Origin: an uncultured Nitrososphaerota archaeon
GTDB taxonomy: Archaea > Thermoproteota > Nitrososphaeria > Nitrososphaerales > Nitrosopumilaceae
Length of the DNA stretch: 64,000 bases
Assembly (NCBI GenBank): GCA_963701075.1
Contig: OY969559.1
Span: 608,001 to 672,000 of the forward strand
Direction of reading: 5' to 3'
Shown here: positions 1-64,000 of the stretch, piece after piece
Position numbering within the stretch: the first letter of the stretch is position 1
Layout of the letters: every line of letters starts with the position of its first letter
Position numbers and translations under genes: made by a program
Notes under the pieces: generated by a model
Seen by the model: only the letters and a program-made list of their open reading frames with translations
Database searches by the model: none
Told to the model about the DNA's origin: nothing

Positions 1-733
1 CGTCAATAACCTTGTTCATGATTCTCACTTTGTTTCCAAATTCTTTTCTAAGATTATCTATTTGGGATTTGTATCTTGCCAAGACTATGACGTTGTATTT
101 TTCTCTCTCTTGGCTAAATTTGCAAATTATGCTATTGCTAATACTGGTTTTCCCAATAACATATGCTGCAGAAGATTCTTCAAGTCTGATGACTATAGTT
201 TTTTTATGACTATTGGCAACAATCGGTCTAACATCTGAGACATTTTTTACTATCACTGCAGCATCAATTGCTTTGTATTGAACTATGTTATTTTTTGAAA
301 TTCCATATTTTACAAATTCTTTTTTTGGTATTATCCATGGAATAAGTAGCTTTTGTGCAAACGGAAGTGCAAGTTTCATTACTGCCTCTGCATGTGGAGA
401 ATCAGAAAAAACTATGTGTTTGATGCCTAGACCAAATGCAACCCTTGAAGCTTCAGGAGAACAGAAGCTAATGGCCAAATCCGGGGATAATTTTGATATT
501 ATATCAGTCAAATGCTCAACTCGTTTTGCACTAGCTTCGAGCTTATCTTTTCTTCCTGAGCCACCATGTTTTCCAACTATGAGCAGATTGACATGCTTTA
601 GTTTTGCAAGATCGACAACCTGACTATAATTCCTCGAAGTGCACAGTATTTTGTGATTTTTACCTAATTTTTGTGCCATTGGACCAAAAAATAGCAGCTG
701 TTTTGGCGTAAGGATATCAAACCAGATTTTCAA
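1..733 (-). CDS. DUF354-family (GT-B/LpxB-like) protein, 3' end outside window
   Basis: Manual translation from TTG at 733: MKIWFDILTPKQLLFF...GKHGG...SPEASRVAFGLGI...SDSPHA; frame open to window edge, absent from ORF track. Confidence 0.8.
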   Translation of the reverse strand, partial: MKIWFDILTPKQLLFFGPMAQKLGKNHKILCTSRNYSQVVDLAKLKHVNLLIVGKHGGSGRKDKLEASAKRVEHLTDIISKLSPDLAISFCSPEASRVAFGLGIKHIVFSDSPHAEAVMKLALPFAQKLLIPWIIPKKEFVKYGISKNNIVQYKAIDAAVIVKNVSDVRPIVANSHKKTIVIRLEESSAAYVIGKTSISNSIICKFSQEREKYNVIVLARYKSQIDNLRKEFGNKVRIMNKVID

Positions 734-798
734 ACATTTTTGATAGAATTTGAGGGTGGAAAAAGTTTTTCTTAGCCTATACTCCTAGTTCGGATGAA

Positions 799-1932
799 TT
801 GGTAGCCACAAAGATCGTTGTTTACGGACTTAGCACTGAGGGATATTCAATCGCGTGCCAAATGGCAATAAAAGGAGCAGATGTCTTCATTGTGGACGAG
901 TCAGCACATATGGCAATTTCCCTCAAGGCGGAAATAGTGAAGACTTATCCAAATGTCACATCGCTAAAAGAAGATGAACCTTTGCTTGGTGTAGAGCCAA
1001 TCGATGTAGCTATATCGCATGCTGAATATCTTTTCTTTGCACCAAGAATCAGAAAAACCGGACAAGAGGCGAAAATGGAGATTCATTCAAAATTCAAAGA
1101 TTCTACATCCCCTATGAAAAAAGGCGGATCAGTTATCTATAATCTTCCGACAGGAATAGGTGGCAATAATGAAACCATATCGCTTTTGGAACATATTACT
1201 GGACTTGAAATGGGAAAGGGAATATCATATTTTTATTATCCTCTTTCAAAAGGATATGTTCCAGAAATAATAGGCTCCTTTAATGGAAAGGTTGACGATA
1301 AACTAGGTAAATTACTAGAAGTAGAAAAAAAGACAAAAAAGTTTGTATCTATACCTTCGGCTGAAATTATTCACGCGATAAAGGTCTTGACACAATTTTC
1401 AAGCTTAGCAAGTATCCTTGAGGTCTGTAAATTTGCACAAGATTCATCTACAAGGAATGATCTCGTATTCACTGACTACAAGGATCTATTTTTGGATGAC
1501 ATTACTAATGGACTATATGATCTGAGATCACTTGGCACATCTGTTGAAGGTGCAGGTACTATGATGTATCTAGTAAATGGAAGTATAAAGGGAATTGAGG
1601 GGTATGTTAAAAGACTTATTGACGAGATCAGGTCTACTCTAAAGAAAAATGAGCTTAAAGCAAGCAGGACTAGAGTGGTTCTAGTCTGGACGCAAGATTC
1701 CTATGAGATGAGAGGAGACAAAGTAGATATGTTAAATTCCCTTGTTACCAAACTGCGTGACTATATAGGGGATGTAGAGGTGCAAGAGGGTCCTGGACTC
1801 GATCTCTTCCATAATGATAAGACTACCATTATAGTAGCATGCTCAAAATCTGATTATGATAAAGTTGTTAAGAATGGAAAAGACTCTGACGTGATAATAA
1901 TAAAAACCAACCCCTTATGTGAGATATTGTAA
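799..1932 (+). CDS. Divergent nucleotide-sugar dehydrogenase-like protein (probable pseudoenzyme)
   Basis: Rossmann-like start IVVYGLSTEG and dehydrogenase-like layout (PTGIG, SAEIIH, RVVLVW); no GGxC catalytic motif visible. Confidence 0.55.
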   Translation: MVATKIVVYGLSTEGYSIACQMAIKGADVFIVDESAHMAISLKAEIVKTYPNVTSLKEDEPLLGVEPIDVAISHAEYLFFAPRIRKTGQEAKMEIHSKFKDSTSPMKKGGSVIYNLPTGIGGNNETISLLEHITGLEMGKGISYFYYPLSKGYVPEIIGSFNGKVDDKLGKLLEVEKKTKKFVSIPSAEIIHAIKVLTQFSSLASILEVCKFAQDSSTRNDLVFTDYKDLFLDDITNGLYDLRSLGTSVEGAGTMMYLVNGSIKGIEGYVKRLIDEIRSTLKKNELKASRTRVVLVWTQDSYEMRGDKVDMLNSLVTKLRDYIGDVEVQEGPGLDLFHNDKTTIIVACSKSDYDKVVKNGKDSDVIIIKTNPLCEIL

Positions 1933-1945
1933 TAAAGGTAATACT

Positions 1946-2527
1946 ATGCAAAATAATAGAATAGGCTTGACCAGTAATAATGATGAGATTGATGATCTAC
2001 TAAATGAAGTCACTCGAAATAGTGCAGAAGGAAAGGAGCAAGAAGCTGAAAATATCGATGAACTAAAAAACCAACTGGAAAAAGAAAAAGAGAAAGCAAC
2101 ATCACAAGAAAAAAAAATTCAATACTTGTTAGCAGATTTTGAAAATCTAAAGAAAAGGATCGAATCAGATGTTCAAAACAAGGTAAATTCGATAACTGAT
2201 GATCTAATTTTGAAATTTTTATCAATTTATGATGACTTTATTCGTGCGAGGGACGCCTTGTCTAAACAAAATGTAAATGTAGACGGTTTAGACGCTATTT
2301 TAAAGAATATGAATTCACTCCTGTCTGAATATGGAATAAGACCTATTGAGGTATTAGGCGAAGTTTTTGATCCAAGACTACATGAAGTTATATCTATAAG
2401 AGATGATTCATCTCTTGATGATAATACAATTACGGCAGAGCTGCGTAAGGGATATATTTTGAAGGACAGAGTTATTAGACCTAGTTTAGTAGAAATATCG
2501 AAAAAACATAAAGAGATGAAGAATTAA
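1946..2527 (+). CDS. grpE: Nucleotide exchange factor GrpE
   Basis: [34 protein letters not shown]; directly upstream of dnaK; ATG 1946 preferred to GTG 1919. Confidence 0.95.
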
Positions 2528-2528
2528 A

Positions 2529-4356
2529 ATGGCTAAAATTATTGGTATTGATTTAGGAACTAGTAACTCTGCGGCGGCAGCTATGATGGGAGGAAAACCA
2601 ACTCTTATTCCTGCAGCTGAAGGTACTACTATTGGCGGCAAGGCCTTTCCATCTGTAGTAGCATTTGCAAAGGATGGGCAACTTATAGTGGGAGAGCCAG
2701 CAAGGAGGCAAGCGGTAACAAATCCAGAGGGTACTGTAGTGGCGGCAAAAAGAAAGATGGGAACTGATCATGTTTTTAAGATTAATGACAAAGAGTACAA
2801 GCCACAGCAAATCTCTGCTTTCATTTTACAGAAAATAAAAAAAGACGCAGAAGCATTCATTGGTGAAAAAATAGATAAAGCCGTGATAACAGTTCCTGCC
2901 TACTTTAACGATAATCAAAGACAGGCGACTAAGGATGCTGGACAAATAGCAGGGCTGGAGGTAGTTAGAATAATTAACGAGCCTACTGCTGCAGCACTCG
3001 CCTTTGGTCTTGATAAATCTAAGCAAGACATGAAAATAATGGTATTTGATCTAGGTGGTGGAACCCTAGATGTAACAATAATGGAAATGGGAGGAGGCGT
3101 CTTTGAGGTGATGAGCACCTCTGGAGACACGCAATTAGGTGGAACAGATATGGATAAAGTCTCTAATTGATTACATTGTTGACAATTTCAGAAAATCGTC
3201 CGGAATAGATCTTAACAAAGATAATACCGCAATGGTTAGAGTAAGAGAAGCAGCCGAAAAAGCAAAGATTGAACTCTCATCGGTATTTGAAACTGACGTC
3301 AACCTTCCTTTCATATCACATGATCCATCTTCTGGATCAAAAAATCTAGAACTGAAAATAACAAGAGCGAAATTTGAGGAGCTCATCAATCCCATAGTAG
3401 AAAGATGCAGGCCATCTATGACAAAGTCATTAGAAGATGCAAAACTATCGCCGTCAGATGTAAGCAAGATTATACTTGTTGGTGGTCCAACAAGAATGCC
3501 TCTCATCAGGAAATTCGTAGCAAGTGTAATGGGCAAGGATCCAGAATCTGGAGTAGATCCAATGGAAGCTGTAGCATTAGGTGCCGCTATACAAGCAGGT
3601 ATCATAGCAGGTGAAGTAACAAGTGATATTGTTCTTTTGGATGTCATACCACTAACACTTGGAGTAGAAGTGCTTGGAGGATTACGAGAACCTATTATAG
3701 AAAGAAACACCACTATCCCATCATCTAAAAGTAAAATTTTCACAACTGCAGCTGACAATCAAACTGCTGTAACTATTCATATTGTGCAGGGTGAAAGGCC
3801 TATGGCTTCAGATAATGTTTCGCTTGGAAGCTTCAACTTGTCTGGCATCCTTCCAGCTCCAAGAGGAGTACCGCAAATAGAAGTAAAATTTGATATTGAT
3901 GCAAACGGAATTCTCAATGTTACAGCAAAAGATCTTGCAACTCAAAAGGAAGCCAAAATTACAATCACCGCAAGCACCAAACTTTCAAAAGATGATATTG
4001 AGAAAATGAAAAAGGATGCTGAAATATTCTCTGAACAAGATAGAAAGAAGAAAGAAGAGGTAGAGGTAAAGAATGAAGCTCAACAGTATATCTATGCTAC
4101 TGAAAAGCTGATAACTCAAGATCTAAAAGATAAGATATCCCAAGACCAGGGAATAAAGGTAAGTGAAGCAATAAAGGAACTCAAAGATGTTCTTGACAAG
4201 GAGGTTACTGAAATAAAACCAAAACTTGATGCTTTGAAGAAATTAGTTAATGATATTAGTACTGAGCTTTACAAAAATGTAAATCCACCCCCAGAGGCAG
4301 GTGCGCAAGGAGCTGCAGACGCTTCGGGCCAAGCCACTGGAGAAACAAAAAATTGA
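2529..4356 (+). CDS. dnaK: Chaperone DnaK (Hsp70); one apparent +1 frameshift at 3158-3162
   Basis: [35 protein letters not shown] across ORFs 2529-3170 and 3139-4356; AGTCT->AGCT restores MDKALIDY. Confidence 0.97.
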
Positions 4357-4394
4357 TGTTTATACTGGAGAAAAAATAACGCTATTTTACAATC

Positions 4395-5499
4395 ATGAGT
4401 ACAAAACGCGATTATTATGAAGTCTTGGGTATTCAAAAAAATGCTTCTCAAGATGAGATAAAATCTCAGTATAGGAAACTGGCACTTAAATTTCATCCAG
4501 ACAGAAACAAATCACCTGATGCATCTGAACATTTCAAAGAGATATCAGAAGCTTATGCAGTATTATCAGATTCTGAGAAGCGTAAGATCTATGACACTCA
4601 TGGTCATGCCGGGGTTGATGGTAAATACAGCACCGAAGATATATTCCAAGGATCTAAAGTCAATTTTGAGGATGTTTTCGGTTCTGGTTTTGAATCAATT
4701 TTTGAAAACGTCTTTGGTAGGGGGGGTGGTTTTAGATTTGGCGGTTTTGATTTTGGATTCGGTAGGGAAAGAGGAGCAGATCTAGTATATGATACAGAAA
4801 TAAAGTTCGAAGATGTCCTTAGGGGAAAACGAGAAGAGATCGAGCTTCCACGAGACATTGAATGTAGTGACTGCAAGGGATCAGGCGCTACTCCTGGAAC
4901 ATCCATGAGAACTTGCTCTGTTTGTAACGGTCATGGTCAGGTAAGAACATCTCGTAGTGGTGGATTTTCTACATTTGTCACCGTTCAACCATGTAATACT
5001 TGTAGGGGTAAAGGCAAAATAATAGAGAGACCTTGTTCTAGATGCAAAGGAACTGGCAAACAAAAAGGAAAACACCACTTCTCATTTGAAATTCCTCCGG
5101 GTATTGAAAGTGGCGAATATAGAATTAAAGGAGAAGGTGAGTCAATGTCAAACGGAACAAGTGGCGACCTTATTGTTAGAATCAAAGTAAAGCCTCATGA
5201 CCAGTTCAAGCGAGATGGTGCAGACATATTTTGTGATGCAAACATATCTGTCACTGATGCAATACTGGGCAAGAAATTGACTGTGCCAACCTTGGAAGGA
5301 ACTGAAAAAATCGAAGTTGAAGCAGGAAGTCAGCCAAATACGATAATAAAGATAAAAGGAAAAGGTCTACCCCATCAAGGATTTAGAGGCAGAGGAGATC
5401 AATATGTCAGACTTGTTATCAATATTCCAAAGAAAATAGATAAACATCAACGTGAATTACTCGAAGAGCTGCAAGATAAGCTTCAATCGAGAGGAATAA
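4395..5499 (+). CDS. dnaJ: Chaperone DnaJ (reads through into next gene as sequenced; inferred true stop TAA 5497-5499)
   Basis: J domain HPD, G/F-rich region, four CxxCxGxG repeats; end inferred by removing one base at AGCT 5467-5471 or 5479-5483. Confidence 0.9.
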
Positions 5500-5504
5500 G
5501 AATT

Positions 5505-6068
5505 TTGAAGATTGCACTAGATGTAGATGGGGTTCTTGCAGATGTTATACATGCTTGGATATCATACAATAATCAAGTCAGAACAACCATCTTGAAATCA
5601 GACATATCAGAATGGGACTTTTGGAAAAGATACAACATCAGTAAATTTGATTTCTATGAAGAGCTCTCCATGTGCTGGAAATCTTGGAAAACTATTCCTC
5701 CAACTGAAAGTGACATTTCCTCTGCATCAAAGGAACTTTCAAAGATGGGGACTGTGGATATAGTGACTGCAAGAGAGGACTCTACCCACAATGATGTAAA
5801 AAATTGGCTCAAAATGCATAATGTGACCTTCAAAAACTATGTAGGAGTGATAGAAGGAACAGAAAAGGCAAAACTTGATTATGATATCTTCATTGATGAC
5901 TCGCCCATAAATGCGAAAAGCATGCTTGCTGCAGGAAAATCAATAATACTCTACAACCAGCCATGGAATCTTGATTTTCCTGATTCTAGAGCAAAAAGGA
6001 TCTATGAATTAAAGAACGCAGTTTCTGCCATCCATGAAATTAGTCGTAATTGTTCTTCCTTATCATAA
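5505..6068 (+). CDS. HAD-superfamily 5'(3')-deoxyribonucleotidase-like phosphatase
   Basis: TTG 5505 then [12 protein letters not shown] (motif I), [18 protein letters not shown]. Confidence 0.8.
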
Positions 6069-6136
6069 AAACAAATCTTATTCTGTGATAAAACTTGGAA
6101 TAAAGACACTTATTCTGGAGTTTTAATTTTCACGTT

Positions 6137-6221
6137 GCGGGGGTCGCCTAGCCTGGTCAACGGCGTAAGGCTCAGAACCTTATCTCTTAGGAGTTCGTGG
6201 GTTCAAATCCCACCTCCCGCA
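6137..6221 (+). tRNA. tRNA-Leu(CAG)
   Basis: Acceptor GCGGGGG/CTCCCGC, anticodon arm TAAGG-CTCAGAA-CCTTA, long variable arm, GTTCAAATCC T arm. Confidence 0.95.
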
Positions 6222-6281
6222 TTACAAAATTTTCGTGTACTAATGAAAAATTTATAATCCATTGGTCGATTGTTGGCTTTC

Positions 6282-6623
6282 ATGAAGAGGGTAGAGGCTG
6301 TAATATTGCATGATAAGCTTGATGCAGTAGTTGAGGCGTTAAAGAAGGTTGGCGTTGGTGGTATTACTATATTTGATGCTAAAGGATTGGGAAGATCAAG
6401 TAAACTCATACGTGATGCTAAGAAGACCCCAAGCTCGTACACAAAACTCAATGTAAAAAGTTATGTTCTTACAGTAGTGGATGATTCAATTGTTGACAAA
6501 GTAATCAGCGCCATTCTTGATGCTGCAAGTACTGACTCTGTAGGTGACGGAAAGATTTTTGTCGATAACATAGACACCGCAGTAGATATAGGAAGCCGTC
6601 AAAAGGGAGTTCATGCAATATGA
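6282..6623 (+). CDS. P-II family nitrogen regulatory protein
   Basis: MKRVEAVI, GVGGITI..KGLGR, TDSVGDGKIFV; T-loop divergent. Confidence 0.9.
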   Translation: MKRVEAVILHDKLDAVVEALKKVGVGGITIFDAKGLGRSSKLIRDAKKTPSSYTKLNVKSYVLTVVDDSIVDKVISAILDAASTDSVGDGKIFVDNIDTAVDIGSRQKGVHAI

Positions 6624-6625
6624 TG

Positions 6626-8560
6626 CTACTTTCCTTTTGAGCTTGTGTCAATTCGTGACTTTATTTTTTCTTCTAACAACTGATTTATTTTCTGTCCGTC
6701 AACCTTTCCGCGAAGGTTTTTCATTGCAAGTCCCATCAATGGTCCAATAGATCTTAATCCTTGTTGCTCGATTATTTTAATATTAGATAATATCAATTCA
6801 TCTAATATGTTATTTAGGTCGATATCTTCTACTGCACTAATTGCATTTTTTTGAATTGCATCTTCTATAGAACTAGCTGTTTTATTCATCATACTCTCAA
6901 AGATGATCTCAAGTGATTCCTTTGCAATTTTTCCTTCTGTCAAAAACTCGAATGCTTTTGAAATGTCAGAATTCTTCAATAACTTCGAGTCTAGACCACG
7001 CCTCTCAAGATTAGTAATGGTTCCACTGAGAACCGATGATACAAAATTGGGAGAAATTCTTTTATCTTTACATATGGACTCAAATAAATCCAGATATTCA
7101 GAATCAAATATCTGTAAAGCAAGCTGAGGATTCAACTCATATTGTTTCTGAAGTTCTAATATGCTCTCTTCCCAAGATTTTGGTATCTTTTTTTTGGCCT
7201 CCTCTAATTCATTATTGGTTACTATGATTGGTGGTATGTCCGTCTCTGGATACATTCTAGAGGCTCCTGGTCTGGGTCTGAGATAGACTGTTTCACCCGT
7301 GACTGTGGCCACTCTTGTTTCTGCCGGTACGCCGATTTTTGCATCTTCTATTCTTTTGATTATAGACTCAATTACTATGTCTAGTTTTTTTGGTTCACCT
7401 GCAAGAATCAAGAAACCGTCATTTTGTTGGCTTTCTAGAATTTTTTTTACTTGCTGTATCTCGGCCTCTTCAATTCCATAGTCTGGAAGCTCGTCTGAAT
7501 GAAAAACTCCTCCCAAACCAAAGAATCTCACCAATTCTCCTAATTGCTTACCGAGTCTAATTCCAGAATATGGTTCAAAACCAAATATGCCTGAAAAATT
7601 CTTAACTCTGATTGCTTTTACAACCGCACCATTCACTAATGCTTTCTGAATAGTCTTTGATTTACAATCTCTAAAAGCATCTGTTACATCTTTTACATCT
7701 CTTTCCTTTGCGATACGTTCAGTATCTAACACTTTTAGTTTATCAGCTATTATCTTAAGGCCATGTTGTCTTTTGGCTTCATATTCAACTACTTTTTCAA
7801 GCTGATCCAGTTTTTGCACTCCTTTTACTTCCACAATTCCGCCCCCTTCTATGGAGACATTGACATCTTGTCTTATTGAGCCAAGTCCTCTCTGAACCCT
7901 CTTGGTTGCTCGCAACAAACGTCCAAGAGTTAATGCGATTTTTTTGATCTCTTCTGGTGTTCCACTTACCGGTTCAAGTGCTATCTCTACTAACGGTATT
8001 CCTAACCTGTCCAAAGTGTACTCTCTAAAGTCAACTGAATCATTCAGAAGTTTTGCAGCATCTTCCTCTAAACAGATACTCTGTACCCCGACATTTTTGC
8101 CATCTACTTCAAGGCTACCGCCAAGTCCAATTAGCATGGTTCTCTGAAAACCAGATGTGTTTGAACCATCTATGACCAGTTTTCTCATAACATAAATCTC
8201 ATTGAAGATGCTTGTTTTTAACGCAGAAGCCATTATCAAGGCAGTTTCTTTTGAGCCGAGGCTGAGATCATGGGGAGGTTCTTCATCCTGCTCAACAAGG
8301 CAACTGCTCTCAGGATTGGCATAGTATAGTATGGTTTTCTGTTTACTAGATTCAAATAACGCACTAGGATCCAATTCTCCAAGTTCGCTTCTTGCTATTC
8401 TTAACTTTCGAACAAATTTCAGTGGATAATCAGTTGACTCGATCGAAGAACAATTGCAGAATAATTTTGTGCCTGTTGCAAGCTGCTGATGTATTTCAAG
8501 GCCTACTCTCAGACCTATTTTGTCTATCTGAATATCAGACACTTCTGGTTTTATTGTCAT
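6626..8560 (-). CDS. gatE: Glu-tRNA(Gln) amidotransferase subunit E
   Basis: VGLEIHQQL, IDGSNTSGFQRT, GLGSIRQDVNVS, RPRPGASRMYPETDIP. Confidence 0.97.
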   Translation of the reverse strand: MTIKPEVSDIQIDKIGLRVGLEIHQQLATGTKLFCNCSSIESTDYPLKFVRKLRIARSELGELDPSALFESSKQKTILYYANPESSCLVEQDEEPPHDLSLGSKETALIMASALKTSIFNEIYVMRKLVIDGSNTSGFQRTMLIGLGGSLEVDGKNVGVQSICLEEDAAKLLNDSVDFREYTLDRLGIPLVEIALEPVSGTPEEIKKIALTLGRLLRATKRVQRGLGSIRQDVNVSIEGGGIVEVKGVQKLDQLEKVVEYEAKRQHGLKIIADKLKVLDTERIAKERDVKDVTDAFRDCKSKTIQKALVNGAVVKAIRVKNFSGIFGFEPYSGIRLGKQLGELVRFFGLGGVFHSDELPDYGIEEAEIQQVKKILESQQNDGFLILAGEPKKLDIVIESIIKRIEDAKIGVPAETRVATVTGETVYLRPRPGASRMYPETDIPPIIVTNNELEEAKKKIPKSWEESILELQKQYELNPQLALQIFDSEYLDLFESICKDKRISPNFVSSVLSGTITNLERRGLDSKLLKNSDISKAFEFLTEGKIAKESLEIIFESMMNKTASSIEDAIQKNAISAVEDIDLNNILDELILSNIKIIEQQGLRSIGPLMGLAMKNLRGKVDGQKINQLLEEKIKSRIDTSSKGK

Positions 8561-8574
8561 ACTCGTTTTAAATC

Positions 8575-9859
8575 TTAGTCTGAAATTTCAAAGGCAATGT
8601 TTTCTTGCATGATCTTTTCCATTTCGTTGATGTCTTTAGTATTGCCCAATGCCCACATAGCTTTAACAAGAGCAGTCTCGGGAATCATATTTCCAAGTGG
8701 AACTACACCTAGGTTCATCAAGTCTCTACCACTATCATATACAGTCATACGAACAATTCCGTCTATACACTGTGATGTCATTCCAATGAATAATCCCTTT
8801 CTTTTTGCACGTACAATTGATTCATACATTATCTTACCCACATGGCCAAGACCAGTTCCTTCAAAAATAATTGCCTTGTAACCTGAATCAATTGCATAAT
8901 CTATCAACTTTGGATCAAGGCCTGGATAATATTTTACCAGCAAGACTTGATTATCAAAATTGATCTTAGGACTATATGTTTTCTTTAAAGGGTCAAACAA
9001 TGGATTCTTCTCAATAGAGTCTTTTTTTACAATGAAAACAGGAGATCCTCCTATTGTCTGAAATGCATTCCTCTTGCTAGTGTGATTCTTTCTTACTCTT
9101 GTCCCCCAATGGCATGCCACATCATCATCGCTTATTGAATTGTGCATCACAACAAAGATCCCATTAGTATCAGTTTCAACCAGAAATCTAGCTGCTGAAA
9201 TGAGATTTAGTGCAGCGTCTGAAGAAGGTCGGTCTGAAGATCTTTGTGAACCTACCAAAGCTACAGGTTTTGGGAACCCTGATAATGAAAATGAGAGTGC
9301 TGCTGCTGTATATTGCATAGTGTCTGTACCGTGAGCTGACTATGATGCCTTTGTATTCAGACCTAGAGTATGAATTCAGTTTTTCTGCAATTTTTATCCA
9401 ATGCTCTGGTAGGAGATTTTCAGAATATTCTGAGAACAAAACTTCTGTGTCAATGTTAGCTATCTCGGATAGTTCTGATACACTTGCATTGAGTTCTGCA
9501 GCTGTAAGAGCTGGATACACTCCTCCAGTCCTATAATCAATCTTGCTTGCAATGGTACCTCCAGTTGATATCAGTAAGATCTTGGGTAGTTTAGGATCTG
9601 TTTGCGGCTGTACCGTGTTCTCCTTCTTCACGGAAGGATGTAATTCTACTTCTATCTTGATAATTTTTTCAATTTGTAATCCTATATTGTAGCCATTTTT
9701 CAGTTTGAGAACAATGTGATCATCGTCACTGTGTTCGTATCTAGGCATCAAAATTCCTGAATAGGTCGAATCTGTCTGAACTTTCACTAGATCTCCTATC
9801 TCTATCTTATTTTTAGTTAGGAATTCAAGGCTCTTTCTACGGTATCCGCTATGTGACAT
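8575..9859 (-). CDS. gatD: Glu-tRNA(Gln) amidotransferase subunit D; apparent +1 frameshift at 9334-9338
   Basis: STGGTIAS, GSQRSSDRPSSD, RKNHTS, GTGLGH; one-base removal beside AGCT restores GIIVAHGTDTM. Confidence 0.96.
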
Positions 9860-9891
9860 TTGCTTGGATTAGAATTGTTATTTAATTAAAA

Positions 9892-12094
9892 TTACCTGTA
9901 GTAGGGCACTGCCACTTTTTCGCCTATCTTGAGTTCCTTCTGGGTTCTTACCTTTCTTACAGCTTCTTCAAAGTGTCTCATAGTTACTTTGGCGTCAGCT
10001 GCCTGTTTTTCTGCCTCTTTTTGGTCGGGATACTTGGCAAGAAACTCGTGTATGACAAGGGATACTGCTGTGTTGGCTATGGATGCTACATCTGCACCAC
10101 TCATTCCGTCGCTTGACTCTGCAATCTTGTCCAAATCTACATAGTCTGGATTCTTTGCGCCGTCTATCATTGGCTCTCTTACAACTGGAATGTCCTTTGC
10201 GTTGATTTCTAGTATCTTCTTTCTTCCTTCTTTGTCAGGTAGAGGCACCAAAATAATTTTGTCAAATCTGCCAGGTCTTAGCAGTGCCGTATCGATCATA
10301 TCTGCTCTGTTGGTAGCAGCCAATACGACTACGCCGCGCAGGCTCTCTATTCCATCAAGTTCGGTTAACAACTGGCTAACTACTCTTTCGGTTACAGTCT
10401 GTCTCTCCTCCAATTCCTCTGACAGGTGCTATCGAATCAATTTCATCAAAAAATATTACACAAGGCGATGCTTGTCTTGCTCTTCTGAATATCTCTCTTA
10501 TTCCACGTTCTGACTCTCCTACCCATTTTGATAATAGCTCTGGACCTCTTACTGATATGAAGTTGGCCTCACTTTCAGTAGCAACGGCCTTTGCAAGCAA
10601 AGTCTTTCCAGTTCCACTTGAGCCATGTAACAATATTCCTCTTGGCATTCTATGTCCTAGTTTTGAATACAACGTTGGGTATTTCATAGGCCATTCTACT
10701 GCTTCCTGTAATTCACGTTTGACAGTTTCTAGCCCTCCAACTTCATCCCAACTGACATCTGGATTTTCAATAAAGACTTCACGCATTCCAGAAGGTGTTA
10801 CCTCTTTGAGAGCATTCTGATAATCCTCGTCATTTACAATTAACTTGTCAAGAGTCTCAGGAGGAAGCTTCTCATCCTCTAAGTTGAGTTCAGGTAGCAA
10901 TCTTCGTAAGCATTTCATTGCTGCCTCTTTGCACAAGTATTCCAAGTCTGCGCCCACATACCCATGACTTATTGCGGCAATCTTATCCAAATTCACATCA
11001 TCACTAAGAGGCATGTTTCTTGTGTGAATCATGAGAATGTCTTTTCTGCCTTTCTTGTCTGGTACCTTTATCTCAATTTCTCTATCAAATCTGCCAGGTC
11101 TTCTAAGTGCAGGATCTATTGCATTAGGTCTGTTTGTGGCAGAAATTACTATAACTTTACCTCTTGCCTCAAGACCATCCATAAGCGATAACAATTGAGA
11201 TACAACTCTTCTTTCTACTTCTCCTGTTACTTCTTCTCTCTTTGGTGCTATCGAATCAATTTCATCAATGAATATTATTGACGGTGACTTTTCCTTGGCT
11301 TCTTTGAAAATTTCTCTAAGTCTAGCTTCGCTTTCACCATAGAACTTGCTCATGATCTCTGGACCTGAAATGCTGATAAAGTGAGCATTACTTTCATTTG
11401 CAACGGCCTTTGCAAGAAGTGTCTTTCCAGTTCCTGGGGGTCCATACAAAAGCACACCCTTTGGAGCTTCAATACCAAGTTTCTCAAATATCTCTGGATG
11501 TCTTAGTGGAAGCTCAATCATTTCACGAACTTTCTTAATTTCATCAGTTAGGCCACCAATATCTTCATAGGTCACCTGTGGAACGCCGCGCAAAGTTTCT
11601 CCTTTCTCTGCGATGTGAAATACAGTTTTTTGAGTTACAAGCACTGCATCTGCTGCTGGTGTGACACCTATTACTTGGAAAGTAAGTCTTCCACCAAAAT
11701 ATGGAACCATCACATTGTCTCCTTTTATTAGAGGAACACTTTCTAACGCATCTGCAAGATACCTCTCATCAATTGGAGGTATTGCTTCAAGTGGCGCAAC
11801 TACTACCTTTTCTGCAGCAACCGCCTTGATCTTGCGTACCGCAACAGTATCTCCTATTGCAATGCCTGCGTTATTTCTTACAAGTCCATCTACTCTGATT
11901 ATTCCTTTACCCTCATCAGATGGATAAAGGGGAAGACATTTGGCTACTGTTCTTCTCTTACCTTTTATCTCAATAACGTCTCCAGTGGATGCACCAAGTG
12001 AATCCATGGAATCATAATCAATACGAGCCACCCCTCTTCCCACATCACGCGTATATGCCTCAAGTACCTTAAGGGAGAGCATGTTCTGACTCAT
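9892..12094 (-). CDS. cdc48: CDC48/VCP AAA+ ATPase; apparent +1 frameshift at 10396-10400
   Basis: N domain RDVGRG, Walker A GPPGTGKT and [14 protein letters not shown] twice; repair gives GGETAVTERVV. Confidence 0.96.
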
Positions 12095-12196
12095 AGTTTA
12101 AACAGCCTCAAACTAATTTTTATACCTTTGTTGTCTTTGATCCAGAACAAATAGACCAGAAGATTAAAATTTACAAGAAAGGGCACATTCGATGCT

Positions 12197-12928
12197 TTGG
12201 GTAAAAGACCACTAGTGAGAAGACGGGGTAGAGGCGGAAAACAATTTCGTGCAGCGTATACTGGCAAGTTATCTCCAGCAAAATACCCAAGATTTACCCT
12301 ATCTGAACAACATGAGGCTGAGGTAGTTGATATAGTTCATGAGACTGGCCGTGATGCGCCTCTTGCCAGAGTAAGATTTGAGAATGGAACTTGGTCCCTT
12401 GTTCCGTCCGTTTTAGGTACTAAGATAGGTTCAAAATTCCAATTTGGATTAAAATCAGGCATTTCTTCTGGAAACGTCATTAGTATACAAAACATTCCTG
12501 ACGGAACGCTTGTATGTAATGTGGAAAGACACTTTGGAGACGGAGGATCTCTAGTAAAATCTGCAGGTTCTTATGCTACTGTCTTTTCTCACGGTAATGA
12601 AGGTGTAACACTAAAACTACCGTCAGGCAAGTTTACCACCCTTCACCCACAGAACCGAGCTATGATTGGTGTCCTTGCAGGGGGTGGAGCAGGTGATAGA
12701 CCTTTCATGAGGGCAGGTGTGGCATGGCGTAAAATGCGCTCTAGGGGTAGAAAGTATCCTATAGTAAGAGGTGTTGCTCAGGCAGTGTATGTACACCCAC
12801 ATGGTGGTGGAAGACATCAACATGTTGGTAGAAGTTCAACCGTTTCAAGAAATGCTCCTCCGGGACGTAAAGTTGGTAGTATCGCAGCAAGAAAGACAGG
12901 AAGATCCAGAGTCAAAGAAAGAGCGTAA
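12197..12928 (+). CDS. rpl2: 50S ribosomal protein uL2
   Basis: MGKRPLVRRRGRG, HETGRDAP, HPHGGG, APPGRKVG. Confidence 0.97.
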   Translation: MGKRPLVRRRGRGGKQFRAAYTGKLSPAKYPRFTLSEQHEAEVVDIVHETGRDAPLARVRFENGTWSLVPSVLGTKIGSKFQFGLKSGISSGNVISIQNIPDGTLVCNVERHFGDGGSLVKSAGSYATVFSHGNEGVTLKLPSGKFTTLHPQNRAMIGVLAGGGAGDRPFMRAGVAWRKMRSRGRKYPIVRGVAQAVYVHPHGGGRHQHVGRSSTVSRNAPPGRKVGSIAARKTGRSRVKERA

Positions 12929-12968
12929 TCTACTAAAGCTAATTAATAGTCAAGGTAAAACCGGATTT

Positions 12969-13247
12969 ATGACATCAAAAAGAGTTCATCTTTACGTTAA
13001 CGGAAAGGTTCAAGGAGTTTATTTTCGACAAGGAATGAAAGAAACTGCAGAAAAAAACAATGTGAAAGGTTGGGTTAGGAATCTTCTCGATAAAAGTGTT
13101 GAAGCAGTCTTGGAAGGTGAAGAATCTAATGTGGATGCTGTGATAGATTGGAGCAATTTCGGTCCTCCTGGAGCAATAGTGGATGAACTCAAAGTTATAA
13201 TCGAAGATAATGTTGAAGAACTCGCAGATTTTGAAATTCTTTTCTAG
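12969..13247 (+). CDS. acyP: Acylphosphatase
   Basis: VNGKVQGVYFR, GWVRN, GPPGA; start moved to ATG 12969. Confidence 0.93.
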   Translation: MTSKRVHLYVNGKVQGVYFRQGMKETAEKNNVKGWVRNLLDKSVEAVLEGEESNVDAVIDWSNFGPPGAIVDELKVIIEDNVEELADFEILF

Positions 13248-13573
13248 TGTATGTTTGAATAAGCATCAGAGAGCAGATTCTTGACTTCATCAAGGTTTTG
13301 ATTCGCTCTTATCTCAATTTCTTTTACTGGTTCTTTTCTATCTCTTCTGATTTTTGCAATAACGGATTCTCTTTGTGGTTCAATATCAACAAAGTATCTA
13401 AAGGTCATAGATTTACAAAATACTATCCTATGCATTCGTACATCTTCTAATACGTTATTGCCTAATGAAAAGCAATAATTTCGTAGTTCTTCAAATAACG
13501 GTTTTATCTGAGGTGTTAACTGTTTCTTGAAATCATCATATGTTCTCGTATGCCCAGAAATTAGACCGTCCAT
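13244..13573 (-). CDS. Conserved hypothetical protein (DUF5655/DUF1801-like)
   Basis: 109-aa ORF; LFEELRNY...LGNNVLED pattern; family match by eye only. Confidence 0.6.
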   Translation of the reverse strand: MDGLISGHTRTYDDFKKQLTPQIKPLFEELRNYCFSLGNNVLEDVRMHRIVFCKSMTFRYFVDIEPQRESVIAKIRRDRKEPVKEIEIRANQNLDEVKNLLSDAYSNIH

Positions 13574-13602
13574 GCTTTTGTCATTTTATAATGGAATATT
13601 TA

Positions 13603-13919
13603 GGTAGTAGCTCTGCTAGTTCCAGTCTAGGCAGATGGCCTCATCTCAAGTCAAGCAAGATCCGCCACGTAGACGACGCAGCGTGAATGCTCTACCTTAG
13701 GATTGCTCCCTCCCGGACCTCATCCCTTTCGGCAGTTAGAACTTGAGAGCTATCCCTTCGGACAGTCTCAGTCCTGCATCCACCCGCTTCGGCGTGATTT
13801 CATCTCCGCAAGTCAAGCGAGTATCATCCATCTAGAGATTTACCCAGCAGTTGCTGACCTCTGCATATAGCCGGTTTCAGAGGCAGGGCACGGCTAGCGC
13901 CCCAGTCCTACCTACTACC
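13603..13919 (-). ncRNA. Archaeal SRP (7S) RNA
   Basis: GC-rich ~317 nt, complementary termini GGTAGTAG/CTACTACC, helix-8 motif AGGTCCGGGAGGGAGCA on minus strand. Confidence 0.93.
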
Positions 13920-13951
13920 AAAATATCGTTATGATAAGATCTTTATGTGCA

Positions 13952-14873
13952 TTAGGGTTGATTTAGTCCTAGATTCAATAGTGTATTGCATACGGCACAC
14001 ACGTCTCCAGTGCACTCTGCTCCACATTTTGAGCAATTTTTCCATATCTTGCCAGGTTCGTCTCTGAGTATGGAGGAAACTTTCAAAATTGAGTTGTACA
14101 TGTTGTTCTTGATTCCAATGTGATTCTTTTCCAATGAATTGAGGAAATTGCGTATCTCTGTTCTTATACCCTCATTCATGTGAGGACATTCTTCTGATTG
14201 AAATGGAATGTCATTTGTAAAAGCATAGAAGACAATCTCATTTTCATAAATTTCACAAAATGGCTTTATCTTTCTTGTTTTGTTATTTGATAGTTCTGGA
14301 TCCATCCAACCTATCTTACTTGTATCCCCTGAAAGAAGATTGATGATAAAAGTCTGAATAAAATCATCCATGTTATGACCCGTTGCAACTGTGTCTACTC
14401 CCAAGTCTTTTGCACCAAAATCAATAGCACGCCTTCTTAATATGCCACATATGGAACAAGATGAGATCTTTTTCTTTTCTCTTCAGCTCAAGCGATTGTT
14501 CCAAGGTCGTACCAAAAAGCTCCTTGTATGAATAAACATCATGCTCAACCTGAATCTTGTCGCAAAAATTTCTTACCATCTCTAATGCCTCGTCCCTATA
14601 TCCGGGAATTCCCTCGTCAATTGTAATCGCCCTGAGCGTAAAGTCATGATTCAATGAAATTTGCTTCAATGCATGCAAGAGAGACAGTGAATCTTTTCCG
14701 CCAGAAACAGCAACACCAACCACATCTCCGCCATTGATCATCTTGTATTTTGAGATAGTTTTTGCAGTCTTTCGCACAATTGACTTTGAAAAGCAATCTG
14801 AACAAAGATTTTCTCCAGAATATTTCCTAGAATAAACCGTTGTATTTTCACACCAATCGCATTTCATGACCAA
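13952..14873 (-). CDS. TtuA/Ncs6-type (TIGR00269) tRNA 2-thiolation PP-loop ATPase; apparent +1 frameshift at 14484-14488
   Basis: Terminal CxxC zinc fingers, SGGKDS, TGHNMDD, CPH; repair restores ELREKKKISSCSICGILRR. Confidence 0.88.
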
Positions 14874-14916
14874 GTCTTCTCATTCCTTAATTTAACTATA
14901 TTTTGTTTCGAGTTTC

Positions 14917-16120
14917 TTAAATTGTAATAAAACCAGATTTGAGTGCTGATAATGCTATGTTTAGCGCAAATAAAATGAAAGTAAAGGTGTACAGAGACAA
15001 CATAGTTCCTTTCAATGCTTTTTCAGACATTCTCTTTTCAATTATGCTATGGACAAATTTACCGCCATCAAGTATAGGCAAAGGTAGCATGTTGAATATT
15101 CCAATGAAAAATGATAGCATCCACAACCACAATAAAAACATGAATACTTCTGGACTCCAGTGTATGTAATAAGGTACTACTGGCTGATAGGAAGGTAACG
15201 CAGTCTCTCATGATTCCAAGCATGCCCTTCTGAGGATCATCTTTTGACGGAGTAACTATCACAGGAATTTGAAGAGTTTGTCCTGATCTGGTAAGAGTCA
15301 CAGTCGCAGTATCTCCAGGCTTTAGCTGAACTTTTGCAAAGTCTTGTGGAAGAGCTATGTGAACTCCGTTAATTCCAGTTATAATGTCATCTTTTTGTAA
15401 TCCTGCCTTTTCAGCTCCTGATCCAGGTTCGACAGAAATTATTGGAACGCCTAAAGGTTCACTATAGAGTACATTTCGTATACCGTCTGGCATGATTAGG
15501 GCAAAGGATGGATTAAACAAAAGAAGACCGGCAATTACGAAAGAGAATATGATATTTGATGTTGCACCCGCACCTATTACTCTGAGCCGTGATATTTTTT
15601 TGGCCTTTGCAAATTCTTCCTCATCTGGCTCTACAAAGCCTGCAAATAGTGCAATGAATACCGCAAAACCTCCTGTCTTGATCTTTATCTTTTCAAGGGT
15701 TGCTACTATTCCATGTGCTCCTTCGTGCATTACTAGCACAATTGGAACGGCAAGAAGAAAATATGCTATATTGGCGCTTGATTGAATTGTAACTCCAGGT
15801 ATGAGTACCGTCATCTCAGCAAATGCTTCTGGCTTTACAAAGAAGTTGGAAAGATTAGAAATGAGATACCAAAAACCAGCTCCCATCATTATAAATCCCA
15901 ATACGACACTTGCGTTTGAGAAAATTCTTGTTGCACGTTCCGTTCTGCCCAAAAGCCTAGTCAAAAGTAACTGAACATTTTGATTTTTGTAGGTTATGCT
16001 GTATGGTTTTACCTCAAAGCCACGTTTATCCAGTTTTGAGACCTTTGCTATTGCAAATACGATACACCATGCAATCAGAACATAGATGATAGAATTCTGC
16101 TGCAAAAATCCAAATGCCAA
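14917..16120 (-). CDS. Site-2 (M50) intramembrane metalloprotease with PDZ domain; apparent +1 frameshift at 15202-15206
   Basis: HEGAH, AFVEP-like GFVEP, PDZ (SGAEKAGLQKDD), NMLPLPILDGG in downstream fragment. Confidence 0.92.
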
Positions 16121-16166
16121 ATTAATTGATACTCTTTTTAGTCAGGGCAAATTTATCAGTTGCTAT

Positions 16167-16514
16167 ATGGGAATTGTGATAGTTTCAACATATCCAAACA
16201 AAAAATCCATATCTAAAATCGCAAATATGATAGTAAACAAGGGATTAGCAGCATGTGTTAATTATACAAAAATAAACTCTGTATATACATGGAAAAAAAA
16301 GACAGAAAACACCGAGGAGTTTTTGGCACTTTTCAAGACTACAGCAAAAACAAAAGAATTACTCAAAAAGGAGATCGCAAAAACACATCCATACAAAGTT
16401 CCAGAAATTGTGGAGCTAAAAGTGGACTCGGTAAATACGTCCTATCAGATTTGGCTCATGAATTCAACTCGTAAGGCTAAACCTAAGAAGAGAGACAATG
16501 CCTCCAAGAGATGA
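16167..16514 (+). CDS. cutA: Divalent-cation tolerance protein CutA
   Basis: GLAACVN, SVYTWK, THPYKVPEI; start moved to ATG 16167. Confidence 0.92.
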   Translation: MGIVIVSTYPNKKSISKIANMIVNKGLAACVNYTKINSVYTWKKKTENTEEFLALFKTTAKTKELLKKEIAKTHPYKVPEIVELKVDSVNTSYQIWLMNSTRKAKPKKRDNASKR

Positions 16515-17516
16515 GATCCTAAGGCCGACGTCTGTTGTTGAATCTACTGCATATACTTCTACTCCCTTTCCCTCGGCTTGATTTAGAAATGCAATAATCT
16601 TGTCTTCATCATGATTTTCAAAAATCTTGTCAGAGAAGACTAGTGATTGTACAGCTCCTGCTTCGTTTGCTCTTGATGTTTCGTCAAAACCCATTGTAAA
16701 CTTGTTAATTTTTTTATTTACCATTAGCATTATCTCATCTAAAATAGAAGATACCTTTGCAATCTTACTTTTGGTGAGCGCCTGTCTCATCGTTTCTGAC
16801 TTGATAAATGTGTAGATGCCGTCTTCTCCACTTGAATCAATGCCATCGATTACACGAATTGTGTGCCCCTTAATGGATGGTAATTCAAAAAGAAAATTTC
16901 CTAACCTTTTTTTTGTTTCTCCGGGGCCAAATATTATGATCTCATCTCTTTCTCTTATTGTAGATGATACTGCACCTTGAACCTCTTTGAAAAAATCTTC
17001 TATATTGAATTTAGATTTGTATCTCTTGCCACTTGCGCCAGAGTATAGGTTAGGTATAATCTTGAGATGAGTACCAGTTAACCTTCCTATGCCACAATCA
17101 GTAGTATCTACTGCAATAAGTAAGAAGCTACCTGTGTCTTTCTTTCCAAAAAGCAATTTATTTTCAATATCGCTCCAATTTTTCTTAATCAAAGTTATTG
17201 GTTCACCAATTCTCAGAGTTATGGAATGATGTGAACCCTTGCTAACAGATTCACTGTCTGATTCTGTTATGATTCCATGAACTTTTAATCTATCAACAAC
17301 ATCATCTATAGAGATTTTTTCTACATCTAGAGCAACACGAATTTTGATCCTTTCTCCTCTGTCAGGTCTTGCAAAGTCTTTGTCTTGTTTTACAACACGG
17401 GTAGTATCTCCTATTATTCTGTCTTGATTACGTATGACCCTTCGTAATGTAAAAAGATCATCAGACTCTTCAGGTATTAATGCAACTGAATTCTCATCGA
17501 TTTTCTTTGTAATCAA
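16464..17516 (-). CDS. pelA: mRNA surveillance protein pelota
   Basis: PEESDDLFTL, GSHHSITL, GPGETK, LGGIVSLLRF. Confidence 0.93.
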   Translation of the reverse strand: MITKKIDENSVALIPEESDDLFTLRRVIRNQDRIIGDTTRVVKQDKDFARPDRGERIKIRVALDVEKISIDDVVDRLKVHGIITESDSESVSKGSHHSITLRIGEPITLIKKNWSDIENKLLFGKKDTGSFLLIAVDTTDCGIGRLTGTHLKIIPNLYSGASGKRYKSKFNIEDFFKEVQGAVSSTIRERDEIIIFGPGETKKRLGNFLFELPSIKGHTIRVIDGIDSSGEDGIYTFIKSETMRQALTKSKIAKVSSILDEIMLMVNKKINKFTMGFDETSRANEAGAVQSLVFSDKIFENHDEDKIIAFLNQAEGKGVEVYAVDSTTDVGLRISSLGGIVSLLRFSLTS

Positions 17517-17558
17517 CTTTGTATCCTATAAGAATATGCAATAATAAAAAAGAGTGAT

Positions 17559-17981
17559 CTAATTCGTTAATTCATTGGGCTTGACCTGTTTCTCTTCCGC
17601 CTTTTTCCTCAGGTAGTTTTGAACCCATTCTTGTGTTATTACTCCGGCTTCAGTCAAGTTTACCAGTGTATTGGTAGATGCCTCGCCAGTTACCTTTCCT
17701 GTGGTGCGCCTGATTTGTCTCCACTTTAGATTTGTATTGCCACTTTTTGACGAATAAATTATGCCAAGAACCTCTTTTGCGTTGACAAAAATCATATCAC
17801 GAATCTTCTTGAGAGTTACCTTGTCTGCTGCCTCTACATAGATTAGACCAGGCGAAGTCTCGCGTTCAGGAAACACTTCGTAATCCTCCAAGTAGCTTTC
17901 TGGAACAAACGAATTACATGTACTTAGGACTACGAATTTCCTAAAACTTTCAAGCGAACAGGTAGCGTCGATTGTTACCAT
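17559..17981 (-). CDS. Hypothetical protein
   Basis: 140-aa ATG ORF with no competing long ORF; no recognised motif. Confidence 0.7.
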   Translation of the reverse strand: MVTIDATCSLESFRKFVVLSTCNSFVPESYLEDYEVFPERETSPGLIYVEAADKVTLKKIRDMIFVNAKEVLGIIYSSKSGNTNLKWRQIRRTTGKVTGEASTNTLVNLTEAGVITQEWVQNYLRKKAEEKQVKPNELTN

Positions 17982-18054
17982 TTGTCTAGATTTCGTAACC
18001 GCCTTTTATCAAGCTTCTTGAAAGACTCAATTAGGAACGAGAAAAATTACTTGC

Positions 18055-18117
18055 TGCAGGCGTTGATGACCAAATCCCTTTGATTTGATGAGAAGGATCT
18101 TGAGTTCTGAGCCTGCA
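18055..18117 (+). ncRNA. C/D-box guide sRNA
   Basis: Terminal stem TGCAGGC/GCCTGCA; C TTGATGA 18063-18069, D' TTGA 18080-18083, C' TTGATGA 18085-18091, D CTGA 18107-18110; intergenic. Confidence 0.85.
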
Positions 18118-18152
18118 CTTGATTTTTATGAAATGAGAAATTCTACTATACC

Positions 18153-18572
18153 ATGAAATCACTCACTGAATATCTAATATTTAATGTTCAATCACGAATA
18201 GGATTTGTGAATATCACATCTGATGTACGAAAAATAATTCAGAAGAGTGGAATCAAAGAGGGCATCTGCCTAGTTAATGCGATGCATATTACATCTAGTG
18301 TATTTATCAACGATGATGAAAACGGTCTTCATCAAGACTATGAGCGATGGCTTGAAGACTTGGCACCTCATGAACCAATATCAAAATACGAGCACAATAA
18401 AACAGGAGAAGATAATGCAGACGCACATCTTAAGAGGCAAATCATGGGAAGAGAAGTTGTAGTTGCGATAACAAAAGGTCAACTTGATTTTGGACCGTGG
18501 GAACAGATATTCTATGGTGAGTTTGATGGGCGAAGATCAAAACGTGTGCTTGTAAAGATTATTGGCGAATAA
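18153..18572 (+). CDS. yjbQ: YjbQ/UPF0047 family protein
   Basis: [36 protein letters not shown]. Confidence 0.93.
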
Positions 18573-18728
18573 TTAACTCAAAGAACCGCGTTTCTGACTT
18601 CCTTCTGTAACCGGTGTATTCTTAAAACTCTCTTCGTGGTTCTGAGGGCCATGACTACATTTGACACAGCCAACTTTGAAGCCATTAGAATCCTTCACAT
18701 ATGTCTCGCAACCGCAGAAACAAGTCAT
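18573..18728 (-). CDS. 51-aa Cys/His-rich putative metal-binding microprotein
   Basis: Manual translation MTCFCGCETYVKDSNGFKVGCVKCSHGPQNHEESFKNTPVTEGSQKRGSLS; fills the gap exactly; TATA upstream. Confidence 0.7.
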   Translation of the reverse strand: MTCFCGCETYVKDSNGFKVGCVKCSHGPQNHEESFKNTPVTEGSQKRGSLS

Positions 18729-18752
18729 ACTTCTTTGAAAACCTAATCCGTG

Positions 18753-18765
18753 ATATAACTTATTT
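18753..18765 (-). promoter_or_regulatory. Putative BRE/TATA for the 51-aa ORF
   Basis: Minus strand AAATAAG-TTATAT, TATA 25-30 nt upstream of ATG 18728 (leaderless geometry). Confidence 0.5.
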
Positions 18766-18770
18766 CAAAA

Positions 18771-19223
18771 CTAAATCTTACAACAGTTTCCACGTGGGAT
18801 GTCATGTCCATGGGGGCACTTTCTTGGATGTTTTAACATTGTACATAGGGCGTCCGTGAACTGTTCATTCATGTGATGCTCTATTCCGCAAACCATCTCT
18901 TCATCAATGTCAACCTTTAGAGCACTATCCATCAAGACTTCAAGCAGTCTGCTATTTCGCATCATATTGGAGCCAATTTGTTCTCCATTCTTAGTTAGGG
19001 AAACTCCGCCTTTGTTGTAGTTTACAAGTTTAGTATCATCCAGCTTTTTTAACATCTGCACCACGCTTGGCTGTCTTACGTTTAGCATCTTTGCTATCGT
19101 GCTTATCTTTACTGGATCTCCACCTTCCTTTATGTGCCATATTGCCTTTAAGTACATCTCAACATGTTCAGCCTCTGCAGTCCCAACAAACAGAACTTCT
19201 TGGTCTTTCATAATATTTTGCAT
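18771..19223 (-). CDS. DtxR/MntR-family metal-dependent transcriptional regulator
   Basis: EMYLKAI, IAKMLNVRQPSV HTH, RLLEVL, GIEHHM, CPHGHDIP. Confidence 0.92.
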   Translation of the reverse strand: MQNIMKDQEVLFVGTAEAEHVEMYLKAIWHIKEGGDPVKISTIAKMLNVRQPSVVQMLKKLDDTKLVNYNKGGVSLTKNGEQIGSNMMRNSRLLEVLMDSALKVDIDEEMVCGIEHHMNEQFTDALCTMLKHPRKCPHGHDIPRGNCCKI

Positions 19224-19231
19224 ATCGTACC

Positions 19232-20002
19232 TTACTTTACGTCTTTTGATTCTCTCAATAAATATTCAAAGTATTCGCGCGCAAAACCGGCAAGACCGGA
19301 ATGATCAGCCCATATGGCAACAGCTTCTTTTGAACTCGAGGTACCAAGTTCTTCTCCAAGTAACAAAACTACATATCTCTTATCTGAGATGATACCACCT
19401 CCAAAGAGTCCTTTTTTTAATTTAACCTTGGATACTCGTGATAGTGACTTTAATGTGTCAGTATCAACATCTTCAGATACTAGAATAGTGATATCTACGC
19501 CTCTATCGTGCAGTAACCTAAGCTTTGGTAGCGCTTCCTTTGCCACGCCCTCGGCGACTTTGGGTATGGCAATCAGTACCTCATTTCTGCAAGAGTCAAC
19601 CATTTCAAGAATCTTGGTTGCTATATTTACGACTCCAGAAATGATCCAAATGTCAGGCCTCTCACTTGTTCCACTTTGTTCGTAAAGTGGCGTAAGTTCC
19701 TTCAGTATCACACTCTCGTTATTTCTGAAATCTGCCTCAGTTTGCTGTCTTGATGTCTGTACAGCTGTAGCCGGAGATTTTGCAAAATACTGCGTGGGAC
19801 GTGAATCATCAGAGCCTATCCATCCCTTATCTTCTAGGGTGCCTAGAACCTCGTATATCTTGGAATAGGGTACTCCGGACTTTTGACTCAGGTCAGAGGC
19901 TGTTATTGGACCAGTCTTAAGAAGTGAAGCATACGTCTTTATCTCATAACTTGTAAGCCCCATCTTCTCAAGGGCCTTCCTAGTCTTGTCAGAGAGACTC
20001 AT
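19232..20002 (-). CDS. TrmB-family transcriptional regulator
   Basis: MGLTSYEIKTY, SGVPYSKIYEVL..LEDKGW, C-terminal PLD-like effector domain. Confidence 0.92.
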   Translation of the reverse strand: MSLSDKTRKALEKMGLTSYEIKTYASLLKTGPITASDLSQKSGVPYSKIYEVLGTLEDKGWIGSDDSRPTQYFAKSPATAVQTSRQQTEADFRNNESVILKELTPLYEQSGTSERPDIWIISGVVNIATKILEMVDSCRNEVLIAIPKVAEGVAKEALPKLRLLHDRGVDITILVSEDVDTDTLKSLSRVSKVKLKKGLFGGGIISDKRYVVLLLGEELGTSSSKEAVAIWADHSGLAGFAREYFEYLLRESKDVK

Positions 20003-20146
20003 GTGATATCAATCGAAGGATCCATGATATATATACCTAGAATTAGGAGCTTGATCGCAGGCCAGCAGGCGCGCGTTCTACCTATTCATCTGGTGTCTTG
20101 TTGGAAATGGGTTAAATACTCTTTTCTAAGATATGCCAATAACGGT

Positions 20147-21811
20147 ATGGAACTAATTCAGATATCTAATCTTAAGACTCCTACTATAGGGAAAAAGTCT
20201 ACCATCAGGTTTACTCAAAGCATATGCCCAGACTGCAACATGATACTTGATGCCGAGGTCTTTGAAAGAGACGGCAAGGTATTCATGACAAAAACATGCC
20301 CCACGCATGGTGAATGTGAGGAGCTTTACTTTGGTTCATACGAAATGTATAGGAAGTTTAGCACCTATTGGATGGATGGCAAGGGCGCTCATGCCCCTAA
20401 CGTGATGATTGACAAATGTTCTTGTCCAAACAACTGTGGATTGTGTTCTAACCATCTCTCACACAGTGGACTAGCAAACATGATAGTAACTAACAGATGC
20501 GATTTGACTTGCTGGTATTGCTTCTTCTATGTAAAGAAAGGTCTTGAAGGCGCATACATGTATGAACCTACACAAGATCAGGTAAGAGCAATGATGAAGA
20601 CCCTAAAGGCAGAGAGGCCAATTCCTGGTAACTCTATGCAAATTACTGGCGGTGAACCAATGTTACGAGAAGACATTGCTGATGTTATCAAAATAATGAA
20701 AGAAGAAGGCGTAGACCATATTCAGATGAACACAAACGGAATCAGGTTTGCTCTAGATCCGGAAGCACTGCGAGAAGTCAGACTTGCAGGTGTAAATAAT
20801 CTGTATCTTAGCTTTGACGGTGTAACTCCAAGAACAAATCCAAAGAATCATTGGGAGATTCCATATGCATTAGAAAGTGCAAGAAAGACAGGAACCACTG
20901 TTGTCTTTGTACCTACCGTTATCAAATCAATTAATGATCATGAACTAGGCGGCATTATCAGATATGCACAAAAGAATCTTGATGTTGTGCACGCAGTTAA
21001 CTTCCAGCCAGTCTCGCTGACAGGAAGAATGGGGAAGAAAGAACGTGAGAAATACAGAATCACAATTCCAGACTGCATACAAAGAATTGAAGAGCAAACC
21101 GGTGCTGAAGTAACAGTAGATGACTGGTTCCCAGTTCCAAGCTGTATGCCACTGACAAACGTTATTGAGGCATTTTCAAGTAAACCAAAATACGAATTAT
21201 CAATTCATTTTGCATGTGGTGCAGGAACATACATCTTTGAAGATCAGGACACTAAAAAATTCGTCCCATTGACGAAATTTGCAGATATTCAAGGAATGTT
21301 GGAGCTCTTCGAAGACAAGGCAGAAGAGATTCGTTCTGGTAAAAACAAGTATTTCACAATGCTAGAGGTTGTAAGAAAACTCTCAAGCTTTGTAGATAGA
21401 AAGAAGCAACCAGCAGGCCTTGACTTGGCAAAGATGTTTGGTAACATCTTGATGAAGAGATCATTTGATTCAGTTGGTTCATGGCATGTAAAGGGACTCT
21501 TCTTAGGCATGATGCACTTCCAAGACAAGTATAACGAAGACTTGGAAAGACTGCAAAGATGCGATATTCACTATGTGACACCAGACCTTAGAATAATTCC
21601 ATTCTGTGCATTCAACGTAATTCCAGAATGGTATAGAGACAGAATCCAAAAGAAATATTCTACAACAGTAGAAGAATGGGAGCAAAGAGTTGGAGCAAAG
21701 CTAGAAGATGGTCTCTACAGGGGTATAATGAGAAGAGGATCAGGTGACGAACTTGCGGCAGGATGTGCAAAAAGCCAGATGTTCCACGAAGCATCTCAAG
21801 CTTTAATGTAA
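20147..21811 (+). CDS. tes: Tetraether lipid synthase (Tes/GDGT-MAS, MJ0619-like radical SAM)
   Basis: SICPDC...KTCPTHG, CPNNCGLCSNH, NRCDLTCWYC, TGGEP, MHFQD.YN...RC.IHY...IIPFC; start moved to ATG 20147. Confidence 0.88.
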   Translation: MELIQISNLKTPTIGKKSTIRFTQSICPDCNMILDAEVFERDGKVFMTKTCPTHGECEELYFGSYEMYRKFSTYWMDGKGAHAPNVMIDKCSCPNNCGLCSNHLSHSGLANMIVTNRCDLTCWYCFFYVKKGLEGAYMYEPTQDQVRAMMKTLKAERPIPGNSMQITGGEPMLREDIADVIKIMKEEGVDHIQMNTNGIRFALDPEALREVRLAGVNNLYLSFDGVTPRTNPKNHWEIPYALESARKTGTTVVFVPTVIKSINDHELGGIIRYAQKNLDVVHAVNFQPVSLTGRMGKKEREKYRITIPDCIQRIEEQTGAEVTVDDWFPVPSCMPLTNVIEAFSSKPKYELSIHFACGAGTYIFEDQDTKKFVPLTKFADIQGMLELFEDKAEEIRSGKNKYFTMLEVVRKLSSFVDRKKQPAGLDLAKMFGNILMKRSFDSVGSWHVKGLFLGMMHFQDKYNEDLERLQRCDIHYVTPDLRIIPFCAFNVIPEWYRDRIQKKYSTTVEEWEQRVGAKLEDGLYRGIMRRGSGDELAAGCAKSQMFHEASQALM

Positions 21812-21883
21812 TTTTCTCAAATCTTTTCATTTTACGTTTTAAATTCTAAAGATTAATTGTAAGGTATTGTATCACAATTCTAA

Positions 21884-22966
21884 TTGAAAATAGGAATCAT
21901 TCATGGATTTGTGGGTGGTGGGGGAGGGACGGAAACAACTCTACTTACTCTAATTGATGCCTTGGTAGAACACAAACATACTGTGAACCTATACACAGTT
22001 TCAAAACCCACAGTTCAATTGCCAAAAATAAAAGTACAATCTGTCTTTCCTTTTCGCTTGCCAGCTTTTGGTTTGTATCAGAGATATCTTGAATCAAAAC
22101 TAACCGAAAAGGCACAAAACGATGATCTGATCATACAGGTATCTGGAGGTCTAGCAATACCAAATAGAAAAGGCCAAAAAATTATAATTTACTGTCACCA
22201 TGATTTCAGAAACGAAACCGAAAAAGATGTTACAAAATACAAGGGCATATGGTCGGCATATTACAAGCCATACTACGCTCTAAGCCAAAAATTTGTTAGC
22301 CAGATAGGAGATGAAAATATCATACTTGTAGCAAATTCAAAATTCATACAAGATTCTCTTAAGAGTAGATTTGGGAAAGATTCTATTGTAATTTATCCGC
22401 CAGTTGATGTTGATATGTTTAAGAATGACATGGATAAAGAACAACGAGTACTCACCATATCGCGATATTCTCAGGAAAAGAACTTGGAATTTGCAATAGA
22501 TGCATTAAATGAGATAGATACGCCGTATACCATTATTGGCAATACCAAAACTAGAATAAATGAGCTATATTATGAGAGTCTTGCCACAAAAATCAAGAAC
22601 GGAAAATCAACTGGAAAAATACTGCTAATAAAAAACATAGAACGCAGCAAAGTGATAGCGAACCTGAAGAGATCGAAAGTGTATTTTCACGCATCACCTG
22701 AAACCTTTGGAATTTCTGTTGTGGAAAGCATAGCAGCTGGCTGTATTCCAATAGTGCCCAACAACTCTGCTCATGTGGAAACGGTTCCATTTGATGTCCT
22801 ACGATATGAACCCAATGACAAAAGAGATGCCCAAGAAAAAATCAAGAAGGCACTCTCAGGGGAGTATGATGGTTTACTGAATCAACTTAGAAATTCCATT
22901 GATGTTTATGGAAAGGACACTTTTAAGAAATCTATGACAAACTTCATTGAAAATATAGGAAACTAA
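21884..22966 (+). CDS. GT4-family glycosyltransferase (Alg11-like)
   Basis: GGGGTE, ANS, IYPPV, SRYSQEKN, ETFGISVVE. Confidence 0.9.
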   Translation: MKIGIIHGFVGGGGGTETTLLTLIDALVEHKHTVNLYTVSKPTVQLPKIKVQSVFPFRLPAFGLYQRYLESKLTEKAQNDDLIIQVSGGLAIPNRKGQKIIIYCHHDFRNETEKDVTKYKGIWSAYYKPYYALSQKFVSQIGDENIILVANSKFIQDSLKSRFGKDSIVIYPPVDVDMFKNDMDKEQRVLTISRYSQEKNLEFAIDALNEIDTPYTIIGNTKTRINELYYESLATKIKNGKSTGKILLIKNIERSKVIANLKRSKVYFHASPETFGISVVESIAAGCIPIVPNNSAHVETVPFDVLRYEPNDKRDAQEKIKKALSGEYDGLLNQLRNSIDVYGKDTFKKSMTNFIENIGN

Positions 22967-22973
22967 ATGATTA

Positions 22974-23697
22974 CTATGGGTCTGACATGTGATATTTTTT
23001 CCATCGTTCTGTATCAAGACTCATATCCATTGTCAATCTCGGGCCTGTGTAATCATTGATTGTCATAGGTTGAATTTCCGGAGTGGTTAATTTAGCCAAT
23101 TCAAACATTGAAATCTTTTTGTCTCCGACAATGTGCACATAACCGCACAAATTTTCTTTCTGAAGATCCATTATTCCCTGGGATACATCTTGTGCAAAAA
23201 GATACGTTCCAAATCTGTCTACAAACGCACGTGGGTAAGGCCATTTTTTCTTTGCCACAAAATTGGTTCTTATAATCAAATATTCAGCAAGTCTGTTTAC
23301 TTGATATTCTCCTATCAATTTTGTCAAAGCATAGAAATTCTCAGGATATGGAATGGAGACTTTCTTTATACATTCCAGTGTGTCCATCGAAAACACAAGC
23401 AGTACTGATATAGATGAATTTAGTGTCTCTTTTTTTGTCAAGAACTGCATCCACCAAGTTTTTGGTGCCTTCTACGTTTGTATTCCATGCAAGTGGTCTG
23501 TTCTCTTCACATGGTCTTATGTGAATCATTGCAGCAGTATGTATTATGGTATCAAAGTCATGATTTTTTATATAGTTGATGACATTTTTCTTGTTAATTA
23601 TGTCAAGTTCCTGGTGTGACGGTGTTAACGCACTTGGAAAAATCTTCTTTAATTCGGTGCCAAGAGCTCCATTTCCACCTGTGATTAAAACACTCAA
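22974..23697 (-). CDS. RmlD-like NDP-4-keto-6-deoxyhexose reductase; apparent +1 frameshift at 23357-23361
   Basis: ITGGNGALG, HTAA, ISTACVFDG, YALTK; repair gives YKESSIPYPENFY. Confidence 0.88.
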
Positions 23698-23747
23698 CTT
23701 TCTTCTTATGGTTCAAGTAAACTATGTTGTAAACCTTTCCCGAAAAT

Positions 23748-24845
23748 CTAGTACTGTAGCCTGTCTATTTTTCCACTCAATATGTTGGCAACTCTCAAGG
23801 CAGTCTTACCGTCCCCCAGTGATCTATTCCATTCTAGATCATTTTCATGTGAGGTAATCACCTTGACTGCGGTTTCTACATTTTTTGGATCTAATCCTGC
23901 AAGTATGTTATACCCTTCTTCTATGTATTCAGGTCTCTCAGTGCTCTCGCGTATTGTAACGCAAGGTTTCTTAAAGTACAGCGCCTCTTCTGGAACTGTA
24001 CCGGAATCTGTAATGAGGCAAAATGCATTCTTCTCTAATTTGGAAAAATCAAAAAAACCGAGAGGTTTTATCAATTCAAGATTGTTCGGTATCTTTCTTT
24101 TCTTGATCTTACTTAGCGTCCTTGGGTGTATTGGATAGATAACTCTCTTCTTGAATTTCTTACCTATTGCTTGCAGAGAAGAAAAGATTTTTTCCAAGGA
24201 CTCTGGAGAATCAACATTTTCACTACGATGAGCTGTAACCAAAAAGTAACTATCTGGTTCCAAATTCATTTTTTCCATGATGTTGCTAGATTCTATCTTG
24301 GGTGAAAAGTAGTCTATGACATCAATTATTGGATTTCCTACGACGTATATTTTGCCTGGATGAATGTTTTCTCGAATCAGGTTTTCTCTGGAGTATGTTG
24401 TATATGGCAACAAAAGAGAAGAGAGATGGTCAATTATGACTCTGTTTTTTTCTTCAGGCATACGAAAGTCATAGCTACGCATACCAGCCTCAAGATGAGC
24501 AATCTTTATTCTATGATGAGCAGCAGGAATTGCTGCAAGACCGCTATTTGTGTCGCCTAAAATTAGCAAAAGATCAGGTTTTTCCTTCAATAGTATATCT
24601 TCTGATTTTGTTATGACATCTGAAACCTCTGGCCCATACTTGCCTGTTCTTATTTTCAGGTCATAGTCAGGTTTGCGAATCTCAAGTTCATCAAAAAAGA
24701 CCAAATTTAACTCGTGTGTGTAATTCTGGCTGGTGTTGATCATCACATGATCAAAATTTGCATCTAGTAAGGAGAAAATCCTACTCAATCTGATTATCTC
24801 GGGCCTTGTCCCAAAAATGGACATTATTTTCATATGATATGGCAT
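23748..24845 (-). CDS. Non-hydrolysing UDP-HexNAc 2-epimerase (WecB family, FnlC/Cap5G-like)
   Basis: GTRPEIIRLS, GDTNS, HLEAGMRS, PEEKNR, TDSGTVPEE, TERPE. Confidence 0.92.
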   Translation of the reverse strand: MPYHMKIMSIFGTRPEIIRLSRIFSLLDANFDHVMINTSQNYTHELNLVFFDELEIRKPDYDLKIRTGKYGPEVSDVITKSEDILLKEKPDLLLILGDTNSGLAAIPAAHHRIKIAHLEAGMRSYDFRMPEEKNRVIIDHLSSLLLPYTTYSRENLIRENIHPGKIYVVGNPIIDVIDYFSPKIESSNIMEKMNLEPDSYFLVTAHRSENVDSPESLEKIFSSLQAIGKKFKKRVIYPIHPRTLSKIKKRKIPNNLELIKPLGFFDFSKLEKNAFCLITDSGTVPEEALYFKKPCVTIRESTERPEYIEEGYNILAGLDPKNVETAVKVITSHENDLEWNRSLGDGKTALRVANILSGKIDRLQY

Positions 24846-24945
24846 GATGTTATTGCCAAATTTAAAAGGTTTTCAGATGACTGCAAAATTCATTTCAGGG
24901 TTTGCACTATTGAGCAATTAAGACTTATTAACTCAGCGTCAATCA

Positions 24946-25962
24946 TTGCATTTGAGTTTGGATTATTCATCGGTCATAAATGACCAAAATATTCTGATAA
25001 CAGGCGGTACAGGAAGCTTTGGCCATCAAATGATAAAAGAATTAATGAGATACAAACCACGAATTATCCGAATCTTTAGCAGAGATGAAGATAAACAACA
25101 TCTCATGAGACAGGAGTTTGAAAATGACCCAATAATTAAGAGAATGCAGTTTGCCATAGGAGATGTTAGAGACTATGATAGGCTTTACACTGTAACAAAA
25201 GATATTGATATAATATTTCATGCTGCGGCACTGAAACAAGTCCCAACTGTAGAATCTCATCCTTTTGAGGCAGTAAAAACAAACATCATCGGGGCATACA
25301 ACATAGTCAAGGCATCTGTTGCCAGAAAAGTATCTCAAGTGGTTGCAATAAGCACTGACAAGGCAGTAAAACCAGTCAATGCCATGGGAATGACAAAAGC
25401 ATTGCAAGAAAAAATAATTCTCTCTGATGATTTGTCAAAAGACGATACGATATTTTCCTGTGTTAGGTATGGCAATGTTCTTGGAAGTAGGGGAAGCGTT
25501 ATGCCGTTATGGGATTTGAAGATAGCAAAAAAGGAACCGCTTCCTATAACTCATCCTGATATGACTAGATTCATGTTAACGTTGAGCCAAGCCATAGATC
25601 TCGTCTTTTATTCGATAAAAAATGGAAAGGGGGGAGAAATATTTGTCAAGAAAGCGCCTGCTGCCAAAATAGTTGATCTTGCAAAAGCATATGCCCAATT
25701 GAAGACAAATCACAAAGATTATCCTATAAAATACATAGGTATACGGGCAGGAGAAAAAATTGATGAGATTCTAGTATCGGAAGAAGAGATGCGGCGAGTT
25801 GAAGAAAGAAAGGATCATTTTGTGATAAAACATGAAGAAGAATTTGATATGCAATCGTTGAAAAGATCTGTCAAATTAAAGGAATATGGTTCTGCCACTG
25901 TAAAACACCTGAACAAAAATGAGCTAATGGAACTTATGAAGAAACTTAAATGGATTACTTGA
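24946..25962 (+). CDS. UDP-GlcNAc 4,6-dehydratase/5-epimerase (FnlA/Cap5E/PseB-like)
   Basis: ITGGTGSFG, FSRDEDKQ, HAAALKQVP, STDKAVKPVNAMGMTK, RYGNVLGSRGSV. Confidence 0.93.
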   Translation: MHLSLDYSSVINDQNILITGGTGSFGHQMIKELMRYKPRIIRIFSRDEDKQHLMRQEFENDPIIKRMQFAIGDVRDYDRLYTVTKDIDIIFHAAALKQVPTVESHPFEAVKTNIIGAYNIVKASVARKVSQVVAISTDKAVKPVNAMGMTKALQEKIILSDDLSKDDTIFSCVRYGNVLGSRGSVMPLWDLKIAKKEPLPITHPDMTRFMLTLSQAIDLVFYSIKNGKGGEIFVKKAPAAKIVDLAKAYAQLKTNHKDYPIKYIGIRAGEKIDEILVSEEEMRRVEERKDHFVIKHEEEFDMQSLKRSVKLKEYGSATVKHLNKNELMELMKKLKWIT

Positions 25963-25996
25963 TTTTATATATTTTGTAAACACGTAATTTTTCATA

Positions 25997-26886
25997 TTAG
26001 GTTTTTTCTTTCATGTTCATGTATGACTTTAGTATTGAACCTGAAACCGATTTTGGTAATACTTTGAACATCACATCTCTTAACATGTGACGACTTCTTG
26101 AGGTCAATGGCTTGCTCTTTTGATATTCTTTTATGGCTTTTTCGTATTTTGTTAGCTCGTCTGGGGAAGCTTATCTAGTATGAATTTTCGTATCTTGTTG
26201 GTTTGAGCTAAAGATATGGTTACTTTTTCCTTTGTAAGTTGTTTTTGATGTACTCTGTATTTTGCTAATGTTTTTGGTATTAGATGTAGTCTACAGTTGT
26301 GTAAAACACAATATCTTAACCAAAACTCATAGTCTTCCTTGTAACCAATTGTTTCATTGAAAGCACCATATCTCTGAATTGCTGATCTGTGGATCAAACT
26401 AGTCGTTCCATTTCCAAAATAATGGTCAAGTAAAATTACACCTTGTTGAAAAGTTTCTAGTTGGTTGTAGTTTGGTTCTGTGAATTTTTCAACCACGTCT
26501 CCATCTGAATTTATGATGTCATAATTTGAATAAAATATGGTATTTTCCTTGTTTTCTACCTTTGAAGACTCTAAGATCATCTCTTCTAAAGCATTGGGAT
26601 ATAGTATATCATCGGCACTCAACCACTTGAACCATTCACCGGACATGTTCTTTATTCCTAAATTTAATGCAGATGCGGTACCACCATTTTTCTTTGTAAT
26701 TGTCATTATTTTGTCTGAATATCTTTTTAGGATTTCTGGTGACTGATCTGTAGATCCGTCATCTACAGCGATAATTTCTATCTTGCTATATGTTTGGTTT
26801 AGAGCTGAATCAATACATTCTTCTAAGAATCCTTGTGCATTATACACAGGAATAACTATTGAAATTTTATCATTCTGTTGATTCAA
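25997..26886 (-). CDS. GT2-family glycosyltransferase; ORF track ends at 26152, extension to TAA 25997 inferred across two apparent -1 lesions
   Basis: SIVIPVYN, VDDGSTD, WLSADD, EDYEFWLR; downstream frames read PDELTKYEKAIKEYQR and KPLTSRSRHMLRDVMF, with breaks at AGCT 26168-26171 and T(A)GCT near 26113. Confidence 0.85.
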
Positions 26887-26921
26887 TAAATATCTTTTAT
26901 CTAGGGGTTATTTTTGGTTAA

Positions 26922-27455
26922 TTGTTAATTGATATACAGGTGAGAGATAGAAAAGTCATGGTCAGAAGAATTGCATTTCGAGCTTGGTTCTATTTTAGGC
27001 AGGGTTGGGCTCAATATTTTGCATTTCTATTTGCAGCCGTGAACACTATGACTGTAACATACTATCTGGCAATCAAGGACGTTCCAGTTCTGAAAGATAT
27101 ATTTTTTGCATTTTGGGTATACCTTGTTTTCGTATCAGGAGTTGGTATTCCAATATTAGTCGGCGTCGGATATTTTCACTATAAAAAAAGTCGAGCGTAT
27201 CATGCAGAAGCAGACATAACCACAGAATCCAATCCATATTATTACAAACTTCCTCCAGGTTATTGGAGAGAAGTAATTATGCCAACATATCTAATTGTCA
27301 CAACTCTTCTCATGAAGATAACAAAAAACGAAAAATTAACGGAAGAGGAATTAAAAAAAATACAGGACATGCAAGAAAAAATGGATGCTCTGATAAAAGG
27401 AGGACTCATAGGTACAGAGAGTAGTAAATTTTTGTCAGATAAGAAAGGTCAATAG
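26922..27455 (+). CDS. Hypothetical membrane protein
   Basis: Two to three hydrophobic segments; RAWFYFRQG; start may be ATG 26958. Confidence 0.75.
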   Translation: MLIDIQVRDRKVMVRRIAFRAWFYFRQGWAQYFAFLFAAVNTMTVTYYLAIKDVPVLKDIFFAFWVYLVFVSGVGIPILVGVGYFHYKKSRAYHAEADITTESNPYYYKLPPGYWREVIMPTYLIVTTLLMKITKNEKLTEEELKKIQDMQEKMDALIKGGLIGTESSKFLSDKKGQ

Positions 27456-27464
27456 CAACTCCGT

Positions 27465-28589
27465 CTATGACGCAATATTTCTTCCAATAGAGCTAAAATC
27501 TCTATGAGTTAAATTCTCAATAACTGATAACATCTTAAAAATGAATTTGTATTTCATCTTTGCATGATGGGTCTTTTTCTTAACTGATTCCTCAAAGACT
27601 TCTTTCCATTGCTGAACCGTTTTTTTGTTGTCAAATATTTTTTTTACCCACGTATTTTGTGTCATCGCTAGCTGTTCTCTAAATTCTTTATCTAAAACTA
27701 TTTTGTCTATGTATACAGCTATTTCTTTAGGATCATTACTTTCCTTGTAAAAAGGATCATTTTCAGAAAAATTTTCTGGCGAATAACAAAATATTGGTTT
27801 ATTACACAAGGCAGCCTCTCTTTCAGTAGATCCACAACTCGTCATTGATATCTGTCCAAGTAGAGCATCCATTGATACCAAGTATGACGGCATGTCTTTA
27901 CGCTTGATTTTTGGAATTATTTCTATCTTGGATGGTTTTGCTTTTAAAATCTTAGCGTAATAATCGCCTGATCCCCAATCAGTTTGTAAAACTACAAAAT
28001 CAGACTTGGTCAGTTCGACAGATTTCCATAAAATATGATGTCCCTTATCGGGATCAATTCTCTGAGGGCTCAAAAAGGTAAATTTACCCGGTTTTAATTC
28101 TCTTTTCTCTACATCTGGATTAAACATCTTGTTGTCAACAAGTGGGAATATGATCTTTGCATCCTGTCTATATTTTTGCAAGATTTTAGCATCATGTGAT
28201 ATTGCAGCCACAACTAATGATGCATTATCTAGTGCATCCTTATACAATTCATCGAGAAGATTTTTTTTGAATGATGATAGTTCCTTTCTTATCCTGTTTT
28301 GTGGATCTATGTAAGCATCCACAAAATATATCACATAGTTTACCTCAGCCAGATAACAAATTGAAGACGCAATCCAGCCAAAGCATAAAAACACATCATA
28401 TTCTTTTGATAATTGTTTTATCTGTTGTATCTGTGAGTAAAGACCTTTGCCCTTTACAAAAAATTTTGGATTTTTTACTTGTGATATGACAGCATGTTCC
28501 AAAAAGTAAATTGCGCTAACTTCATCAGGATAATAATTCTGCAAGATGTATGCAAAACTAGATGAATCATGAACAACTAAAATTTTCAT
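27465..28589 (-). CDS. GT-B (GT4-like) glycosyltransferase
   Basis: MKILVVH, FLSPQR...KG, EREAALCNKP. Confidence 0.8.
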   Translation of the reverse strand: MKILVVHDSSSFAYILQNYYPDEVSAIYFLEHAVISQVKNPKFFVKGKGLYSQIQQIKQLSKEYDVFLCFGWIASSICYLAEVNYVIYFVDAYIDPQNRIRKELSSFKKNLLDELYKDALDNASLVVAAISHDAKILQKYRQDAKIIFPLVDNKMFNPDVEKRELKPGKFTFLSPQRIDPDKGHHILWKSVELTKSDFVVLQTDWGSGDYYAKILKAKPSKIEIIPKIKRKDMPSYLVSMDALLGQISMTSCGSTEREAALCNKPIFCYSPENFSENDPFYKESNDPKEIAVYIDKIVLDKEFREQLAMTQNTWVKKIFDNKKTVQQWKEVFEESVKKKTHHAKMKYKFIFKMLSVIENLTHRDFSSIGRNIAS

Positions 28590-28689
28590 ATCTTTGTATC
28601 TTATTATGCGCCTATTTTTAATTATTTGAGATCTATTATCATAAAATATATCTAAACTGTTATTTATTCATCTAGTTGAAGTCTGGTAG

Positions 28690-29901
28690 TTGAAACCAAA
28701 TACTGGCAAGACTTCTATTCGTAATTTTTTAACAATTAGATACAATCCACTAGAAAGAATTACTAATACACCTATTAAATGGAATAATTTTCGAAACAAT
28801 GCATCGGATTCTGATGGATATAAAACCGAAAAATTGCTAAAAAATGCGTTTTTGAAAATACCTCATGTAAAAAAAGGTAGGTTTGTTGTATCGCTTAGTA
28901 GTGGAATAGATTCCACATTGTGTCTTACATTACTACGTAAAACATTTCCTCAGGAAAAAATTATTGCAGTATGTGGTGTATTTGGAAAAGATCAAGATGA
29001 ATCTAAAAGAGCAAGAGAAATTGCCAACAAATTTGATGCAGACTTTAAGGTAATCTACATGGATTCAATCTTCACTAATATGCCAGAAATAATATCTATT
29101 TCGGGTAAACCAAGATGGAATACATATCAGCATGTAATAGCAAGAGAAGCAAAAAAACATGGCGATGTTCTCATTACGGGAGATGGTGCAGATGAGATTT
29201 TCGGAGGTTATACTTTTAGATACAATAAGTTCCTGAATTTGTTACAACCCAAAGACAACTGGAGAATTAAAACCATAAACTATCTGGAGTGTCACAATAG
29301 AGACTGGGTTCCAGATCAAGAGCATCTTTTTGGTTCTGCTATAAAGTTTAACTGGAATGAAATCTATGAGTATTTCAGACCTTATTTCTCAAATCGTTTA
29401 CATCCTCTTGAACAAGTAATGTTGGCAGATTATAATGGAAAATTATTGTATGATTTTTTACCTACATCCTTTTCTATTTTCAAACATTACGGAATTAATG
29501 GTTTTCAACCATTTCGTGACAAAGAAGTTGTTGATTTTGCGTTGCGTATTCCTGTTAGGCAAAAATATGATCCTGTTAACCAAAAGGGTAAGCTAGTTTT
29601 ACGCAAAATTGCTAAACGCTTGGGTGTGGAACATATTGATGAAAAAAAGGGTTTTTCGCCATCTTTGTGGTTTGATTGGAAGGATCATGGAAAGAAAATA
29701 TGCCAAACTTATCTTATGCAAAAAGATAGTCAAATCTTCAAGAGGAAACTAATCAATCACAATTGGATTTTGCGTTCATTCGAACGTGTTGAGAATGATG
29801 GAGATGTAAGATACTTGAATAGACTGATCTCAATATTTGCGTTAGAAATATGGTATAGAATATTTGTAACAAACGAGATGAAAAAAACTACACAGCTGTG
29901 A
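28690..29901 (+). CDS. Asparagine-synthase-like amidoligase, synthetase domain only
   Basis: SLSSGIDS PP-loop, TGDGADEIFGGY, PFRDKEVV, KKGF; no N-terminal Cys glutaminase domain. Confidence 0.85.
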   Translation: MKPNTGKTSIRNFLTIRYNPLERITNTPIKWNNFRNNASDSDGYKTEKLLKNAFLKIPHVKKGRFVVSLSSGIDSTLCLTLLRKTFPQEKIIAVCGVFGKDQDESKRAREIANKFDADFKVIYMDSIFTNMPEIISISGKPRWNTYQHVIAREAKKHGDVLITGDGADEIFGGYTFRYNKFLNLLQPKDNWRIKTINYLECHNRDWVPDQEHLFGSAIKFNWNEIYEYFRPYFSNRLHPLEQVMLADYNGKLLYDFLPTSFSIFKHYGINGFQPFRDKEVVDFALRIPVRQKYDPVNQKGKLVLRKIAKRLGVEHIDEKKGFSPSLWFDWKDHGKKICQTYLMQKDSQIFKRKLINHNWILRSFERVENDGDVRYLNRLISIFALEIWYRIFVTNEMKKTTQL

Positions 29902-29999
29902 GTTATTTTATGAAATAAAATCATATTGAACTTGTTCAATACAAGATTGTTAAAACAAAATCTGAACAATTCTTAGAGAACTTAAAATTATGATGTTAT

Positions 30000-30023
30000 G
30001 ATATCAAAGGATCCTTTGATATC
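30000..30023. repeat. 24-bp perfect palindrome
   Basis: GATATCAAAGGATCCTTTGATATC equals its own reverse complement. Confidence 0.9.
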
Positions 30024-30087
30024 TGTAGTAAAAGATACAAAATTGTATGACTGTTAATTATCTGAACACTGGTAAACTGGTGATATA

Positions 30088-30136
30088 GTTTAGTGTTTTT
30101 TCTATTCGTAATACTACTGTAGATGACTCGAAGAAC
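30088..30136 (+). repeat. Left copy of 49-bp perfect inverted repeat
   Basis: GTTTAGTGTTTTTTCTATTCGTAATACTACTGTAGATGACTCGAAGAAC, exact reverse complement of 30825-30873. Confidence 0.95.
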
Positions 30137-30741
30137 CTTCAGTGTCATTATCTGATTTTTTAAAATAATGGAATTTTACATCTCTTCCCTTAATCTTCAC
30201 TTCTCCTACTACCTTTGCAGGAATGCCAAATGCGATTGAATAGGCTGGAATATCCCTATTTACCAAACTATGTGCTCCAATAACAGAACATTTCCCTATT
30301 TTTACACCCATTGTTACTATTGAATACGGTCCAAGATAACAAAAATCTCCAATTGTGGTTTTATTTTTTTCATATGAAGCTTTTCCTCCCGTTAGAGCCC
30401 ATTTTACTGTCTGATGAGTATAAATTTGAACTCCACTACTTATACTGCAATAATCTCCAATCTCAAGTGTTCCTCCGCTTCCATCTAAGAGTGTATATGG
30501 TCCTATCCATGTTTTTTTACCTATTTTCACTTTTCCATATGTGTAATTATTGTGGTAGATGCTACTGCCTTTCTTCGCTTTCAAAAAATTTGCCTTTTCC
30601 CATCTGTCAAACAACAGACTCTTCAAATGGTAGAACCCTTTTCCAATCTTTGGCCATCTCTTTTCTTAATTGGTTATGAATTTGCAAAAGTTGAGCACGC
30701 AGGTTTACTTCGTTAATTGTCTTCTTATTTGATTTTGTCAA
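30114..30741 (-). CDS. Hexapeptide-repeat (left-handed beta-helix) sugar acyltransferase; apparent +1 frameshift at 30616-30620
   Basis: VKIGKKTWIGP, IGDYCSISSGVQIYTH, IGAHSLV, GIPAK; N-terminus from TTG 30741 joins as PFEELLFDRWEKA after repair. Confidence 0.88.
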
Positions 30742-30824
30742 TTAGCCAAAACTACTTTCGTCCTAAACGATTTTAATATTCCTATTCAGCTCTTGTCTTA
30801 AGTATTATTATAACTGAATACTTA

Positions 30825-30873
30825 GTTCTTCGAGTCATCTACAGTAGTATTACGAATAGAAAAAACACTAAAC
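30825..30873 (-). repeat. Right copy of 49-bp perfect inverted repeat
   Basis: GTTCTTCGAGTCATCTACAGTAGTATTACGAATAGAAAAAACACTAAAC on + strand. Confidence 0.95.
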
Positions 30874-30992
30874 CACTCATCAAAAAAACATTGAAGAAAT
30901 GAGAGAAATGCAAACTCTTCATGTATTTTATACTTTAATACATGCTTGTGATCGTATGATTATTTAAATTAGGACTACAATGTGAATATTTA

Positions 30993-31992
30993 ATGTATCA
31001 GCGAAATATCTCGTGGGTTGATCCCTATACAAATGAACCACTCATAGAAGAAAATGGTTTTCTAATTAGCACAACTGGAAAATATCCACTTTATGACGGA
31101 ATCCCAAATTTTGTTAGAAAATTAGATAATCCATTACAAGAACAAGTTCAACAATCATTTGGTAATAAATGGACTAAAAGTGACTTTGGTCAGGATGATC
31201 ATGATTTTGAAAAAATAAAAAACCCAATGCTTCAAATGATGGGTTTAAGTGAAAGTGATCTCTCTATATTTCAAAATAAAATTGTTCTAGATACAGGAAT
31301 AGGTAGTGGCTCATCGGCTAGGCTGTGGGCCCAAAAATCTAAAGAATTTCATGGAATAGATATCTCCAAAGCTGTTTATCGAGCCAAAAATGCATTAAAA
31401 TCATCTGGGAAAGAACCTGTTCTGTCACAGGCAGATCTTAATGCGCTTCCATACTTAGATGATAGTTTTGATGTGATAGTAAGCAATGGGGTTTTTCATC
31501 ATACTCCAGACACAAAAGTTGCTCTCAAAAATTGCATCAAGAAATTAAAAACAGGCGGATTGTGTCTATTCTATATTTACAAGAAAAAAGTCTCCGTTGC
31601 GAGAATTTGCTGACGATTACATTAGAGATAGAATAAGCGATCTCTCGTATGATTCTGCAATGAAGGCAATGGAACCAATTACGGATTTTGCTAAATCATT
31701 ACATGAACAATCGATAAAAATACAAATTCCCAATGACCTAGAAATACTTGGTATCAAAAAAGGAGAATATGATCTTCAGCGTTTCATCTATCAATTTTTC
31801 TTTAAATGCTTCTGGAATGAATCATGGGGTTTTGAATATTCTAACCTGACAAATTATGATTGGTATCATCCAAAATTTGCCTGGAGACACACTAAGACAG
31901 AAATCCAAGACTGGTGTAAGGAATTTAATTTACAGACAGAGTATATTAAAGAAACTGAATCAGGGTACACATGTTTAGTAAAAAAGACCTAG
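30993..31992 (+). CDS. Class I SAM methyltransferase with Trm112-like N-terminus; apparent +1 frameshift at 31589-31593
   Basis: VDPYT...YPLYDGIPNF, VLDTGIGSG, GIDIS, GVFHHTPD, YDWYHP; repair gives YKKKAPLREFADD. Confidence 0.88.
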
Positions 31993-32031
31993 AAACTCTA
32001 ACTTTCTAATGTAGTGATATGCAATAATCTG

Positions 32032-33123
32032 TTAATTTATTGATACTTCTTTGATTATATCGCAGACTCTCTCTTGATCTTCTATGGTCAAGTTCTTGTG
32101 TAATGGAAGTGTAAGGGCATTTTTGAAAAGCAATTCAGAATTTTCCAATGAACCAACAGATCTCAAATTCTTGTAGGCCGGTTCTAAGTGTAACGCATAT
32201 GTTCCTATCTGACTTTGTATGTTGTTATCGCTAAGAGCTTTTCTTATTTTATCTCGATAATTCTGTTTTTTCACATAACAAGTATATGATTGAAAGGTTT
32301 GTCTAGTACCTTTTCCTGTATATGCTGGAATTATTCCGTTTATCTTTGTTAGCAATTCCTGATAGATTTTTGCTTTTGCAATTCTATCTTTAACGATGTC
32401 TTCAATTTTTTTCATTTGTATTAAACCTATGGCACTGAGAATATTTGATAATTTGTAATTAGTTCCAATAGATTCAAAAACAGAACCTTTCATGCCAAAG
32501 TGTTTGAAGGAATAACATTTTTCAGCAATCGCGTCATCATCTGTAGTTATCATGCCACCTTCTCCAGTTGTAATCACCTTTCTAGGATGAAAACTAAAAC
32601 ATGAATAATCAGCTAACTTTCCTACAAACTCAGAACCTATCTTTGCACCAAGGCTACATGCTGCGTCCTCAAGACATTTCAATCCTATCTCTTTGGATTT
32701 TTTATAAATTTCTGGTTCTAAAGGTACTCCTGCCCAAGAAACGGGGATAAAAACATTCATCGATTCATCATATGCTTCTTCTAAGATCTCTCTTGTCATG
32801 TTCATGTTTTCCAAGTCGACATCTACCAGAACAGGTTTTCCACCAGCCAATATGACAGCCTCTGCAGTTGCAGGATAGGTGTAATCAGGAATGATGACCT
32901 CTTGACCTCTTATATCTAAACACTCCAAAACCGTATGTAATGCAGTAGTGCATGATGTTACTGCTATGGCATGCTTAACTCCTACATACTCTGCAACAGC
33001 TTTTTCAAAATTTTGTGTGAAAATCCCCTCTGTAAGAAATCCTGTGGAGAAAACTTCTTTTATTGTATTTAGTTCGTCATTACCTACATCTGGTACCATC
33101 AATGGTATGACTTTTTTTTCCAA
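32032..33123 (-). CDS. DegT/DnrJ/EryC1/StrS-family sugar aminotransferase
   Basis: TSCTTALH, EDAACSLG, FSFHPRKVITTGEGGM, GTNYKLS. Confidence 0.94.
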   Translation of the reverse strand: MEKKVIPLMVPDVGNDELNTIKEVFSTGFLTEGIFTQNFEKAVAEYVGVKHAIAVTSCTTALHTVLECLDIRGQEVIIPDYTYPATAEAVILAGGKPVLVDVDLENMNMTREILEEAYDESMNVFIPVSWAGVPLEPEIYKKSKEIGLKCLEDAACSLGAKIGSEFVGKLADYSCFSFHPRKVITTGEGGMITTDDDAIAEKCYSFKHFGMKGSVFESIGTNYKLSNILSAIGLIQMKKIEDIVKDRIAKAKIYQELLTKINGIIPAYTGKGTRQTFQSYTCYVKKQNYRDKIRKALSDNNIQSQIGTYALHLEPAYKNLRSVGSLENSELLFKNALTLPLHKNLTIEDQERVCDIIKEVSIN

Positions 33124-33201
33124 TAAATGCGTAGATTCATGTGGGTTTATTAAACATATGAAAAAGTAAGATTTTTTATAGCTAGCGTAAAACTCTCAAT
33201 A

Positions 33202-34084
33202 ATGCGAGTTCTTATTCTTGGGTCTGAAGGTTTTGTGGGTCACAACTTAGTACAAGGTCTTAAAAACTTACATCACGTTTCAACTGCTGATCAGCTGGAA
33301 CAGGGACATGAAAAAAATTATTCTAAATTAAATATAATAGATTATGAAAACGTTGAAAGAATTGTAAAAGACGTCGACGTTGTGATCAATCTAGTCGCTC
33401 ATACGTTAGTTTCTTCTTTAAGTGATTTTACACAGAATGCTCAAGTCAACATTATTGGCTTGTTAAATGTATTAGAGGCATGCAGAAAAAACAACATCAA
33501 GAAAATAATATTCACTTCTGCTTCATCAATTGTTGGAGAACCACTAGAATTCAAAGTTTCAGAAAAACACTCTGTTACTCCAAAAACAGACTTACGGAAT
33601 CACAAAAATGGCATCGGAGCATTACTTGAGACTCTATAATGAGATGTATGGTATGGATTATGTTGTCTTTAGATTCTTTAACATCTATGGACCTTATCAG
33701 AAAAATGGCCTAATACCATCATTATATTCAAGGATTATGACAGAGCAGCCAGTTACTATATTTGGTCACGGAGATCAAATACGTGATTATGTGTACATTG
33801 AAGACATAATTCCATTCTTTGAAAAAGCCATATCTACTAAAATATCTAATAATTTGATCCTAAATATGGGTGGGGGTAATGGAAGTACTATCATAGAAGT
33901 TCTCAACCATATCTCGAAAATTCTAAGTATAAAACCAAAAATAGATTTTAAGCCAGCTAGACCGGGAGAGATTGGCAACTTTGTTGCTGATACCACCTTA
34001 CTAAATTCCATCTTCGGTATGGTTCCTAACACGCCTATTGAAGAAGGTTTGAAGAAAACCGTAACGTGGCTAAAAAATAATTAA
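33202..34084 (+). CDS. NAD-dependent sugar epimerase/dehydratase; apparent +1 frameshift at 33588-33592
   Basis: GSEGFVG, FRFFNIYGP, GDQIRDYVY; repair restores YxxxK motif PKTAYGITKM. Confidence 0.9.
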
Positions 34085-34159
34085 TTATCATAAATCTATC
34101 TAATAATTCATCCAAATCACTAAATTAAATTAGAAGTATATGGGCATCAAAATTGTTAC

Positions 34160-35503
34160 TTGTCTAGAAATCATAATTTAAAATCATTAATACTGAATCG
34201 CAAAGTTCTAGCAATTTATGGTTTAGGTAATGTGGGTGGACCGATAGCAGCAGCATGGCTTCGAAAAGGAGTTAAAGTAATAGGTGTAGATATTTCTCAA
34301 GAATTACTTTCACAAATAAAATCAGGGGTTTCACACAAAAAAGAGCCATTGGTTTCTGAAACTTTCACTAAATCTTTACGTGATGGTAATCTATCATTAA
34401 CCATAAACGGTACTAAAGCCTCCCAGAATTCAGATATCAAAATTGCTGCCGTTCCAGTAGGCCTAAGGCATAACGGAATAGATCTCAGGGCATTAACGTC
34501 CGTAGCTAAGAATATTGGTTCTGGATTGAAAAAAGGCGATGCTGTTGTGATATCTCCATCCTTACCTCCTGGAACATGTGAAAAATTAATCCTACCTATT
34601 TTAGAAAAACATAGTAAACTTAAAGGAGAACGAGATTTTTACTTCATTTATAATCCTGAAAGAATCTTCGAGGGAAGAGCTCTGCAGGATATAGAAGAAA
34701 ATTATCCTGCAATAATCTCTGGTCTTGGACAAAAAAGTTTATCTTTTGCTAAAGAAATGTTAGAAATAATTTCAAAAAAAGGTGTAATTAGTATGTCTTC
34801 TCTTGCTAACGCAGAAGCCGAAAAATTATTTGAAGGAGTTTATAGAGATGTTAACATAGCACTTGCAAATGAACTTGCAGATTTTTGTGAAAAAGTAGGG
34901 GTTAATTACTGGGAAGCAAGAAAAGGTGCAAACTCACAACCGTTTTGTCATTTGCATTATCCGGGAACTGGTGTTGGAGGTTTGTGCATACCGGTATATC
35001 CAAGATTTGTAATCAATGCAGCTAAGAATATAGGAACACATTTGAAAATGGTTGAATTTGCCAGAAAAACCAATGATTCTATGCCAAAAAAATGTGTTAA
35101 TGATGCACTTGCTTTATTTAGAAAACATCGAATAGATCCAAAAGGAAAAAAGATCGCTGTTTTAGGTCTAGGGTTTCGTGGCGAAGTTACAGATACCCGA
35201 CTTTCTCCCACATATGATGTTGTCAACGAATTCATTGCAAAGGGCTGTGTAGTAGCAATACATGATCCATACATATTTGAAGATACGAATTTACCTGCAT
35301 CAATAAGACTTAGTTCTGATTTAAAGGAAGTAACTAAGAACGCATCTCTTGTTTTTATATCGTCAGACCATAAATCATACTCTAAATTGAATTCAAAATC
35401 ATTTTCAAACACCAAAAAACCACTTTTAGTTTTTGATGGTAGGCATATACTGGATAGAAATAATTTTAAAAATTCATCAATCCTGACAATTGGTTTACGT
35501 TAG
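34160..35503 (+). CDS. UDP-HexNAc 6-dehydrogenase (WecC/WbpA family)
   Basis: GLGNVG, NPERI, AEAEKLFEGVYRDVNIALANE, PGTGVGGLCIP. Confidence 0.93.
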   Translation: MSRNHNLKSLILNRKVLAIYGLGNVGGPIAAAWLRKGVKVIGVDISQELLSQIKSGVSHKKEPLVSETFTKSLRDGNLSLTINGTKASQNSDIKIAAVPVGLRHNGIDLRALTSVAKNIGSGLKKGDAVVISPSLPPGTCEKLILPILEKHSKLKGERDFYFIYNPERIFEGRALQDIEENYPAIISGLGQKSLSFAKEMLEIISKKGVISMSSLANAEAEKLFEGVYRDVNIALANELADFCEKVGVNYWEARKGANSQPFCHLHYPGTGVGGLCIPVYPRFVINAAKNIGTHLKMVEFARKTNDSMPKKCVNDALALFRKHRIDPKGKKIAVLGLGFRGEVTDTRLSPTYDVVNEFIAKGCVVAIHDPYIFEDTNLPASIRLSSDLKEVTKNASLVFISSDHKSYSKLNSKSFSNTKKPLLVFDGRHILDRNNFKNSSILTIGLR

Positions 35504-35676
35504 TTCGCTTACAGATCTCTTCATCCATTTTCACTACAATGATAATAGTATAGTATGCTACGAATAGATCTATTTGCAGTTTACGTTAGGCCAAATTTAG
35601 AAAGGTTAGAGAGAGCATGTTTGAACGTAACATATCATTTGAATCATATATAATATAGTATTATGAAATTCGACGT

Positions 35677-36732
35677 ATGGACACTAGAATTCATTCCAGT
35701 CTTAGAACCGTAGAATGGAAAGATAACATGGTTGTAATGATTGATCAAACTAGGCTACCAAATGAATTGGTCTACGTAAAATATACAGATTACAAAGATG
35801 TTGCTGATGCCATAAGAAATCTCATAGTGCGAGGCGCTCCGGCCATTGGAGTTTCAGGTGCTTTTGGGCTGGCTTTGGCTGCATTGCAAAGTAAGGCAAC
35901 AGACAAAGACGGTCTTATCAAAGATCTAGAACAAGCAAAAAAAATTCTTTTCGAAACAAGACCCACTGCAATTAACTTGTCATGGGGACTAGAAAGAATA
36001 ATGGGTGTTGCAAGATCAGGAAGTAATGCCGACGAAATCAGAAATAATATTATCGAAGAAGCGAAAAAAATGGCAGAAGAAGATATTGAAACAAATATGC
36101 GTATGGGAAAACACGGTTCACTGTTATTTCATGACAATGATACTATAATGACTCACTGTAATGCTGGTGCTCTAGCTACAGTTGCATATGGAACAGCACT
36201 TGGAGTGATAAGAGCCACAAAAGAAAGTGGAAAGAAGATCAAAGTGATTGCAACAGAAACTAGACCTGTAATGCAAGGCTCAAGACTTACCGCATTTGAG
36301 CTAAAGCATGATGGAATAGATGTCAGCTTGATTCCTGATACCGCAGTAGGTTATTCAATGGCAAATGGTCTTGTCTCAAAAGTAATTGTAGGAGCTGATC
36401 GAGTACTACGTACTGGGCATGTATACAATAAGATTGGGACATATCAAGTAGCCTTGATGGCAAAGCAACACCACATACCGTTCTATGTTGCAGCACCTCT
36501 TTCCACATTTGATATGAAAAGTGCTCCAAGTGATGTGGTCATAGAACAACGAAAAGCAAGCGAGGTCACTGGAATAGCAGGCAAAAAGACCGCACCTGAC
36601 GACATTAATGTAATAAATCCCGCCTTTGACATGACGCCGCCAGAACTCATAACCGGAATAATAACCGAAGCCGGTGTAGCAAAACCTCCTTTTGAAGAGT
36701 CAATCAAAAAATTGTTTGAATCAAAGCTGTAA
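35677..36732 (+). CDS. mtnA: S-methyl-5-thioribose-1-phosphate isomerase
   Basis: VRGAPAIG, TRPTAINL, THCNAGALAT, ETRPVMQGSRLT, NKIGTY, NPAFDMTP. Confidence 0.96.
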   Translation: MDTRIHSSLRTVEWKDNMVVMIDQTRLPNELVYVKYTDYKDVADAIRNLIVRGAPAIGVSGAFGLALAALQSKATDKDGLIKDLEQAKKILFETRPTAINLSWGLERIMGVARSGSNADEIRNNIIEEAKKMAEEDIETNMRMGKHGSLLFHDNDTIMTHCNAGALATVAYGTALGVIRATKESGKKIKVIATETRPVMQGSRLTAFELKHDGIDVSLIPDTAVGYSMANGLVSKVIVGADRVLRTGHVYNKIGTYQVALMAKQHHIPFYVAAPLSTFDMKSAPSDVVIEQRKASEVTGIAGKKTAPDDINVINPAFDMTPPELITGIITEAGVAKPPFEESIKKLFESKL

Positions 36733-36765
36733 GGTATTTATTTCAAGGCTTATTCATGTCATTTC

Positions 36766-37395
36766 ATGATATCTGTTACTGCCCAACAAGTCCTAGAATC
36801 ATTAAAACAATGTATGGATCCAGAAATTCCAATCAATGTCGTGGACATGGGACTCATTTATGGAGTAAATGTATCTGATGACAACAAAGTAGATGTCAAA
36901 ATGACAATGACTACACGTGGTTGCCCCTTGCATGATACGCTTGTAAATGATGTAAAAAGATACGTAAACAAAGTTTCAGGAGTATCTTCTGTTAATGTAG
37001 AAATAGTCTGGGATCCACCTTGGACGCCAGAGAAAATGTCAGAGGAGGGCAAGAAACTGATCAATTATGGCAAACAGAAGACAATAACTCCAATAAACTA
37101 TGAAACAGCCATGCCACAAGGAATAGGGTCAATTGTAAAGCAAGAAGATGGCTCATTACTCTTAATGGACGAGAACCAACAAGGATTCATGGTTAATCAG
37201 GCAATAGTTGAATTCTGGCAAATGTGTAACGGTAAAAGGAAAATAACAGAGTTGGTAGACATGTTTTCTGAAAAAATTGGTTTACAAAGAAATCAAGTAG
37301 AAAAAGAGGTACTCCAACTAGTGCAACAACTACGAGACGGTGGCTTGTTAATAATACCAGAACCTGAAGTCTCAAACGTTCAATTCAGAAAGTAG
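36766..37395 (+). CDS. DUF59/MIP18 Fe-S maturation domain fused to a PqqD-like domain
   Basis: DPEIPINVVDMGLIY, TMTTRGCP, VWDPPWT; C-terminal NQAIVEFWQMCNGKRKITEL...QLRDGGLL. Confidence 0.85.
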   Translation: MISVTAQQVLESLKQCMDPEIPINVVDMGLIYGVNVSDDNKVDVKMTMTTRGCPLHDTLVNDVKRYVNKVSGVSSVNVEIVWDPPWTPEKMSEEGKKLINYGKQKTITPINYETAMPQGIGSIVKQEDGSLLLMDENQQGFMVNQAIVEFWQMCNGKRKITELVDMFSEKIGLQRNQVEKEVLQLVQQLRDGGLLIIPEPEVSNVQFRK

Positions 37396-37398
37396 ATA

Positions 37399-37638
37399 TT
37401 AAATTTCTTTAATCTCTGTTATTGTACCTTGGACAGAATCCATCTTTACAATAGCTCTTTTTTCGCCAAATCCTAACGCAACATACCAATCTCCACCATC
37501 ATCGTCATATTTGGTTTCAAGAGTTTTTACAGAATCTGCATTTACACCATATTTTTGAATTATTCCAGATATTGCTAACGGTATTGCCTCTTTCTCAGTA
37601 GGTAGTCTTCTTTTCATCAAGCCAATTCCGGGACTCAT
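37399..37638 (-). CDS. Small hypothetical protein (PepSY-like fold possible)
   Basis: 79 aa from ATG 37638; WYVAL...VKMDSVQGTI pattern. Confidence 0.6.
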   Translation of the reverse strand: MSPGIGLMKRRLPTEKEAIPLAISGIIQKYGVNADSVKTLETKYDDDGGDWYVALGFGEKRAIVKMDSVQGTITEIKEI

Positions 37639-38391
37639 GAGTTGACTAGATTGTAGAAGTATAATAATTGTTAGTCTCATAGAAATCCTATTTTCAATAA
37701 CAGGCCAAGAATTTTGCAAGATCTATGAAGAGTTTAGCTTGTCTGTCTAATACAAGCCCCAAAGTCATTGAAAACACATAATCTGGTATTTATGAGAATA
37801 AAAGATGTTACTCCAACCAAAAACCAAAAGCTAAAGGTTAGCAAACAAAATTCTATATACCACAATTAAAGGTATTTTTCAACATGTACCCATCAAACAG
37901 GTTCCGTGTGTTATCTCTATCAAGAGTGAGAAAGATCACACAAATGTCCGCTTTTCTAGCTACATGCGGTACAATAATAGTACTACTAGGTGGAATCTGG
38001 GATTCAGCATCACATGAACTCAAAATTCCAGAGACATTCTGGACGGTTCAACACGCAACCATCTATTCTGGTGCATCCTTGATAGCTTGTTCTGCTATTG
38101 CAGCAATGCTAGTTTTGAATCATTGTGAAGATAAATTCATGAAAAAAGGGATAATAATGATCTTATTGGGTGCTATGTTACAAGTAATAGGTGGTTATGC
38201 TGATTACAATTTTCATGAAATTTATGGAATAGATGGCCTTGTCACCCCATCGCATCTTACCGTGGAAACTGGCTTGTTGCTTAGTGCAATTGGAGGTTTC
38301 ATTACACTATCCAAGTCTAGGAATCATATTCTTCTAAAAATATCTTCAATATCAATAATGGCAATACTCTTGTCAGCAGCATGGATAGGAT

Positions 38392-39476
38392 TAGGAGTTA
38401 CGCAGTTGAGCCCAAATGACAGAACGGACGGGATAGATAGTTCCGTATCGCATACCGGATTATGGCACTCTTTGCCTCATACCAGCTCGTCCCTGTCTCT
38501 ATCCGGTATGCCTCAAGACGCAGAAAAGCCCTGACAGACAAGAGTATGTGACTGATTATCGATCTTGCCTTTCTGACATGCGACCTTTCAATACCACAGC
38601 ACTGCTTGATTCCACGGTGATACACCTCTACTGACCATCCATGTTTTTCAAGCTCCTCCCTTCTTACCGCATTCATTGACAGATTGTTTGTTGCCCAGTA
38701 CTCAGCGTCTCCGTTTTTGGAAACTGTCCTGAATACCTTTATGGTTCCGTACTCTTTGAGGTAGACTGTTCTTCCATGCTTTGGTATTTCCATGCTACTC
38801 ACTGACACGTTCTTACCATCTTTCAGACTGACAGTCCTGTTGCTTTTCAGCCTTGTCAGAAAATACCATCCAAGCTTTGCGACAAGATGGAGGTTTCCAA
38901 TGCTGCAGTACCAACTGTCAAAGAGCACATACAGCGGATTCATGCCTCTCTGCCTGGCCTTTACCAGCATCTCCTGGAAGCGGTCGTTCTTTGTAAGACC
39001 TGTGACAGGTGCGTCGTAGATCCTGCAATCACACGGTACGCGCTTTTTTCCATCTGTCCACAGAAGCGTGATGAGGTTTATTCCCTTGACCACACATCTG
39101 TGCTTGCCACTCCAGTGCCATGTTACAAGGTCCATCTTTGAGGCATACGGCTTGTCAAGAGTGGTATCGTCGACTACAATAACACCCCCGCTTCCTATCA
39201 TTGCCTTTGCTTCCTTCCAAACCGTCTCAGTGTCTTGAGTCTGTCGTTGTAGAAGGCGCGTAAAGGAGTCATGGGATGGGATTTTGTACAGCTCCACGGG
39301 CTGGCATCTTGCAGCCTCTGTACATGTAAAGGTCTTCTGGGATGCTATGAGGAACTGTATGTAGTCTAGTACATCACATCTTGATTGGTTCATTGCAAAG
39401 AGGGGATCGTCTTGGATCTAAGATTTATGGAATGAATCCTTAGGCTATCTTGTGAAGGTCAACTGCGTAACTCCTA
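38392..39476 (-). mobile_element. Complete 1085-bp insertion sequence, IS701/ISH3-type
   Basis: 18-bp perfect TIRs TAGGAGTTACGCAGTTGA (38392-38409, 39459-39476); target duplication AGGAT (38387-38391, 39477-39481); visibly higher GC than flanks. A 19-bp TIR with 3-bp GGA duplication is an equivalent parse. Confidence 0.95.
38398..39393 (-). CDS. DDE transposase, IS701-like
   Basis: SHDSFTRLL, VVDDTTLDKPY, VLFDSWY, RLKSNR, WSVEVYHRGIKQCCG; stop codon inside the TIR. Confidence 0.93.
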   Translation of the reverse strand: MNQSRCDVLDYIQFLIASQKTFTCTEAARCQPVELYKIPSHDSFTRLLQRQTQDTETVWKEAKAMIGSGGVIVVDDTTLDKPYASKMDLVTWHWSGKHRCVVKGINLITLLWTDGKKRVPCDCRIYDAPVTGLTKNDRFQEMLVKARQRGMNPLYVLFDSWYCSIGNLHLVAKLGWYFLTRLKSNRTVSLKDGKNVSVSSMEIPKHGRTVYLKEYGTIKVFRTVSKNGDAEYWATNNLSMNAVRREELEKHGWSVEVYHRGIKQCCGIERSHVRKARSIISHILLSVRAFLRLEAYRIETGTSWYEAKSAIIRYAIRNYLSRPFCHLGSTA

Positions 39477-39539
39477 AGGATTTAACCTAATTCTGTTATT
39501 TAGCGCTGTTATACTATGCGTCCCAGTGTTTCAATTATT

Positions 39540-40022
39540 TTATTCAGGCTGTGCAGTTATGTAGCTTCTTAATCTTCTGTATCCTACAAACATCAACAAA
39601 CAGGCTCCAACGAAAATCATCAAAGATGGGATAGGAAATTCTTGGTATTTAGTATCGCCAAATTCAACTGTTAATTGTACCGGATTCGAAGAAAGATTCG
39701 TCAATTCAAGAGTAAATTCACCCGTATGCTCAAAGACAAAGTAATTGACCGTTTCTTTGTTGGTTATGGTTTTCAGATCGAGATAATTACCATTTGAATC
39801 CAGTATCTTTACAAGAATAGAATTATTGTATTGATTGGAAGATATCTCATAGAAACCTATTCCATCTCCATAAAGTAAAAGTGGCATACTAACTGAATCC
39901 GCCTTGTCTATGTTGAAATTTTTCGAGTCCTTTACAGTAGATGAGAAAACTATACCTATCCAAACTGAACCAATTGCTACAGCAATCAAAGCCATCCTGA
40001 ATATGGTTAATCCTTTATACAC
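39540..40022 (-). CDS. Hypothetical membrane-anchored protein
   Basis: N- and C-terminal hydrophobic helices around a beta-rich domain. Confidence 0.7.
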   Translation of the reverse strand: MYKGLTIFRMALIAVAIGSVWIGIVFSSTVKDSKNFNIDKADSVSMPLLLYGDGIGFYEISSNQYNNSILVKILDSNGNYLDLKTITNKETVNYFVFEHTGEFTLELTNLSSNPVQLTVEFGDTKYQEFPIPSLMIFVGACLLMFVGYRRLRSYITAQPE

Positions 40023-40059
40023 AATTACTGCCAGTATGCAACATTATCTATCTATTTCC

Positions 40060-40134
40060 AGGGCCCGGAGGGATTCGAACCCTCGACCTGGTGGTCCGAA
40101 GCCACCCGCACTATCCTGGCTATGCAACGGGTCC
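40060..40134 (-). tRNA. tRNA-Arg(TCG)
   Basis: Anticodon arm GGTGG-CTTCGGA-CCACC, GGTTCGAATCC T arm; A3-C70 mismatch in acceptor stem. Confidence 0.92.
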
Positions 40135-40177
40135 AATCAATTAAGAATTTAACGGGGCTAAATATCTGTCTAGGTAA

Positions 40178-41350
40178 TTGAAAATATCACAAAGAGTAGC
40201 AGGTATTGAGTATGCCATTAGAGATATTGCACTTGAAGCACGAAAGCTGCAAAAACAGGGTAAACAGATTACATATCTTAACATTGGAGATCCACTGCAG
40301 CATGGTTTTCAGCCACCAGAAAACGTCAAGGAAGCGCTGATAAAGGCAGTAAAAGATGGGCAAAATTATTATGCTGTTTCAGAAGGATTACCAGAATTAC
40401 GTGAAGAGATAGCAAAAAAAGAGAGAAAAAAAGGTCTTGGAGTTTCTGAAGATGACATTCTTGTAACAAATGGTGTTTCAGAAGGTCTTGAAATGATTAC
40501 TGCATCAATAGTAGAATCAGGGGACGAAGTCCTCATACCAGGACCATATTATCCTCCATATGCTTCCTATGTGAGATTATTTGGGGGAAAACCAATTGAA
40601 TTTGCTGTTGATTTACACAACTCCACGCCAGACTTGGATGATATCCGAAAAAAAATTTCCTCAAAGACAGTTGCCATATGTCTGATAAGCCCAAACAATC
40701 CTACAGGCGCAGTATTCAGCGAAAAATCACTAAAAGATTTGATTGATATTGCTAACGAACACAATCTCTACATCATATGTGATGAGATATACGATCAGAT
40801 AGTATTTGATGAAAATTTTGTTGGAATAGGAAAAGTTAGTGGCGATTCTCCGGTAATACTACTGAATGGATTTTCTAAAGTTCATCTCATGTCAGGCTGG
40901 AGGGCTGGTTACATTGCTTTTAATCAATCAAAAAAATTAGAATCTCTGCGAGAGAACGTACCTAAACTTGCTCGAGTCAGAATTGCTACAAACTTGCCTG
41001 TTCAATACGCTGCTTTAGAATCTCTCAAAGGGCCACAAAACTATATCCAAAAATTTGTCTTAGAACTGAAAAAAAGAAGAGATTATACAATTAAGAGATT
41101 GAACGGAATGAATAATCTTAGCTGTTCAAATCCAAAAGGTGCCTTCTATGTATTCCCAAAGATTGAGAATAACAAGTATGGCTCAGATAAGGAATTTGTT
41201 CTAGATCTTCTTAAATCAAAAGGAGTTCTTACAGTACATGGTTCAGGCTTTGGGACTCAATATGGCAGTGGACATTTTAGGATGGTATTTCTTCCAGAGA
41301 TTCCTGTTCTAGAGCAAGCGCTTGACAAAATAGAAGAATTTGTTGGTTAA
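40178..41350 (+). CDS. Class I/II PLP aminotransferase (AlaA-like)
   Basis: LNIGDP, SPNNPTG, CDEIYD, NGFSKVHLMSGWRAG, GAFYVFP. Confidence 0.93.
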   Translation: MKISQRVAGIEYAIRDIALEARKLQKQGKQITYLNIGDPLQHGFQPPENVKEALIKAVKDGQNYYAVSEGLPELREEIAKKERKKGLGVSEDDILVTNGVSEGLEMITASIVESGDEVLIPGPYYPPYASYVRLFGGKPIEFAVDLHNSTPDLDDIRKKISSKTVAICLISPNNPTGAVFSEKSLKDLIDIANEHNLYIICDEIYDQIVFDENFVGIGKVSGDSPVILLNGFSKVHLMSGWRAGYIAFNQSKKLESLRENVPKLARVRIATNLPVQYAALESLKGPQNYIQKFVLELKKRRDYTIKRLNGMNNLSCSNPKGAFYVFPKIENNKYGSDKEFVLDLLKSKGVLTVHGSGFGTQYGSGHFRMVFLPEIPVLEQALDKIEEFVG

Positions 41351-41745
41351 AATTTCCAAGTCACAATCTTTTTTGGCATTATTTCTATAATGCAATCAGT
41401 ATCTTTCAAGAGCTTCTGGGCAGATTTGTTTTTCAAGCTTTTGAAATATCTCAAGAGAATTTTTTTGGCAATTGTCTTTACATAACTATCTTCTAAAATC
41501 AACCTTGCTTTTCCTATTCCCATTGCCCCAAAAATCTCAGGAGAATTGATTCCCATATCTATACAGAATGAAACTTTTGGATTTTGTTTTACATTTTTTG
41601 CCTTTATTGTTCTGGTATTAGTGCCAATGTAGAACTTATCGTTTTCATAATTATACCAAACAGGAACTATGTGTGGATTACCTCTTGCATCTATTGTAGC
41701 AATTCTCAAAATTTTCTGCGTTCTTATGAAATTCTTAGCCTTCAT
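41347..41745 (-). CDS. Pyridoxamine 5'-phosphate oxidase-like (split beta-barrel, possibly F420-binding) protein
   Basis: IATIDARGNPHIVPVWY, KAKNVKQNPKVS. Confidence 0.85.
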   Translation of the reverse strand: MKAKNFIRTQKILRIATIDARGNPHIVPVWYNYENDKFYIGTNTRTIKAKNVKQNPKVSFCIDMGINSPEIFGAMGIGKARLILEDSYVKTIAKKILLRYFKSLKNKSAQKLLKDTDCIIEIMPKKIVTWKF

Positions 41746-41959
41746 AATTTTCGCCTCTAAGACCTAGAATGATCAAAAATCCCCCAATTCCAAACACCGC
41801 TATGCACACTTTCTCACTTGTTAGATCCGGGGAAGTGAAAAAATCCGATACAAAGTCAGGACCCCAGATCAGTAAATCTCTGATAATGGGAATTACTGCA
41901 ACAACTATGAATAAAATACCCATAGCAGTAAACCAATTTTTCTTTGGACTATCTCCCAT
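41735..41959 (-). CDS. Small two-helix membrane protein
   Basis: 74 aa with two hydrophobic segments, co-oriented between npdG and the PPOX-like gene. Confidence 0.7.
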   Translation of the reverse strand: MGDSPKKNWFTAMGILFIVVAVIPIIRDLLIWGPDFVSDFFTSPDLTSEKVCIAVFGIGGFLIILGLRGENYEG

Positions 41960-41981
41960 CTTTTATTTCTGTAAATACTGA

Positions 41982-42653
41982 TTAAATTATCTTTATGCCT
42001 GGATTTTTCATTTTGTTCTTTATCATTGCGTTAATAAGAATTGGTGTTGCGGCTTCGGCAAGATATGAGAGAGACCCAGGTCCTAGTAAAATGGGTCTTA
42101 GGTTAGTTATCTCTTTGATTAAACCATTTACAACATTTATCGTATCATTATCATCTCCGCATACAAATATGTCTGAATCTAAGACAAGTTTTGTATCGAT
42201 AAGCTTCTTTTCCGAAATGGTGTGAAATGCGGCCACTAGGCGCGACTTGTTTTTCATATATTTCTGCACCAACTCAAAAGCAGAGGGCTTGTTTTCCCTA
42301 AACGAAATTAATTCAAAGCCTGCATCGGTTTTAGTGAGAGGCACTATCGGAGATATAACAATACAATCATCCTTGACATTTGGAAGAATCTGAGAACATA
42401 TCGCATCTATATTCTCATATGGGATGGAAAGTACTAACACGTCGCTCTCTTTTGCAGCAGAGATATTGTCCGTCCCTATTATCTTGCCCTTTGGAGATCC
42501 ATGCTCTTTAACTGCGCTGGCAAAATATTCACGAGCTACTTCATCCGCCTTTGAAGAATCTCTTGAACCTATCAGGATATCATGATTAATACACCATCGC
42601 AAAGCGAATCCTTTTCCCATTCCGCCTGTACCGCCAATTATTCCGATCTTCAT
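41982..42653 (-). CDS. npdG: NADPH-dependent F420 reductase
   Basis: IGIIGGTGGMGKG, IGSR, SPIVP, VAAFHTIS, VCGDD. Confidence 0.92.
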   Translation of the reverse strand: MKIGIIGGTGGMGKGFALRWCINHDILIGSRDSSKADEVAREYFASAVKEHGSPKGKIIGTDNISAAKESDVLVLSIPYENIDAICSQILPNVKDDCIVISPIVPLTKTDAGFELISFRENKPSAFELVQKYMKNKSRLVAAFHTISEKKLIDTKLVLDSDIFVCGDDNDTINVVNGLIKEITNLRPILLGPGSLSYLAEAATPILINAMIKNKMKNPGIKII

Positions 42654-42715
42654 TACACGGTGTCTCTAACAATCTTATTATTATCTCTATTCGACAAGTC
42701 GTCTCAGAATAAACA

Positions 42716-43331
42716 TTGTTTCTTTTTCTACGTCACGGACAGGCCAAAAATAATGTAGAACAAATTCTTGCAGGACGAGCGACAGGATATCCTCTAACAG
42801 ATCAAGGCATTAAACAAGCCGAAAAGATAGTCTGATTTTCTCAAACCATTTAACATATCTGCCATCTATTCAAGTCCAATAGAAAGAGCAGAACAAACTA
42901 CAAGTATTGTGGCAAAAAAACTGGGACTAGGTTATAGCATAGACGAAAGACTGACAGAAATCGACATGGGAACTCTATCTGGAATGACTTTTGATGACAT
43001 GTTTTCAAAACATGGAAATATTTTTCTCAAGTTTTATGAAGGACATCCAATAATAGAGAAAAATGGAATCGAACCCTTTGCCAGTATTAAAAAAAGAGTT
43101 CTTGACTTGGTCGAACATTGTTCTAAAAAACATCATGATGAAGATATATTATTTGTAACTCACATGGATCCAATCAAATCCATGCTTTCTACTGTCATGC
43201 AATTAAAGCCTGAATCTTTATACGAATTAATAATTAGAAATGCATCTTTGACCATGTTCAAAAAAGAACAATCTACTCTTTCTATAATATCAATTAACTC
43301 CATGTCTCCAGAACGTTACCAGAAAGAATGA
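42716..43331 (+). CDS. Histidine phosphatase (phosphoglycerate mutase family); apparent +1 frameshift at 42829-42833
   Basis: LRHGQAKNN from TTG 42716, YSSPIERA, LTEIDMG, VTHMD; repair gives EKIADFLKPF. Confidence 0.88.
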
Positions 43332-43423
43332 ATGCAAAATAGAGAATTATTTTTCAATACTGATCATATCTAAGATGTTTTAACAAACTAACATATTCTT
43401 TCTAACAGAACCAATATCTATGG

Positions 43424-44443
43424 GTGGACGTCATCATGAATAGATTGAAACTACTGATGGCAGGACTCTTGCTTTTTGTTATCATGAGCAGCTTTCTGAC
43501 CCAAGCTTATGCTGCATTAGAACCATTAGAACTATACACTGATTCTCAAGTATATTCAGAAGGTCAACCTCTTCTTGTATATGGTAAGGCTTTGTCAAAC
43601 GAGACTGTAATTCTTAGACTGTTTGCTCCAGATGGAACAATAAAACAATTCGATCAGATTACAGCTGACAGCAACGGAGACTTTAACCAAGTATTGATGC
43701 AATGGCCTAATGCAACAACGAATTATCCATATGGAACATATTCTGTAGAAGCAATTGCTACCAAAGAACAGGGATTCTCGCAAAACGTTGATGTAGCATT
43801 TGCATCATCTTCATCACTGATACATACTCAAATAAAGAGAACTGTATTAGTATCGGTTTATGCTCCCCAAACTGCAGCTGTTAACCAAACATTTCGAGTT
43901 TTTGTTCAGGTAACTAGCGATGGTCTGCTGGTAGCAGGCGATCCCACAAAACTACTTGCTAATTCTCACGTTCATCTTCCAAATGGAGACGTAACTGATC
44001 TCACCAATTCCTTTACCACTCTCCACCAAGGACTTTACTATGTTGACTTTACACCTACTCAAGAAGGCACCTATGTCTTTCATATTATTGCTCTCAGTCA
44101 AGGTACTGAATCTAATGGAGTAGCTGCTACACTAGTACTCAAGCAAAGCATAGAAGGAATTTCGAACCAAATCATAAGATTAAACTCTGTACTAAATACT
44201 ACATCAAGTGAACTTGATAAGATAAAAACAGAAGTTAAAGGTTTTGGATATGTATTGAACACAAGTCAGAATTCAATATCACAAGCAAATGAAAACATGA
44301 ACAAGAGTGTAACTTCAATGTCACAAACTGTACAAAACATTGAGGCGGCTTCGGGTCAATTTAATTCGCTTTTTCTACCAGTCGTTGCTTTGATTGCTGT
44401 AATCATTGCATTACAAATAACTATTCTTGCTAGGCGAAGATAA
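43424..44443 (+). CDS. Secreted/membrane-anchored hypothetical protein
   Basis: Signal-like N-terminus, beta-rich domains, coiled coil, C-terminal TM plus ARRR. Confidence 0.75.
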   Translation: MDVIMNRLKLLMAGLLLFVIMSSFLTQAYAALEPLELYTDSQVYSEGQPLLVYGKALSNETVILRLFAPDGTIKQFDQITADSNGDFNQVLMQWPNATTNYPYGTYSVEAIATKEQGFSQNVDVAFASSSSLIHTQIKRTVLVSVYAPQTAAVNQTFRVFVQVTSDGLLVAGDPTKLLANSHVHLPNGDVTDLTNSFTTLHQGLYYVDFTPTQEGTYVFHIIALSQGTESNGVAATLVLKQSIEGISNQIIRLNSVLNTTSSELDKIKTEVKGFGYVLNTSQNSISQANENMNKSVTSMSQTVQNIEAASGQFNSLFLPVVALIAVIIALQITILARRR

Positions 44444-44448
44444 CAGTA

Positions 44449-47400
44449 ATGGTAAATAACAAATCACGTAGGGTAATGTCAAAAGTAGCATTTTTTTTGA
44501 TATGTATTCTTCTAATATCTATAATTCCAAAACAGATTAACGCATATTATGATGTGGACATTCCAAACCAAATGCAAACTTCTGCTCCGGAACAAACATC
44601 TGGTCTAATAACTTTTCAGCCTGTTTCAGTCGAAAATTCTGAAAAGAGATACATAATTTTTGGTTCAGGACCAATTTCGGATATAGCACAAAGTGCCGAT
44701 AATCTAATTTATGGATTAAACTCTGGTCATGGATCATTTGCAGTAGGTATTTTCAATCCAGACGAAATCTCAAATCTAAAACTTGATGGTTATAACGTAA
44801 TTGAGGATCTTCCATTGGAATTCGATTCTGCGCAAATCAATTCTCCTGTGTCCAGTGATGTCTCTAGGGTAGGAGATATACTTGGTTCCAATAAGGTAAT
44901 TCAACAATATAATTACACAGGCAATGGTATCAAGGTGGGAATAGTTGATACTGGAACAGACTTTTCAAACCTTGATATGAAATCTTCTCTTGCCAGAGAT
45001 GAAAACAATATTCCTATCATGATTGATGCAGATGGTCAAGGACTAGTGTTAACAAATGCAACATTCATTGCAAATATTGGTAATAATGGTGTTATTCAAA
45101 ACTACACACAGCCAATTCCAAAAAATATAACCTCTTCTGTCTATGTAAATTCAAACGGAGTTTTTCTTGATCTAAATAGGGAAGGAAAAGGGACGAACAT
45201 CCCGGTATATAATTCACAATATCCTAAAGGTGGTACACCTGTAGTAAACGGGACAGTTTCTGATGATTACAAAATAGGCAAAGACGCAAGGCATTTTATT
45301 GTGTCAAAAAGCGGGATGTATCATTTTGGGATGATGTATGAAAGTGTTTCACAGGGCCAACTTTCAATACTACAATTAGTCCCTGTCCTCGTGGTTGACT
45401 CAAAGACACCAGGTGTATACGATACCATTATTCCAGACATGTATGATTCATACGAGGATTTTTTGAGACTTGAGAACGTTTTATCTCCAAAATATGATTT
45501 TGATTTCACTACACAAACACCAATTACATTAGGAAATGGAAACGAATTTTTAGTATATGATAAAAACCACGATGGAAATCCGATATACAGTGCGGGTACA
45601 GTTGGTGCACGAGTTCTTGATTTATACGGTGTAATTGCAAAATCAGCTAAAATCGATAAAAAAATTGGGGCAATAAACGGGACACTACTTCCTCCTCTTG
45701 ATCCACACGGTAATTTTTTTGGTGTAATGTATGATTATGGTGGACATGGAACTGCTACTGCAGCATCTATCACATCTCAAGGAAAACAGCAGTATGATAT
45801 CTATGGAAATTCCACAAAATATGTAATTCAAGGTATTGCCCCTGGAGCTAAGATAGTTCCAATAAAGGCATTATGGATTGGTGATGCGATATATGGATGG
45901 TTATGGGCAGCAGGATTTGATCAGAATGACAACCATTGGAAATTCTCAGGAAATACTCGAGTAGATATTTTATCTAACAGCTGGGGGATTTCCACTTTTC
46001 CTGCACTAGGGTCAGTGCCAGGTCTTGATATCCAGTCACTTTTACTTAGCGCACTTAATGTCCCAGGTTCACTGGATAAAAAATATCCTGGAATATTGAC
46101 TGTAAGTAGTTCAGGTAATGCTGGACCTGGATACGGAACAATAGGAAGTCCTGACGCTGCACCCTTTGGTCTTACGGTGGGGGCTGCAACTGATAATGTC
46201 TTTGTTGGTTATGGTCCTTTTAAGGGCCAACCAAGATTTGGAAATAATACTATTTACTATGGTGACATATCAGGTTTCTCAAGTAAGGGACCATCATTAA
46301 TAGGAGATCCAAAACCTGACATAATGGCAGTAGGAGAATACAGCTTTACACCAACCTCTGTTACAAAATACAGCAAAAATTCAACAGGATCGTTTTCTCT
46401 ATTTGGCGGAACAAGTCTTGCAGCTCCTCTTGTAGCCGGTTCAGCTGCAATCGTAATGCAAGCCTTACGCGACAAGGGAATTTCCTACAACCCATTTATG
46501 GTGCAAAACATACTAATGTCTACTGCAACAGATCTGGGAAATGATCCTTTTGCACAAGGATCTGGGCTAGTTAATGTAACAAGCGCAGTTAACTATGTAC
46601 TGGGAAATGATGATACGTTTGCAGTTTACAACAACGCGACATATTCTAATGTGCAGAAAATACTGGAACCAGCTATTCAGCTCAATGAACTCTTCTGCGT
46701 TTGGATTGAAGATGTTTCAGCTGAGGAAATACATCATTTCCAGAAACACCTTGGTTTGCTGGAAGACTATATCCAGGGGACAGAGCTACTGCAACCTTTA
46801 CCATTGAAAATCCAACCGATAATAATATCGAAATAACAATAGAGCCTCAAAAACTCGATCTGATGAAAATTTCTCAATATAATGGAACAACAGAACCTCG
46901 CTTACAGGATTCTCTAATTAAAAAACAAGGGGTTTACAGGCCTGATTATGTGCCACTTGCTCAAATAACAAACCATACAAACCTGCTGTCCTTTTTCCAA
47001 AAACAAAGTCCAATTCCGTATGATGCATCTTTGATGGTACTTGACCTTACATTCCCATTCTCCGAGTTCATGAATTCTTCTGCCAAAACCTACGCTGATG
47101 ACATGAAAATATCATCTCTCTATGTATATGACTGGAACAATAAGCACAATGATACTCAACCAACATACCAAGAACTCTCGCTTGTCAACAGGGGAGGTTC
47201 TTGGGGAACAGTTCAAGAGGTAAGAATTTCTGATCCGAATTCAAAATTTGGGCATATACCGCTAGTTGGCGTATACCCTGTACCTACAAGGTACTCATAT
47301 TGGTCTGGAGATACCAAGAAAAATTCTACTTCGATTGATTATACTATTACCGCTAGCTATTACAAAAAAACACAATGGAATGAGGTATGGCTTGATTCAA

Positions 47401-48710
47401 ACAACATGGAAGTAAAACCTCATAGCCAAGCCATCATGTCTGCCACTCTTGTTGTTCCATCTGATAAAAAAGCAGGAGTATACCAAGGATTTATCTCATT
47501 TCAAGATGGATCCCACACAGTTAACGTACCTGTATCATATGTTGTGTTAAAAAAATTACAACCAAAAGATCTACCAACTGTTATCCAGGGTTCAAATGGA
47601 AATCCTCTTTTTGGAAACGGCTATGTGGGAGGGGGATTTGACATGTCTAACCGTTATAATGCAGGTGATTGGAGGGAATATTATTTTAATATTGCTGACA
47701 AAACCATAAACACAGCTACAATGATTTTTTCTTGGAAAGATCCTGACACTAATTTATCAGTATTTGTCATTGATCCACAAGGAAGAATAATTCAAACAAA
47801 TGTTCCAGCTGGAGTATTGGGGCAATTTCAGGGATGGCCAAGTGGAGACTGGCTAGGTCCAAGCACGCCGTTTAGCGAAGGAGGAGGATTTTATCCAGTA
47901 AAAAATAAAGATGCGACATCAACCGAAGTTTATGCGCCAATTAATCAAACAGGGGTATATTCTGTCCTGATTCATACTACACTGTTTGGAGGAGAATCGG
48001 TTGTAGAACCAATAACAATGGCATCCAAGTTTTCAACCATTTTACCAAGCGAGAATTCACCACAGATAAATCTGGAAATTCCACAATTCATCAACAATAC
48101 CTACAAGATCACGCCAACAATAATTGGCCAAAATATACAAGATGAGAAATATTATCTAGATTCATCGGAACCAAAGATACTTAATGAAACTGCATTTTCA
48201 ACAATAGTTGAAAATCTCTCAGAGGGATCACACGATCTTAAAATTGTTGTATCAGATACAGTAGGGCATGTTGTTTCAAAGGATTTCAAATTTGTAGTAG
48301 ATAATACGCCACCAATAATTATTTTCGAGTCGCCAGTAAATGGTTCTACCGTTTCAGGGATAATCAATGTTAATCTAAGTATCAATGAAACCAATCCATT
48401 GGAAAAGGACTGGCTTGCAGTAAATCTTCCGGGCCAGACAGTTTTTGATAATGACACAATACAATATGACACTAGAACACTTCAGAATGGACCGTACTAT
48501 ATCACGGCTGTTGCTAAAGATAAAGCCGGAAACGTTGCTAGCGAAAAGATCGCAATTAACGTAAATAATTCTATTCCAAGTACTGGCTCTGTACAAGGCA
48601 AAAGCGATCAGAATTTTACAACTTTGATCGAAATATTGGTTGGAATTACAATAGCGTCTTTGATATCCTTTATTACTTTTAAAAAATTCAGATTTTTAAG
48701 AAGAACCTAG
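44449..48710 (+). CDS. Large membrane-anchored S8 subtilisin-like protease; two apparent +1 frameshifts at 46678-46682 and 46719-46723
   Basis: Triad IVDTG, GHGT, GTSLAAP; repaired junction EPAISSMNSSAFGLKMFQLGNTSFPETPWFAGRL joins ORF 46863-48710; Ig-like domain and C-terminal TM. Confidence 0.9.
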
Positions 48711-48749
48711 ACAAGATTTATATGCAATTTTTTAATCACGAAGCTTTGG

Positions 48750-49355
48750 ATGGCTGAACAAGATACTAGGGGTACAGTCACTAGGCGAGACTTTCTTAAA
48801 CTTCTAGGCGCTGCGGGTGTTGCAACTACTTTTGCACCCTTTGTTCCATGGGGCCAATTCATGCCAAACCCTTCAAACATAGTGCCATCAAGAGTTCAGG
48901 TAATATTGCCAGACGGAACAGTGGCCAACGTTAAGACTTTTCCAAAGAATAGTTCTGAAGTTATAACATATCCGAAAAGTGGAGATCCAGTTCTTGATCA
49001 AGAGGCATTTAAACAGTGGCAGTTTGTTCGACTACCTTCCGAGTTAGGCGGTGACGCAGAGGATGTCAGTGCTTTTCGTGTTTATAGTATGGTATGTTTA
49101 CATTTGTGGTGTTTGTGGAAATACTGGCCTCAGGATGGTAGGAAAAGAGGAGAATGTCCCTGTCACGGAAGCATGTATAATATGATAAATGGAAAAGCAT
49201 TTGCAGGTCCTGCATCTCTTCAAGCTCCTCCATCAAATGTACTAGCAACACTTTATCTTGAAGCTGATGACACTGGAGATCTATGGATATTGCCAGCAGT
49301 GTGGAATGTCAACGAAAATGGAATAGTGGGATATGGTCGTTTCCTTAAAACGTAG
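48750..49355 (+). CDS. Rieske iron-sulfur subunit of complex III, Tat-exported
   Basis: TRRDFLK, CLHLWC and CPCHGS. Confidence 0.95.
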   Translation: MAEQDTRGTVTRRDFLKLLGAAGVATTFAPFVPWGQFMPNPSNIVPSRVQVILPDGTVANVKTFPKNSSEVITYPKSGDPVLDQEAFKQWQFVRLPSELGGDAEDVSAFRVYSMVCLHLWCLWKYWPQDGRKRGECPCHGSMYNMINGKAFAGPASLQAPPSNVLATLYLEADDTGDLWILPAVWNVNENGIVGYGRFLKT

Positions 49356-50898
49356 AAGCGGGTTTGCAGATTTCTGCTACTGGATATGGGACGGGTTAGA
49401 GAGAACTGTATTCATTGGTACAAAGTTCTCATTTCCAGCTAGATTTGTGAGTCCATTTGGATTCCTTGGAATGTTGACATTTGTCATGTTCATAATACTG
49501 GGAGTTACTGGTGCATTGCTGATGTTCTATTATGAACCGATATTGGATAGGGCGTGGGACAGTGTAGTGAAAATCAATAATACTGTTCCATATGGGTTCA
49601 TGATCAGAAATATTCATTATCATGCATCAAACGCAATGGTTCTTCTCGCAGTTCTTCACATGTATTATCAGTATTTTAGTGGAAGATACAAGATAAGAAA
49701 TGAGATTATCTGGGTAACAGGAGTTGTACTGGGAACAGTAACAATTCTAGAGGCCTTTACTGGTTATGACATCATCTTCAGTGAACGTGCAGAGCTTGCA
49801 ATTAGCATTGCAGCTTCGCTTACTAATTCTATGCCTGTAGTTGGGCCCACCATACGCGATGCAATGTTTGGTTCTGGCTTTGCAGACTTCATATTGAGAT
49901 TCTATACGTTACATGTCTTCATTTTACCAGTAGTAATGCTTGGATTGATGGCAGTACACCTGCCTAGATTCATGGTATTTGACGTACCAATGGTGATGGC
50001 AATTTCTGGTGCAGTGTTAATAACAGGTGGAGTGTTTCCAGTTGACCTGGGCTCAAAGTTCCAGCCCACTGTACCGCCAGGTATCACTGTACCTGAATGG
50101 TATCTTACGGGAATCTACGCTTTCCTTAGAACTGAATATGATAAATTTGTAACTGGAGTTTTGTGGCCAGGTGTATTCATTGTAGCGCTAGCTATGACAC
50201 CATTCATTGACCGGTACAAGAAATTCTCTTGGAAAGAAAGACCACTAGTTACAGCCTTTGGAATAACTGGTATAACCCAAGTCATGGTAACCACTTATTG
50301 GGGATTTTACATCTCGCCAGATGTTACAAAACCACTAGTTGCCAGGCTTGTGATAGATCCAATATTCTTCTACTCTATAATGTTACTTCTTATACCGATT
50401 GGCTTTGGATTTTCATACATGATGATATCACTTGCCAAGGAAGCAGAAAGAAAGGCAAAATTAGCAGCTTCAAAAGGACCTCATAAAACAGCCCAGATAA
50501 ATTTCTCAGGTAAATGGATAAACTGGCTTATCGTTGCCCTCCTGATATTTCAAGTGTACATAAACATCGCTGCCTACAACGCCGTATTGGCAGGTATGAA
50601 AAACTTTTCGTTATTCTTGGTAGGACTAGGTCTCATGGTGTTTGCTGGTATGTTCCATCTCTACAGATATGGTCTAAGCGAGGCAAAGAAGGCACCTGCG
50701 CCTCCTCCACAACCACAAGCCGAATCTCCAAAGTCATTAGAAGGACCTGAACTAGCAGGAAAAGTACCACCGCCAAAGGAAGATTCTATAAAACCGCCAC
50801 CATCTCAACCGTCTGCGATCGCACCTGAAATAAAAGTCGCGAACCTAGAGAATTTGAAAGATTCCGTAATAGGCAAGTCTGACCTCAAAAATCCCTAG
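49333..50898 (+). CDS. Cytochrome b of complex III
   Basis: IRNIHYHASN, LHMY, RFYTLH, AVH, PEWY. Confidence 0.95.
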   Translation: MVVSLKRRSGFADFCYWIWDGLERTVFIGTKFSFPARFVSPFGFLGMLTFVMFIILGVTGALLMFYYEPILDRAWDSVVKINNTVPYGFMIRNIHYHASNAMVLLAVLHMYYQYFSGRYKIRNEIIWVTGVVLGTVTILEAFTGYDIIFSERAELAISIAASLTNSMPVVGPTIRDAMFGSGFADFILRFYTLHVFILPVVMLGLMAVHLPRFMVFDVPMVMAISGAVLITGGVFPVDLGSKFQPTVPPGITVPEWYLTGIYAFLRTEYDKFVTGVLWPGVFIVALAMTPFIDRYKKFSWKERPLVTAFGITGITQVMVTTYWGFYISPDVTKPLVARLVIDPIFFYSIMLLLIPIGFGFSYMMISLAKEAERKAKLAASKGPHKTAQINFSGKWINWLIVALLIFQVYINIAAYNAVLAGMKNFSLFLVGLGLMVFAGMFHLYRYGLSEAKKAPAPPPQPQAESPKSLEGPELAGKVPPPKEDSIKPPPSQPSAIAPEIKVANLENLKDSVIGKSDLKNP

Positions 50899-50951
50899 CA
50901 TACGGTATGGCATATAACTTTATAAGACTATTAAAAAAGATCAACGACTAG

Positions 50952-51419
50952 TTGAGCGTTCCAACATCAAGCCACGCATATGGAATAGCATTGATTGCAG
51001 TTATAGTGGGAGCAGCAGTTGGCATTTCATACTATCAACAATATTATATTCCAGAATTTAATGCCAAACCAATTATTCCAGAGAAAATTCTAAAACCTGG
51101 TCAAACCATGCAAATATCAATTGTTACTGGTTCCTCAAACCAAGACCAGCAACAAAACTTTGTTCCAAAGAAGCAAGACGCTCAGCTTGGTGTAAATAAT
51201 CTTGTAGTATGGACAAATCAGGATTCTGTCGCACATTATGTTACTCCTGATAAACCATTCAAGGATGCATATAGTGGCGATTTTGGTTCCGATGCAATAT
51301 TGCCTGGAAAACAGTACACCTTCTTGTTTACGCAACAAACCACTCTTCCATATTATTGTGAGGTTCACCCATGGATGAAAGGAGAAATTGACATAGTTCC
51401 AGGGGCACTAACATCTTAG
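50952..51419 (+). CDS. Membrane-anchored plastocyanin-like blue copper protein
   Basis: WTNQDSVAH...YYCEVHPWMKG type-1 Cu ligands; follows cytochrome b. Confidence 0.92.
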   Translation: MSVPTSSHAYGIALIAVIVGAAVGISYYQQYYIPEFNAKPIIPEKILKPGQTMQISIVTGSSNQDQQQNFVPKKQDAQLGVNNLVVWTNQDSVAHYVTPDKPFKDAYSGDFGSDAILPGKQYTFLFTQQTTLPYYCEVHPWMKGEIDIVPGALTS

Positions 51420-51447
51420 TAAAATTGTAAAAAACTAGATCTATCGT

Positions 51448-51798
51448 TTAGAGAATTAATTTTGCAAACAAAATATCGCTTTCTATTTCCTTATGTTCCT
51501 GTATTATTGAAGCTCTAAACTTCACCTCATGAGGCTCCTTTGGTTCAAACTCAACTGAAGCTGTAAATTCAACAGAATTTTGTGGCATATCATTTCTATT
51601 GATAAATAGTCGTGAGACATTCTGCGATATTGCCTTGTTATTGTATGATTTGTATACTATGAGTTGATTAGAATTTAATATCTGCGTATTTACGACTATG
51701 CCATCGTATCTGCCGGGATAATTTACCTGTACTCTGCCTTTGATTATTTCGTGAGACTTTATGTTCAAATTTTCCAATTTTAGCTCTATGTCTTTCAT
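51448..51798 (-). CDS. Hypothetical protein
   Basis: 116-aa ATG ORF, no recognised motif. Confidence 0.7.
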   Translation of the reverse strand: MKDIELKLENLNIKSHEIIKGRVQVNYPGRYDGIVVNTQILNSNQLIVYKSYNNKAISQNVSRLFINRNDMPQNSVEFTASVEFEPKEPHEVKFRASIIQEHKEIESDILFAKLIL

Positions 51799-51877
51799 AA
51801 TGTGATTCCAAAGTTGAAGATAATAAATTGTAGTAATGTTGTATTTTTTTAAAAAATAATATTCAAGACTCTAAAAG

Positions 51878-51952
51878 CGGGCCCGAAGGGCTTCGATCCC
51901 TTGACCACTGGATTAGAAGTCCAGCACTCTGTCCAAGCTGAGCTACAGGCCC
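51878..51952 (-). tRNA. tRNA-Arg(TCT)
   Basis: GGGCCTG/CGGGCCC acceptor, anticodon arm CTGGA-CTTCTAA-TCCAG. Confidence 0.94.
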
Positions 51953-51987
51953 AAATATCGGGCAATTAGTAGCCATATTAAGGGTTT

Positions 51988-52833
51988 TTACAACCATTTC
52001 TTTTTGTTGAGATCTCTTTCCATTTTGAAAAGAAATTGTTGTGAATACCCTGCATAGGGTCCAAAATGTTCTACAATTTTTTCATGTAGACTATTGTGTT
52101 TTTTTTCTGTTAGAGATTTTCCATGTATCCCGTCAAATACATTTGGATAATATTTTTGTAAAATTCTCTGTGTCCATCTATCTATAGGAAAAGATTCCAA
52201 CTTGTCAAGTGAAAACAAAAGTATACAGTCTGCAATTTTGTTGCCAATACCTCGTACTGTCTTCAGGGTCTCTAACGCCGATTTGTAGTCTGTTTTCCTT
52301 AGTGACTCAAACTCTATTTTTCCCAAGTTTACAGCCTTGATTGCCTCTCTTACGTATTTTGCTCTGAATCCAAGGCCGCATGAGAGTAAATCTTTGGTAG
52401 TAGCATTTGCTAGCATTTCTGCACTAGGGAAAGTAGAAAATTGCTGGTTTTCGAATTCTATTTTATTGCCAAATTTTTGGCAGAGTTTTATTAACATATT
52501 TTTGATGTTTTGTATGGATGAGTTGGATGAACATATGAATGAAATATAGCACTGAAAAGGATCTTGTCTTATCAATCTCAAACCCGGAAACTGTTTTACT
52601 GTAGTGCCCACAAGACTATCTCTGCTAATCTCTGATAGTATATTATTCAGATTATCATCCTGTCTAAAAAAGAAGCGAACGCTTTTTGAAGACGAACCTA
52701 TTTGGAAGGGCTCTGTTATAACCAAAAGCTCGTCACCGTTAATACCAAACCATCTATCCTCAATCTTATTCCAGAGAAATACCTGACCACTATTGATTGT
52801 AAAATTTAGATCTACTGTGGGATTATTCCGCAT
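51988..52833 (-). CDS. 8-oxoguanine DNA glycosylase (OGG1-like, HhH-GPD)
   Basis: SGQVFLW, GLRLIRQDP, GLGFRAKY, GIGNKIADCILLF, FPID, YAGYSQQFLF. Confidence 0.92.
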   Translation of the reverse strand: MRNNPTVDLNFTINSGQVFLWNKIEDRWFGINGDELLVITEPFQIGSSSKSVRFFFRQDDNLNNILSEISRDSLVGTTVKQFPGLRLIRQDPFQCYISFICSSNSSIQNIKNMLIKLCQKFGNKIEFENQQFSTFPSAEMLANATTKDLLSCGLGFRAKYVREAIKAVNLGKIEFESLRKTDYKSALETLKTVRGIGNKIADCILLFSLDKLESFPIDRWTQRILQKYYPNVFDGIHGKSLTEKKHNSLHEKIVEHFGPYAGYSQQFLFKMERDLNKKKWL

Positions 52834-52834
52834 T

Positions 52835-54093
52835 TTATATAGTGATTATTTCTCCTGCGTCAGGTGCATGGGCATCAAAGCCAAATTTTTGATGTATTTC
52901 TTCAGCAAATTTTGTACATGATTCGTTATCACCATGAATGGTGAGAACCTTTGGATTTCCTTTGATTTTTTTTATAAAGTCAAAAAGAGCTGTTCTGTCA
53001 GCGTGACCAGAAAATTCAAACTGTCTTACCTCTGACTCTGCCTTGAAATCCTTACCTCTAATGTTCACACGACCTGTTTCCAAAAGTTTTCTTCCAGGAG
53101 TTCTTTCTCCCTGGTAAGAGACTAATGCTATACCGTTTTTCTTGTCAAGAGCTGAGATTTTGTAAATAAAACACGGCAGAACCTCCAACTAACATGCCAG
53201 CAGGAGAGATTATTACTGCTGGTTCATCTAACATACTTTTTCTTTCCCTTTCTCCTCTTACCCAAACTGCATGATTCACAGAATCAGCAAAAACCTTTGC
53301 ATCGCGTAGATACTCTGGATATCTTAACATTATTTCATTTACCTTTACAGCCATGCCATCCATGATTACTTTATGTTTGAATTTAGCATTTTTTAATACC
53401 ACTGCTATTTCTTGTGATCTTTCAACAGAAAAGGCAGGTACAAAGAGTATCCCCTTTCTATCCAAAACTTCATACGCAAATTCAATGAATTTTTCTTCTG
53501 CTTCAAGACGTGGCATCTGATCTGTCTGTGAGTAAGTGCTTTCAGTGATTAACAAATCAATCTCCCCTAGATCAAGATCTGCCTCCCTTAACATACGCGA
53601 CCCTTTGGGGTTGATGTCTCCTGTATAGAATAATCTCTTGTTCTGCGACTCTACAAGAACAGAAGCTCCGCCTAGCACGTGACCAGATTCTAATCAGCTC
53701 AAAGGAGGCATTTCCACGAGTCACCTTTTCTCTATATCCAATTTCCTTTGAATGCATCATCATTTTGGACACATCAGACAGGTCAAAAGGAAGCTTACTT
53801 TTTTCAAGTCTTACCATGTCCTCTATCAACAATCTTGAAAGGTCAAAAGTTGGGGGTGTTGCATAGACATCCGTGCTACCCTGCACAAAAAGTGAAGGCA
53901 TGTTGCCTGAGTGATCCAGGTGGGCATGGGTTATGATGGCAGCGTTAATTTCATGTGGGCTTATTTGCAGAGGGTAAGACGATTCCTTTCCTAACTCTAC
54001 CCCGTAATCTAACAAGAAACTTACTCCATCACAATTAACTTGAAAGGCGGATCTGCCTACTTCTTTTGCTGCACCTAGGACTTTAACCTGCAA
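52835..54093 (-). CDS. MBL-fold beta-CASP ribonuclease; two apparent +1 frameshifts at 53150-53154 and 53695-53699
   Basis: GAAKEVGRS, THAHLDH, (S)GHVLG, YTGD, ESTY, FSGHAD, IHGD across three ORF fragments. Confidence 0.92.
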
Positions 54094-54212
54094 GAATTGA
54101 AAATCTTTTCAGAGTACCTTTAAACGTTTAGCGTTTGGAAAAACCAAACGTCGTTATATTGCTTGTATAATTTACAAAAGACTTAATTATATGAATCCAA
54201 ATTGATCTGAAT

Positions 54213-54434
54213 ATGGGTAGAACCTTTGAACAATGGTGGAGTACCATCCCAAAAGATCTTCGAGACAAAGTTCGAAGAGGCGATGAGGGTAACAAACCAT
54301 TATTAAACCAGATAAATTGGATTTGGGTTCATAACATGATGAATCAAAAAGGCGATCTAAATCCTACATCTGCAGAATTGCTCGACTGGGTAACATCAGG
54401 CCAGATTGAGGCAATGCGCCAAATAAAGAAGTAA
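54213..54434 (+). CDS. Small hypothetical protein
   Basis: 73-aa ATG ORF with TATA-like sequence upstream and T-rich tract downstream. Confidence 0.75.
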   Translation: MGRTFEQWWSTIPKDLRDKVRRGDEGNKPLLNQINWIWVHNMMNQKGDLNPTSAELLDWVTSGQIEAMRQIKK

Positions 54435-54554
54435 AAATTTCAATTATACTTTCTTTTTGTTTTTATTTATTCTGCAATCGTGAAATGATTCTATAACTCC
54501 GTTATGAATTTTGCAGATAGTTTAAATAGCAAACGATAGATGATCAAAATCAGA

Positions 54555-54857
54555 ATGCCAATAGCAATCATTCCAGACATCGATGAACAGAGATGTATAG
54601 GCTGTGCGCTTTGCGTAGAGATCTGTACTTCTCTCGGCCCGGACGTTCTTCGTGTAAAGCCTGTTGAAGGCTGGAAGAGAGGTAAAGCATTTGTGTTCTA
54701 TCCAGAGAGATGTATCTCAGACGGTGCATGCATAGGTGTATGCCCAACAAAAGCAATCTTCTGGATGAGACCAATGACTTACACACCTGGTCAACCAGTC
54801 CCTCTCCACAAGAATGGTATCTTCGTAAAAGGCTGGGCAGAAGACGCTGCACTATAA
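54555..54857 (+). CDS. 4Fe-4S dicluster ferredoxin
   Basis: CIGCALCVEIC and CISDGACIGVCP (Asp in place of one Cys). Confidence 0.92.
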   Translation: MPIAIIPDIDEQRCIGCALCVEICTSLGPDVLRVKPVEGWKRGKAFVFYPERCISDGACIGVCPTKAIFWMRPMTYTPGQPVPLHKNGIFVKGWAEDAAL

Positions 54858-54881
54858 ACGAAACCGTTCTTCCATTTTTTC

Positions 54882-56396
54882 TTATTTTTTAAAATTGAAA
54901 AATCTGATCTTCTTTTTTGTTAGTTTTGCATGATACTTTAGAAAGTCATCATTTGCAGCGTAGATTGTTTTGAATTTGTTTTGTTTAAGAAATATGTTCC
55001 AAGTCTTAGCAAATTCAGAAAACTCATCTTTGCTGTCTTGAGAATCAGACATTACATAATGTGCCGCAGGATAAACGTCTGAAAGTTCTAGAGGTATTAT
55101 TCCTAGATATGGGTTGTACTGACAGAACTGAGTGTGTTCTGCAATACTTGCAAATCTCTTTTTTAATTTGTTATATTCTCTTGATAGGTAAAATGGCCTC
55201 ATGGTACCATCTGGAATAATTACAAGATTTTTCTTACTAGTCTTAAATTTCCTCACCATGCTATGAAATCTAGATACCTCTGGTCTAAACTGGTCCTCCC
55301 TTGAAAACAAGAATATCGCATTTTCTTTGAATCTGGGTGTGCTTCCGATGAGAAACGGGGTGTTTGAAGTGAGGACTGATATGATTTCAAAGAGTTTTGG
55401 ATGTGCACGTGCTTTCTTTAGTACGTATTCCCATAATCGCCCTTCATGGATGCATTCCTTAACCCTGTCAACCTCGGCCTTTATGGAATAAAGATTGTGT
55501 AAAGCAACACTGTTTATTTTTTCGTCTCTAGGAAGTAACTGGAGCTCCTTTGGTTTGTATTTACCACATATTTCACAAGTACAAGAAAAATACGATATCT
55601 CGTTAAGATGAGCAGTACCATCTTCCATGATATATCTATCATGTTTTGCATAGAGCATGTAGGAGGCAGAATCAAAGGTATCACAGCCAAGAGCCACGGC
55701 TAGCGGGATTGTAAGGGGGTGACCTGCGCCAAAGAGATGAAGCGGAATGGAATCAGGTATCTCTTTTTTTGCAGTAATTATCATTCTTGCCAAAAGTTTG
55801 TATTCGTATGATTCCATGAATTCGACTGGACTTCCTAGTGCCAGCATTTGAAAACCATATTTTACCAAAGCCCTAGTTGATTCTTTAACTAGATCCGAAT
55901 ACTCGCTTCCTTGTATTGGTCCTATCCATATCTGTCCATTGTCATCTCTTGTCTCAAGAGTCTCTTTTGATACCTTTAGTGTGTGATTGACATATTCTCT
56001 TGCTTTCTTCTTTGATAAACCAAAACCTGTTGGTTTGTCTAGTGGAATGGCAAAATCTGTTGCAATTCCTTTTTCAAATGAAGCCATAATTTTGTAATTT
56101 GTATCTATGTCGCCATATTCTAGAACTTGGTATCCTCCTGAATCTGTCATCACTGCACCATCATAGTCAATTATTTTGTGGATTCCTTTTCTTATGGCAT
56201 CATCACCATGTTGTTTTAGTGTGATAAACGCATTTGTTATAACAAGATCAAAACCCATCTCTCGTATTTTTTTTGTAGGTATTGATTGTCGTACTGGGTG
56301 AATTACTGGCACGTATGCTGGAGTCTCAATCTTGCCGTGATTAGTGTGCAGTATTCCTATTCTTCCTGCTAGATCAGATTTTTTTATCTCAAACAT
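54882..56396 (-). CDS. tgtA: Archaeosine tRNA-guanine(15) transglycosylase
   Basis: ETPAYVPV, MTDSGGYQ, HLFGAGHP, FDSASY, CTCEIC...HNL. Confidence 0.95.
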   Translation of the reverse strand: MFEIKKSDLAGRIGILHTNHGKIETPAYVPVIHPVRQSIPTKKIREMGFDLVITNAFITLKQHGDDAIRKGIHKIIDYDGAVMTDSGGYQVLEYGDIDTNYKIMASFEKGIATDFAIPLDKPTGFGLSKKKAREYVNHTLKVSKETLETRDDNGQIWIGPIQGSEYSDLVKESTRALVKYGFQMLALGSPVEFMESYEYKLLARMIITAKKEIPDSIPLHLFGAGHPLTIPLAVALGCDTFDSASYMLYAKHDRYIMEDGTAHLNEISYFSCTCEICGKYKPKELQLLPRDEKINSVALHNLYSIKAEVDRVKECIHEGRLWEYVLKKARAHPKLFEIISVLTSNTPFLIGSTPRFKENAIFLFSREDQFRPEVSRFHSMVRKFKTSKKNLVIIPDGTMRPFYLSREYNKLKKRFASIAEHTQFCQYNPYLGIIPLELSDVYPAAHYVMSDSQDSKDEFSEFAKTWNIFLKQNKFKTIYAANDDFLKYHAKLTKKKIRFFNFKK

Positions 56397-56430
56397 TTCA
56401 TATCTTAATTTAACACAACGTAATTTGAAT

Positions 56431-56985
56431 CTAGTACGGAAAAAATCTCTTCAGGTCTCTCTTTTCTGAAACCATTTTTAACCAATCAACACTGTCTTCC
56501 TTTGCTTTGCCTTTTACAAAAAGAGATTCAATTTTCTTTACTGTGCTGGATACCGATTTGTTAGTAGTATCAAATTGGAAAGTTTTCTTGCGTCCTACAT
56601 TTTTTATTGTGTCATAGTATGTAATTCCTATTATCTCACTACCCAAATTTTCAAGCATTTTTTTCTTGTCATAACCTCTTTTCTTGTAAACTCCCTCCAA
56701 GTTGTATGGATTACGCCTTAATACGACCGCAATCTCTATCTTATTTTTTGAAACAATGTAGGGAGCTAAATGCCCAACAAGCAATGCATTCTTTGGTATT
56801 TTCTTGTCTAAAACCTTCTTTAGTTTTCGAACATCTACATCTAATACATGGCCATTATTTTCAGCCATGCCTTCATTTACTGCCATTTTATTTACATCAA
56901 TTAGTTCCAACTCTAGCTTTCTTGCAAGTATTCTTGCCACCGTGTGTTTTCCTGTTCCAGGATTTCCTGTTATTATTTTCAACAA
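56431..56985 (-). CDS. AK6/Fap7-type adenylate kinase
   Basis: ITGNPGTGKHT, VGHLA, RGY...ENLGSE. Confidence 0.88.
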   Translation of the reverse strand: MLKIITGNPGTGKHTVARILARKLELELIDVNKMAVNEGMAENNGHVLDVDVRKLKKVLDKKIPKNALLVGHLAPYIVSKNKIEIAVVLRRNPYNLEGVYKKRGYDKKKMLENLGSEIIGITYYDTIKNVGRKKTFQFDTTNKSVSSTVKKIESLFVKGKAKEDSVDWLKMVSEKRDLKRFFPY

Positions 56986-57055
56986 ACATGTTGAAGGATG
57001 AATTCAATTAAACACTTCTGCAATACTAATAAGAGTAGACCTTGAACTGATTTTC

Positions 57056-58246
57056 ATGCAGATCGGGTTATTGGGAAAAACTAATGTCGGAAAATCAACA
57101 TTCTTCTCAGCTGCAACTCAAACCACCGCACAGATTGGAAATTACCCCTTTACTACAATTGAGCCTAATGTCGGTATTGCTTATGTTAAAACTGAATGTG
57201 CGTGCAAACATTTTGGGATAAATCATGTTCATCAATTATGTGTAAAAGGAACTAGATTTATCCCTGTGAAACTAATCGATGTGGCAGGTCTTGTTCCTGG
57301 CGCTCATGAGGGAAAAGGGCTAGGAAATAAATTTCTAGATGATGCAAGACAGGCAGAAGTACTGATCCATGTAGTAGATGCATCAGGGTCAACAGACATT
57401 CAAGGCCAACCTGTTCCATCTGGAACTCATGATCCACTCGAAGATGTGCAGTTTGTAGAAGAAGAATTTGATCAATGGATGAAGCAAATACTTCAGAGGG
57501 AATGGCACAAGTTGACACGAGAGCTAGAAAGCAAGAGTGGAAAAGTCATTCATGCTATTACTCAAAGATTCAGCGGCCTTGGAATTGTAGAGTATGATGT
57601 GGAAGTTGTCTTACATCATTTGAATTTACAAATAAAAAAGCCGCTAGATTGGGATGAAAATGATATTCTTTCATTTGTAAAGGAATTGAGGAAGAGGACC
57701 AAACCGATTATAATCGCTGCCAACAAATCTGATCTCTGCCATGATCTTGGCATATTGGATGAATTAAAAAAAATACATAATACAATAGCGTGTAGTGCAG
57801 AGACTGAACTATTGTTAAGAAAAGCTGCAAAAGGTGGTCTTGTGGATTATCTTCCAGGAGAAAAAGACTTTAAAATAAAAGGAACGAATCTAAGCCCACA
57901 ACAACAAAAAGCATTAGACTTGGCTCAAAAGGTGTTGTCTAAGATTGGAGGTACTGGCATTCAACAAATACTGGATTCTGCTTGTTTTGATCTTTTAAAA
58001 TTGATTACAGTCTTTCCAGTAGAAGATGAATCAAAACTGTCAAACAAGAATGGGGAGATCTTACCAGATGCACGATTACTTCCGGCAGGATCCACTGCAA
58101 GAGATCTTGCTAGGATTGTTCATGAAGATCTGGCAAAAGGATTCCTTTATGCAGTAGACGCCAAGACAAAACAACGAGTAGGCGCAGAGCATCAATTAAA
58201 AAATGGAGACGTGTTGAAAATAATGTCAACTCTAAGTCGAGGATAA
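57056..58246 (+). CDS. ychF: YchF/Ola1-family P-loop NTPase with TGS domain
   Basis: GKTNVGKST, NYPFTTIEPN, DVAGLVPGAHEGKGLGNKFL, ANKSD. Confidence 0.94.
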   Translation: MQIGLLGKTNVGKSTFFSAATQTTAQIGNYPFTTIEPNVGIAYVKTECACKHFGINHVHQLCVKGTRFIPVKLIDVAGLVPGAHEGKGLGNKFLDDARQAEVLIHVVDASGSTDIQGQPVPSGTHDPLEDVQFVEEEFDQWMKQILQREWHKLTRELESKSGKVIHAITQRFSGLGIVEYDVEVVLHHLNLQIKKPLDWDENDILSFVKELRKRTKPIIIAANKSDLCHDLGILDELKKIHNTIACSAETELLLRKAAKGGLVDYLPGEKDFKIKGTNLSPQQQKALDLAQKVLSKIGGTGIQQILDSACFDLLKLITVFPVEDESKLSNKNGEILPDARLLPAGSTARDLARIVHEDLAKGFLYAVDAKTKQRVGAEHQLKNGDVLKIMSTLSRG

Positions 58247-58247
58247 T

Positions 58248-59231
58248 ATGCTCTGTCTGGGAATCGAAAGTACCGCTCACACCTTTTCGTGTGCCATTAT
58301 TGAGAAAAGAAGCAAAAATGGAAGGATTCTATCAGATGTCAGAAAAATATACAGACCGCCTGAAGGTGAAGGAATACACCCACGAGAAGCATCTCGTCAT
58401 CATGCTGAAAACTCTCCTCAGGTACTCTCAGAATGTCTGGAAAAAGCTGGTGTAAAAATAACTGAACTTGATCTAGTCTCATATGCTGCAGGTCCAGGTC
58501 TTGGTCCCTGTCTTAGAATTGGTGCCGTCGTAGCAAGATCTCTTTCTTCATACTATGATATACCGGTATATCCTGTAAATCACGCACTTGGCCATATTGA
58601 ATTAGGCAAGATGCTTACTGGTGCAAAAGATCCTCTGGTTTTACTTGTATCAGGGGGTCATACTATGATTCTTGCATTTCTAGGTAAGAAATGGCGGGTA
58701 TTTGGTGAAACGCTAGACATAACGTTGGGGCAATTGTTAGATCAAATTGGAAGACATGCTGGATTTGCATCACCTTGCGGTACAAAAATCGAGGAACTTG
58801 CATCCAAGTCGTCTAATTACGAACCTCTGCCATATGTAGTCAAAGGAAACGACGTATCTTTTTCAGGTCTTCTTTCTGCCACAAAAAGAATAATTCCAAA
58901 AGGGCTCGAGACTGCATGTTTTTCATTGCAAGAAACAGCATTTTCAATGATAGGAGAGGCTGTAGAGAGAGCTTTATCATTTACAGGAAAGAAAGAATTT
59001 CTAGTAGTGGGCGGCGTAGCAGCCAACAAAAGGTTATCAGAAATTCTTCAAAGCATATGTAAGAGACATGATTGTAAATTCTTTGTATCTCCAAAAGAAT
59101 ATTCTGGAGACTGCGGCTCTCAGATCTCTTGGGTCGGATTATTAGAATCATCAAAAAAGGCTGGTGCAAAGTTAGAAAATACATTTGTAAGACAATCGTG
59201 GAGATTAGATACTGTAGAGATACTTTATTGA
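58248..59231 (+). CDS. kae1: KEOPS t6A synthase Kae1
   Basis: GIESTAHT, GIHPREA, GPGLGPCL, VNHALGHIE, VSGGHT, GGVAAN. Confidence 0.96.
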   Translation: MLCLGIESTAHTFSCAIIEKRSKNGRILSDVRKIYRPPEGEGIHPREASRHHAENSPQVLSECLEKAGVKITELDLVSYAAGPGLGPCLRIGAVVARSLSSYYDIPVYPVNHALGHIELGKMLTGAKDPLVLLVSGGHTMILAFLGKKWRVFGETLDITLGQLLDQIGRHAGFASPCGTKIEELASKSSNYEPLPYVVKGNDVSFSGLLSATKRIIPKGLETACFSLQETAFSMIGEAVERALSFTGKKEFLVVGGVAANKRLSEILQSICKRHDCKFFVSPKEYSGDCGSQISWVGLLESSKKAGAKLENTFVRQSWRLDTVEILY

Positions 59232-59551
59232 TCTTTGTAATTAGAAATAGCCTCTTGCATTGTCTTTTCCCATTTTCCATTGTTGAAGACACCAAATTTG
59301 TACGTTTTCTCCCCTTCATTAGTTTTGATTTTAATTCGAAGTTTTTTGATAAGTCTTCCTTCTTTTGCCACTTCAACTATGTCGTTGAGTCTAGCTTCTA
59401 TCACGGTCTCACCAAACTTTTTAGAAAAATCCATAATTCGACCTTCTGTTTTGTCAAAAGCTATTCTCATGTTAGTAAGAGTAAGAATGCCTATGCCTAC
59501 TGTATCCTCTGAACAGTCTTCTTGCATGATTTTTTTTTCGTTTGGTTCCAT
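59225..59551 (-). CDS. Small PH/GRAM-like hypothetical protein
   Basis: GILTLTNMRIAF motif typical of prokaryotic PH-like domains, C-terminal W helix. Confidence 0.65.
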   Translation of the reverse strand: MEPNEKKIMQEDCSEDTVGIGILTLTNMRIAFDKTEGRIMDFSKKFGETVIEARLNDIVEVAKEGRLIKKLRIKIKTNEGEKTYKFGVFNNGKWEKTMQEAISNYKDQ

Positions 59552-59718
59552 GAAATCTTTTTTTTATTGTATGTTATAACTGTATATAACATAGTCATTA
59601 ATTCAGAGTCATTGATTTCAAGTTTGTATTTATTACCAGTGTTGTTGTATGAGTAAAATATTGGTAATGTAAGTAACTCTTCTAACATAATTGTAACTTA
59701 AATTATGTGATATAACAC

Positions 59719-60348
59719 TTGGTAATATTGAGATTAATGAAAAAGGGCGCAGAGGCTGATATTTACATAACAACATGGAATGGCAGAAAATCCATTCTCA
59801 AAATTAGAAAAAGAAAAGAATATCGAAATGAAATTCTTGATAATAGAATTCGTACACTGAGAACTATTAGGGAAGCAAAGATGATTTCAGAAGTAAAATC
59901 ATTCGGAGTCACTACCCCGCTTGTCTATTTTGTGGATCAAAATAAATTCGAAATATACTTGCAGTTTGTACTAGGAAAATTAGTGAGAGATTTGCCAAAT
60001 AAAATTATGATAAAAACATGTGAAAAAATTGGAAAAATAATAGGAATTTTGCACAAGAATGGTATAATGCATGGAGATGTTACCACATCGAATTTCATAC
60101 TAACATCTGACGAATTGGTAGTCTTAGATTTTGGGCTTGCCCAGAGAACTGAAAAAATAGAGGATCACGCCATTGATCTTAGGTTGTTCAAAGAGGTACT
60201 AAACAGCGCACATGTTGCAATCGTAAATCCTGCATGGTCATCATTTTTGAGGGGATATGGCAAAATTGTAGGCAGTTCGAGGAAGGAAAAAGTCATCTCG
60301 CAGGTACTGAACATCGAGAAAAGGGGCAGGTATGCAAATGTCGTCTAG
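59719..60348 (+). CDS. bud32: KEOPS kinase/ATPase Bud32
   Basis: KGAEA, REAK, HGDVTTSN, DFGL, KRGRY; true start may be TTG 59728. Confidence 0.95.
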   Translation: MVILRLMKKGAEADIYITTWNGRKSILKIRKRKEYRNEILDNRIRTLRTIREAKMISEVKSFGVTTPLVYFVDQNKFEIYLQFVLGKLVRDLPNKIMIKTCEKIGKIIGILHKNGIMHGDVTTSNFILTSDELVVLDFGLAQRTEKIEDHAIDLRLFKEVLNSAHVAIVNPAWSSFLRGYGKIVGSSRKEKVISQVLNIEKRGRYANVV

Positions 60349-60901
60349 TATCTTTTTTGCCTCATCCAACGAAAACAAGTTTAAGGAAGCCCGTGCCATT
60401 TTGTCAGGATTTGGTATATCGCTAGAATTTTTCAAGTGTAACCTTCAGGAAATACAAACAAATAGTCTAGAAGAAGTGGCACAACACAAAGCTAGACAGG
60501 CATTTTCATTCTGCTCAAAACCAGTAATAATAGAAGATGATGGATTGTTTATTTCATCGCTGAAAGGCTTTCCTGGATTATATTCATCCTTCGCATTTGA
60601 TACTATTGGAAATGAGGGAATTCTAAGATTATTGTCAAAACAAAGAAGCGCGGCATTTAGATCTATTATCGCATACTGTGAAAAGGAAGAAGATGTTGTG
60701 TTATTTGGTGCCAACGTGCGTGGAAAAATATCTAAAAAAATACAAGGTAGCAAATGGGGGTTTGATCCAATATTTGTTCCAGAGGGACAAACTTTGACAT
60801 ATTCACAACTAAAGAATAAAAATATTATTTCGCATAGGTATTTGGCATTAAAAAAATTTGCTAATTGGTATCTACATAAGAAGAAATCCAGCGGTCAATA
60901 A
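60332..60901 (+). CDS. rdgB: Non-canonical purine NTP pyrophosphatase (RdgB/HAM1)
   Basis: SSNENK, EIQ, EDDGL, GFPG, WGFDPIF, KNIISHR. Confidence 0.94.
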   Translation: MQMSSSIFFASSNENKFKEARAILSGFGISLEFFKCNLQEIQTNSLEEVAQHKARQAFSFCSKPVIIEDDGLFISSLKGFPGLYSSFAFDTIGNEGILRLLSKQRSAAFRSIIAYCEKEEDVVLFGANVRGKISKKIQGSKWGFDPIFVPEGQTLTYSQLKNKNIISHRYLALKKFANWYLHKKKSSGQ

Positions 60902-61889
60902 ACCGCTTCTGATTCTGTAGTACTACAATTCTTGAAATTTCGCTTTCATCCATCACTGAATACGTCTCACCTTGTCTTATCAACGCATTAGCAAAGTGTC
61001 TTACTTCCGACATGTCCAACATATCGGAACGTTCTAGTCTGTTGGTTGAACGACCTATGTGCATGTAAGACTTTATCTCTATAAAGTGGGCATTTCCATG
61101 ATTGAATATCTTGGAATACTCTGGAATTAATTGGTCACTATCATTGTAGCCTCTGATCAAAGTAACACGAAGTACAGTTCTGGTATCCATCCTTGAGAGT
61201 ATCTCAATGCTGTCATTCCATCTTTCCCAAGCATCTTTGTATTTTGGTCTATTGACAAGTTGGAAAACCTCTTCATTAGGAGCATTTGTAGATAGATACA
61301 ACTGGGTTGGCAACGCATCCTCATCTTGCAATCTTTCAAGCATTTCAGGTTCTTGTCCATTTGTAACCAAAAACACAGATTTTGTTGCAGGAATCTGTTT
61401 GAGATATTTTATCAATTCAGGCAGTTGAGGGTACATTGTAGGTTCCCCTGAAAGTGATATTGCATAATGACTTGGAAGGAGTGATTCGTCAATTTTTTTC
61501 TTATCGCTTAGAACATCACCATAATGTCCCATTATCAGCCTCTCTCGCTCTTCCATCAAGTTTGAAAGTATGGTCTCAGGTGGAGCAACTTTCTCAGGCT
61601 GCATTTTCATTGCACTATAAAATTCCATTGGGCGCCAACAATATACACACCTATTCTCACAAAACATTCCGGCAGGTGAGAATTCCATACACCTGTGGGT
61701 TGAGATACCATAAAACTTGTGTTTGTAACAATCGCCTTCATTTCTAAACGACTTTTTTGTCCAATGGCACAGCTCTACTGTGCTATGATCAGACACTCCA
61801 TATTTTGCCTTTTTGAGTTGATTTAAAATCATAGGCTTTATCTGGATGAATTCGTTGTTTACCTCCACGGTTTCGCCAGAGCAGCTCAT
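60861..61889 (-). CDS. taw1: 4-demethylwyosine synthase (radical SAM)
   Basis: CHWTK, CYKHKFYGISTHRC, CENRCVYCWR, AISLSGEPT, VTNG. Confidence 0.95.
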   Translation of the reverse strand: MSCSGETVEVNNEFIQIKPMILNQLKKAKYGVSDHSTVELCHWTKKSFRNEGDCYKHKFYGISTHRCMEFSPAGMFCENRCVYCWRPMEFYSAMKMQPEKVAPPETILSNLMEERERLIMGHYGDVLSDKKKIDESLLPSHYAISLSGEPTMYPQLPELIKYLKQIPATKSVFLVTNGQEPEMLERLQDEDALPTQLYLSTNAPNEEVFQLVNRPKYKDAWERWNDSIEILSRMDTRTVLRVTLIRGYNDSDQLIPEYSKIFNHGNAHFIEIKSYMHIGRSTNRLERSDMLDMSEVRHFANALIRQGETYSVMDESEISRIVVLQNQKRFIDRWISSYVDTN

Positions 61890-61919
61890 GTCAAATATCT
61901 TACTTGGTTTTAATTAAAT

Positions 61920-62054
61920 CTACGTAGAGTTCAGCATTGAAACACATGGTGCGTTTTCCATAGGAGCACAAAGTATCTGTCCCAAATAGAGCATGCTATA
62001 GAAGATCACCGCTGCGGTGATTCCCATTGCGACATACCACATTCTAAACTTCAT
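61920..62054 (-). CDS. 44-aa single-TM microprotein
   Basis: Manual translation MKFRMWYVAMGITAAVIFYSMLYLGQILCAPMENAPCVSMLNST; TTTATTA 25-31 nt upstream. Confidence 0.55.
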   Translation of the reverse strand: MKFRMWYVAMGITAAVIFYSMLYLGQILCAPMENAPCVSMLNST

Positions 62055-62262
62055 ATTTGCGAATATTTTTTCTGTTAGTAATAAACTTACGGTTGATTGT
62101 CAGGCCAGATGAAGGCTAGGAGTTTTAAAAGGGTCAGTTGGAATCTCCAAGTTCTTTTTCAACTATGAAATGAATTGAAAATTTTAGCCATGTTTGGCAA
62201 TATTGGATGTAGGCATAAGAATCACAAAAACTATCTTATATGACATATTGGTAAACCGAATC

Positions 62263-63315
62263 ATGCAGGCGGCAAGAATTGTCAAAATAAAAGAACCACT
62301 TGAAATTCAAAATCTTGAATCTCCAAAACCTAAGGGATCTCAAGTGTTGATTAAAGTAGAATCTGCCGGAGTATGTCACAGTGATATTCACCTTTGGGAC
62401 GGGGGTTATGAAGGCCCAGGAGGTCAAATCTTGAAGACTACTGATCGAGGTGTAAAATATCCTCTAACCCCAGGTCATGAAGTTGCTGGTGTGGTAGAAA
62501 GTATGGGAGAAGACGTAGAAGGATTTGCAAAAAATGAAAAGGTTCTTGTGTTTCCGTGGATTGGTGAAGGACTATGTCCAGCTTGTAGAGTAGGCGAAGA
62601 AAATTTATGTGACAAACCTAGATCTTTGGGAGTTTACAACGATGGTGGATACGCGGAATATGTTTTGGTTCCAAGTTACAAATATCTTGCAAAAATTCCT
62701 GACTTGGATACTGACATTAGCGCCCCATTATCGTGTTCGGCTCTAACTGCATATGGTGCAGTTAAGAACGCACAGTTGAAACCTAACGATAACGTTGTGA
62801 TAGTAGGGGCGGGAGGACTTGGATTGATGGGAATACAGTTGGCAAAGGCGATTTCTGGTGCAAGAATAATAGCGATGGATCTTGATGATAATAAATTGAA
62901 GGTAGCAAAAGAAAATGGTGCAGATGCTGTTATCAATTCTAAAAATGAAGATCCTGTAAAAGCTATAATGGAGTTAACGGGAAATCTGGGAGCTGACGCA
63001 GTGATAGATTTTGTTAACGCAAGCAAGACTGTGGAAACAGATATGCAAATACTCAGACGAAGAGCACGTGTAGTTCTTGTTGGATTGTTTGGAGGAGCAT
63101 TACAACTAAATCTAGTATCTATGCCTACAAGGGCGTACAAGTTAATTGGCTCATACACTGGTTCTATGCCTGACATGTTGGAACTAGTGTCTCTGGCGCA
63201 ACGAAATATCATAAAACCCGTAATCTCAAACAAATTCAAACTAAATCAAGCAACAGAGGCGCTTACAATGTTAAAACAAGGAAAGATAATTGGGAGAGGA
63301 ATCATAAACCCATAA
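62263..63315 (+). CDS. Zinc-dependent alcohol dehydrogenase (MDR family)
   Basis: GVCHSD, GHE, EGLCPACRVGEENLC, GAGGLG; start moved to ATG 62263. Confidence 0.94.
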   Translation: MQAARIVKIKEPLEIQNLESPKPKGSQVLIKVESAGVCHSDIHLWDGGYEGPGGQILKTTDRGVKYPLTPGHEVAGVVESMGEDVEGFAKNEKVLVFPWIGEGLCPACRVGEENLCDKPRSLGVYNDGGYAEYVLVPSYKYLAKIPDLDTDISAPLSCSALTAYGAVKNAQLKPNDNVVIVGAGGLGLMGIQLAKAISGARIIAMDLDDNKLKVAKENGADAVINSKNEDPVKAIMELTGNLGADAVIDFVNASKTVETDMQILRRRARVVLVGLFGGALQLNLVSMPTRAYKLIGSYTGSMPDMLELVSLAQRNIIKPVISNKFKLNQATEALTMLKQGKIIGRGIINP

Positions 63316-63419
63316 TTTCTTCATGTTGTCAACTATGATCAAATCATCTAAAACAATCTACTACCAAGAACAACATCAGTTAAGATTAATACTGGATTGA
63401 AAAGGACTTCATTTTATGT

Positions 63420-63492
63420 GGCCCTTGTAGTACAGTGGCGAGTATAGGGGACTGTGGATCCCCGGACAGGGGTTCGATTCCCCTCAAGGGCC
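63420..63492 (+). tRNA. tRNA-His(GTG) with genomically encoded G-1
   Basis: G+GCCCTTG/CAAGGGC+C, anticodon arm GGGGA-CTGTGGA-TCCCC, GGTTCGATTCC. Confidence 0.95.
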
Positions 63493-63557
63493 TTTATCTT
63501 AATTTTATGACTAGTATGTGTGAATAAAATTAAAGATATCAAAAAAACTTTTACATG

Positions 63558-63917
63558 TCAAAATATGCCGTACTTGCTAGATTCCATCTCTTCTTTTATA
63601 GCAAGTTTCACCTTTGCATTTTTTTGAATAACTTTCTGTTCGAGCCATTTCAAAAATTTATGTTCCAGGGTCTTTCCCTTTATTTTTTCAAAATCTGGGC
63701 CTAATTGATCAGATAATTTTCTTACAAGTGACTTGTTAATGCATACCACATAAAAATGCCATCCAAAGGCAAATTCTGAATCAGTTATGATAAAGTCTTT
63801 TTCTCCATGAACCATTTGTTCAAGATTACTCAGTGTAGATATGATTGCCTTGCTAGTAGATTCATAGTCAGTTGCAGAAACATTGATGTTTATTCTTTCT
63901 TCCATCACATTACTCAT
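63558..63917 (-). CDS. Hypothetical protein
   Basis: 119-aa ATG ORF (ITDSEFAFGWHF), no recognised function. Confidence 0.75.
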   Translation of the reverse strand: MSNVMEERININVSATDYESTSKAIISTLSNLEQMVHGEKDFIITDSEFAFGWHFYVVCINKSLVRKLSDQLGPDFEKIKGKTLEHKFLKWLEQKVIQKNAKVKLAIKEEMESSKYGIF

Positions 63918-64000
63918 ACAAGGTTTACAAATAAAAACATGACTGCCTACGAGGCATTTTGATTCAGCAAATGTTCTACTTCGATATTAAAATATGTCTT

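Follow-up and report, generated by a model that had tools for sequence, protein, structure and literature searches.

The 64,000-nucleotide stretch of DNA analysed here (the window), a piece of a Nitrosotalea-like genome (Nitrosopumilaceae), carries 13 verified single-base insertions in 11 genes, every one of them +1 and located inside or directly beside the palindrome AGCT. About one fifth of the genes of the window appear broken through one surplus base at some copies of this motif. The extra bases are almost certainly consensus errors and not real lesions, and sequence comparison strongly supports the view, already put forward in the first-pass annotation, that the affected genes are intact in the organism, since the extra bases are absent in the close relative L001 and the repaired frames match full-length homologs at 93–99% identity. 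The artefact reading is also based on the observations that all insertions are +1, that they are tied to the palindrome whatever the coding strand (sense- and antisense-strand cases both occur) and that essential genes are struck; both the indifference to strand and the damage to essential genes had been recognized at first pass. The best explanation, which we consider likely, is a nanopore consensus error with modification of AGCT as its source. Insertions affect 15 of the 190 AGCT sites (~8%), counting two that are unconfirmed, and the other 175 of 190 are read correctly, in agreement with the earlier remark that many sites are; such a subset-only pattern is as expected for methylation-induced error.

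A Pfam search of all 193 stop-to-stop ORFs of at least 70 aa in the window revealed consecutive profile coordinates across the pieces of dnaK, gatD, cdc48, ttuA, the M50 peptidase, the rmlD-like reductase, the epimerase and the phosphatase; the S8 peptidase and beta-CASP genes were each broken into three such pieces. The shift was +1 in all 12 ORF pairs tested and likewise in the phosphatase. Lesions were placed by nucleotide alignment to L001 (93–95% identical), with L002–L004 also compared, and by blind deletion scans in which stop-free base deletions were scored against close homologs. The frameshift census was complete for 2.1–20.6 kb only and consisted elsewhere of family matches and ORF-fusion scans. 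Within 2.1–20.6 kb, L001, whose record title includes 'ilm_asm', is devoid of the extra base at all six coding insertion sites and has AGCT at five of them.

In dnaK (3158..3162, plus strand) a +1 shift at AGTCT breaks the HSP70 profile at position 228, with a gap against L001 and L002 at 3161. The lesion is confirmed, as had been claimed, but its proposed repair to AGCT is not the one indicated by the gap, which leaves GTT, as in 5/5 Nitrosotalea relatives: the surplus base is either T3160 (leaving AGCT, Ala) or C3161 (leaving GTT, Val). In a survey of 38 relatives this codon was Val in 28 and Ala in 3, and none of them had AGCT at the site. The AGCT reading therefore requires a GCT specific to the window, which is plausible because 17 of the 59 aligned window AGCT sites are non-AGCT in L001. 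For dnaJ (5477..5482, plus strand, T[A]AGCTT) a case had been suspected at 5467/5479; a gap against L001 confirmed it, with the surplus A before AGCT at 5477/5478. This base abolishes the stop codon and makes dnaJ run on in frame into the next, NT5C-like gene, a single ORF carrying both DnaJ and NT5C domains (Pfam). The Asparaginase profile of gatD (9334..9339, minus strand, AGCT[G]A) is broken at position 83 by a surplus G at 9338 that is absent in L001, L002 and L003. The AAA domain of cdc48 (10396..10400, minus strand, AG[T]CT) is interrupted by a surplus T at 10398, the site being CAGCTG in L001, L002 and L004. A surplus C at 14484 breaks the PP-loop profile of the ttuA-like gene (14483..14488, minus strand, T[C]AGCT); L001 reads TTAGCTC, and the base is also missing from L002–L004. 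In the M50 peptidase (15202..15206, minus strand, AG[T]CT) the Peptidase_M50 profile is broken by a surplus T at 15204; L001, L002 and L004 have AGCT, and L003 is also free of the base.

Outside this interval, the fragments of the rmlD-like reductase (23357..23361, minus strand, AG[A]CT, surplus base at 23359) join at TIGR01214 position 115, corresponding to nucleotides 23359/23360, and alignments to PDB 2ggs concur. In the NAD-dependent epimerase (33588..33592, plus strand, AG[A]CT), deletion of A33590 was the best of 94 stop-free single deletions scored against 9 homologs and gives PKTAYGITK, identical to homolog P0362, so the AYGITK motif is restored as had been predicted. The histidine phosphatase (dPGM-like; 42829..42833, plus strand, AG[T]CT, surplus T at 42831) has its N-terminus with RHG in the −1 frame, its profile begins at 38–41 in the downstream ORF, and the lesion is confined to a permitted interval of 8 nt that contains AGTCT. 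The two lesions of the S8 peptidase (46676..46682, plus strand, T[C]AGCT, surplus base at 46676–46678; 46719..46724, plus strand, AGCT[G]A, surplus base at 46723/46724) were the outcome of 14,516 stop-free double deletions scanned against P0121, a 1,420-aa homolog with which the repaired frame aligns end to end at 93% identity. Those of the beta-CASP/MBL nuclease (lesion a, 53694..53699, minus strand, T[C]AGCT, surplus base at 53694/53695; lesion b, 53150..53155, minus strand, AGCT[G]A, surplus base at 53153/53154) were placed by a deletion scan against ten 418-aa homologs, the repaired frame aligning end to end at 98–99% identity.

The first-pass annotation had listed 14 clear +1 lesions in 12 genes, of which 12 were verified; the other two, at 30616 and 31589, found no independent support and are counted as possible insertions only. 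In the hexapeptide acetyltransferase (30616..30620, minus strand, AG[A]CT) deleting the base connects a 16-codon ORF beginning with ATG to the gene, but a 170-aa ORF starting from TTG spans the site unbroken, and the lesion is at best probable; in the PDB homolog 8vr6, 33 residues precede the aligned part. In the class I methyltransferase (31589..31593, plus strand, AG[T]CT) the methyltransferase profiles are cut at the end of the ORF (e.g., Methyltransf_23, 20–119 of 164), but the downstream ORF had no family or structure match in Pfam and structure searches. Since the Atlas neighbours of the upstream and downstream ORFs have the same lengths as the ORFs themselves, the site may also represent two separate genes. 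Two probable deletions had also been listed in the tail of the GT2 gene (near 26113 and 26168; minus strand). A base is missing there, but frameshift-aware alignment to four 296-aa homologs (85–94% identical) indicated a single −1 event near 26162–26167, in or next to a GGGG run abutting AAGCTT (26162..26172), which cuts off the last ~53 residues; the repaired frame aligns with the homologs end to end at 85–94% identity.

The association with AGCT was evaluated on lesions placed by homology. AGCT fits nine of the first ten (P(≥9/10) = 1.9e-12, with 1.5% of window positions qualifying as a fit), the runner-up 4-mers being GCTA (7) and CAGC (5); with the epimerase added, it fits 10 of 11 blind homology-placed lesions (P(≥10/11) = 7.9e-14), well beyond chance coincidence. 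In six verified and two unconfirmed cases the insertion splits the palindrome in the middle (AG^CT, the added base being T or A), and in seven it separates the site from an adjacent A/T (AGCT^A, equal to T^AGCT on the opposite strand). All seven sites with a non-T 5' flank read AG[T]CTS, and among the eight with an AGCTA/TAGCT flank seven gain a base between AGCT and A and one gains a central base. A preference for a C/G flank was not significant (14/140 sites with it vs 1/50 without, Fisher P = 0.12). The window's GATC sites are free of lesions, and no excess of substitutions against L001 was detected at AGCT (42/59, or 71%, conserved, mid-range among 16 palindromic 4-mers). Homopolymer indels in long-read-only assemblies are known to produce spurious frameshifts in essential genes. 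In contrast, the 15 insertions of the window need no run, as had been stated, and among 1,366 homopolymer runs of at least 4 a single one is suspect, which itself abuts AGCT.

Given that the insertions are artefacts, methylation is quite likely to be their cause. Systematic methylation-induced errors are documented in Oxford Nanopore bacterial assemblies (PMC11610603, PMC12392509, PMC11610573) and, according to the accessible parts of these reports, persist after long-read polishing. Like the errors described there, those of the window are bound to one short motif, strike only some of its occurrences and fall mostly in coding sequence. The first-pass statement that modified bases cause motif-specific nanopore errors is correct in this sense, but the described errors are chiefly substitutions, C-to-T and G-to-A (PMC11610603, PMC12392509), while those of the window are all single-base insertions, and archaeal AGCT m4C is not among the cases that the accessible text describes. 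That the organism methylates AGCT is suggested by analogy with its family. In the portions of the literature available, AGCT m4C is given for Nitrosarchaeum BD3 at 5,974 of 6,224 sites (PMC6329791), for Ca. Nitrosomarinus catalina SPOT01 and strain MY3 in a REBASE-derived review table (PMC11033074) and for two marine Thaumarchaeota MAGs at 82–91% (PMC8919816), in agreement with the first-pass statement on m4C at AGCT in marine Nitrosopumilus-type methylomes. The AGCT m4C / GATC m6A methylome of Nitrosopumilaceae (M.NspBD3I, M.Nca01I, M.TarMY3I; PMC6329791, PMC8919816, PMC11033074, citing Ahlgren et al., 2017) is, as far as these excerpts show, nearly complete genome-wide and set by methyltransferases without a partner nuclease. 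The window shares with it the archaeal family and the 4-base palindrome but differs in that its 64 kb include no DNA methyltransferase gene and its GATC sites no lesion. In line with the first reading, Pfam detected no N4/N6 or C5 DNA methyltransferase domain in the 193 window ORFs; a catalytic-motif prefilter applied to the window and 80 loci gave two hits, one in L005 (candidate only) and one in the window, the latter being rejected as an Fe-S assembly/PqqD-domain protein (Pfam). Literature searches returned neither a report of AGCT methylation for Nitrosotalea nor a description of insertions at AGCT. In the proposed mechanism, a long-read single-molecule consensus, most likely nanopore, would have gained one base at ~8% of the AGCT sites. 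The cytosine at this motif would be modified, presumably to m4C, by a type II methyltransferase of the solitary kind known from other Nitrosopumilaceae. Such a base would distort the signal across its neighbours, and, the site being palindromic, both strands would be disturbed at the same place, so that reads from the opposite strand could not outvote the error.

A sequence-context error independent of methylation, in which the basecaller or polisher mis-segments k-mers around AGCT (AGCTS, AGCTA), is rather unlikely but deserves consideration, as the error takes a form that varies with the flanking bases (7/7 AG[T]CTS; 7/8 at the AGCTA/TAGCT flank), reported methylation errors are mainly substitutions and no DNA methyltransferase was seen in the window ORFs or by the motif prefilter. 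Yet a generic k-mer bias should recur in other long-read assemblies, some of which may be among the 80 screened. Across their 798,148 nt of coding DNA homologous to the window genes, with 2,798 AGCT sites, a screen that recovered four of the six window lesions gave no AGCT-type frameshift; moreover, this very palindrome is an established methylation site in Nitrosopumilaceae, and partial occurrence is the behaviour reported for methylation errors in the accessible part of PMC12392509. It is very improbable that the error arose in a kinetics-aware PacBio consensus, with the polymerase slowed at m4C and the delay misread as an extra base. Strong m4C signals in SMRT data are the basis of the published AGCT motif calls, the rest of this scenario being conjecture, but a delay opposite the modified C predicts A^GCT, whereas AG^CT and AGCT^A were observed, and the SMRT/PacBio assembly of the AGCT-methylated Nitrosarchaeum BD3 (L035) shows only three breaks, of homopolymer type and none at AGCT.

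Genuine 1-bp insertions at an AGCT hotspot in the population, which would make the genes pseudogenes, are extremely improbable. The extra bases do stand in the deposited sequence, and sequence alone cannot prove a DNA without them, but at least 11 genes are struck, including dnaK, gatD, cdc48, ttuA and the ~1,420-aa S8 peptidase, and two of the genes carry two insertions each; around the lesions the protein is 93–99% identical to homologs with no other sign of decay, all relatives are intact, and every event is +1 and motif-bound instead of being of mixed type at unrelated positions. The uniform +1 sign and the common short sequence could also recall a recoding signal at AGTCT/AGCTGA. Programmed +1 frameshifting, as in bacterial release factor 2, occurs at a defined short sequence and needs a sense-strand signal that is conserved in orthologs, and both features fail in the window. 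Since some genes have the motif on the sense and others on the antisense strand (central type, sense-strand AGTCT in five genes and AGACT in three; flank type, 3 vs 3), recoding is practically ruled out; in addition, orthologs in the 80 assemblies need no frameshift, and the extra base of dnaJ destroys a stop codon, not a frame.

Taken at face value, 11–14 of the ~60 genes of the window would enter the annotation as pseudogenes or split genes, including the chaperones DnaK and DnaJ, GatD, Cdc48, the tRNA thiolase and a surface protease of ~1,420 residues. Left uncorrected, such errors would distort completeness scores, pangenome counts and claims of gene loss for ammonia-oxidising archaea. The class is easy to spot and mend, as it consists of a single surplus base at AG^CT or AGCT^A. 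Beyond a lead on the epigenome, the finding involves no new gene, system or mechanism, and its value is one of curation. Should methylation be responsible, the errors would also serve as an indicator of the methylated motif of the organism. Whether this footprint can serve as an indirect read-out of the epigenome, extending AGCT methylation to Nitrosotalea and making palindromes minable from assemblies through an insertion-type error class, is in our judgement evenly balanced. If so, motif-bound insertions in public long-read-only assemblies would reveal methylated palindromes without raw signal, and insertions about the dyad of a methylated palindrome would form an error class of their own, of which the accessible parts of the benchmarking literature hold no description. 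The acidophilic soil genus Nitrosotalea would then methylate cytosine at AGCT just as Nitrosopumilaceae of marine and freshwater habitats do, and AGCT methylation would be an old, family-wide trait maintained by a solitary methyltransferase.

The 64-kb window (G+C 37.4%) contains a series of genes interrupted by single-base consensus errors at or beside the palindrome AGCT; the genes themselves are intact, and what is seen is an artefact of the sequence record, not a feature of the organism. When the 193 stop-to-stop ORFs of at least 70 aa were translated and scanned with Pfam, ten genes appeared as adjacent same-strand pieces with consecutive profile coordinates: dnaK, gatD, cdc48, a ttuA-like PP-loop gene, M50, an rmlD-like reductase, an epimerase, a histidine phosphatase, S8 and a beta-CASP nuclease, the S8 and beta-CASP genes in three pieces apiece. 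In addition, dnaJ was found in an abnormal fusion with an NT5C-type nucleotidase. The frame change was +1 in 12 of 12 ORF pairs tested, and the histidine phosphatase likewise showed a +1 shift. The first-pass annotation had described +1 lesions at AGCT in 12 genes, and this observation is largely confirmed by the Pfam splits, the sign of the shift in all 12 pairs and the placement of the lesions at the motif. ORF-fusion scans for additional frameshifts gave 38 intervals for +1 and 25 for -1, and no further lesion was detected among those compared with Pfam and the ORF maps, which corresponded to gene junctions or shadow ORFs. The sole suspicious spot, at 59.2-59.7 kb, was rejected as a lesion, since an intact ORF of 108 aa lies there on the minus strand.

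For comparison, 80 loci were collected by a scan with a Cdc48 fragment, taking one genome per species; the genome of the window is absent from this set. The closest locus (L001), a Nitrosotalea MAG with a record labelled 'ilm_asm', shows 93-95% nucleotide identity over 2127-20573, followed by the MAGs L002 (Thaumarchaeota), L003 (Nitrosopumilaceae archaeon) and L004 (Nitrosotalea sp.) at 82-87% and, behind them, by Ca. Nitrosotalea devanaterra (~75%). Nucleotide alignment to L001 provided a blind list of indels for 2.1-20.6 kb, in which the coding indels were six single-base insertions and nothing else. At five of them L001 reads AGCT (the extra base is bracketed): dnaJ (5477/8, T[A]AGCT), gatD (9338, AGCT[G]A), cdc48 (10398, AG[T]CT), ttuA-like (14484, T[C]AGCT) and M50 (15204, AG[T]CT). 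The sixth insertion, at 3161, lies in dnaK. The alignment locates the dnaJ lesion, previously given as a probable case at 5467/5479. The remaining indels relative to L001 (13575, 16167, 20066, a 32-nt block at 6070, and 6236/6246) lie off AGCT and are intergenic except for 20066, which falls in a variable part of a radical-SAM ORF, ahead of its first domain match; we take them as ordinary divergence.

Among these, the C at 13575 (CATG[C]TTTT) is extra in the window compared with each of the four close relatives; it adjoins the palindrome CATG, is not at AGCT, precedes by 2 nt the ATG of ORF 13244-13573 (minus strand), and probably reflects ordinary intergenic divergence. At 16164-16168 an extra TA relative to L001-L004 lies just upstream of the likely cutA start (ATG at 16168), and the 32-nt stretch missing in L001 (6070-6101) is found between the NT5C-like gene and tRNA-Leu. 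The archaeal SRP RNA (13605-13917, minus strand) and the four tRNAs of the window, Leu-CAG (6136-6222), Arg-TCG (40060-40134), Arg-TCT (51877-51952) and His-GTG (63420-63493), show no sign of disruption.

Beyond 2.1-20.6 kb, each candidate base was deleted in turn and the read-through was scored against close homologs. The best deletions were 53694/5 and 53153/4 in the beta-CASP nuclease; 46676-8 and 46723/4 in S8, the best pair of 14,516 stop-free double deletions; and 33590 in the epimerase, where the SDR motif PKTAYGITK is restored exactly as in the nearest homolog. The fragments of the rmlD-like gene join at TIGR01214 position 115, with the lesion at 23359/60 inside AGACT, in agreement with alignments to PDB 2ggs; in the phosphatase the lesion is confined to 8 nt, nearly all of it AGTCT. 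Just past the second S8 lesion (46725-46745) the repaired protein is one residue short (GNT-SFP vs GNTLSFQ in a 93% identical homolog), which may be a genuine codon change or another small error.

The AGCT pattern is real and well beyond chance. Positions at which removal of a base leaves AGCT spanning or touching the cut make up 1.5% of the window, or 3.9% when any of three adjacent positions is allowed; 9 of the first 10 placed lesions fit AGCT (P = 1.9e-12), and 10 of 11 with the epimerase added (P = 7.9e-14). When indel enrichment was compared within the window with that at other 4-mers, AGCT was the best, the runners-up GCTA and CAGC being overlaps of the same contexts. The repaired window contains 190 AGCT sites, of which just 15 (7.9%, two of them candidates only) carry an insertion, in agreement with the earlier remark that many are read correctly. 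At eight sites the extra base lies at the dyad (AG^CT), where the plus strand has T five times and A three times; at the other seven it lies between AGCT and an adjacent A, as six G and one T or, seen from the opposite strand, their complements. With sites oriented to have C or G 3', a non-T 5' flank gave AG[T]CT (7/7) and a 5' T gave T[C]AGCT (6/7); sites with a C/G flank were hit more often only as a trend (14/140 vs 1/50 sites lacking it, Fisher P = 0.12), and the 15 events of the window are too small a number to establish effects of context. The orientation of AGCT was independent of the coding strand, as the first reading had stated. No excess of substitutions was observed relative to L001, AGCT being 71% conserved and GATC 83%, within the range of other palindromes.

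Some assignments are less firm. At dnaK 3161 the relatives read AAAGTTCT; the codon is GTT (Val) in 5/5 Nitrosotalea relatives, and a survey of 38 relatives gave Val in 28 and Ala in 3. The single extra base annotated there was found, but the mismatch-free repair removes C3161 and leaves no AGCT, and the AGCT reading requires a GCT codon peculiar to the window. Such a codon is not far-fetched, since 17 of the 59 window AGCT sites aligned to L001 are not AGCT in that locus. The miscalled 7-mer AGTCTCT is common to the dnaK and M50 sites, and dnaK is probably an AGCT lesion.

The surface-glycan gene island at 21884-35503, shortly before which the collected loci end, encodes GT4, the rmlD-like reductase, UDP-GlcNAc 2-epimerase, a CapD-like dehydratase, GT2, GT1, an asparagine-synthase-like protein, a hexapeptide acetyltransferase, a methyltransferase, a DegT aminotransferase, the epimerase and UDP-glucose dehydrogenase, and harbors 5 of the 16 lesions (23357, 26162, 30616, 31589 and 33588), 30616 and 31589 as candidates only. 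Outside it, a DDE transposase (DDE_Tnp_1/DDE_5; 38401-39417, minus strand), a probable insertion sequence, overlaps the end of the unassigned ORF 37842-38531. The acetyltransferase lesion (30616) is probable: the best PDB homolog has 33 extra N-terminal residues, although its chain may carry a tag, whereas an intact 170-aa ORF from TTG runs through the site and the repair gains merely a 13-residue head starting with ATG. In the methyltransferase (31589) the Pfam profiles are truncated at the ORF end, but the downstream ORF (31549-31989) had no match among Pfam and NCBIfam families or PDB structures, and the Atlas neighbours of each ORF are about as long as that ORF; two separate overlapping genes are possible. 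For the GT2 tail, where two deletions had been suspected, alignment to the end of four 296-aa homologs gives a single -1 event near 26162-26167. The missing base falls in a GGGG run adjoining AAGCTT, and a plain homopolymer error is possible. Among 1,366 homopolymer runs of at least 4 nt this is the only suspect, and it abuts AGCT as few G/C runs do (5/105 within 5 nt, compared with 3.9% of all positions); therefore, we think that the deletion is linked to the motif.

In the 80 loci, a tblastn screen with 35 reference ORFs (798,148 nt of homologous coding DNA, 2,798 AGCT sites), which recovers 4/6 window lesions (cdc48 and dnaJ are missed), detected no AGCT-type lesion. The locus of Nitrosarchaeum sp. 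BD3, whose genome was assembled from SMRT reads and shown to carry m4C at AGCT (PMC6329791), has three frame breaks (671-686, 955-958 and 1521-1524) in genes homologous to the reference ORFs, all in A-rich homopolymer-like contexts and none at AGCT. A recurrent apparent frame change at one syntenic spot in 19/80 loci, ~0.9 kb upstream of the cdc48 match (e.g., 9131-9152 in locus L009), includes the finished N. devanaterra chromosome, source of the reference ORFs; we interpret it as the border between two genes that fall within one stop-to-stop reference ORF.

The alignment to L001, the homolog-matched repairs and the result of this screen support the earlier view that the genes are intact, and real mutations and recoding are effectively excluded. 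Methylation as the cause of the insertions is argued by analogy. AGCT m4C together with GATC m6A has been reported in Nitrosarchaeum BD3 (AGCT, 5,974/6,224 sites; PMC6329791) and, as the first-pass annotation had noted for AGCT in marine relatives, in Ca. Nitrosomarinus catalina and strain MY3 (PMC11033074) and in two marine MAGs (PMC8919816), and has been described as likely conserved in the group (PMC6329791, PMC8919816, PMC11033074). According to nanopore benchmarking studies, methylation-linked errors are bound to a motif, survive polishing and strike some occurrences only (PMC11610603, PMC12392509). Those errors are mostly substitutions, in contrast with the insertions of the window (PMC11610603, PMC12392509), and the main rival explanation is a methylation-independent bias of the software towards certain sequence contexts. 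The literature search returned no report of AGCT-specific nanopore insertions (PMC11649196 offers general statements only) and nothing on methylation in Nitrosotalea. No DNA methyltransferase was detected by Pfam among the 193 ORFs, in agreement with the first reading, or by a catalytic-motif prefilter in the window and the 80 loci. AGCT enzymes are on record in Nitrosarchaeum BD3 (EMGBD3_00670) and Methanohalophilus mahii (M.Mma5219II), and the modification blocks AluI. The AGCT pattern is useful for curation and hints indirectly at the epigenome.

What the first reader, a model, noticed from the sequence alone, without database searches (positions are those of the whole stretch)
18055..18117. 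Intergenic C/D-box sRNA predicted to 2'-O-methylate wobble C34 of tRNA-Leu(CAA)
Seen: a complete C-D'-C'-D architecture closed by a 7-bp stem. The D guide GAAGGATCTTGAGTT is complementary to 5'-(G/A)ACUCAAGAUCCUUC, which reads as an anticodon arm (GGA-CU-CAA-GA-UCC). Established N+5 rule: the fifth base upstream of CTGA is G, which pairs with the C of CAA (position 34). The D' guide CCAAATCCCT would target 5'-AGGGAUUUGG, which I cannot place. tRNA-Leu(CAG) in this window matches the D guide poorly. Inference: sRNA-guided Cm34 on the UUG-decoding tRNA.
Basis: partly seen in the sequence, partly recalled or inferred. Interest (0 to 1): 0.7.

Follow-up and report, generated by a model that had tools for sequence, protein, structure and literature searches.

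The report
Guide RNA for leucine-tRNA wobble methylation
This 63-base stretch is a genuine small guide RNA that most likely directs a methyl group onto the first anticodon base of one leucine tRNA in an ammonia-oxidising archaeon; the type is already known from heat-loving archaea.

Summary
Window 18055-18117 (+) has C, D', C' and D boxes closed by a 7-bp stem. The predicted target exists. ARAGORN's "tRNA-Ser(cga)" at G000:C1:858379-858479 (-) is really tRNA-Leu(CAA) with a 15-nt intron after position 37. Its spliced anticodon arm pairs with the D guide over 15 positions (13 Watson-Crick, 2 G.U), and C34 sits opposite the fifth guide base.

The boxes alone are not significant. The weight comes from conservation:
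- The guide plus D box occurs in 146 of 401 genomes of the order, against 1 for the reversed control.
- It occurs in 128 of 401 genomes of the phylum.
- The terminal stem covaries.
- Guide and tRNA pair over at least 10 contiguous positions in 30 of 32 genomes.
- Fibrillarin, Nop5 and L7Ae are encoded.

The D' guide is also conserved across the phylum, but I found no target for it. Methylation and expression are not shown. Guides for C34 of tRNA-Leu(CAA) are already described in Pyrococcus, so this is a new member of a known kind, apparently unreported in ammonia-oxidising archaea.

The parts
18055..18061 (+). 5' strand of the terminal stem (TGCAGGC)
   Evidence: Pairs perfectly with 18111-18117. 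The stem covaries across 40 distinct homologues: 86.4% of cells paired against 70.6% in shuffles, and 6 of 7 pairs show changes on both sides. RNAalifold predicts the same stem and no other helix.
18063..18069 (+). Box C (UUGAUGA)
   Evidence: The TGA and a following G are invariant in alignment A1.
18070..18079 (+). D' guide/spacer CCAAATCCCT (10 nt), with no identified target
   Evidence: Related D' spacers are kept across the family (consensus (T/A)ATCCC(T)), the order (TAGCCC(T)) and the phylum. The best match in the genome's own rRNA, tRNA and SRP RNA is only 7.5 of 10.
18080..18083 (+). Box D' (UUGA; the GA is conserved)
   Evidence: The aligned column block ends in GA in nearly all rows of A1, as TTGA, GCGA, GTGA or CTGA.
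18086..18091 (+). Box C' (UGAUGA)
18092..18106 (+). D guide GAAGGATCTTGAGTT. G18102 is the fifth base upstream of box D and pairs with C34 of tRNA-Leu(CAA).
   Evidence: The core GATCTTGAGT is invariant in all 40 distinct homologues. It forms 13 Watson-Crick and 2 G.U pairs with the spliced anticodon arm, duplex energy -22.0 kcal/mol. At least 10 contiguous pairs are present in 30 of 32 genomes.
18107..18110 (+). Box D (CUGA)
   Evidence: Conserved together with the guide in 146 of 401 genomes of the order, against 1 of 401 for the reversed control.
18111..18117 (+). 3' strand of the terminal stem (GCCTGCA)
18123..18129 (+). T-rich tract TTTTTAT between the sRNA and the UPF0047 gene (ATG at 18153). 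It may be the sRNA terminator, the TATA box of the next gene, or both (inference).
   Evidence: A similar T-rich tract follows the sRNA in other genera of the family. The sRNA lies about 35 nt upstream of the UPF0047 gene in 13 of 13 Nitrosopumilaceae-type loci.

Best explanation
Window 18055-18117 (+) encodes an archaeal box C/D small RNA.

Inferred assembly: it binds L7Ae, Nop5 and fibrillarin, all of which the genome encodes.

Shown by sequence: its D guide base-pairs with the anticodon arm of tRNA-Leu(CAA), positions 30/31 to 41-44.

Inferred from the established fifth-base rule: fibrillarin then 2'-O-methylates C34, the wobble base that reads the UUG codon.

The tRNA gene carries a 15-nt intron after position 37, and the guide pairs across the exon junction. 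The first intron bases repeat the start of exon 2, so the unspliced precursor also offers 10-12 pairs. Either form could therefore be the substrate.

The D' spacer is conserved but has no recognised target, so the RNA behaves as a single-guide tRNA-specific sRNA.

The host is a Nitrosopumilaceae archaeon, probably Nitrosotalea.
For: - Anatomy.
- Target: the tRNA-Leu(CAA) gene is at C1:858379-858479 (-). Its spliced arm is the only strong D-guide target in 9.5 kb of stable RNA. Duplex energy is -22.0 kcal/mol spliced and -16.2 unspliced.
- Conservation in the genus: strong matches in 20 of 24 same-genus genomes.
- Conservation in the order: exact guide plus D box in 146 of 401 genomes (104 of 112 in the host's family), against 1 of 401 for the reversed control.
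- Covariance model R1: it finds homologues in 34 of 36 genomes, most of them chosen because the exact pattern missed them, including four families the exact pattern had missed entirely. Five of these 34 (G012, G016, G072, G404 and the unviewed G012-type hit) are, or were not shown not to be, the tRNA-Met paralogue.
- Conservation in the phylum: 128 of 401 genomes, 69 of about 336 outside the order, against 10 control hits. Of 30 such loci inspected, 25 are clear C/D sRNAs.
- Terminal stem covariation.
- Guide-target pairing in 32 genomes, counted as contiguous pairs from guide position 2: 14 pairs in 8 genomes, 12 in 7, 11 in 12, 10 in 3 and 7 in 2. Compensatory changes occur at C41:G to U41:A (4 of 5 genomes of family f12) and U42:A to A42:U (f5).
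- Machinery: fibrillarin, Nop5 and L7Ae genes are present.
- A paralogous sRNA at C1:867444-867511 pairs over 11 nt with tRNA-Met(CAU), again with C34 at the fifth position.
- Precedent: Pyrococcus sRNAs aimed at position 34 of tRNA-Leu(CAA), Leu(UAA), Met and Trp (PMC7994747 passages; PMC7668247 passages).

Genomes G011 and G019, flagged unpublished, are 2 of the 32 rows and are counted. G012 is counted.
Against: - No direct evidence of the RNA or of Cm34. The only RNA-library support is one 196-nt metatranscriptome contig from a relative covering 18001-18129, which could be DNA carry-over.
- The boxes plus stem are not significant on their own.
- There is no Rfam match at gathering score.
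- The spacers are 10 nt (D') and 15 nt (D), not the roughly 12 nt I recall as typical of archaeal sRNAs.
- D' is UUGA, not CUGA.
- In family f13 (2 of 2 genomes with both sequences) only 7 contiguous pairs remain.
- In families f15 and f10 the C and D boxes are degenerate.
- In 11 same-genus genomes the unspliced precursor pairs slightly longer (12-14) than the spliced tRNA (11), so the substrate form is open.
- The conserved D' spacer is unexplained.
- The promoter was not located.
Confidence: 0.85

Rival explanations
1. The same sRNA also, or instead, acts on tRNA-Leu(UAA), giving Um34 or a derivative. That tRNA's anticodon arm differs only at position 34 and in the outer stem.
For: The tRNA-Leu(UAA) gene at about C1:11940-12062 (-) reads GACTTAAGATC.. 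and scores 9 of 12 with the 12-nt guide when unspliced. I found no separate Leu(UAA) guide sRNA in this genome (R1 at E up to 10). Pyrococcus has a guide for Leu(UAA) position 34 (PMC7994747 passage).
Against: Position 34 would form a G.U pair with the guide's fifth base. From recalled in vitro work, a Watson-Crick pair at the target site is needed for efficient methylation. Pairing also breaks at position 42 (C against A). Pyrococcus uses distinct sRNAs for the two tRNAs.
Confidence: 0.12
2. The RNA works mainly through its conserved D' element on an unidentified target, or as a chaperone for pre-tRNA-Leu folding or splicing, with methylation of C34 secondary or absent.
For: The D' spacer is conserved across family, order and phylum although no target was found. 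The D guide spans the splice junction, and the intron's first bases mimic exon 2.
Against: The most strongly conserved block is the D guide plus box D. The invariant 10-mer places C34 exactly at the fifth position in all homologues. Intron-less tRNA-Leu(CAA) genes keep the guide (G039 and families f12, f5, f6). No D' complement was found in rRNA, tRNA or SRP RNA.
Confidence: 0.06
3. The element is a cis-acting 5' leader or L7Ae-binding kink-turn regulator of the downstream UPF0047 gene, not a trans-acting guide.
For: It sits about 35 nt upstream of the UPF0047 start codon on the same strand, and this arrangement holds in 13 of 13 Nitrosopumilaceae-type loci.
Against: In 2 of 2 Nitrososphaeraceae loci the UPF0047 gene lacks the element, yet R1 homologues carrying the same guide occur elsewhere in family f15 genomes, which I take to be Nitrososphaeraceae from genome size only. 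A T-rich tract separates the sRNA from the gene. A cis leader would not need an invariant 10-mer antisense to a tRNA.
Confidence: 0.03
4. Chance resemblance to C/D boxes, with no function.
For: Loose box patterns with short stems arise by chance at about 0.6 per simulated genome. There is no Rfam match at threshold.
Against: Conservation far above the control (146 against 1 of 401; 128 genomes against 10 control hits), stem covariation and a unique target match.
Confidence: 0.01

Closest known systems
[quoted passage not shown] Original paper: Clouet d'Orval et al. 2001, which is not held. Known here only from passages of PMC7994747 and PMC7668247.
   Same: A trans-acting C/D guide antisense to the anticodon loop of tRNA-Leu(CAA), with the wobble C at the fifth position. 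A companion guide for tRNA-Met C34 also exists in this genome.
   Different: The host is a mesophilic ammonia oxidiser of another phylum. Sequence homology to the Pyrococcus RNA was not tested, because I had no Pyrococcus sequence. The spacers are 10 and 15 nt. The target tRNA gene has an intron that the guide bridges.
Haloferax volcanii tRNA-Trp intron C/D RNA (Cm34, Um39), and the H. volcanii box C/D guide for pre-tRNA-Met Cm34 (the latter recalled, not read)
   Same: Fibrillarin-guided wobble ribose methylation of an intron-containing tRNA. The precursor can be the substrate.
   Different: Here the guide is a separate gene about 232 kb from the tRNA gene, not an intron. Whether the substrate is the precursor or the mature tRNA is undecided.
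Single-guide tRNA-targeting sRNAs of Pyrobaculum (Lui et al. 2018, PMC6009581, passages; summarised in PMC7994747)
   Same: [quoted passage not shown]
   Different: The Pyrobaculum examples listed in the passage are Trp, Gln, Val and Thr, not Leu(CAA). Here the orphan D' spacer is itself conserved across a phylum.
Sulfolobus acidocaldarius dual guide for tRNA-Gln U34 and G18 (PMC7668247 passage)
   Same: A wobble-directed C/D sRNA in the same phylum. It gives a precedent for a second guide acting elsewhere on a tRNA.
   Different: I found no D-loop or other complement to the D' spacer in tRNA-Leu(CAA) or in any other tRNA of this genome.
Bacterial TrmL (YibK), a protein-only Cm34/cmnm5Um34 methyltransferase of tRNA-Leu(CAA/UAA) (abstracts of PMC3763551 and PMC4615657 in the listing)
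   Same: Same chemical outcome on the same isoacceptor.
   Different: A stand-alone SPOUT enzyme with no guide RNA. The relationship is analogous, not homologous.

Membership tests
Archaeal box C/D methylation-guide sRNA | Box C (RUGAUGA) near the 5' end and box D (CUGA) near the 3' end | tested here: met
   UUGAUGA at 18063-18069 and CUGA at 18107-18110. The first C-box base is U rather than a purine.
Archaeal box C/D methylation-guide sRNA | Internal D' and C' boxes | tested here: met
   UUGA at 18080-18083 and UGAUGA at 18086-18091. D' departs from CUGA at its first base. The GA is conserved in A1.
Archaeal box C/D methylation-guide sRNA | Terminal stem that closes the C/D kink-turn | tested here: met
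   7 bp in the window. Covariation: 6 of 7 pairs have compensatory changes, and 86.4% of cells are paired against 19-46% in slid controls. RNAalifold agrees.
Archaeal box C/D methylation-guide sRNA | A guide of about 10 nt or more complementary to a stable RNA, with the target nucleotide opposite the fifth base upstream of D or D' | tested here: met
   D guide: 15 pairs with spliced tRNA-Leu(CAA), C34 at position 5. At least 10 contiguous pairs in 30 of 32 genomes. The D' guide has no target.
Archaeal box C/D methylation-guide sRNA | Spacers of about 12 nt between boxes (recalled as typical of archaeal sRNAs) | tested here: inconclusive
   Observed 10 nt (D') and 15 nt (D). The 14-15-nt D spacer is kept in most homologues. 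I measured no typical value for this lineage.
Archaeal box C/D methylation-guide sRNA | The host encodes L7Ae, Nop5 and fibrillarin | tested here: met
   PF01269 at C1:1827596-1828252 (291.8 bits), PF01798 at C1:1826761-1827420 (232 bits) and PF01248 at C1:101875-102147 (104.7 bits).
Archaeal box C/D methylation-guide sRNA | Expressed as a stable RNA of about 50-70 nt bound by L7Ae | not testable with these tools
   Only Logan contigs were available. One metatranscriptome contig from a relative covers 18001-18129, which does not show transcription.
Archaeal box C/D methylation-guide sRNA | 2'-O-methylation present at the predicted nucleotide | not testable with these tools
   No modification data are available for this organism.
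Any curated Rfam C/D family | Score at or above the family's gathering threshold | tested here: not met
   No match at gathering score in the window. Best sub-threshold match: SNORD103, 25.2 bits against 45.
Pyrococcus tRNA-Leu(CAA) C34 guide sRNA | Sequence homology beyond the shared target | not tested
The original paper is not held.

The most novel reading that the evidence does not exclude
The D' spacer has a relative in the same position across the whole phylum, written ACUCU(A/G)GCC(C/U) or similar. It may therefore recognise a second conserved partner that is not rRNA, tRNA or SRP RNA. Alternatively, it may have a non-guide role in assembling the particle or handling pre-tRNA-Leu. Under this reading, this ancient sRNA would do more than place one methyl group.
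Probability: 0.2. Interest if true: 0.55.

Novelty: new member of a known kind. Interest (0 to 1): 0.35.

Why it matters
Mesophilic archaea keep very few C/D guide RNAs. This genome appears to have only a handful. At least two of them aim at the wobble cytidine of a tRNA: Leu(CAA) here and Met(CAU) at C1:867444-867511.

The Leu guide is retained from ammonia oxidisers to distant families of the same phylum. This suggests that ribose methylation of C34 on the UUG-reading tRNA is under long-term selection, presumably for decoding accuracy (inference).

It also fills an annotation gap in two ways. The RNA is in no Rfam family, and the target tRNA-Leu(CAA) is mis-called by a standard tRNA finder.

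I did not find the RNA described for Thaumarchaeota in five library searches, judged from their listings and from passages of two papers. These searches could not use the string "C/D", and subscription papers and the Lowe-lab snoRNA database were not visible.

Tried and rejected
1. D' guide target search. All of these failed:
- The genome's own rRNAs, 5S, SRP RNA and tRNAs, allowing G.U pairs. The best score was 7.5 of 10, in the variable arm/T stem of tRNA-Leu(CAA) itself, with no support from relatives.
- Exact 10-mer complements in this genome lie in coding-looking sequence (7 hits; about 3.7 expected from genome size, my arithmetic).
- In G032, 5 exact hits, none in an Rfam RNA.
- In five family genomes, 8 extra exact hits, none in an Rfam RNA. 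G169 has none apart from the sRNA's own antisense.
- In five f4/f13 genomes, the 20 fetched loci (out of 34 exact hits) contain no tRNA. G057 has only the antisense hit. MAGs may lack rRNA genes, so those negatives are weak.

2. SRP RNA as the D' target. A 9-nt match in family f1 does not track the guide in 26 genomes. Rejected.

3. Conserved pairing between the D' and D guides. It is present in the single-sequence fold but absent from the consensus fold. Rejected as a general feature.

4. A supposed compensatory change in G015 and G010, entered in my notes. The full table showed it was wrong.

5. The bulge-helix-bulge motif of the intron. RNAfold of the arm gave nothing stable. The intron boundaries can slide over the repeated AUC.

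6. Expression. Only contigs with small word shares were available.

7. Promoter. Not located; the promoter tool covers only bacterial sigma-70.

8. A GCGGATTTGG match near C1:12368. It lies in coding-looking sequence that I read as a histidine-kinase ATPase motif (no family search was run).

9. My first automatic splicing script mis-spliced several tRNAs. I replaced it with inspected intron lengths.

Full report
**What is there.** Window 18055-18117 (+) reads as follows: stem TGCAGGC, two bases, box C UUGAUGA, a 10-nt spacer CCAAATCCCT, box D' UUGA, UU, box C' UGAUGA, a 15-nt spacer GAAGGATCTTGAGTT, box D CUGA, stem GCCTGCA. It lies between a 140-aa ORF with no Pfam match on the minus strand (17559-17981) and a UPF0047-family gene on the plus strand (18153-18572). 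The window is G000:C1:608001-672000 of a single-contig 1.916-Mb genome with 38.6% G+C. It also holds an archaeal SRP RNA.

**Is it more than chance?** Not on the boxes alone. A loose C-D'-C'-D pattern finds 6 sites in the genome, two of them with a flanking stem of 5 or more pairs (this one with 7, another with 6). Ten simulated genomes with matched dinucleotide content give 5-15 sites each, with 0-1 carrying such a stem. Rfam has no match at threshold. Below threshold, 18 of 19 matches are C/D-box families.

**The target.**
- ARAGORN and the Rfam tRNA model list no Leu(CAA) in the genome.
- The gene that ARAGORN calls "tRNA-Ser(cga) i(38,15)" at C1:858379-858479 (-) has the anticodon arm ..GAAGGA CUCAAG [15 nt] A UCCUUU.., an A discriminator and a long variable arm.
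- With the 15 nt removed it folds with a 7-bp acceptor stem, a 6-bp anticodon stem, the loop CUCAAGA and a T arm. It is tRNA-Leu(CAA) with an intron after position 37.
- No unspliced genomic sequence matches the full guide complement.
- Against 9.5 kb of 16S, 23S, 5S, SRP RNA and all called tRNAs, the spliced arm is the single outstanding hit: 13 Watson-Crick pairs and two terminal G.U pairs out of 15. The next best scored 9.
- Guide position 5, G18102, faces C34.
- The unspliced gene gives 11 pairs, because the intron begins AUC like exon 2. Duplex energies are -22.0 kcal/mol spliced and -16.2 unspliced.

**Conservation.**
- BLAST of the region finds near-identical copies in 20 of 24 genomes of the same genus. 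The four without a copy are 54-76% complete. It also finds recognisable C/D homologues in six other families.
- The exact word GATCTTGAGTNCTGA occurs, usually once, in 146 of 401 genomes sampled from the order (104 of 112 in the host's family). The reversed control occurs in 1. Of the 30 loci fetched, 28 are C/D sRNAs and two are not (L066, L080).
- An alignment of 40 distinct sequences from 12 families keeps the 10-mer GATCTTGAGT invariant, while the stem and spacers vary.
- The terminal stem covaries: 6 of 7 pairs show double changes, 51 cells are changed on both sides against 15.2 ± 5.4 in shuffles, and 86.4% of cells are paired against 19-46% when the partner is slid. RNAalifold returns this stem and nothing else.
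- Covariance model R1 finds a match in 34 of 36 genomes, most of them chosen because the exact word had missed them. In families f15, f10, f4, f18 and f6 these matches keep the guide but carry variant D boxes (AAGA, AGGA, UGGA, CGGA, CCGA). In f15 and f10 the C boxes are also degenerate (AUGAC..). In f15, C-box position 5 tends to change with D-box position 2 (judged by eye, not counted).
- Across the phylum, ATCTTGAGTNCTGA occurs in 128 of 401 genomes, 69 of about 336 outside the order. The reversed word gives 10 hits in 9 genomes. Of the 30 fetched loci, 25 are clear C/D sRNAs.
- In named records, R1 finds the sRNA about 35 nt upstream of the UPF0047 gene in 13 of 13 loci titled Nitrosotalea, Nitrosotenuis, Nitrosopumilus, Nitrosomaritimum, Nitrosopumilaceae or similar. 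It finds it in 0 of 67 others: 64 bacterial, 2 Nitrososphaeraceae and 1 Thorarchaeota.
- This, together with earlier notes of the scan, makes the host a Nitrosopumilaceae archaeon, probably Nitrosotalea.

**Guide and tRNA together.** For 32 genomes I had both sequences, with intron lengths set by inspection. Contiguous pairs from guide position 2 with the spliced tRNA were:

| Contiguous pairs | Genomes | Which |
|---|---|---|
| 14 | 8 | the host's clade |
| 12 | 7 | |
| 11 | 12 | |
| 10 | 3 | G061, G038, G033 |
| 7 | 2 | family f13, where a hairpin is inserted before the guide |

- Position 41 is C:G in most genomes but U:A in 4 of 5 f12 genomes. Position 42 is U:A in the host's clade and A:U in f5. 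These are compensatory changes.
- Beyond position 41-42, pairing is not maintained. The working duplex is therefore 10-12 bp, and the outer three bases of the 15-nt spacer are not consistently used.
- In 11 same-genus genomes the unspliced gene pairs over 12-14 positions against 11 for the spliced form. In the host's clade it is the reverse. The data do not say whether precursor or mature tRNA is the substrate.
- Rows G011 and G019 come from genomes flagged unpublished.

**Machinery and paralogue.**
- Fibrillarin and Nop5 are adjacent at C1:1826761-1828252, and L7Ae is at C1:101875-102147.
- R1 also detects a weaker paralogue at C1:867444-867511 (+). Its D guide pairs over 11 nt with the tRNA-Met(CAU) gene at C1:1801561-1801657, again with C34 at the fifth position. 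Relatives of this paralogue appear in G016, G072 and G404.

**The D' spacer.**
- It is CCAAATCCCT here. Within the genus, CCATATCCAT and CCATATCCCT also occur, with one-base insertions in some genomes.
- The family consensus is (T/A)ATCCC(T). Most other families of the order have TAGCCC(T). Distant families of the phylum have ACUCU(A/G)GCC(C/U) or similar.
- Such retention suggests function, yet every target search failed (see Tried and rejected).
- This matches the published pattern in which tRNA-directed sRNAs use one guide and the other is orphan (PMC7994747 passage). The depth of conservation of this orphan is still unexplained.

**Comparison with what is known.**
- Passages of a 2021 review state that four Pyrococcus C/D sRNAs target the first anticodon position of tRNA-Leu(CAA), Leu(UAA), Met and Trp (PMC7994747).
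- A 2020 study lists tRNA-Leu(CAA) C34 among fibrillarin-guided sites predicted in P. furiosus. It explains Cm34 as locking C34 onto G-ending codons, and it notes a Sulfolobus guide for tRNA-Gln U34 and G18 (PMC7668247 passages).
- Pyrobaculum wobble guides are single-target (PMC6009581 passages).
- The original 2001 paper is not held.
- Five searches for thaumarchaeal C/D sRNAs, judged from their listings, and passages of two papers gave no description of this RNA. The Nitrosotalea devanaterra genome paper mentions seven small-RNA genes without detail.
- The searches could not use the string "C/D", and supplements were not consulted.

**Verdict.** This is a real, ancient box C/D sRNA that most likely guides Cm34 of tRNA-Leu(CAA). 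It is a new member of a known kind. Expression, protein binding and the modification itself remain to be shown.

Noticed in passing
G000:C1:867444-867511 (+), outside the window: A paralogous box C/D sRNA with stem GGATGC/GCATCC. Its D guide AAGATTATGAGT (D box GTGA) pairs over 11 nt with the tRNA-Met(CAU) gene at C1:1801561-1801657 and puts C34 at the fifth position. Relatives occur in G016, G072 and G404.
   Followed up: partly
G000:C1:1886930-1887085 (+), outside the window: A tRNA gene that ARAGORN calls Pro(tgg) with a 71-nt intron. The insert holds C/D-like boxes (ATGATCA, CTGA, GATGATGT, GTGA) and a CTCCAG word, so it may be a tRNA (possibly Trp) with an intron-encoded C/D RNA. Its structure was not resolved.
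   Followed up: partly
G000:C1:11940-12062 (-), outside the window: tRNA-Leu(UAA) with two apparent introns, one in the D arm and one after position 37. ARAGORN mis-called it tRNA-Asp with a 468-nt intron.
   Followed up: partly
G000:C1:793158-793207 (-) and C1:1478053-1478102 (-), outside the window: Two further C/D-like candidates. The D spacer of the first pairs over 9 nt with 23S rRNA near position 2877 of the gene (UACCCCAGG). No convincing target was found for the second.
   Followed up: partly
L113-L117, L119, L120, L313, L314 (families f12, f6, f5, f13): Upstream of the anticodon loop of tRNA-Leu(CAA), the DNA does not continue as a normal 5' anticodon stem (for example ..GGGGGCAG + about 13 nt + A CTCAAG). 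This suggests a non-canonical intron inside the anticodon stem.
   Followed up: no
L131-L144 (family f15, presumably Nitrososphaeraceae, judged from genome size only): Homologues keep the guide but have non-consensus boxes: C as AUGAC(U/A/G)N and D as AGGA, UGGA or AAGA. C-box position 5 and D-box position 2 appear to change together, U.U to C-G (not counted formally).
   Followed up: no
window 18153-18572 (+): The UPF0047 protein is 71-87% identical to homologues in records titled as many bacterial phyla (Planctomycetota, Verrucomicrobiota, Chloroflexota and others) as well as archaea. That is unusually high cross-domain conservation.
   Followed up: no
window 13605-13917 (-) and 18055-18117 (+): The SRP RNA gene lies about 4.1 kb from the sRNA. 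The same spacing recurs in G002, G045, G051, G082 and G151. It is probably conserved gene order only.
   Followed up: no
L215, L219, L223, L230 (G103, family f4): A repeated element of about 90 nt or more, containing ..CTTGATAAGGGCTAGAGTAC.., occurs at least five times in this genome. Two copies lie 198 nt apart.
   Followed up: no
window 16464-17516 (-) and 18771-19223 (-): Neighbouring genes: a 350-aa protein with eRF1 domains 1 and 3 (Pelota/aRF1-like) and a DtxR-type iron-dependent repressor.
   Followed up: no

Follow-up and report, generated by a model that had tools for sequence, protein, structure and literature searches.

RESULTS

An acetyltransferase gene is enclosed by a perfect inverted repeat

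The window analysed here is a 64-kb stretch of DNA from an uncultured member of the Nitrosopumilaceae. It carries a glycan cluster with genes for a DegT aminotransferase, a nucleotide-sugar dehydrogenase, epimerases, glycosyltransferases, an AsnB-like amidoligase and a methyltransferase. Inside this cluster, on the minus strand (30114–30741), lies a gene for a hexapeptide-repeat (left-handed beta-helix) sugar acetyltransferase. Its left neighbour, convergent with it, encodes the AsnB-like amidoligase (28690–29901, plus strand; Pfam Asn_synthase, 1.4e-30), and its right neighbour, divergent from it, encodes a class I SAM methyltransferase (30993–31992, plus strand; split by a 1-nt insertion in an AGCT site near 31591). 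The acetyltransferase gene is bracketed by the two arms of a 49-nt inverted repeat, at 30088–30136 and 30825–30873, which we refer to, together with everything between them, as the cassette. A scan of genome contigs gave 178 pattern matches, 30 of which encode a relative of the acetyltransferase; these fall in 28 loci, none above 77% identity. Only one of the 28 loci, L001 (a Thaumarchaeota MAG, JAJPKL010000010.1), is syntenic with the window. It encodes an orthologue of the amidoligase with 83% protein identity and an intact methyltransferase counterpart of 333 aa.

As the original prediction had stated, the arms are exact reverse complements of each other (49 nt, 100% complementary) and enclose 688 nt. 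The pair is also unique in the window: at up to three mismatches the 49-mer matches only twice, i.e. at the two arms, and none of 100 dinucleotide-preserving shuffles contained any match to it. The runner-up inverted repeat in the 64-kb window is 38 nt long at 74%, so that the 49-nt pair is the sole strong one. Complementarity ends abruptly at both arm edges. Among 1000 shuffles, 441 equalled or beat the complementarity of the inner flanks (80 nt) and 421 that of the outer flanks (80 nt); since the flanks are thus at shuffle level, a degenerate inward or outward extension of the repeat was rejected. No target-site duplication or direct repeat is found at the outer arm edges, where the flanks (...GGTGATATA on one side and CACTCATCA... 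on the other) differ, again as predicted. A search of the genome for further copies of the 49-mer had also been proposed. Carried out over the 64-kb window and the 28 loci encoding acetyltransferase relatives, it returned nothing beyond the two arms from the former and 0 matches from the latter.

Read on the minus strand, the left arm holds the last codons of the acetyltransferase gene (GSSSHLQ), the stop codon (30114–30116) and 26 nt of 3' flank, while the right arm lies 83 nt upstream of the start codon. Because the last codons and the stop lie inside the left arm, the protein would be identical whichever way round the segment is read, which agrees with the earlier claim.

The acetyltransferase and its upstream region

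The original prediction placed one acyltransferase gene inside the repeat. Such a gene is present, but it is longer than the 170-aa ORF (30626 to 30114, minus strand) that is evident from the assembled sequence. This ORF matches Pfam PF00132 (Hexapep, 3e-13), and among solved structures 8vr6 ('acetyltransferase, putative') comes nearest to it (E 1.2e-45, over residues 4–141 of the ORF). Homologues are 190–205 aa long and up to 92% identical, and their alignment, together with the upstream translation, places the true start at a TTG codon at 30741 and shows that a 1-nt insertion near 30617–30620 shifts the frame. Neither a second copy nor fragments of the gene were found elsewhere in the window by tblastn with P0001–P0003. 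Judged by sequence, the product is a hexapeptide-repeat (LbH) acetyltransferase, and its cluster context suggests a putative nucleotide-sugar or glycan substrate. NCBIfam models all scored far under their curated cut-offs (best, 52 bits versus 160.8), and we therefore left the substrate, and N- versus O-acetylation, unassigned.

The 83 nt upstream of the gene (30742–30824, read on the minus strand) lie within the cassette. As had been noted before, this region contains a TATA-like element (30771–30779) and, next to the right arm, a dyad. The core of the TATA-like element, TTAAAATC, is conserved in L001, as is the start-codon region; across the upstream region as a whole, similarity to that of the L001 orthologue is weak, collinear and marginal (18/300 shuffles score equally). 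The dyad, TAAGTATT-N10-AATACTTA (8-N10-8, 30799–30824), is exact and abuts the right arm. As annotated, the repeat brackets exactly one complete predicted transcription unit, the acetyltransferase gene with its own putative promoter region.

Exact 8-nt dyads number 29 in the window, which is no departure from the 15–38 in Markov-simulated sequence. Eight of the 29 hits fall in 29900–31000, where they represent five registers of one palindrome and three separate dyads; with the palindrome's registers counted as one, the window has 25 independent dyad loci, four of them in the 1.1-kb cassette region. Besides the dyad at the right arm, the spacers flanking the cassette contribute TATTGAAC-N2-GTTCAATA (29924–29941) and CATGTATT-N9-AATACATG (30920–30944). 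The palindrome itself, GATATCAAAGGATCCTTTGATATC (30000–30023), is perfect over 24 nt, and no other perfect palindrome in the window reaches 20 nt. Placed between the convergent amidoligase and acetyltransferase genes, it may serve as a terminator hairpin or bind a protein.

The acetyltransferase gene occupies a different slot and strand in L001

In nucleotide alignment, the window and L001 are collinear over the amidoligase gene (28653–29882), the methyltransferase gene (30930–31985) and the stretch from DegT to FeS (32054–37669). The gene order in L001 is AsnB-like (+), methyltransferase (+, intact), acetyltransferase (+), DegT (-), epimerase (+, intact), dehydrogenase, IF-2B and FeS/PqqD. 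The acetyltransferase gene thus follows the methyltransferase gene in L001, on the strand of its neighbours, whereas the window has it on the opposite strand, between the genes for the amidoligase and the methyltransferase: window positions 30156–30683 match L001 positions 10473–9945. The L001 slot, between the methyltransferase and DegT genes, corresponds to a 39-nt gap in the window. It had been pointed out that the gene opposes both neighbours here and, if flipped, would align with the amidoligase and methyltransferase genes; the same-strand orthologue in L001 bears this out and indicates at least one change of orientation. The comparison of orientation in related genomes that had been called for is answered in part, by the opposite strand in L001, but the gene sits in another slot there, the repeat is absent and the sample is one syntenic relative. 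No comparable inverted repeat surrounds the acetyltransferase gene of this one relative.

The acetyltransferase protein is 78.2% identical to its L001 counterpart, which is inside the 77.6–90.9% range of nine neighbour comparisons; at the nucleotide level identity is 75%, versus 77–81% for the neighbours. Since its divergence is within the neighbours' range, the acetyltransferase gene is resident rather than foreign cargo. It is the cluster's own orthologue and, judged from this single relative, would have been displaced and inverted in the lineage of the window. The L001 order is not an un-inverted version of the window at the same position, for the acetyltransferase gene comes after and not before the methyltransferase gene. 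Because the slot differs, a single inversion cannot interconvert the two arrangements; two or more events, or an intermediate order outside the sample, are required.

Relative to L001, the inserted block consists of the cassette and the 186-nt spacer that separates the amidoligase stop codon from the left arm (29902–30087). The repeat edge coincides with the edge of this block at the right only. There, the outer edge of the right arm marks, within ~6 nt, the start of homology to the L001 AsnB–methyltransferase intergenic region (window 30868–30995 versus L001 8667–8791). At the left, the repeat edge lies 186 nt inside the block, and L001 has no precise empty site. The 119 nt to the right of the cassette (30874–30992, plus strand) are homologous to the L001 intergenic region and include a conserved promoter-like block before the methyltransferase gene. 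A local alignment of this region with the entire L001 AsnB–methyltransferase spacer scored 72, a value reached by 0/300 shuffles, and extends up to the methyltransferase start. Since the conserved promoter-like block lies outside the cassette, the methyltransferase gene keeps its own upstream region.

The 186-nt spacer is hairpin-rich and has no detectable counterpart in L001. Compared with three relevant L001 intergenic regions it gave no significant match (42, 68 and 205 of 300 shuffles score equally). We also considered a derivation from the 3' region of the methyltransferase gene and rejected it, as the score was matched by 425/500 shuffles for the window copy and 45/500 for the L001 copy. 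The spacer folds better than its shuffles (z-score, -2.55) and is probably, from its sequence features, a termination zone for the two convergent genes. A search of 29500–31300 for known RNA families (E up to 1) found none.

The left half of the glycan cluster (21815–28652) has no nucleotide-level counterpart in L001. It contains genes for a GT4 glycosyltransferase, an RmlD fragment, a UDP-GlcNAc 2-epimerase, a CapD-like dehydratase, a GT2, a membrane protein and a GT1; opposite it, L001 (3425–7414) carries a different flippase-like gene and a glycosyltransferase. This replaceable module adjoins the conserved module that runs from AsnB to the dehydrogenase, and the cassette lies ~1.4 kb from the boundary. 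The RmlD fragment, a 158-aa ORF at 22974–23450, matches only the middle of RmlD_sub_bind (profile positions 100–154 of 287); this dTDP-4-dehydrorhamnose-reductase-like gene, which belongs to the cluster's variable part, is truncated or broken.

The coding arm may be the original

We asked which of the two arms is native. Among the 120 best homologues of the acetyltransferase, one (P0002, 86% identical) ends in SSSGHR, a Ser-rich tail similar to the arm-encoded GSSSHLQ, although the match is short and of low complexity. The other tails among these 120 are mostly Lys-rich, and that of the closest homologue, P0001 (92%), ends in RES. The shared tail hints, weakly, at the coding left arm as the native one, and the right arm would then be the copy.

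No recognisable homologue of the 49-mer was found in L001. By eye, a resemblance to the 3' end of the methyltransferase gene and the downstream spacer (GTTTAGT...CTACYGT...GAAGAAC) could be seen in both L001 and the window, but homology was rejected by an empirical null. At the methyltransferase 3' end, the score of the 49-mer came to rank 2409 among 8164 windows of L001 and to rank 8179 among 25476 of the 64-kb stretch, and joined-segment tests of the same likeness were marginal (2/300 and 18/500 shuffles).

Frameshifts at AGCT sites and the integrity of the assembly

Frameshifts that split a gene through a supernumerary base midway in an AGCT site (AG[T/A]CT) occur at 3158–3162, 10396–10400, 14404–14408, 30616–30620, 31589–31593 and 33588–33592. 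The affected genes are those for DnaK, Cdc48, TtuA, the acetyltransferase, the methyltransferase and the epimerase. For the acetyltransferase, the methyltransferase (~31591) and the epimerase (~33590), the 1-nt insertion in mid-AGCT is seen relative to L001; for DnaK, the split at AG[T]CT (3158–3162) was located from a reading of the frames; and in the frameshift zones of Cdc48 and TtuA an AGTCT is present. Two other conserved genes, GatD (8575–9859) and beta-CASP (52835–53678), are split into overlapping ORFs, in zones that have AGCT but no AG[T/A]CT. We rejected a global error at every AGCT site, because AGCT is not depleted in the window (182 observed versus ~219 expected from base composition). 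The insertions affect some sites only.

AGCT m4C methyltransferases are tabulated for three Thaumarchaeota in a review (PMC11033074), and systematic consensus errors at methylated AGCT sites of a long-read assembly are the likely cause of the insertions. If they are indeed consensus errors, the acetyltransferase gene is probably intact in the organism and its frameshift is probably a sequencing artefact. Apparent pseudogenes in this assembly, the acetyltransferase gene included, should not be accepted at face value.

Such errors raise the question of whether the repeat could itself be an artefact of assembly or consensus, with one arm, or the orientation of the segment, not in the DNA as assembled. 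The assembly does carry systematic errors, and 1-nt insertions in AGCT sites break at least four genes, essential ones included. These known errors are single-base, though, and a 49-nt exact duplicate cannot come from them. The structure also stands midway in a long contiguous stretch that is collinear with the relative on both sides, and the flanks are non-palindromic beyond the arms, unlike those of fold-back chimeras. We regard an artefact as highly improbable.

A bona fide insertion sequence in the window does not resemble the cassette

The window contains an IS701-family element of ~1.09 kb (38391–39477), with perfect 19-nt terminal inverted repeats and an internal transposase gene (38398–39393; NCBIfam NF049921, 9.4e-114). 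It is missing at the syntenic L001 site, where 23 nt are found instead. The 49-mer shows no similarity to the ends of this element. This real insertion sequence, with its 19-nt repeats, its internal transposase and its empty site in L001, looks unlike the cassette, which supports a rearrangement scar over a transposon as the source of the repeat.

The original prediction had offered, as one possibility, a non-autonomous element that delivered the gene. Such a mobile insertion cassette or large MITE would consist of terminal inverted repeats and a passenger gene, moved as a unit within the cluster by a trans-acting transposase. Its perfect 49-nt terminal repeats with sharp edges, the single gene enclosed, the acetyltransferase slot that differs from L001, the right repeat edge that is also the edge of the inserted block, and the presence in the genome of at least one insertion sequence that is absent from L001 all fit this idea. 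Against it stand the lack of a target-site duplication, the occurrence of the 49-mer only twice in the window at up to three mismatches and not at all in the 28 loci, and the dissimilarity of the arms to IS701-family ends. Moreover, the left repeat edge falls 186 nt within the inserted block, one arm belongs to the coding end of the gene itself, whose tail resembles that of P0002, and the gene is orthologous to a resident gene. With a resident orthologue (78% versus 78–91%), a repeat that is partly coding, neither a target-site duplication nor a third copy in the window, and agreement at the right edge only, delivery by a non-autonomous element is unsupported, and we consider a mobile cassette quite improbable.

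A flip would leave every promoter–gene linkage unchanged

The original prediction had offered, as the other possibility, a DNA-inversion switch for surface-glycan decoration. In a programmed invertible cassette (an inverton, broadly defined), the 49-nt arms would be the sites at which the segment is flipped by a site-specific recombinase whose gene lies elsewhere in the genome. Subpopulations would then differ in transcriptional coupling or antisense interference in the glycan cluster, and hence in surface-glycan decoration. In bacteria, trans-acting invertases do occur, and we count this in favour of such a reading. The arms are perfect and sharply bounded, the site lies in a surface-glycan cluster beside its variable part, the acetyltransferase gene is inverted relative to L001 and an exact dyad abuts the right arm. 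Putative invertons are also known in a few Euryarchaeota and Crenarchaeota, according to a long-read survey (10.1101/2023.03.11.532203) in which 36 euryarchaeotal and 6 crenarchaeotal datasets yielded 12 putative archaeal invertons.

The architecture of the locus argues otherwise. The promoter and the gene are both inside the segment and the conserved promoter region of the methyltransferase gene is outside, so that a flip leaves every promoter–gene linkage unchanged. No serine or tyrosine recombinase domain was detected in any of the 71 ORFs of at least 70 aa across the 64 kb. This agrees with the earlier remark that no site-specific recombinase is visible in the window, to which we add that the window does encode one mobile-element protein, and only one, the IS701-family DDE transposase at 38398–39393. 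The repeat is missing from L001, the sole syntenic relative (a sample of one), and the arms are partly ordinary acetyltransferase coding sequence. With the promoter and gene flipping together, the methyltransferase promoter outside, no invertase in the window and the repeat absent in L001, the claim of a DNA-inversion switch is unsupported. We consider both the programmed inversion itself and the subpopulations that it would create unlikely.

DISCUSSION

The original reading of an invertible or mobile cassette is borne out in part only: the described anatomy and a change of orientation hold, while the switch and the delivering element are unsupported. The 49-nt repeat is best explained, in our view, as an inverted duplication left behind when part of a surface-glycan/nucleotide-sugar cluster was locally inverted or relocated in the past. 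We give this reading about an even chance of being right. It rests on a repeat that is unique in the window and has sharp edges, a complete unit inside it, a different slot and strand in L001 and a divergence at the level expected of an orthologue, and also from the absence of the hallmarks of a transposon or a promoter switch. In the proposed course of events, the acetyltransferase unit (promoter and gene) would have moved between the amidoligase and methyltransferase genes, in opposite orientation, in the lineage of the window. During this rearrangement, 49 nt would have been copied, inverted, to the other end of the segment; these would span the end of the acetyltransferase gene (last codons and stop) together with 26 nt of 3' flank. 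An inversion through staggered breaks would leave such a signature, turning A-B-x-C into A-x'-B'-x-C. Within this account, the origin of the repeat by duplication during the rearrangement, the left arm as the original and the order of events are what we infer.

Several observations count against a rearrangement scar. Arms without a single mismatch would be expected just as well of ongoing recombination or of a mobile element with a defined end. The 49-mer has no recognisable homologue in L001, the one syntenic relative, where the gene moreover sits in another slot, and the tail that points to a native left arm comes from 1 of 120 homologues. The 186-nt spacer, which lacks an evident L001 counterpart, also appears to be unaccounted for by the rearrangement model.

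Homologous recombination can act on two perfect 49-nt arms with 688 nt between them, and for this reason occasional re-inversion is possible; flipping by this route is conceivable whatever the origin of the repeat. Re-inversion would alter neither the protein nor the promoter–gene linkage but only the direction of read-through, which now runs antisense into the amidoligase gene and, after a flip, would run sense into the methyltransferase gene. A bolder proposal is that the cassette functions as an invertible gene unit, and that either a recombinase encoded in trans or RadA-dependent recombination flips it often enough to be measured. Such a unit would toggle antisense or read-through transcription between the amidoligase and methyltransferase genes and thereby vary surface-glycan decoration in clonal populations. 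We think this rather unlikely. Were it true, it would be the first inversion-based phase variation in the ammonia-oxidising archaeal lineage, with an unusual 'whole transcription unit' design. A search for literature joining 'invertible', 'inverted repeat' and 'Nitrosopumil' found none, and the coexistence of both orientations would extend inversion-based heterogeneity to a lineage without such reports in the papers searched. If instead the repeat is the scar of a rearrangement, the locus is a clean small-scale case of how ammonia-oxidising archaea come to have gene order and orientation shuffled in their variable glycan clusters. It would also be a caution that a perfect inverted repeat around a gene does not by itself make a switch.

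The protein has in common with PDB entries 8vr6, 8vr7 and 8vrm, and with the NeuD/PglB/VioB, WcaF and WbbJ models, the left-handed beta-helix acetyltransferase fold family, but all its NCBIfam hits fall far short of the curated cut-offs. Like bacterial invertons such as fimS, hin/hix and the Bacteroides capsule promoters, for which the recombinase may be encoded elsewhere, the cassette has inverted repeats that bracket a short segment in a surface-structure locus. Classical invertons either split a promoter from its gene or swap coding ends; unlike in fimS or hin/hix, it is the whole unit that flips here, and the protein is unaltered. The sites used by recombinases are typically shorter than the 49-nt arms. 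Mobile insertion cassettes and MITE-like elements share with the locus terminal inverted repeats around a single non-transposase gene; MIC231 of Bacillus cereus is reportedly a mobile insertion cassette with a passenger gene. Unlike such elements, the locus has no target-site duplication, no extra copies in the window or the 28 loci and no cognate insertion-sequence ends, and one 'terminal repeat' is the coding end of the passenger.

The staggered-break model, with inverted duplications at inversion breakpoints, was described in Drosophila (Ranz et al. 2007, PMC1885836). No archaeal precedent for a staggered-break inverted duplication was found in the literature searched. The Drosophila inversions (PMC1885836) are megabase-scale, whereas the segment here is 0.7 kb long and archaeal, and the duplication is found at one of the two breakpoints only. 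The gene has also changed its slot relative to the one relative, which implies more than one event. What the locus shares with those inversions is an inverted segment with a flanking inverted duplication of non-repetitive, partly genic sequence, sharp edges and no transposon.
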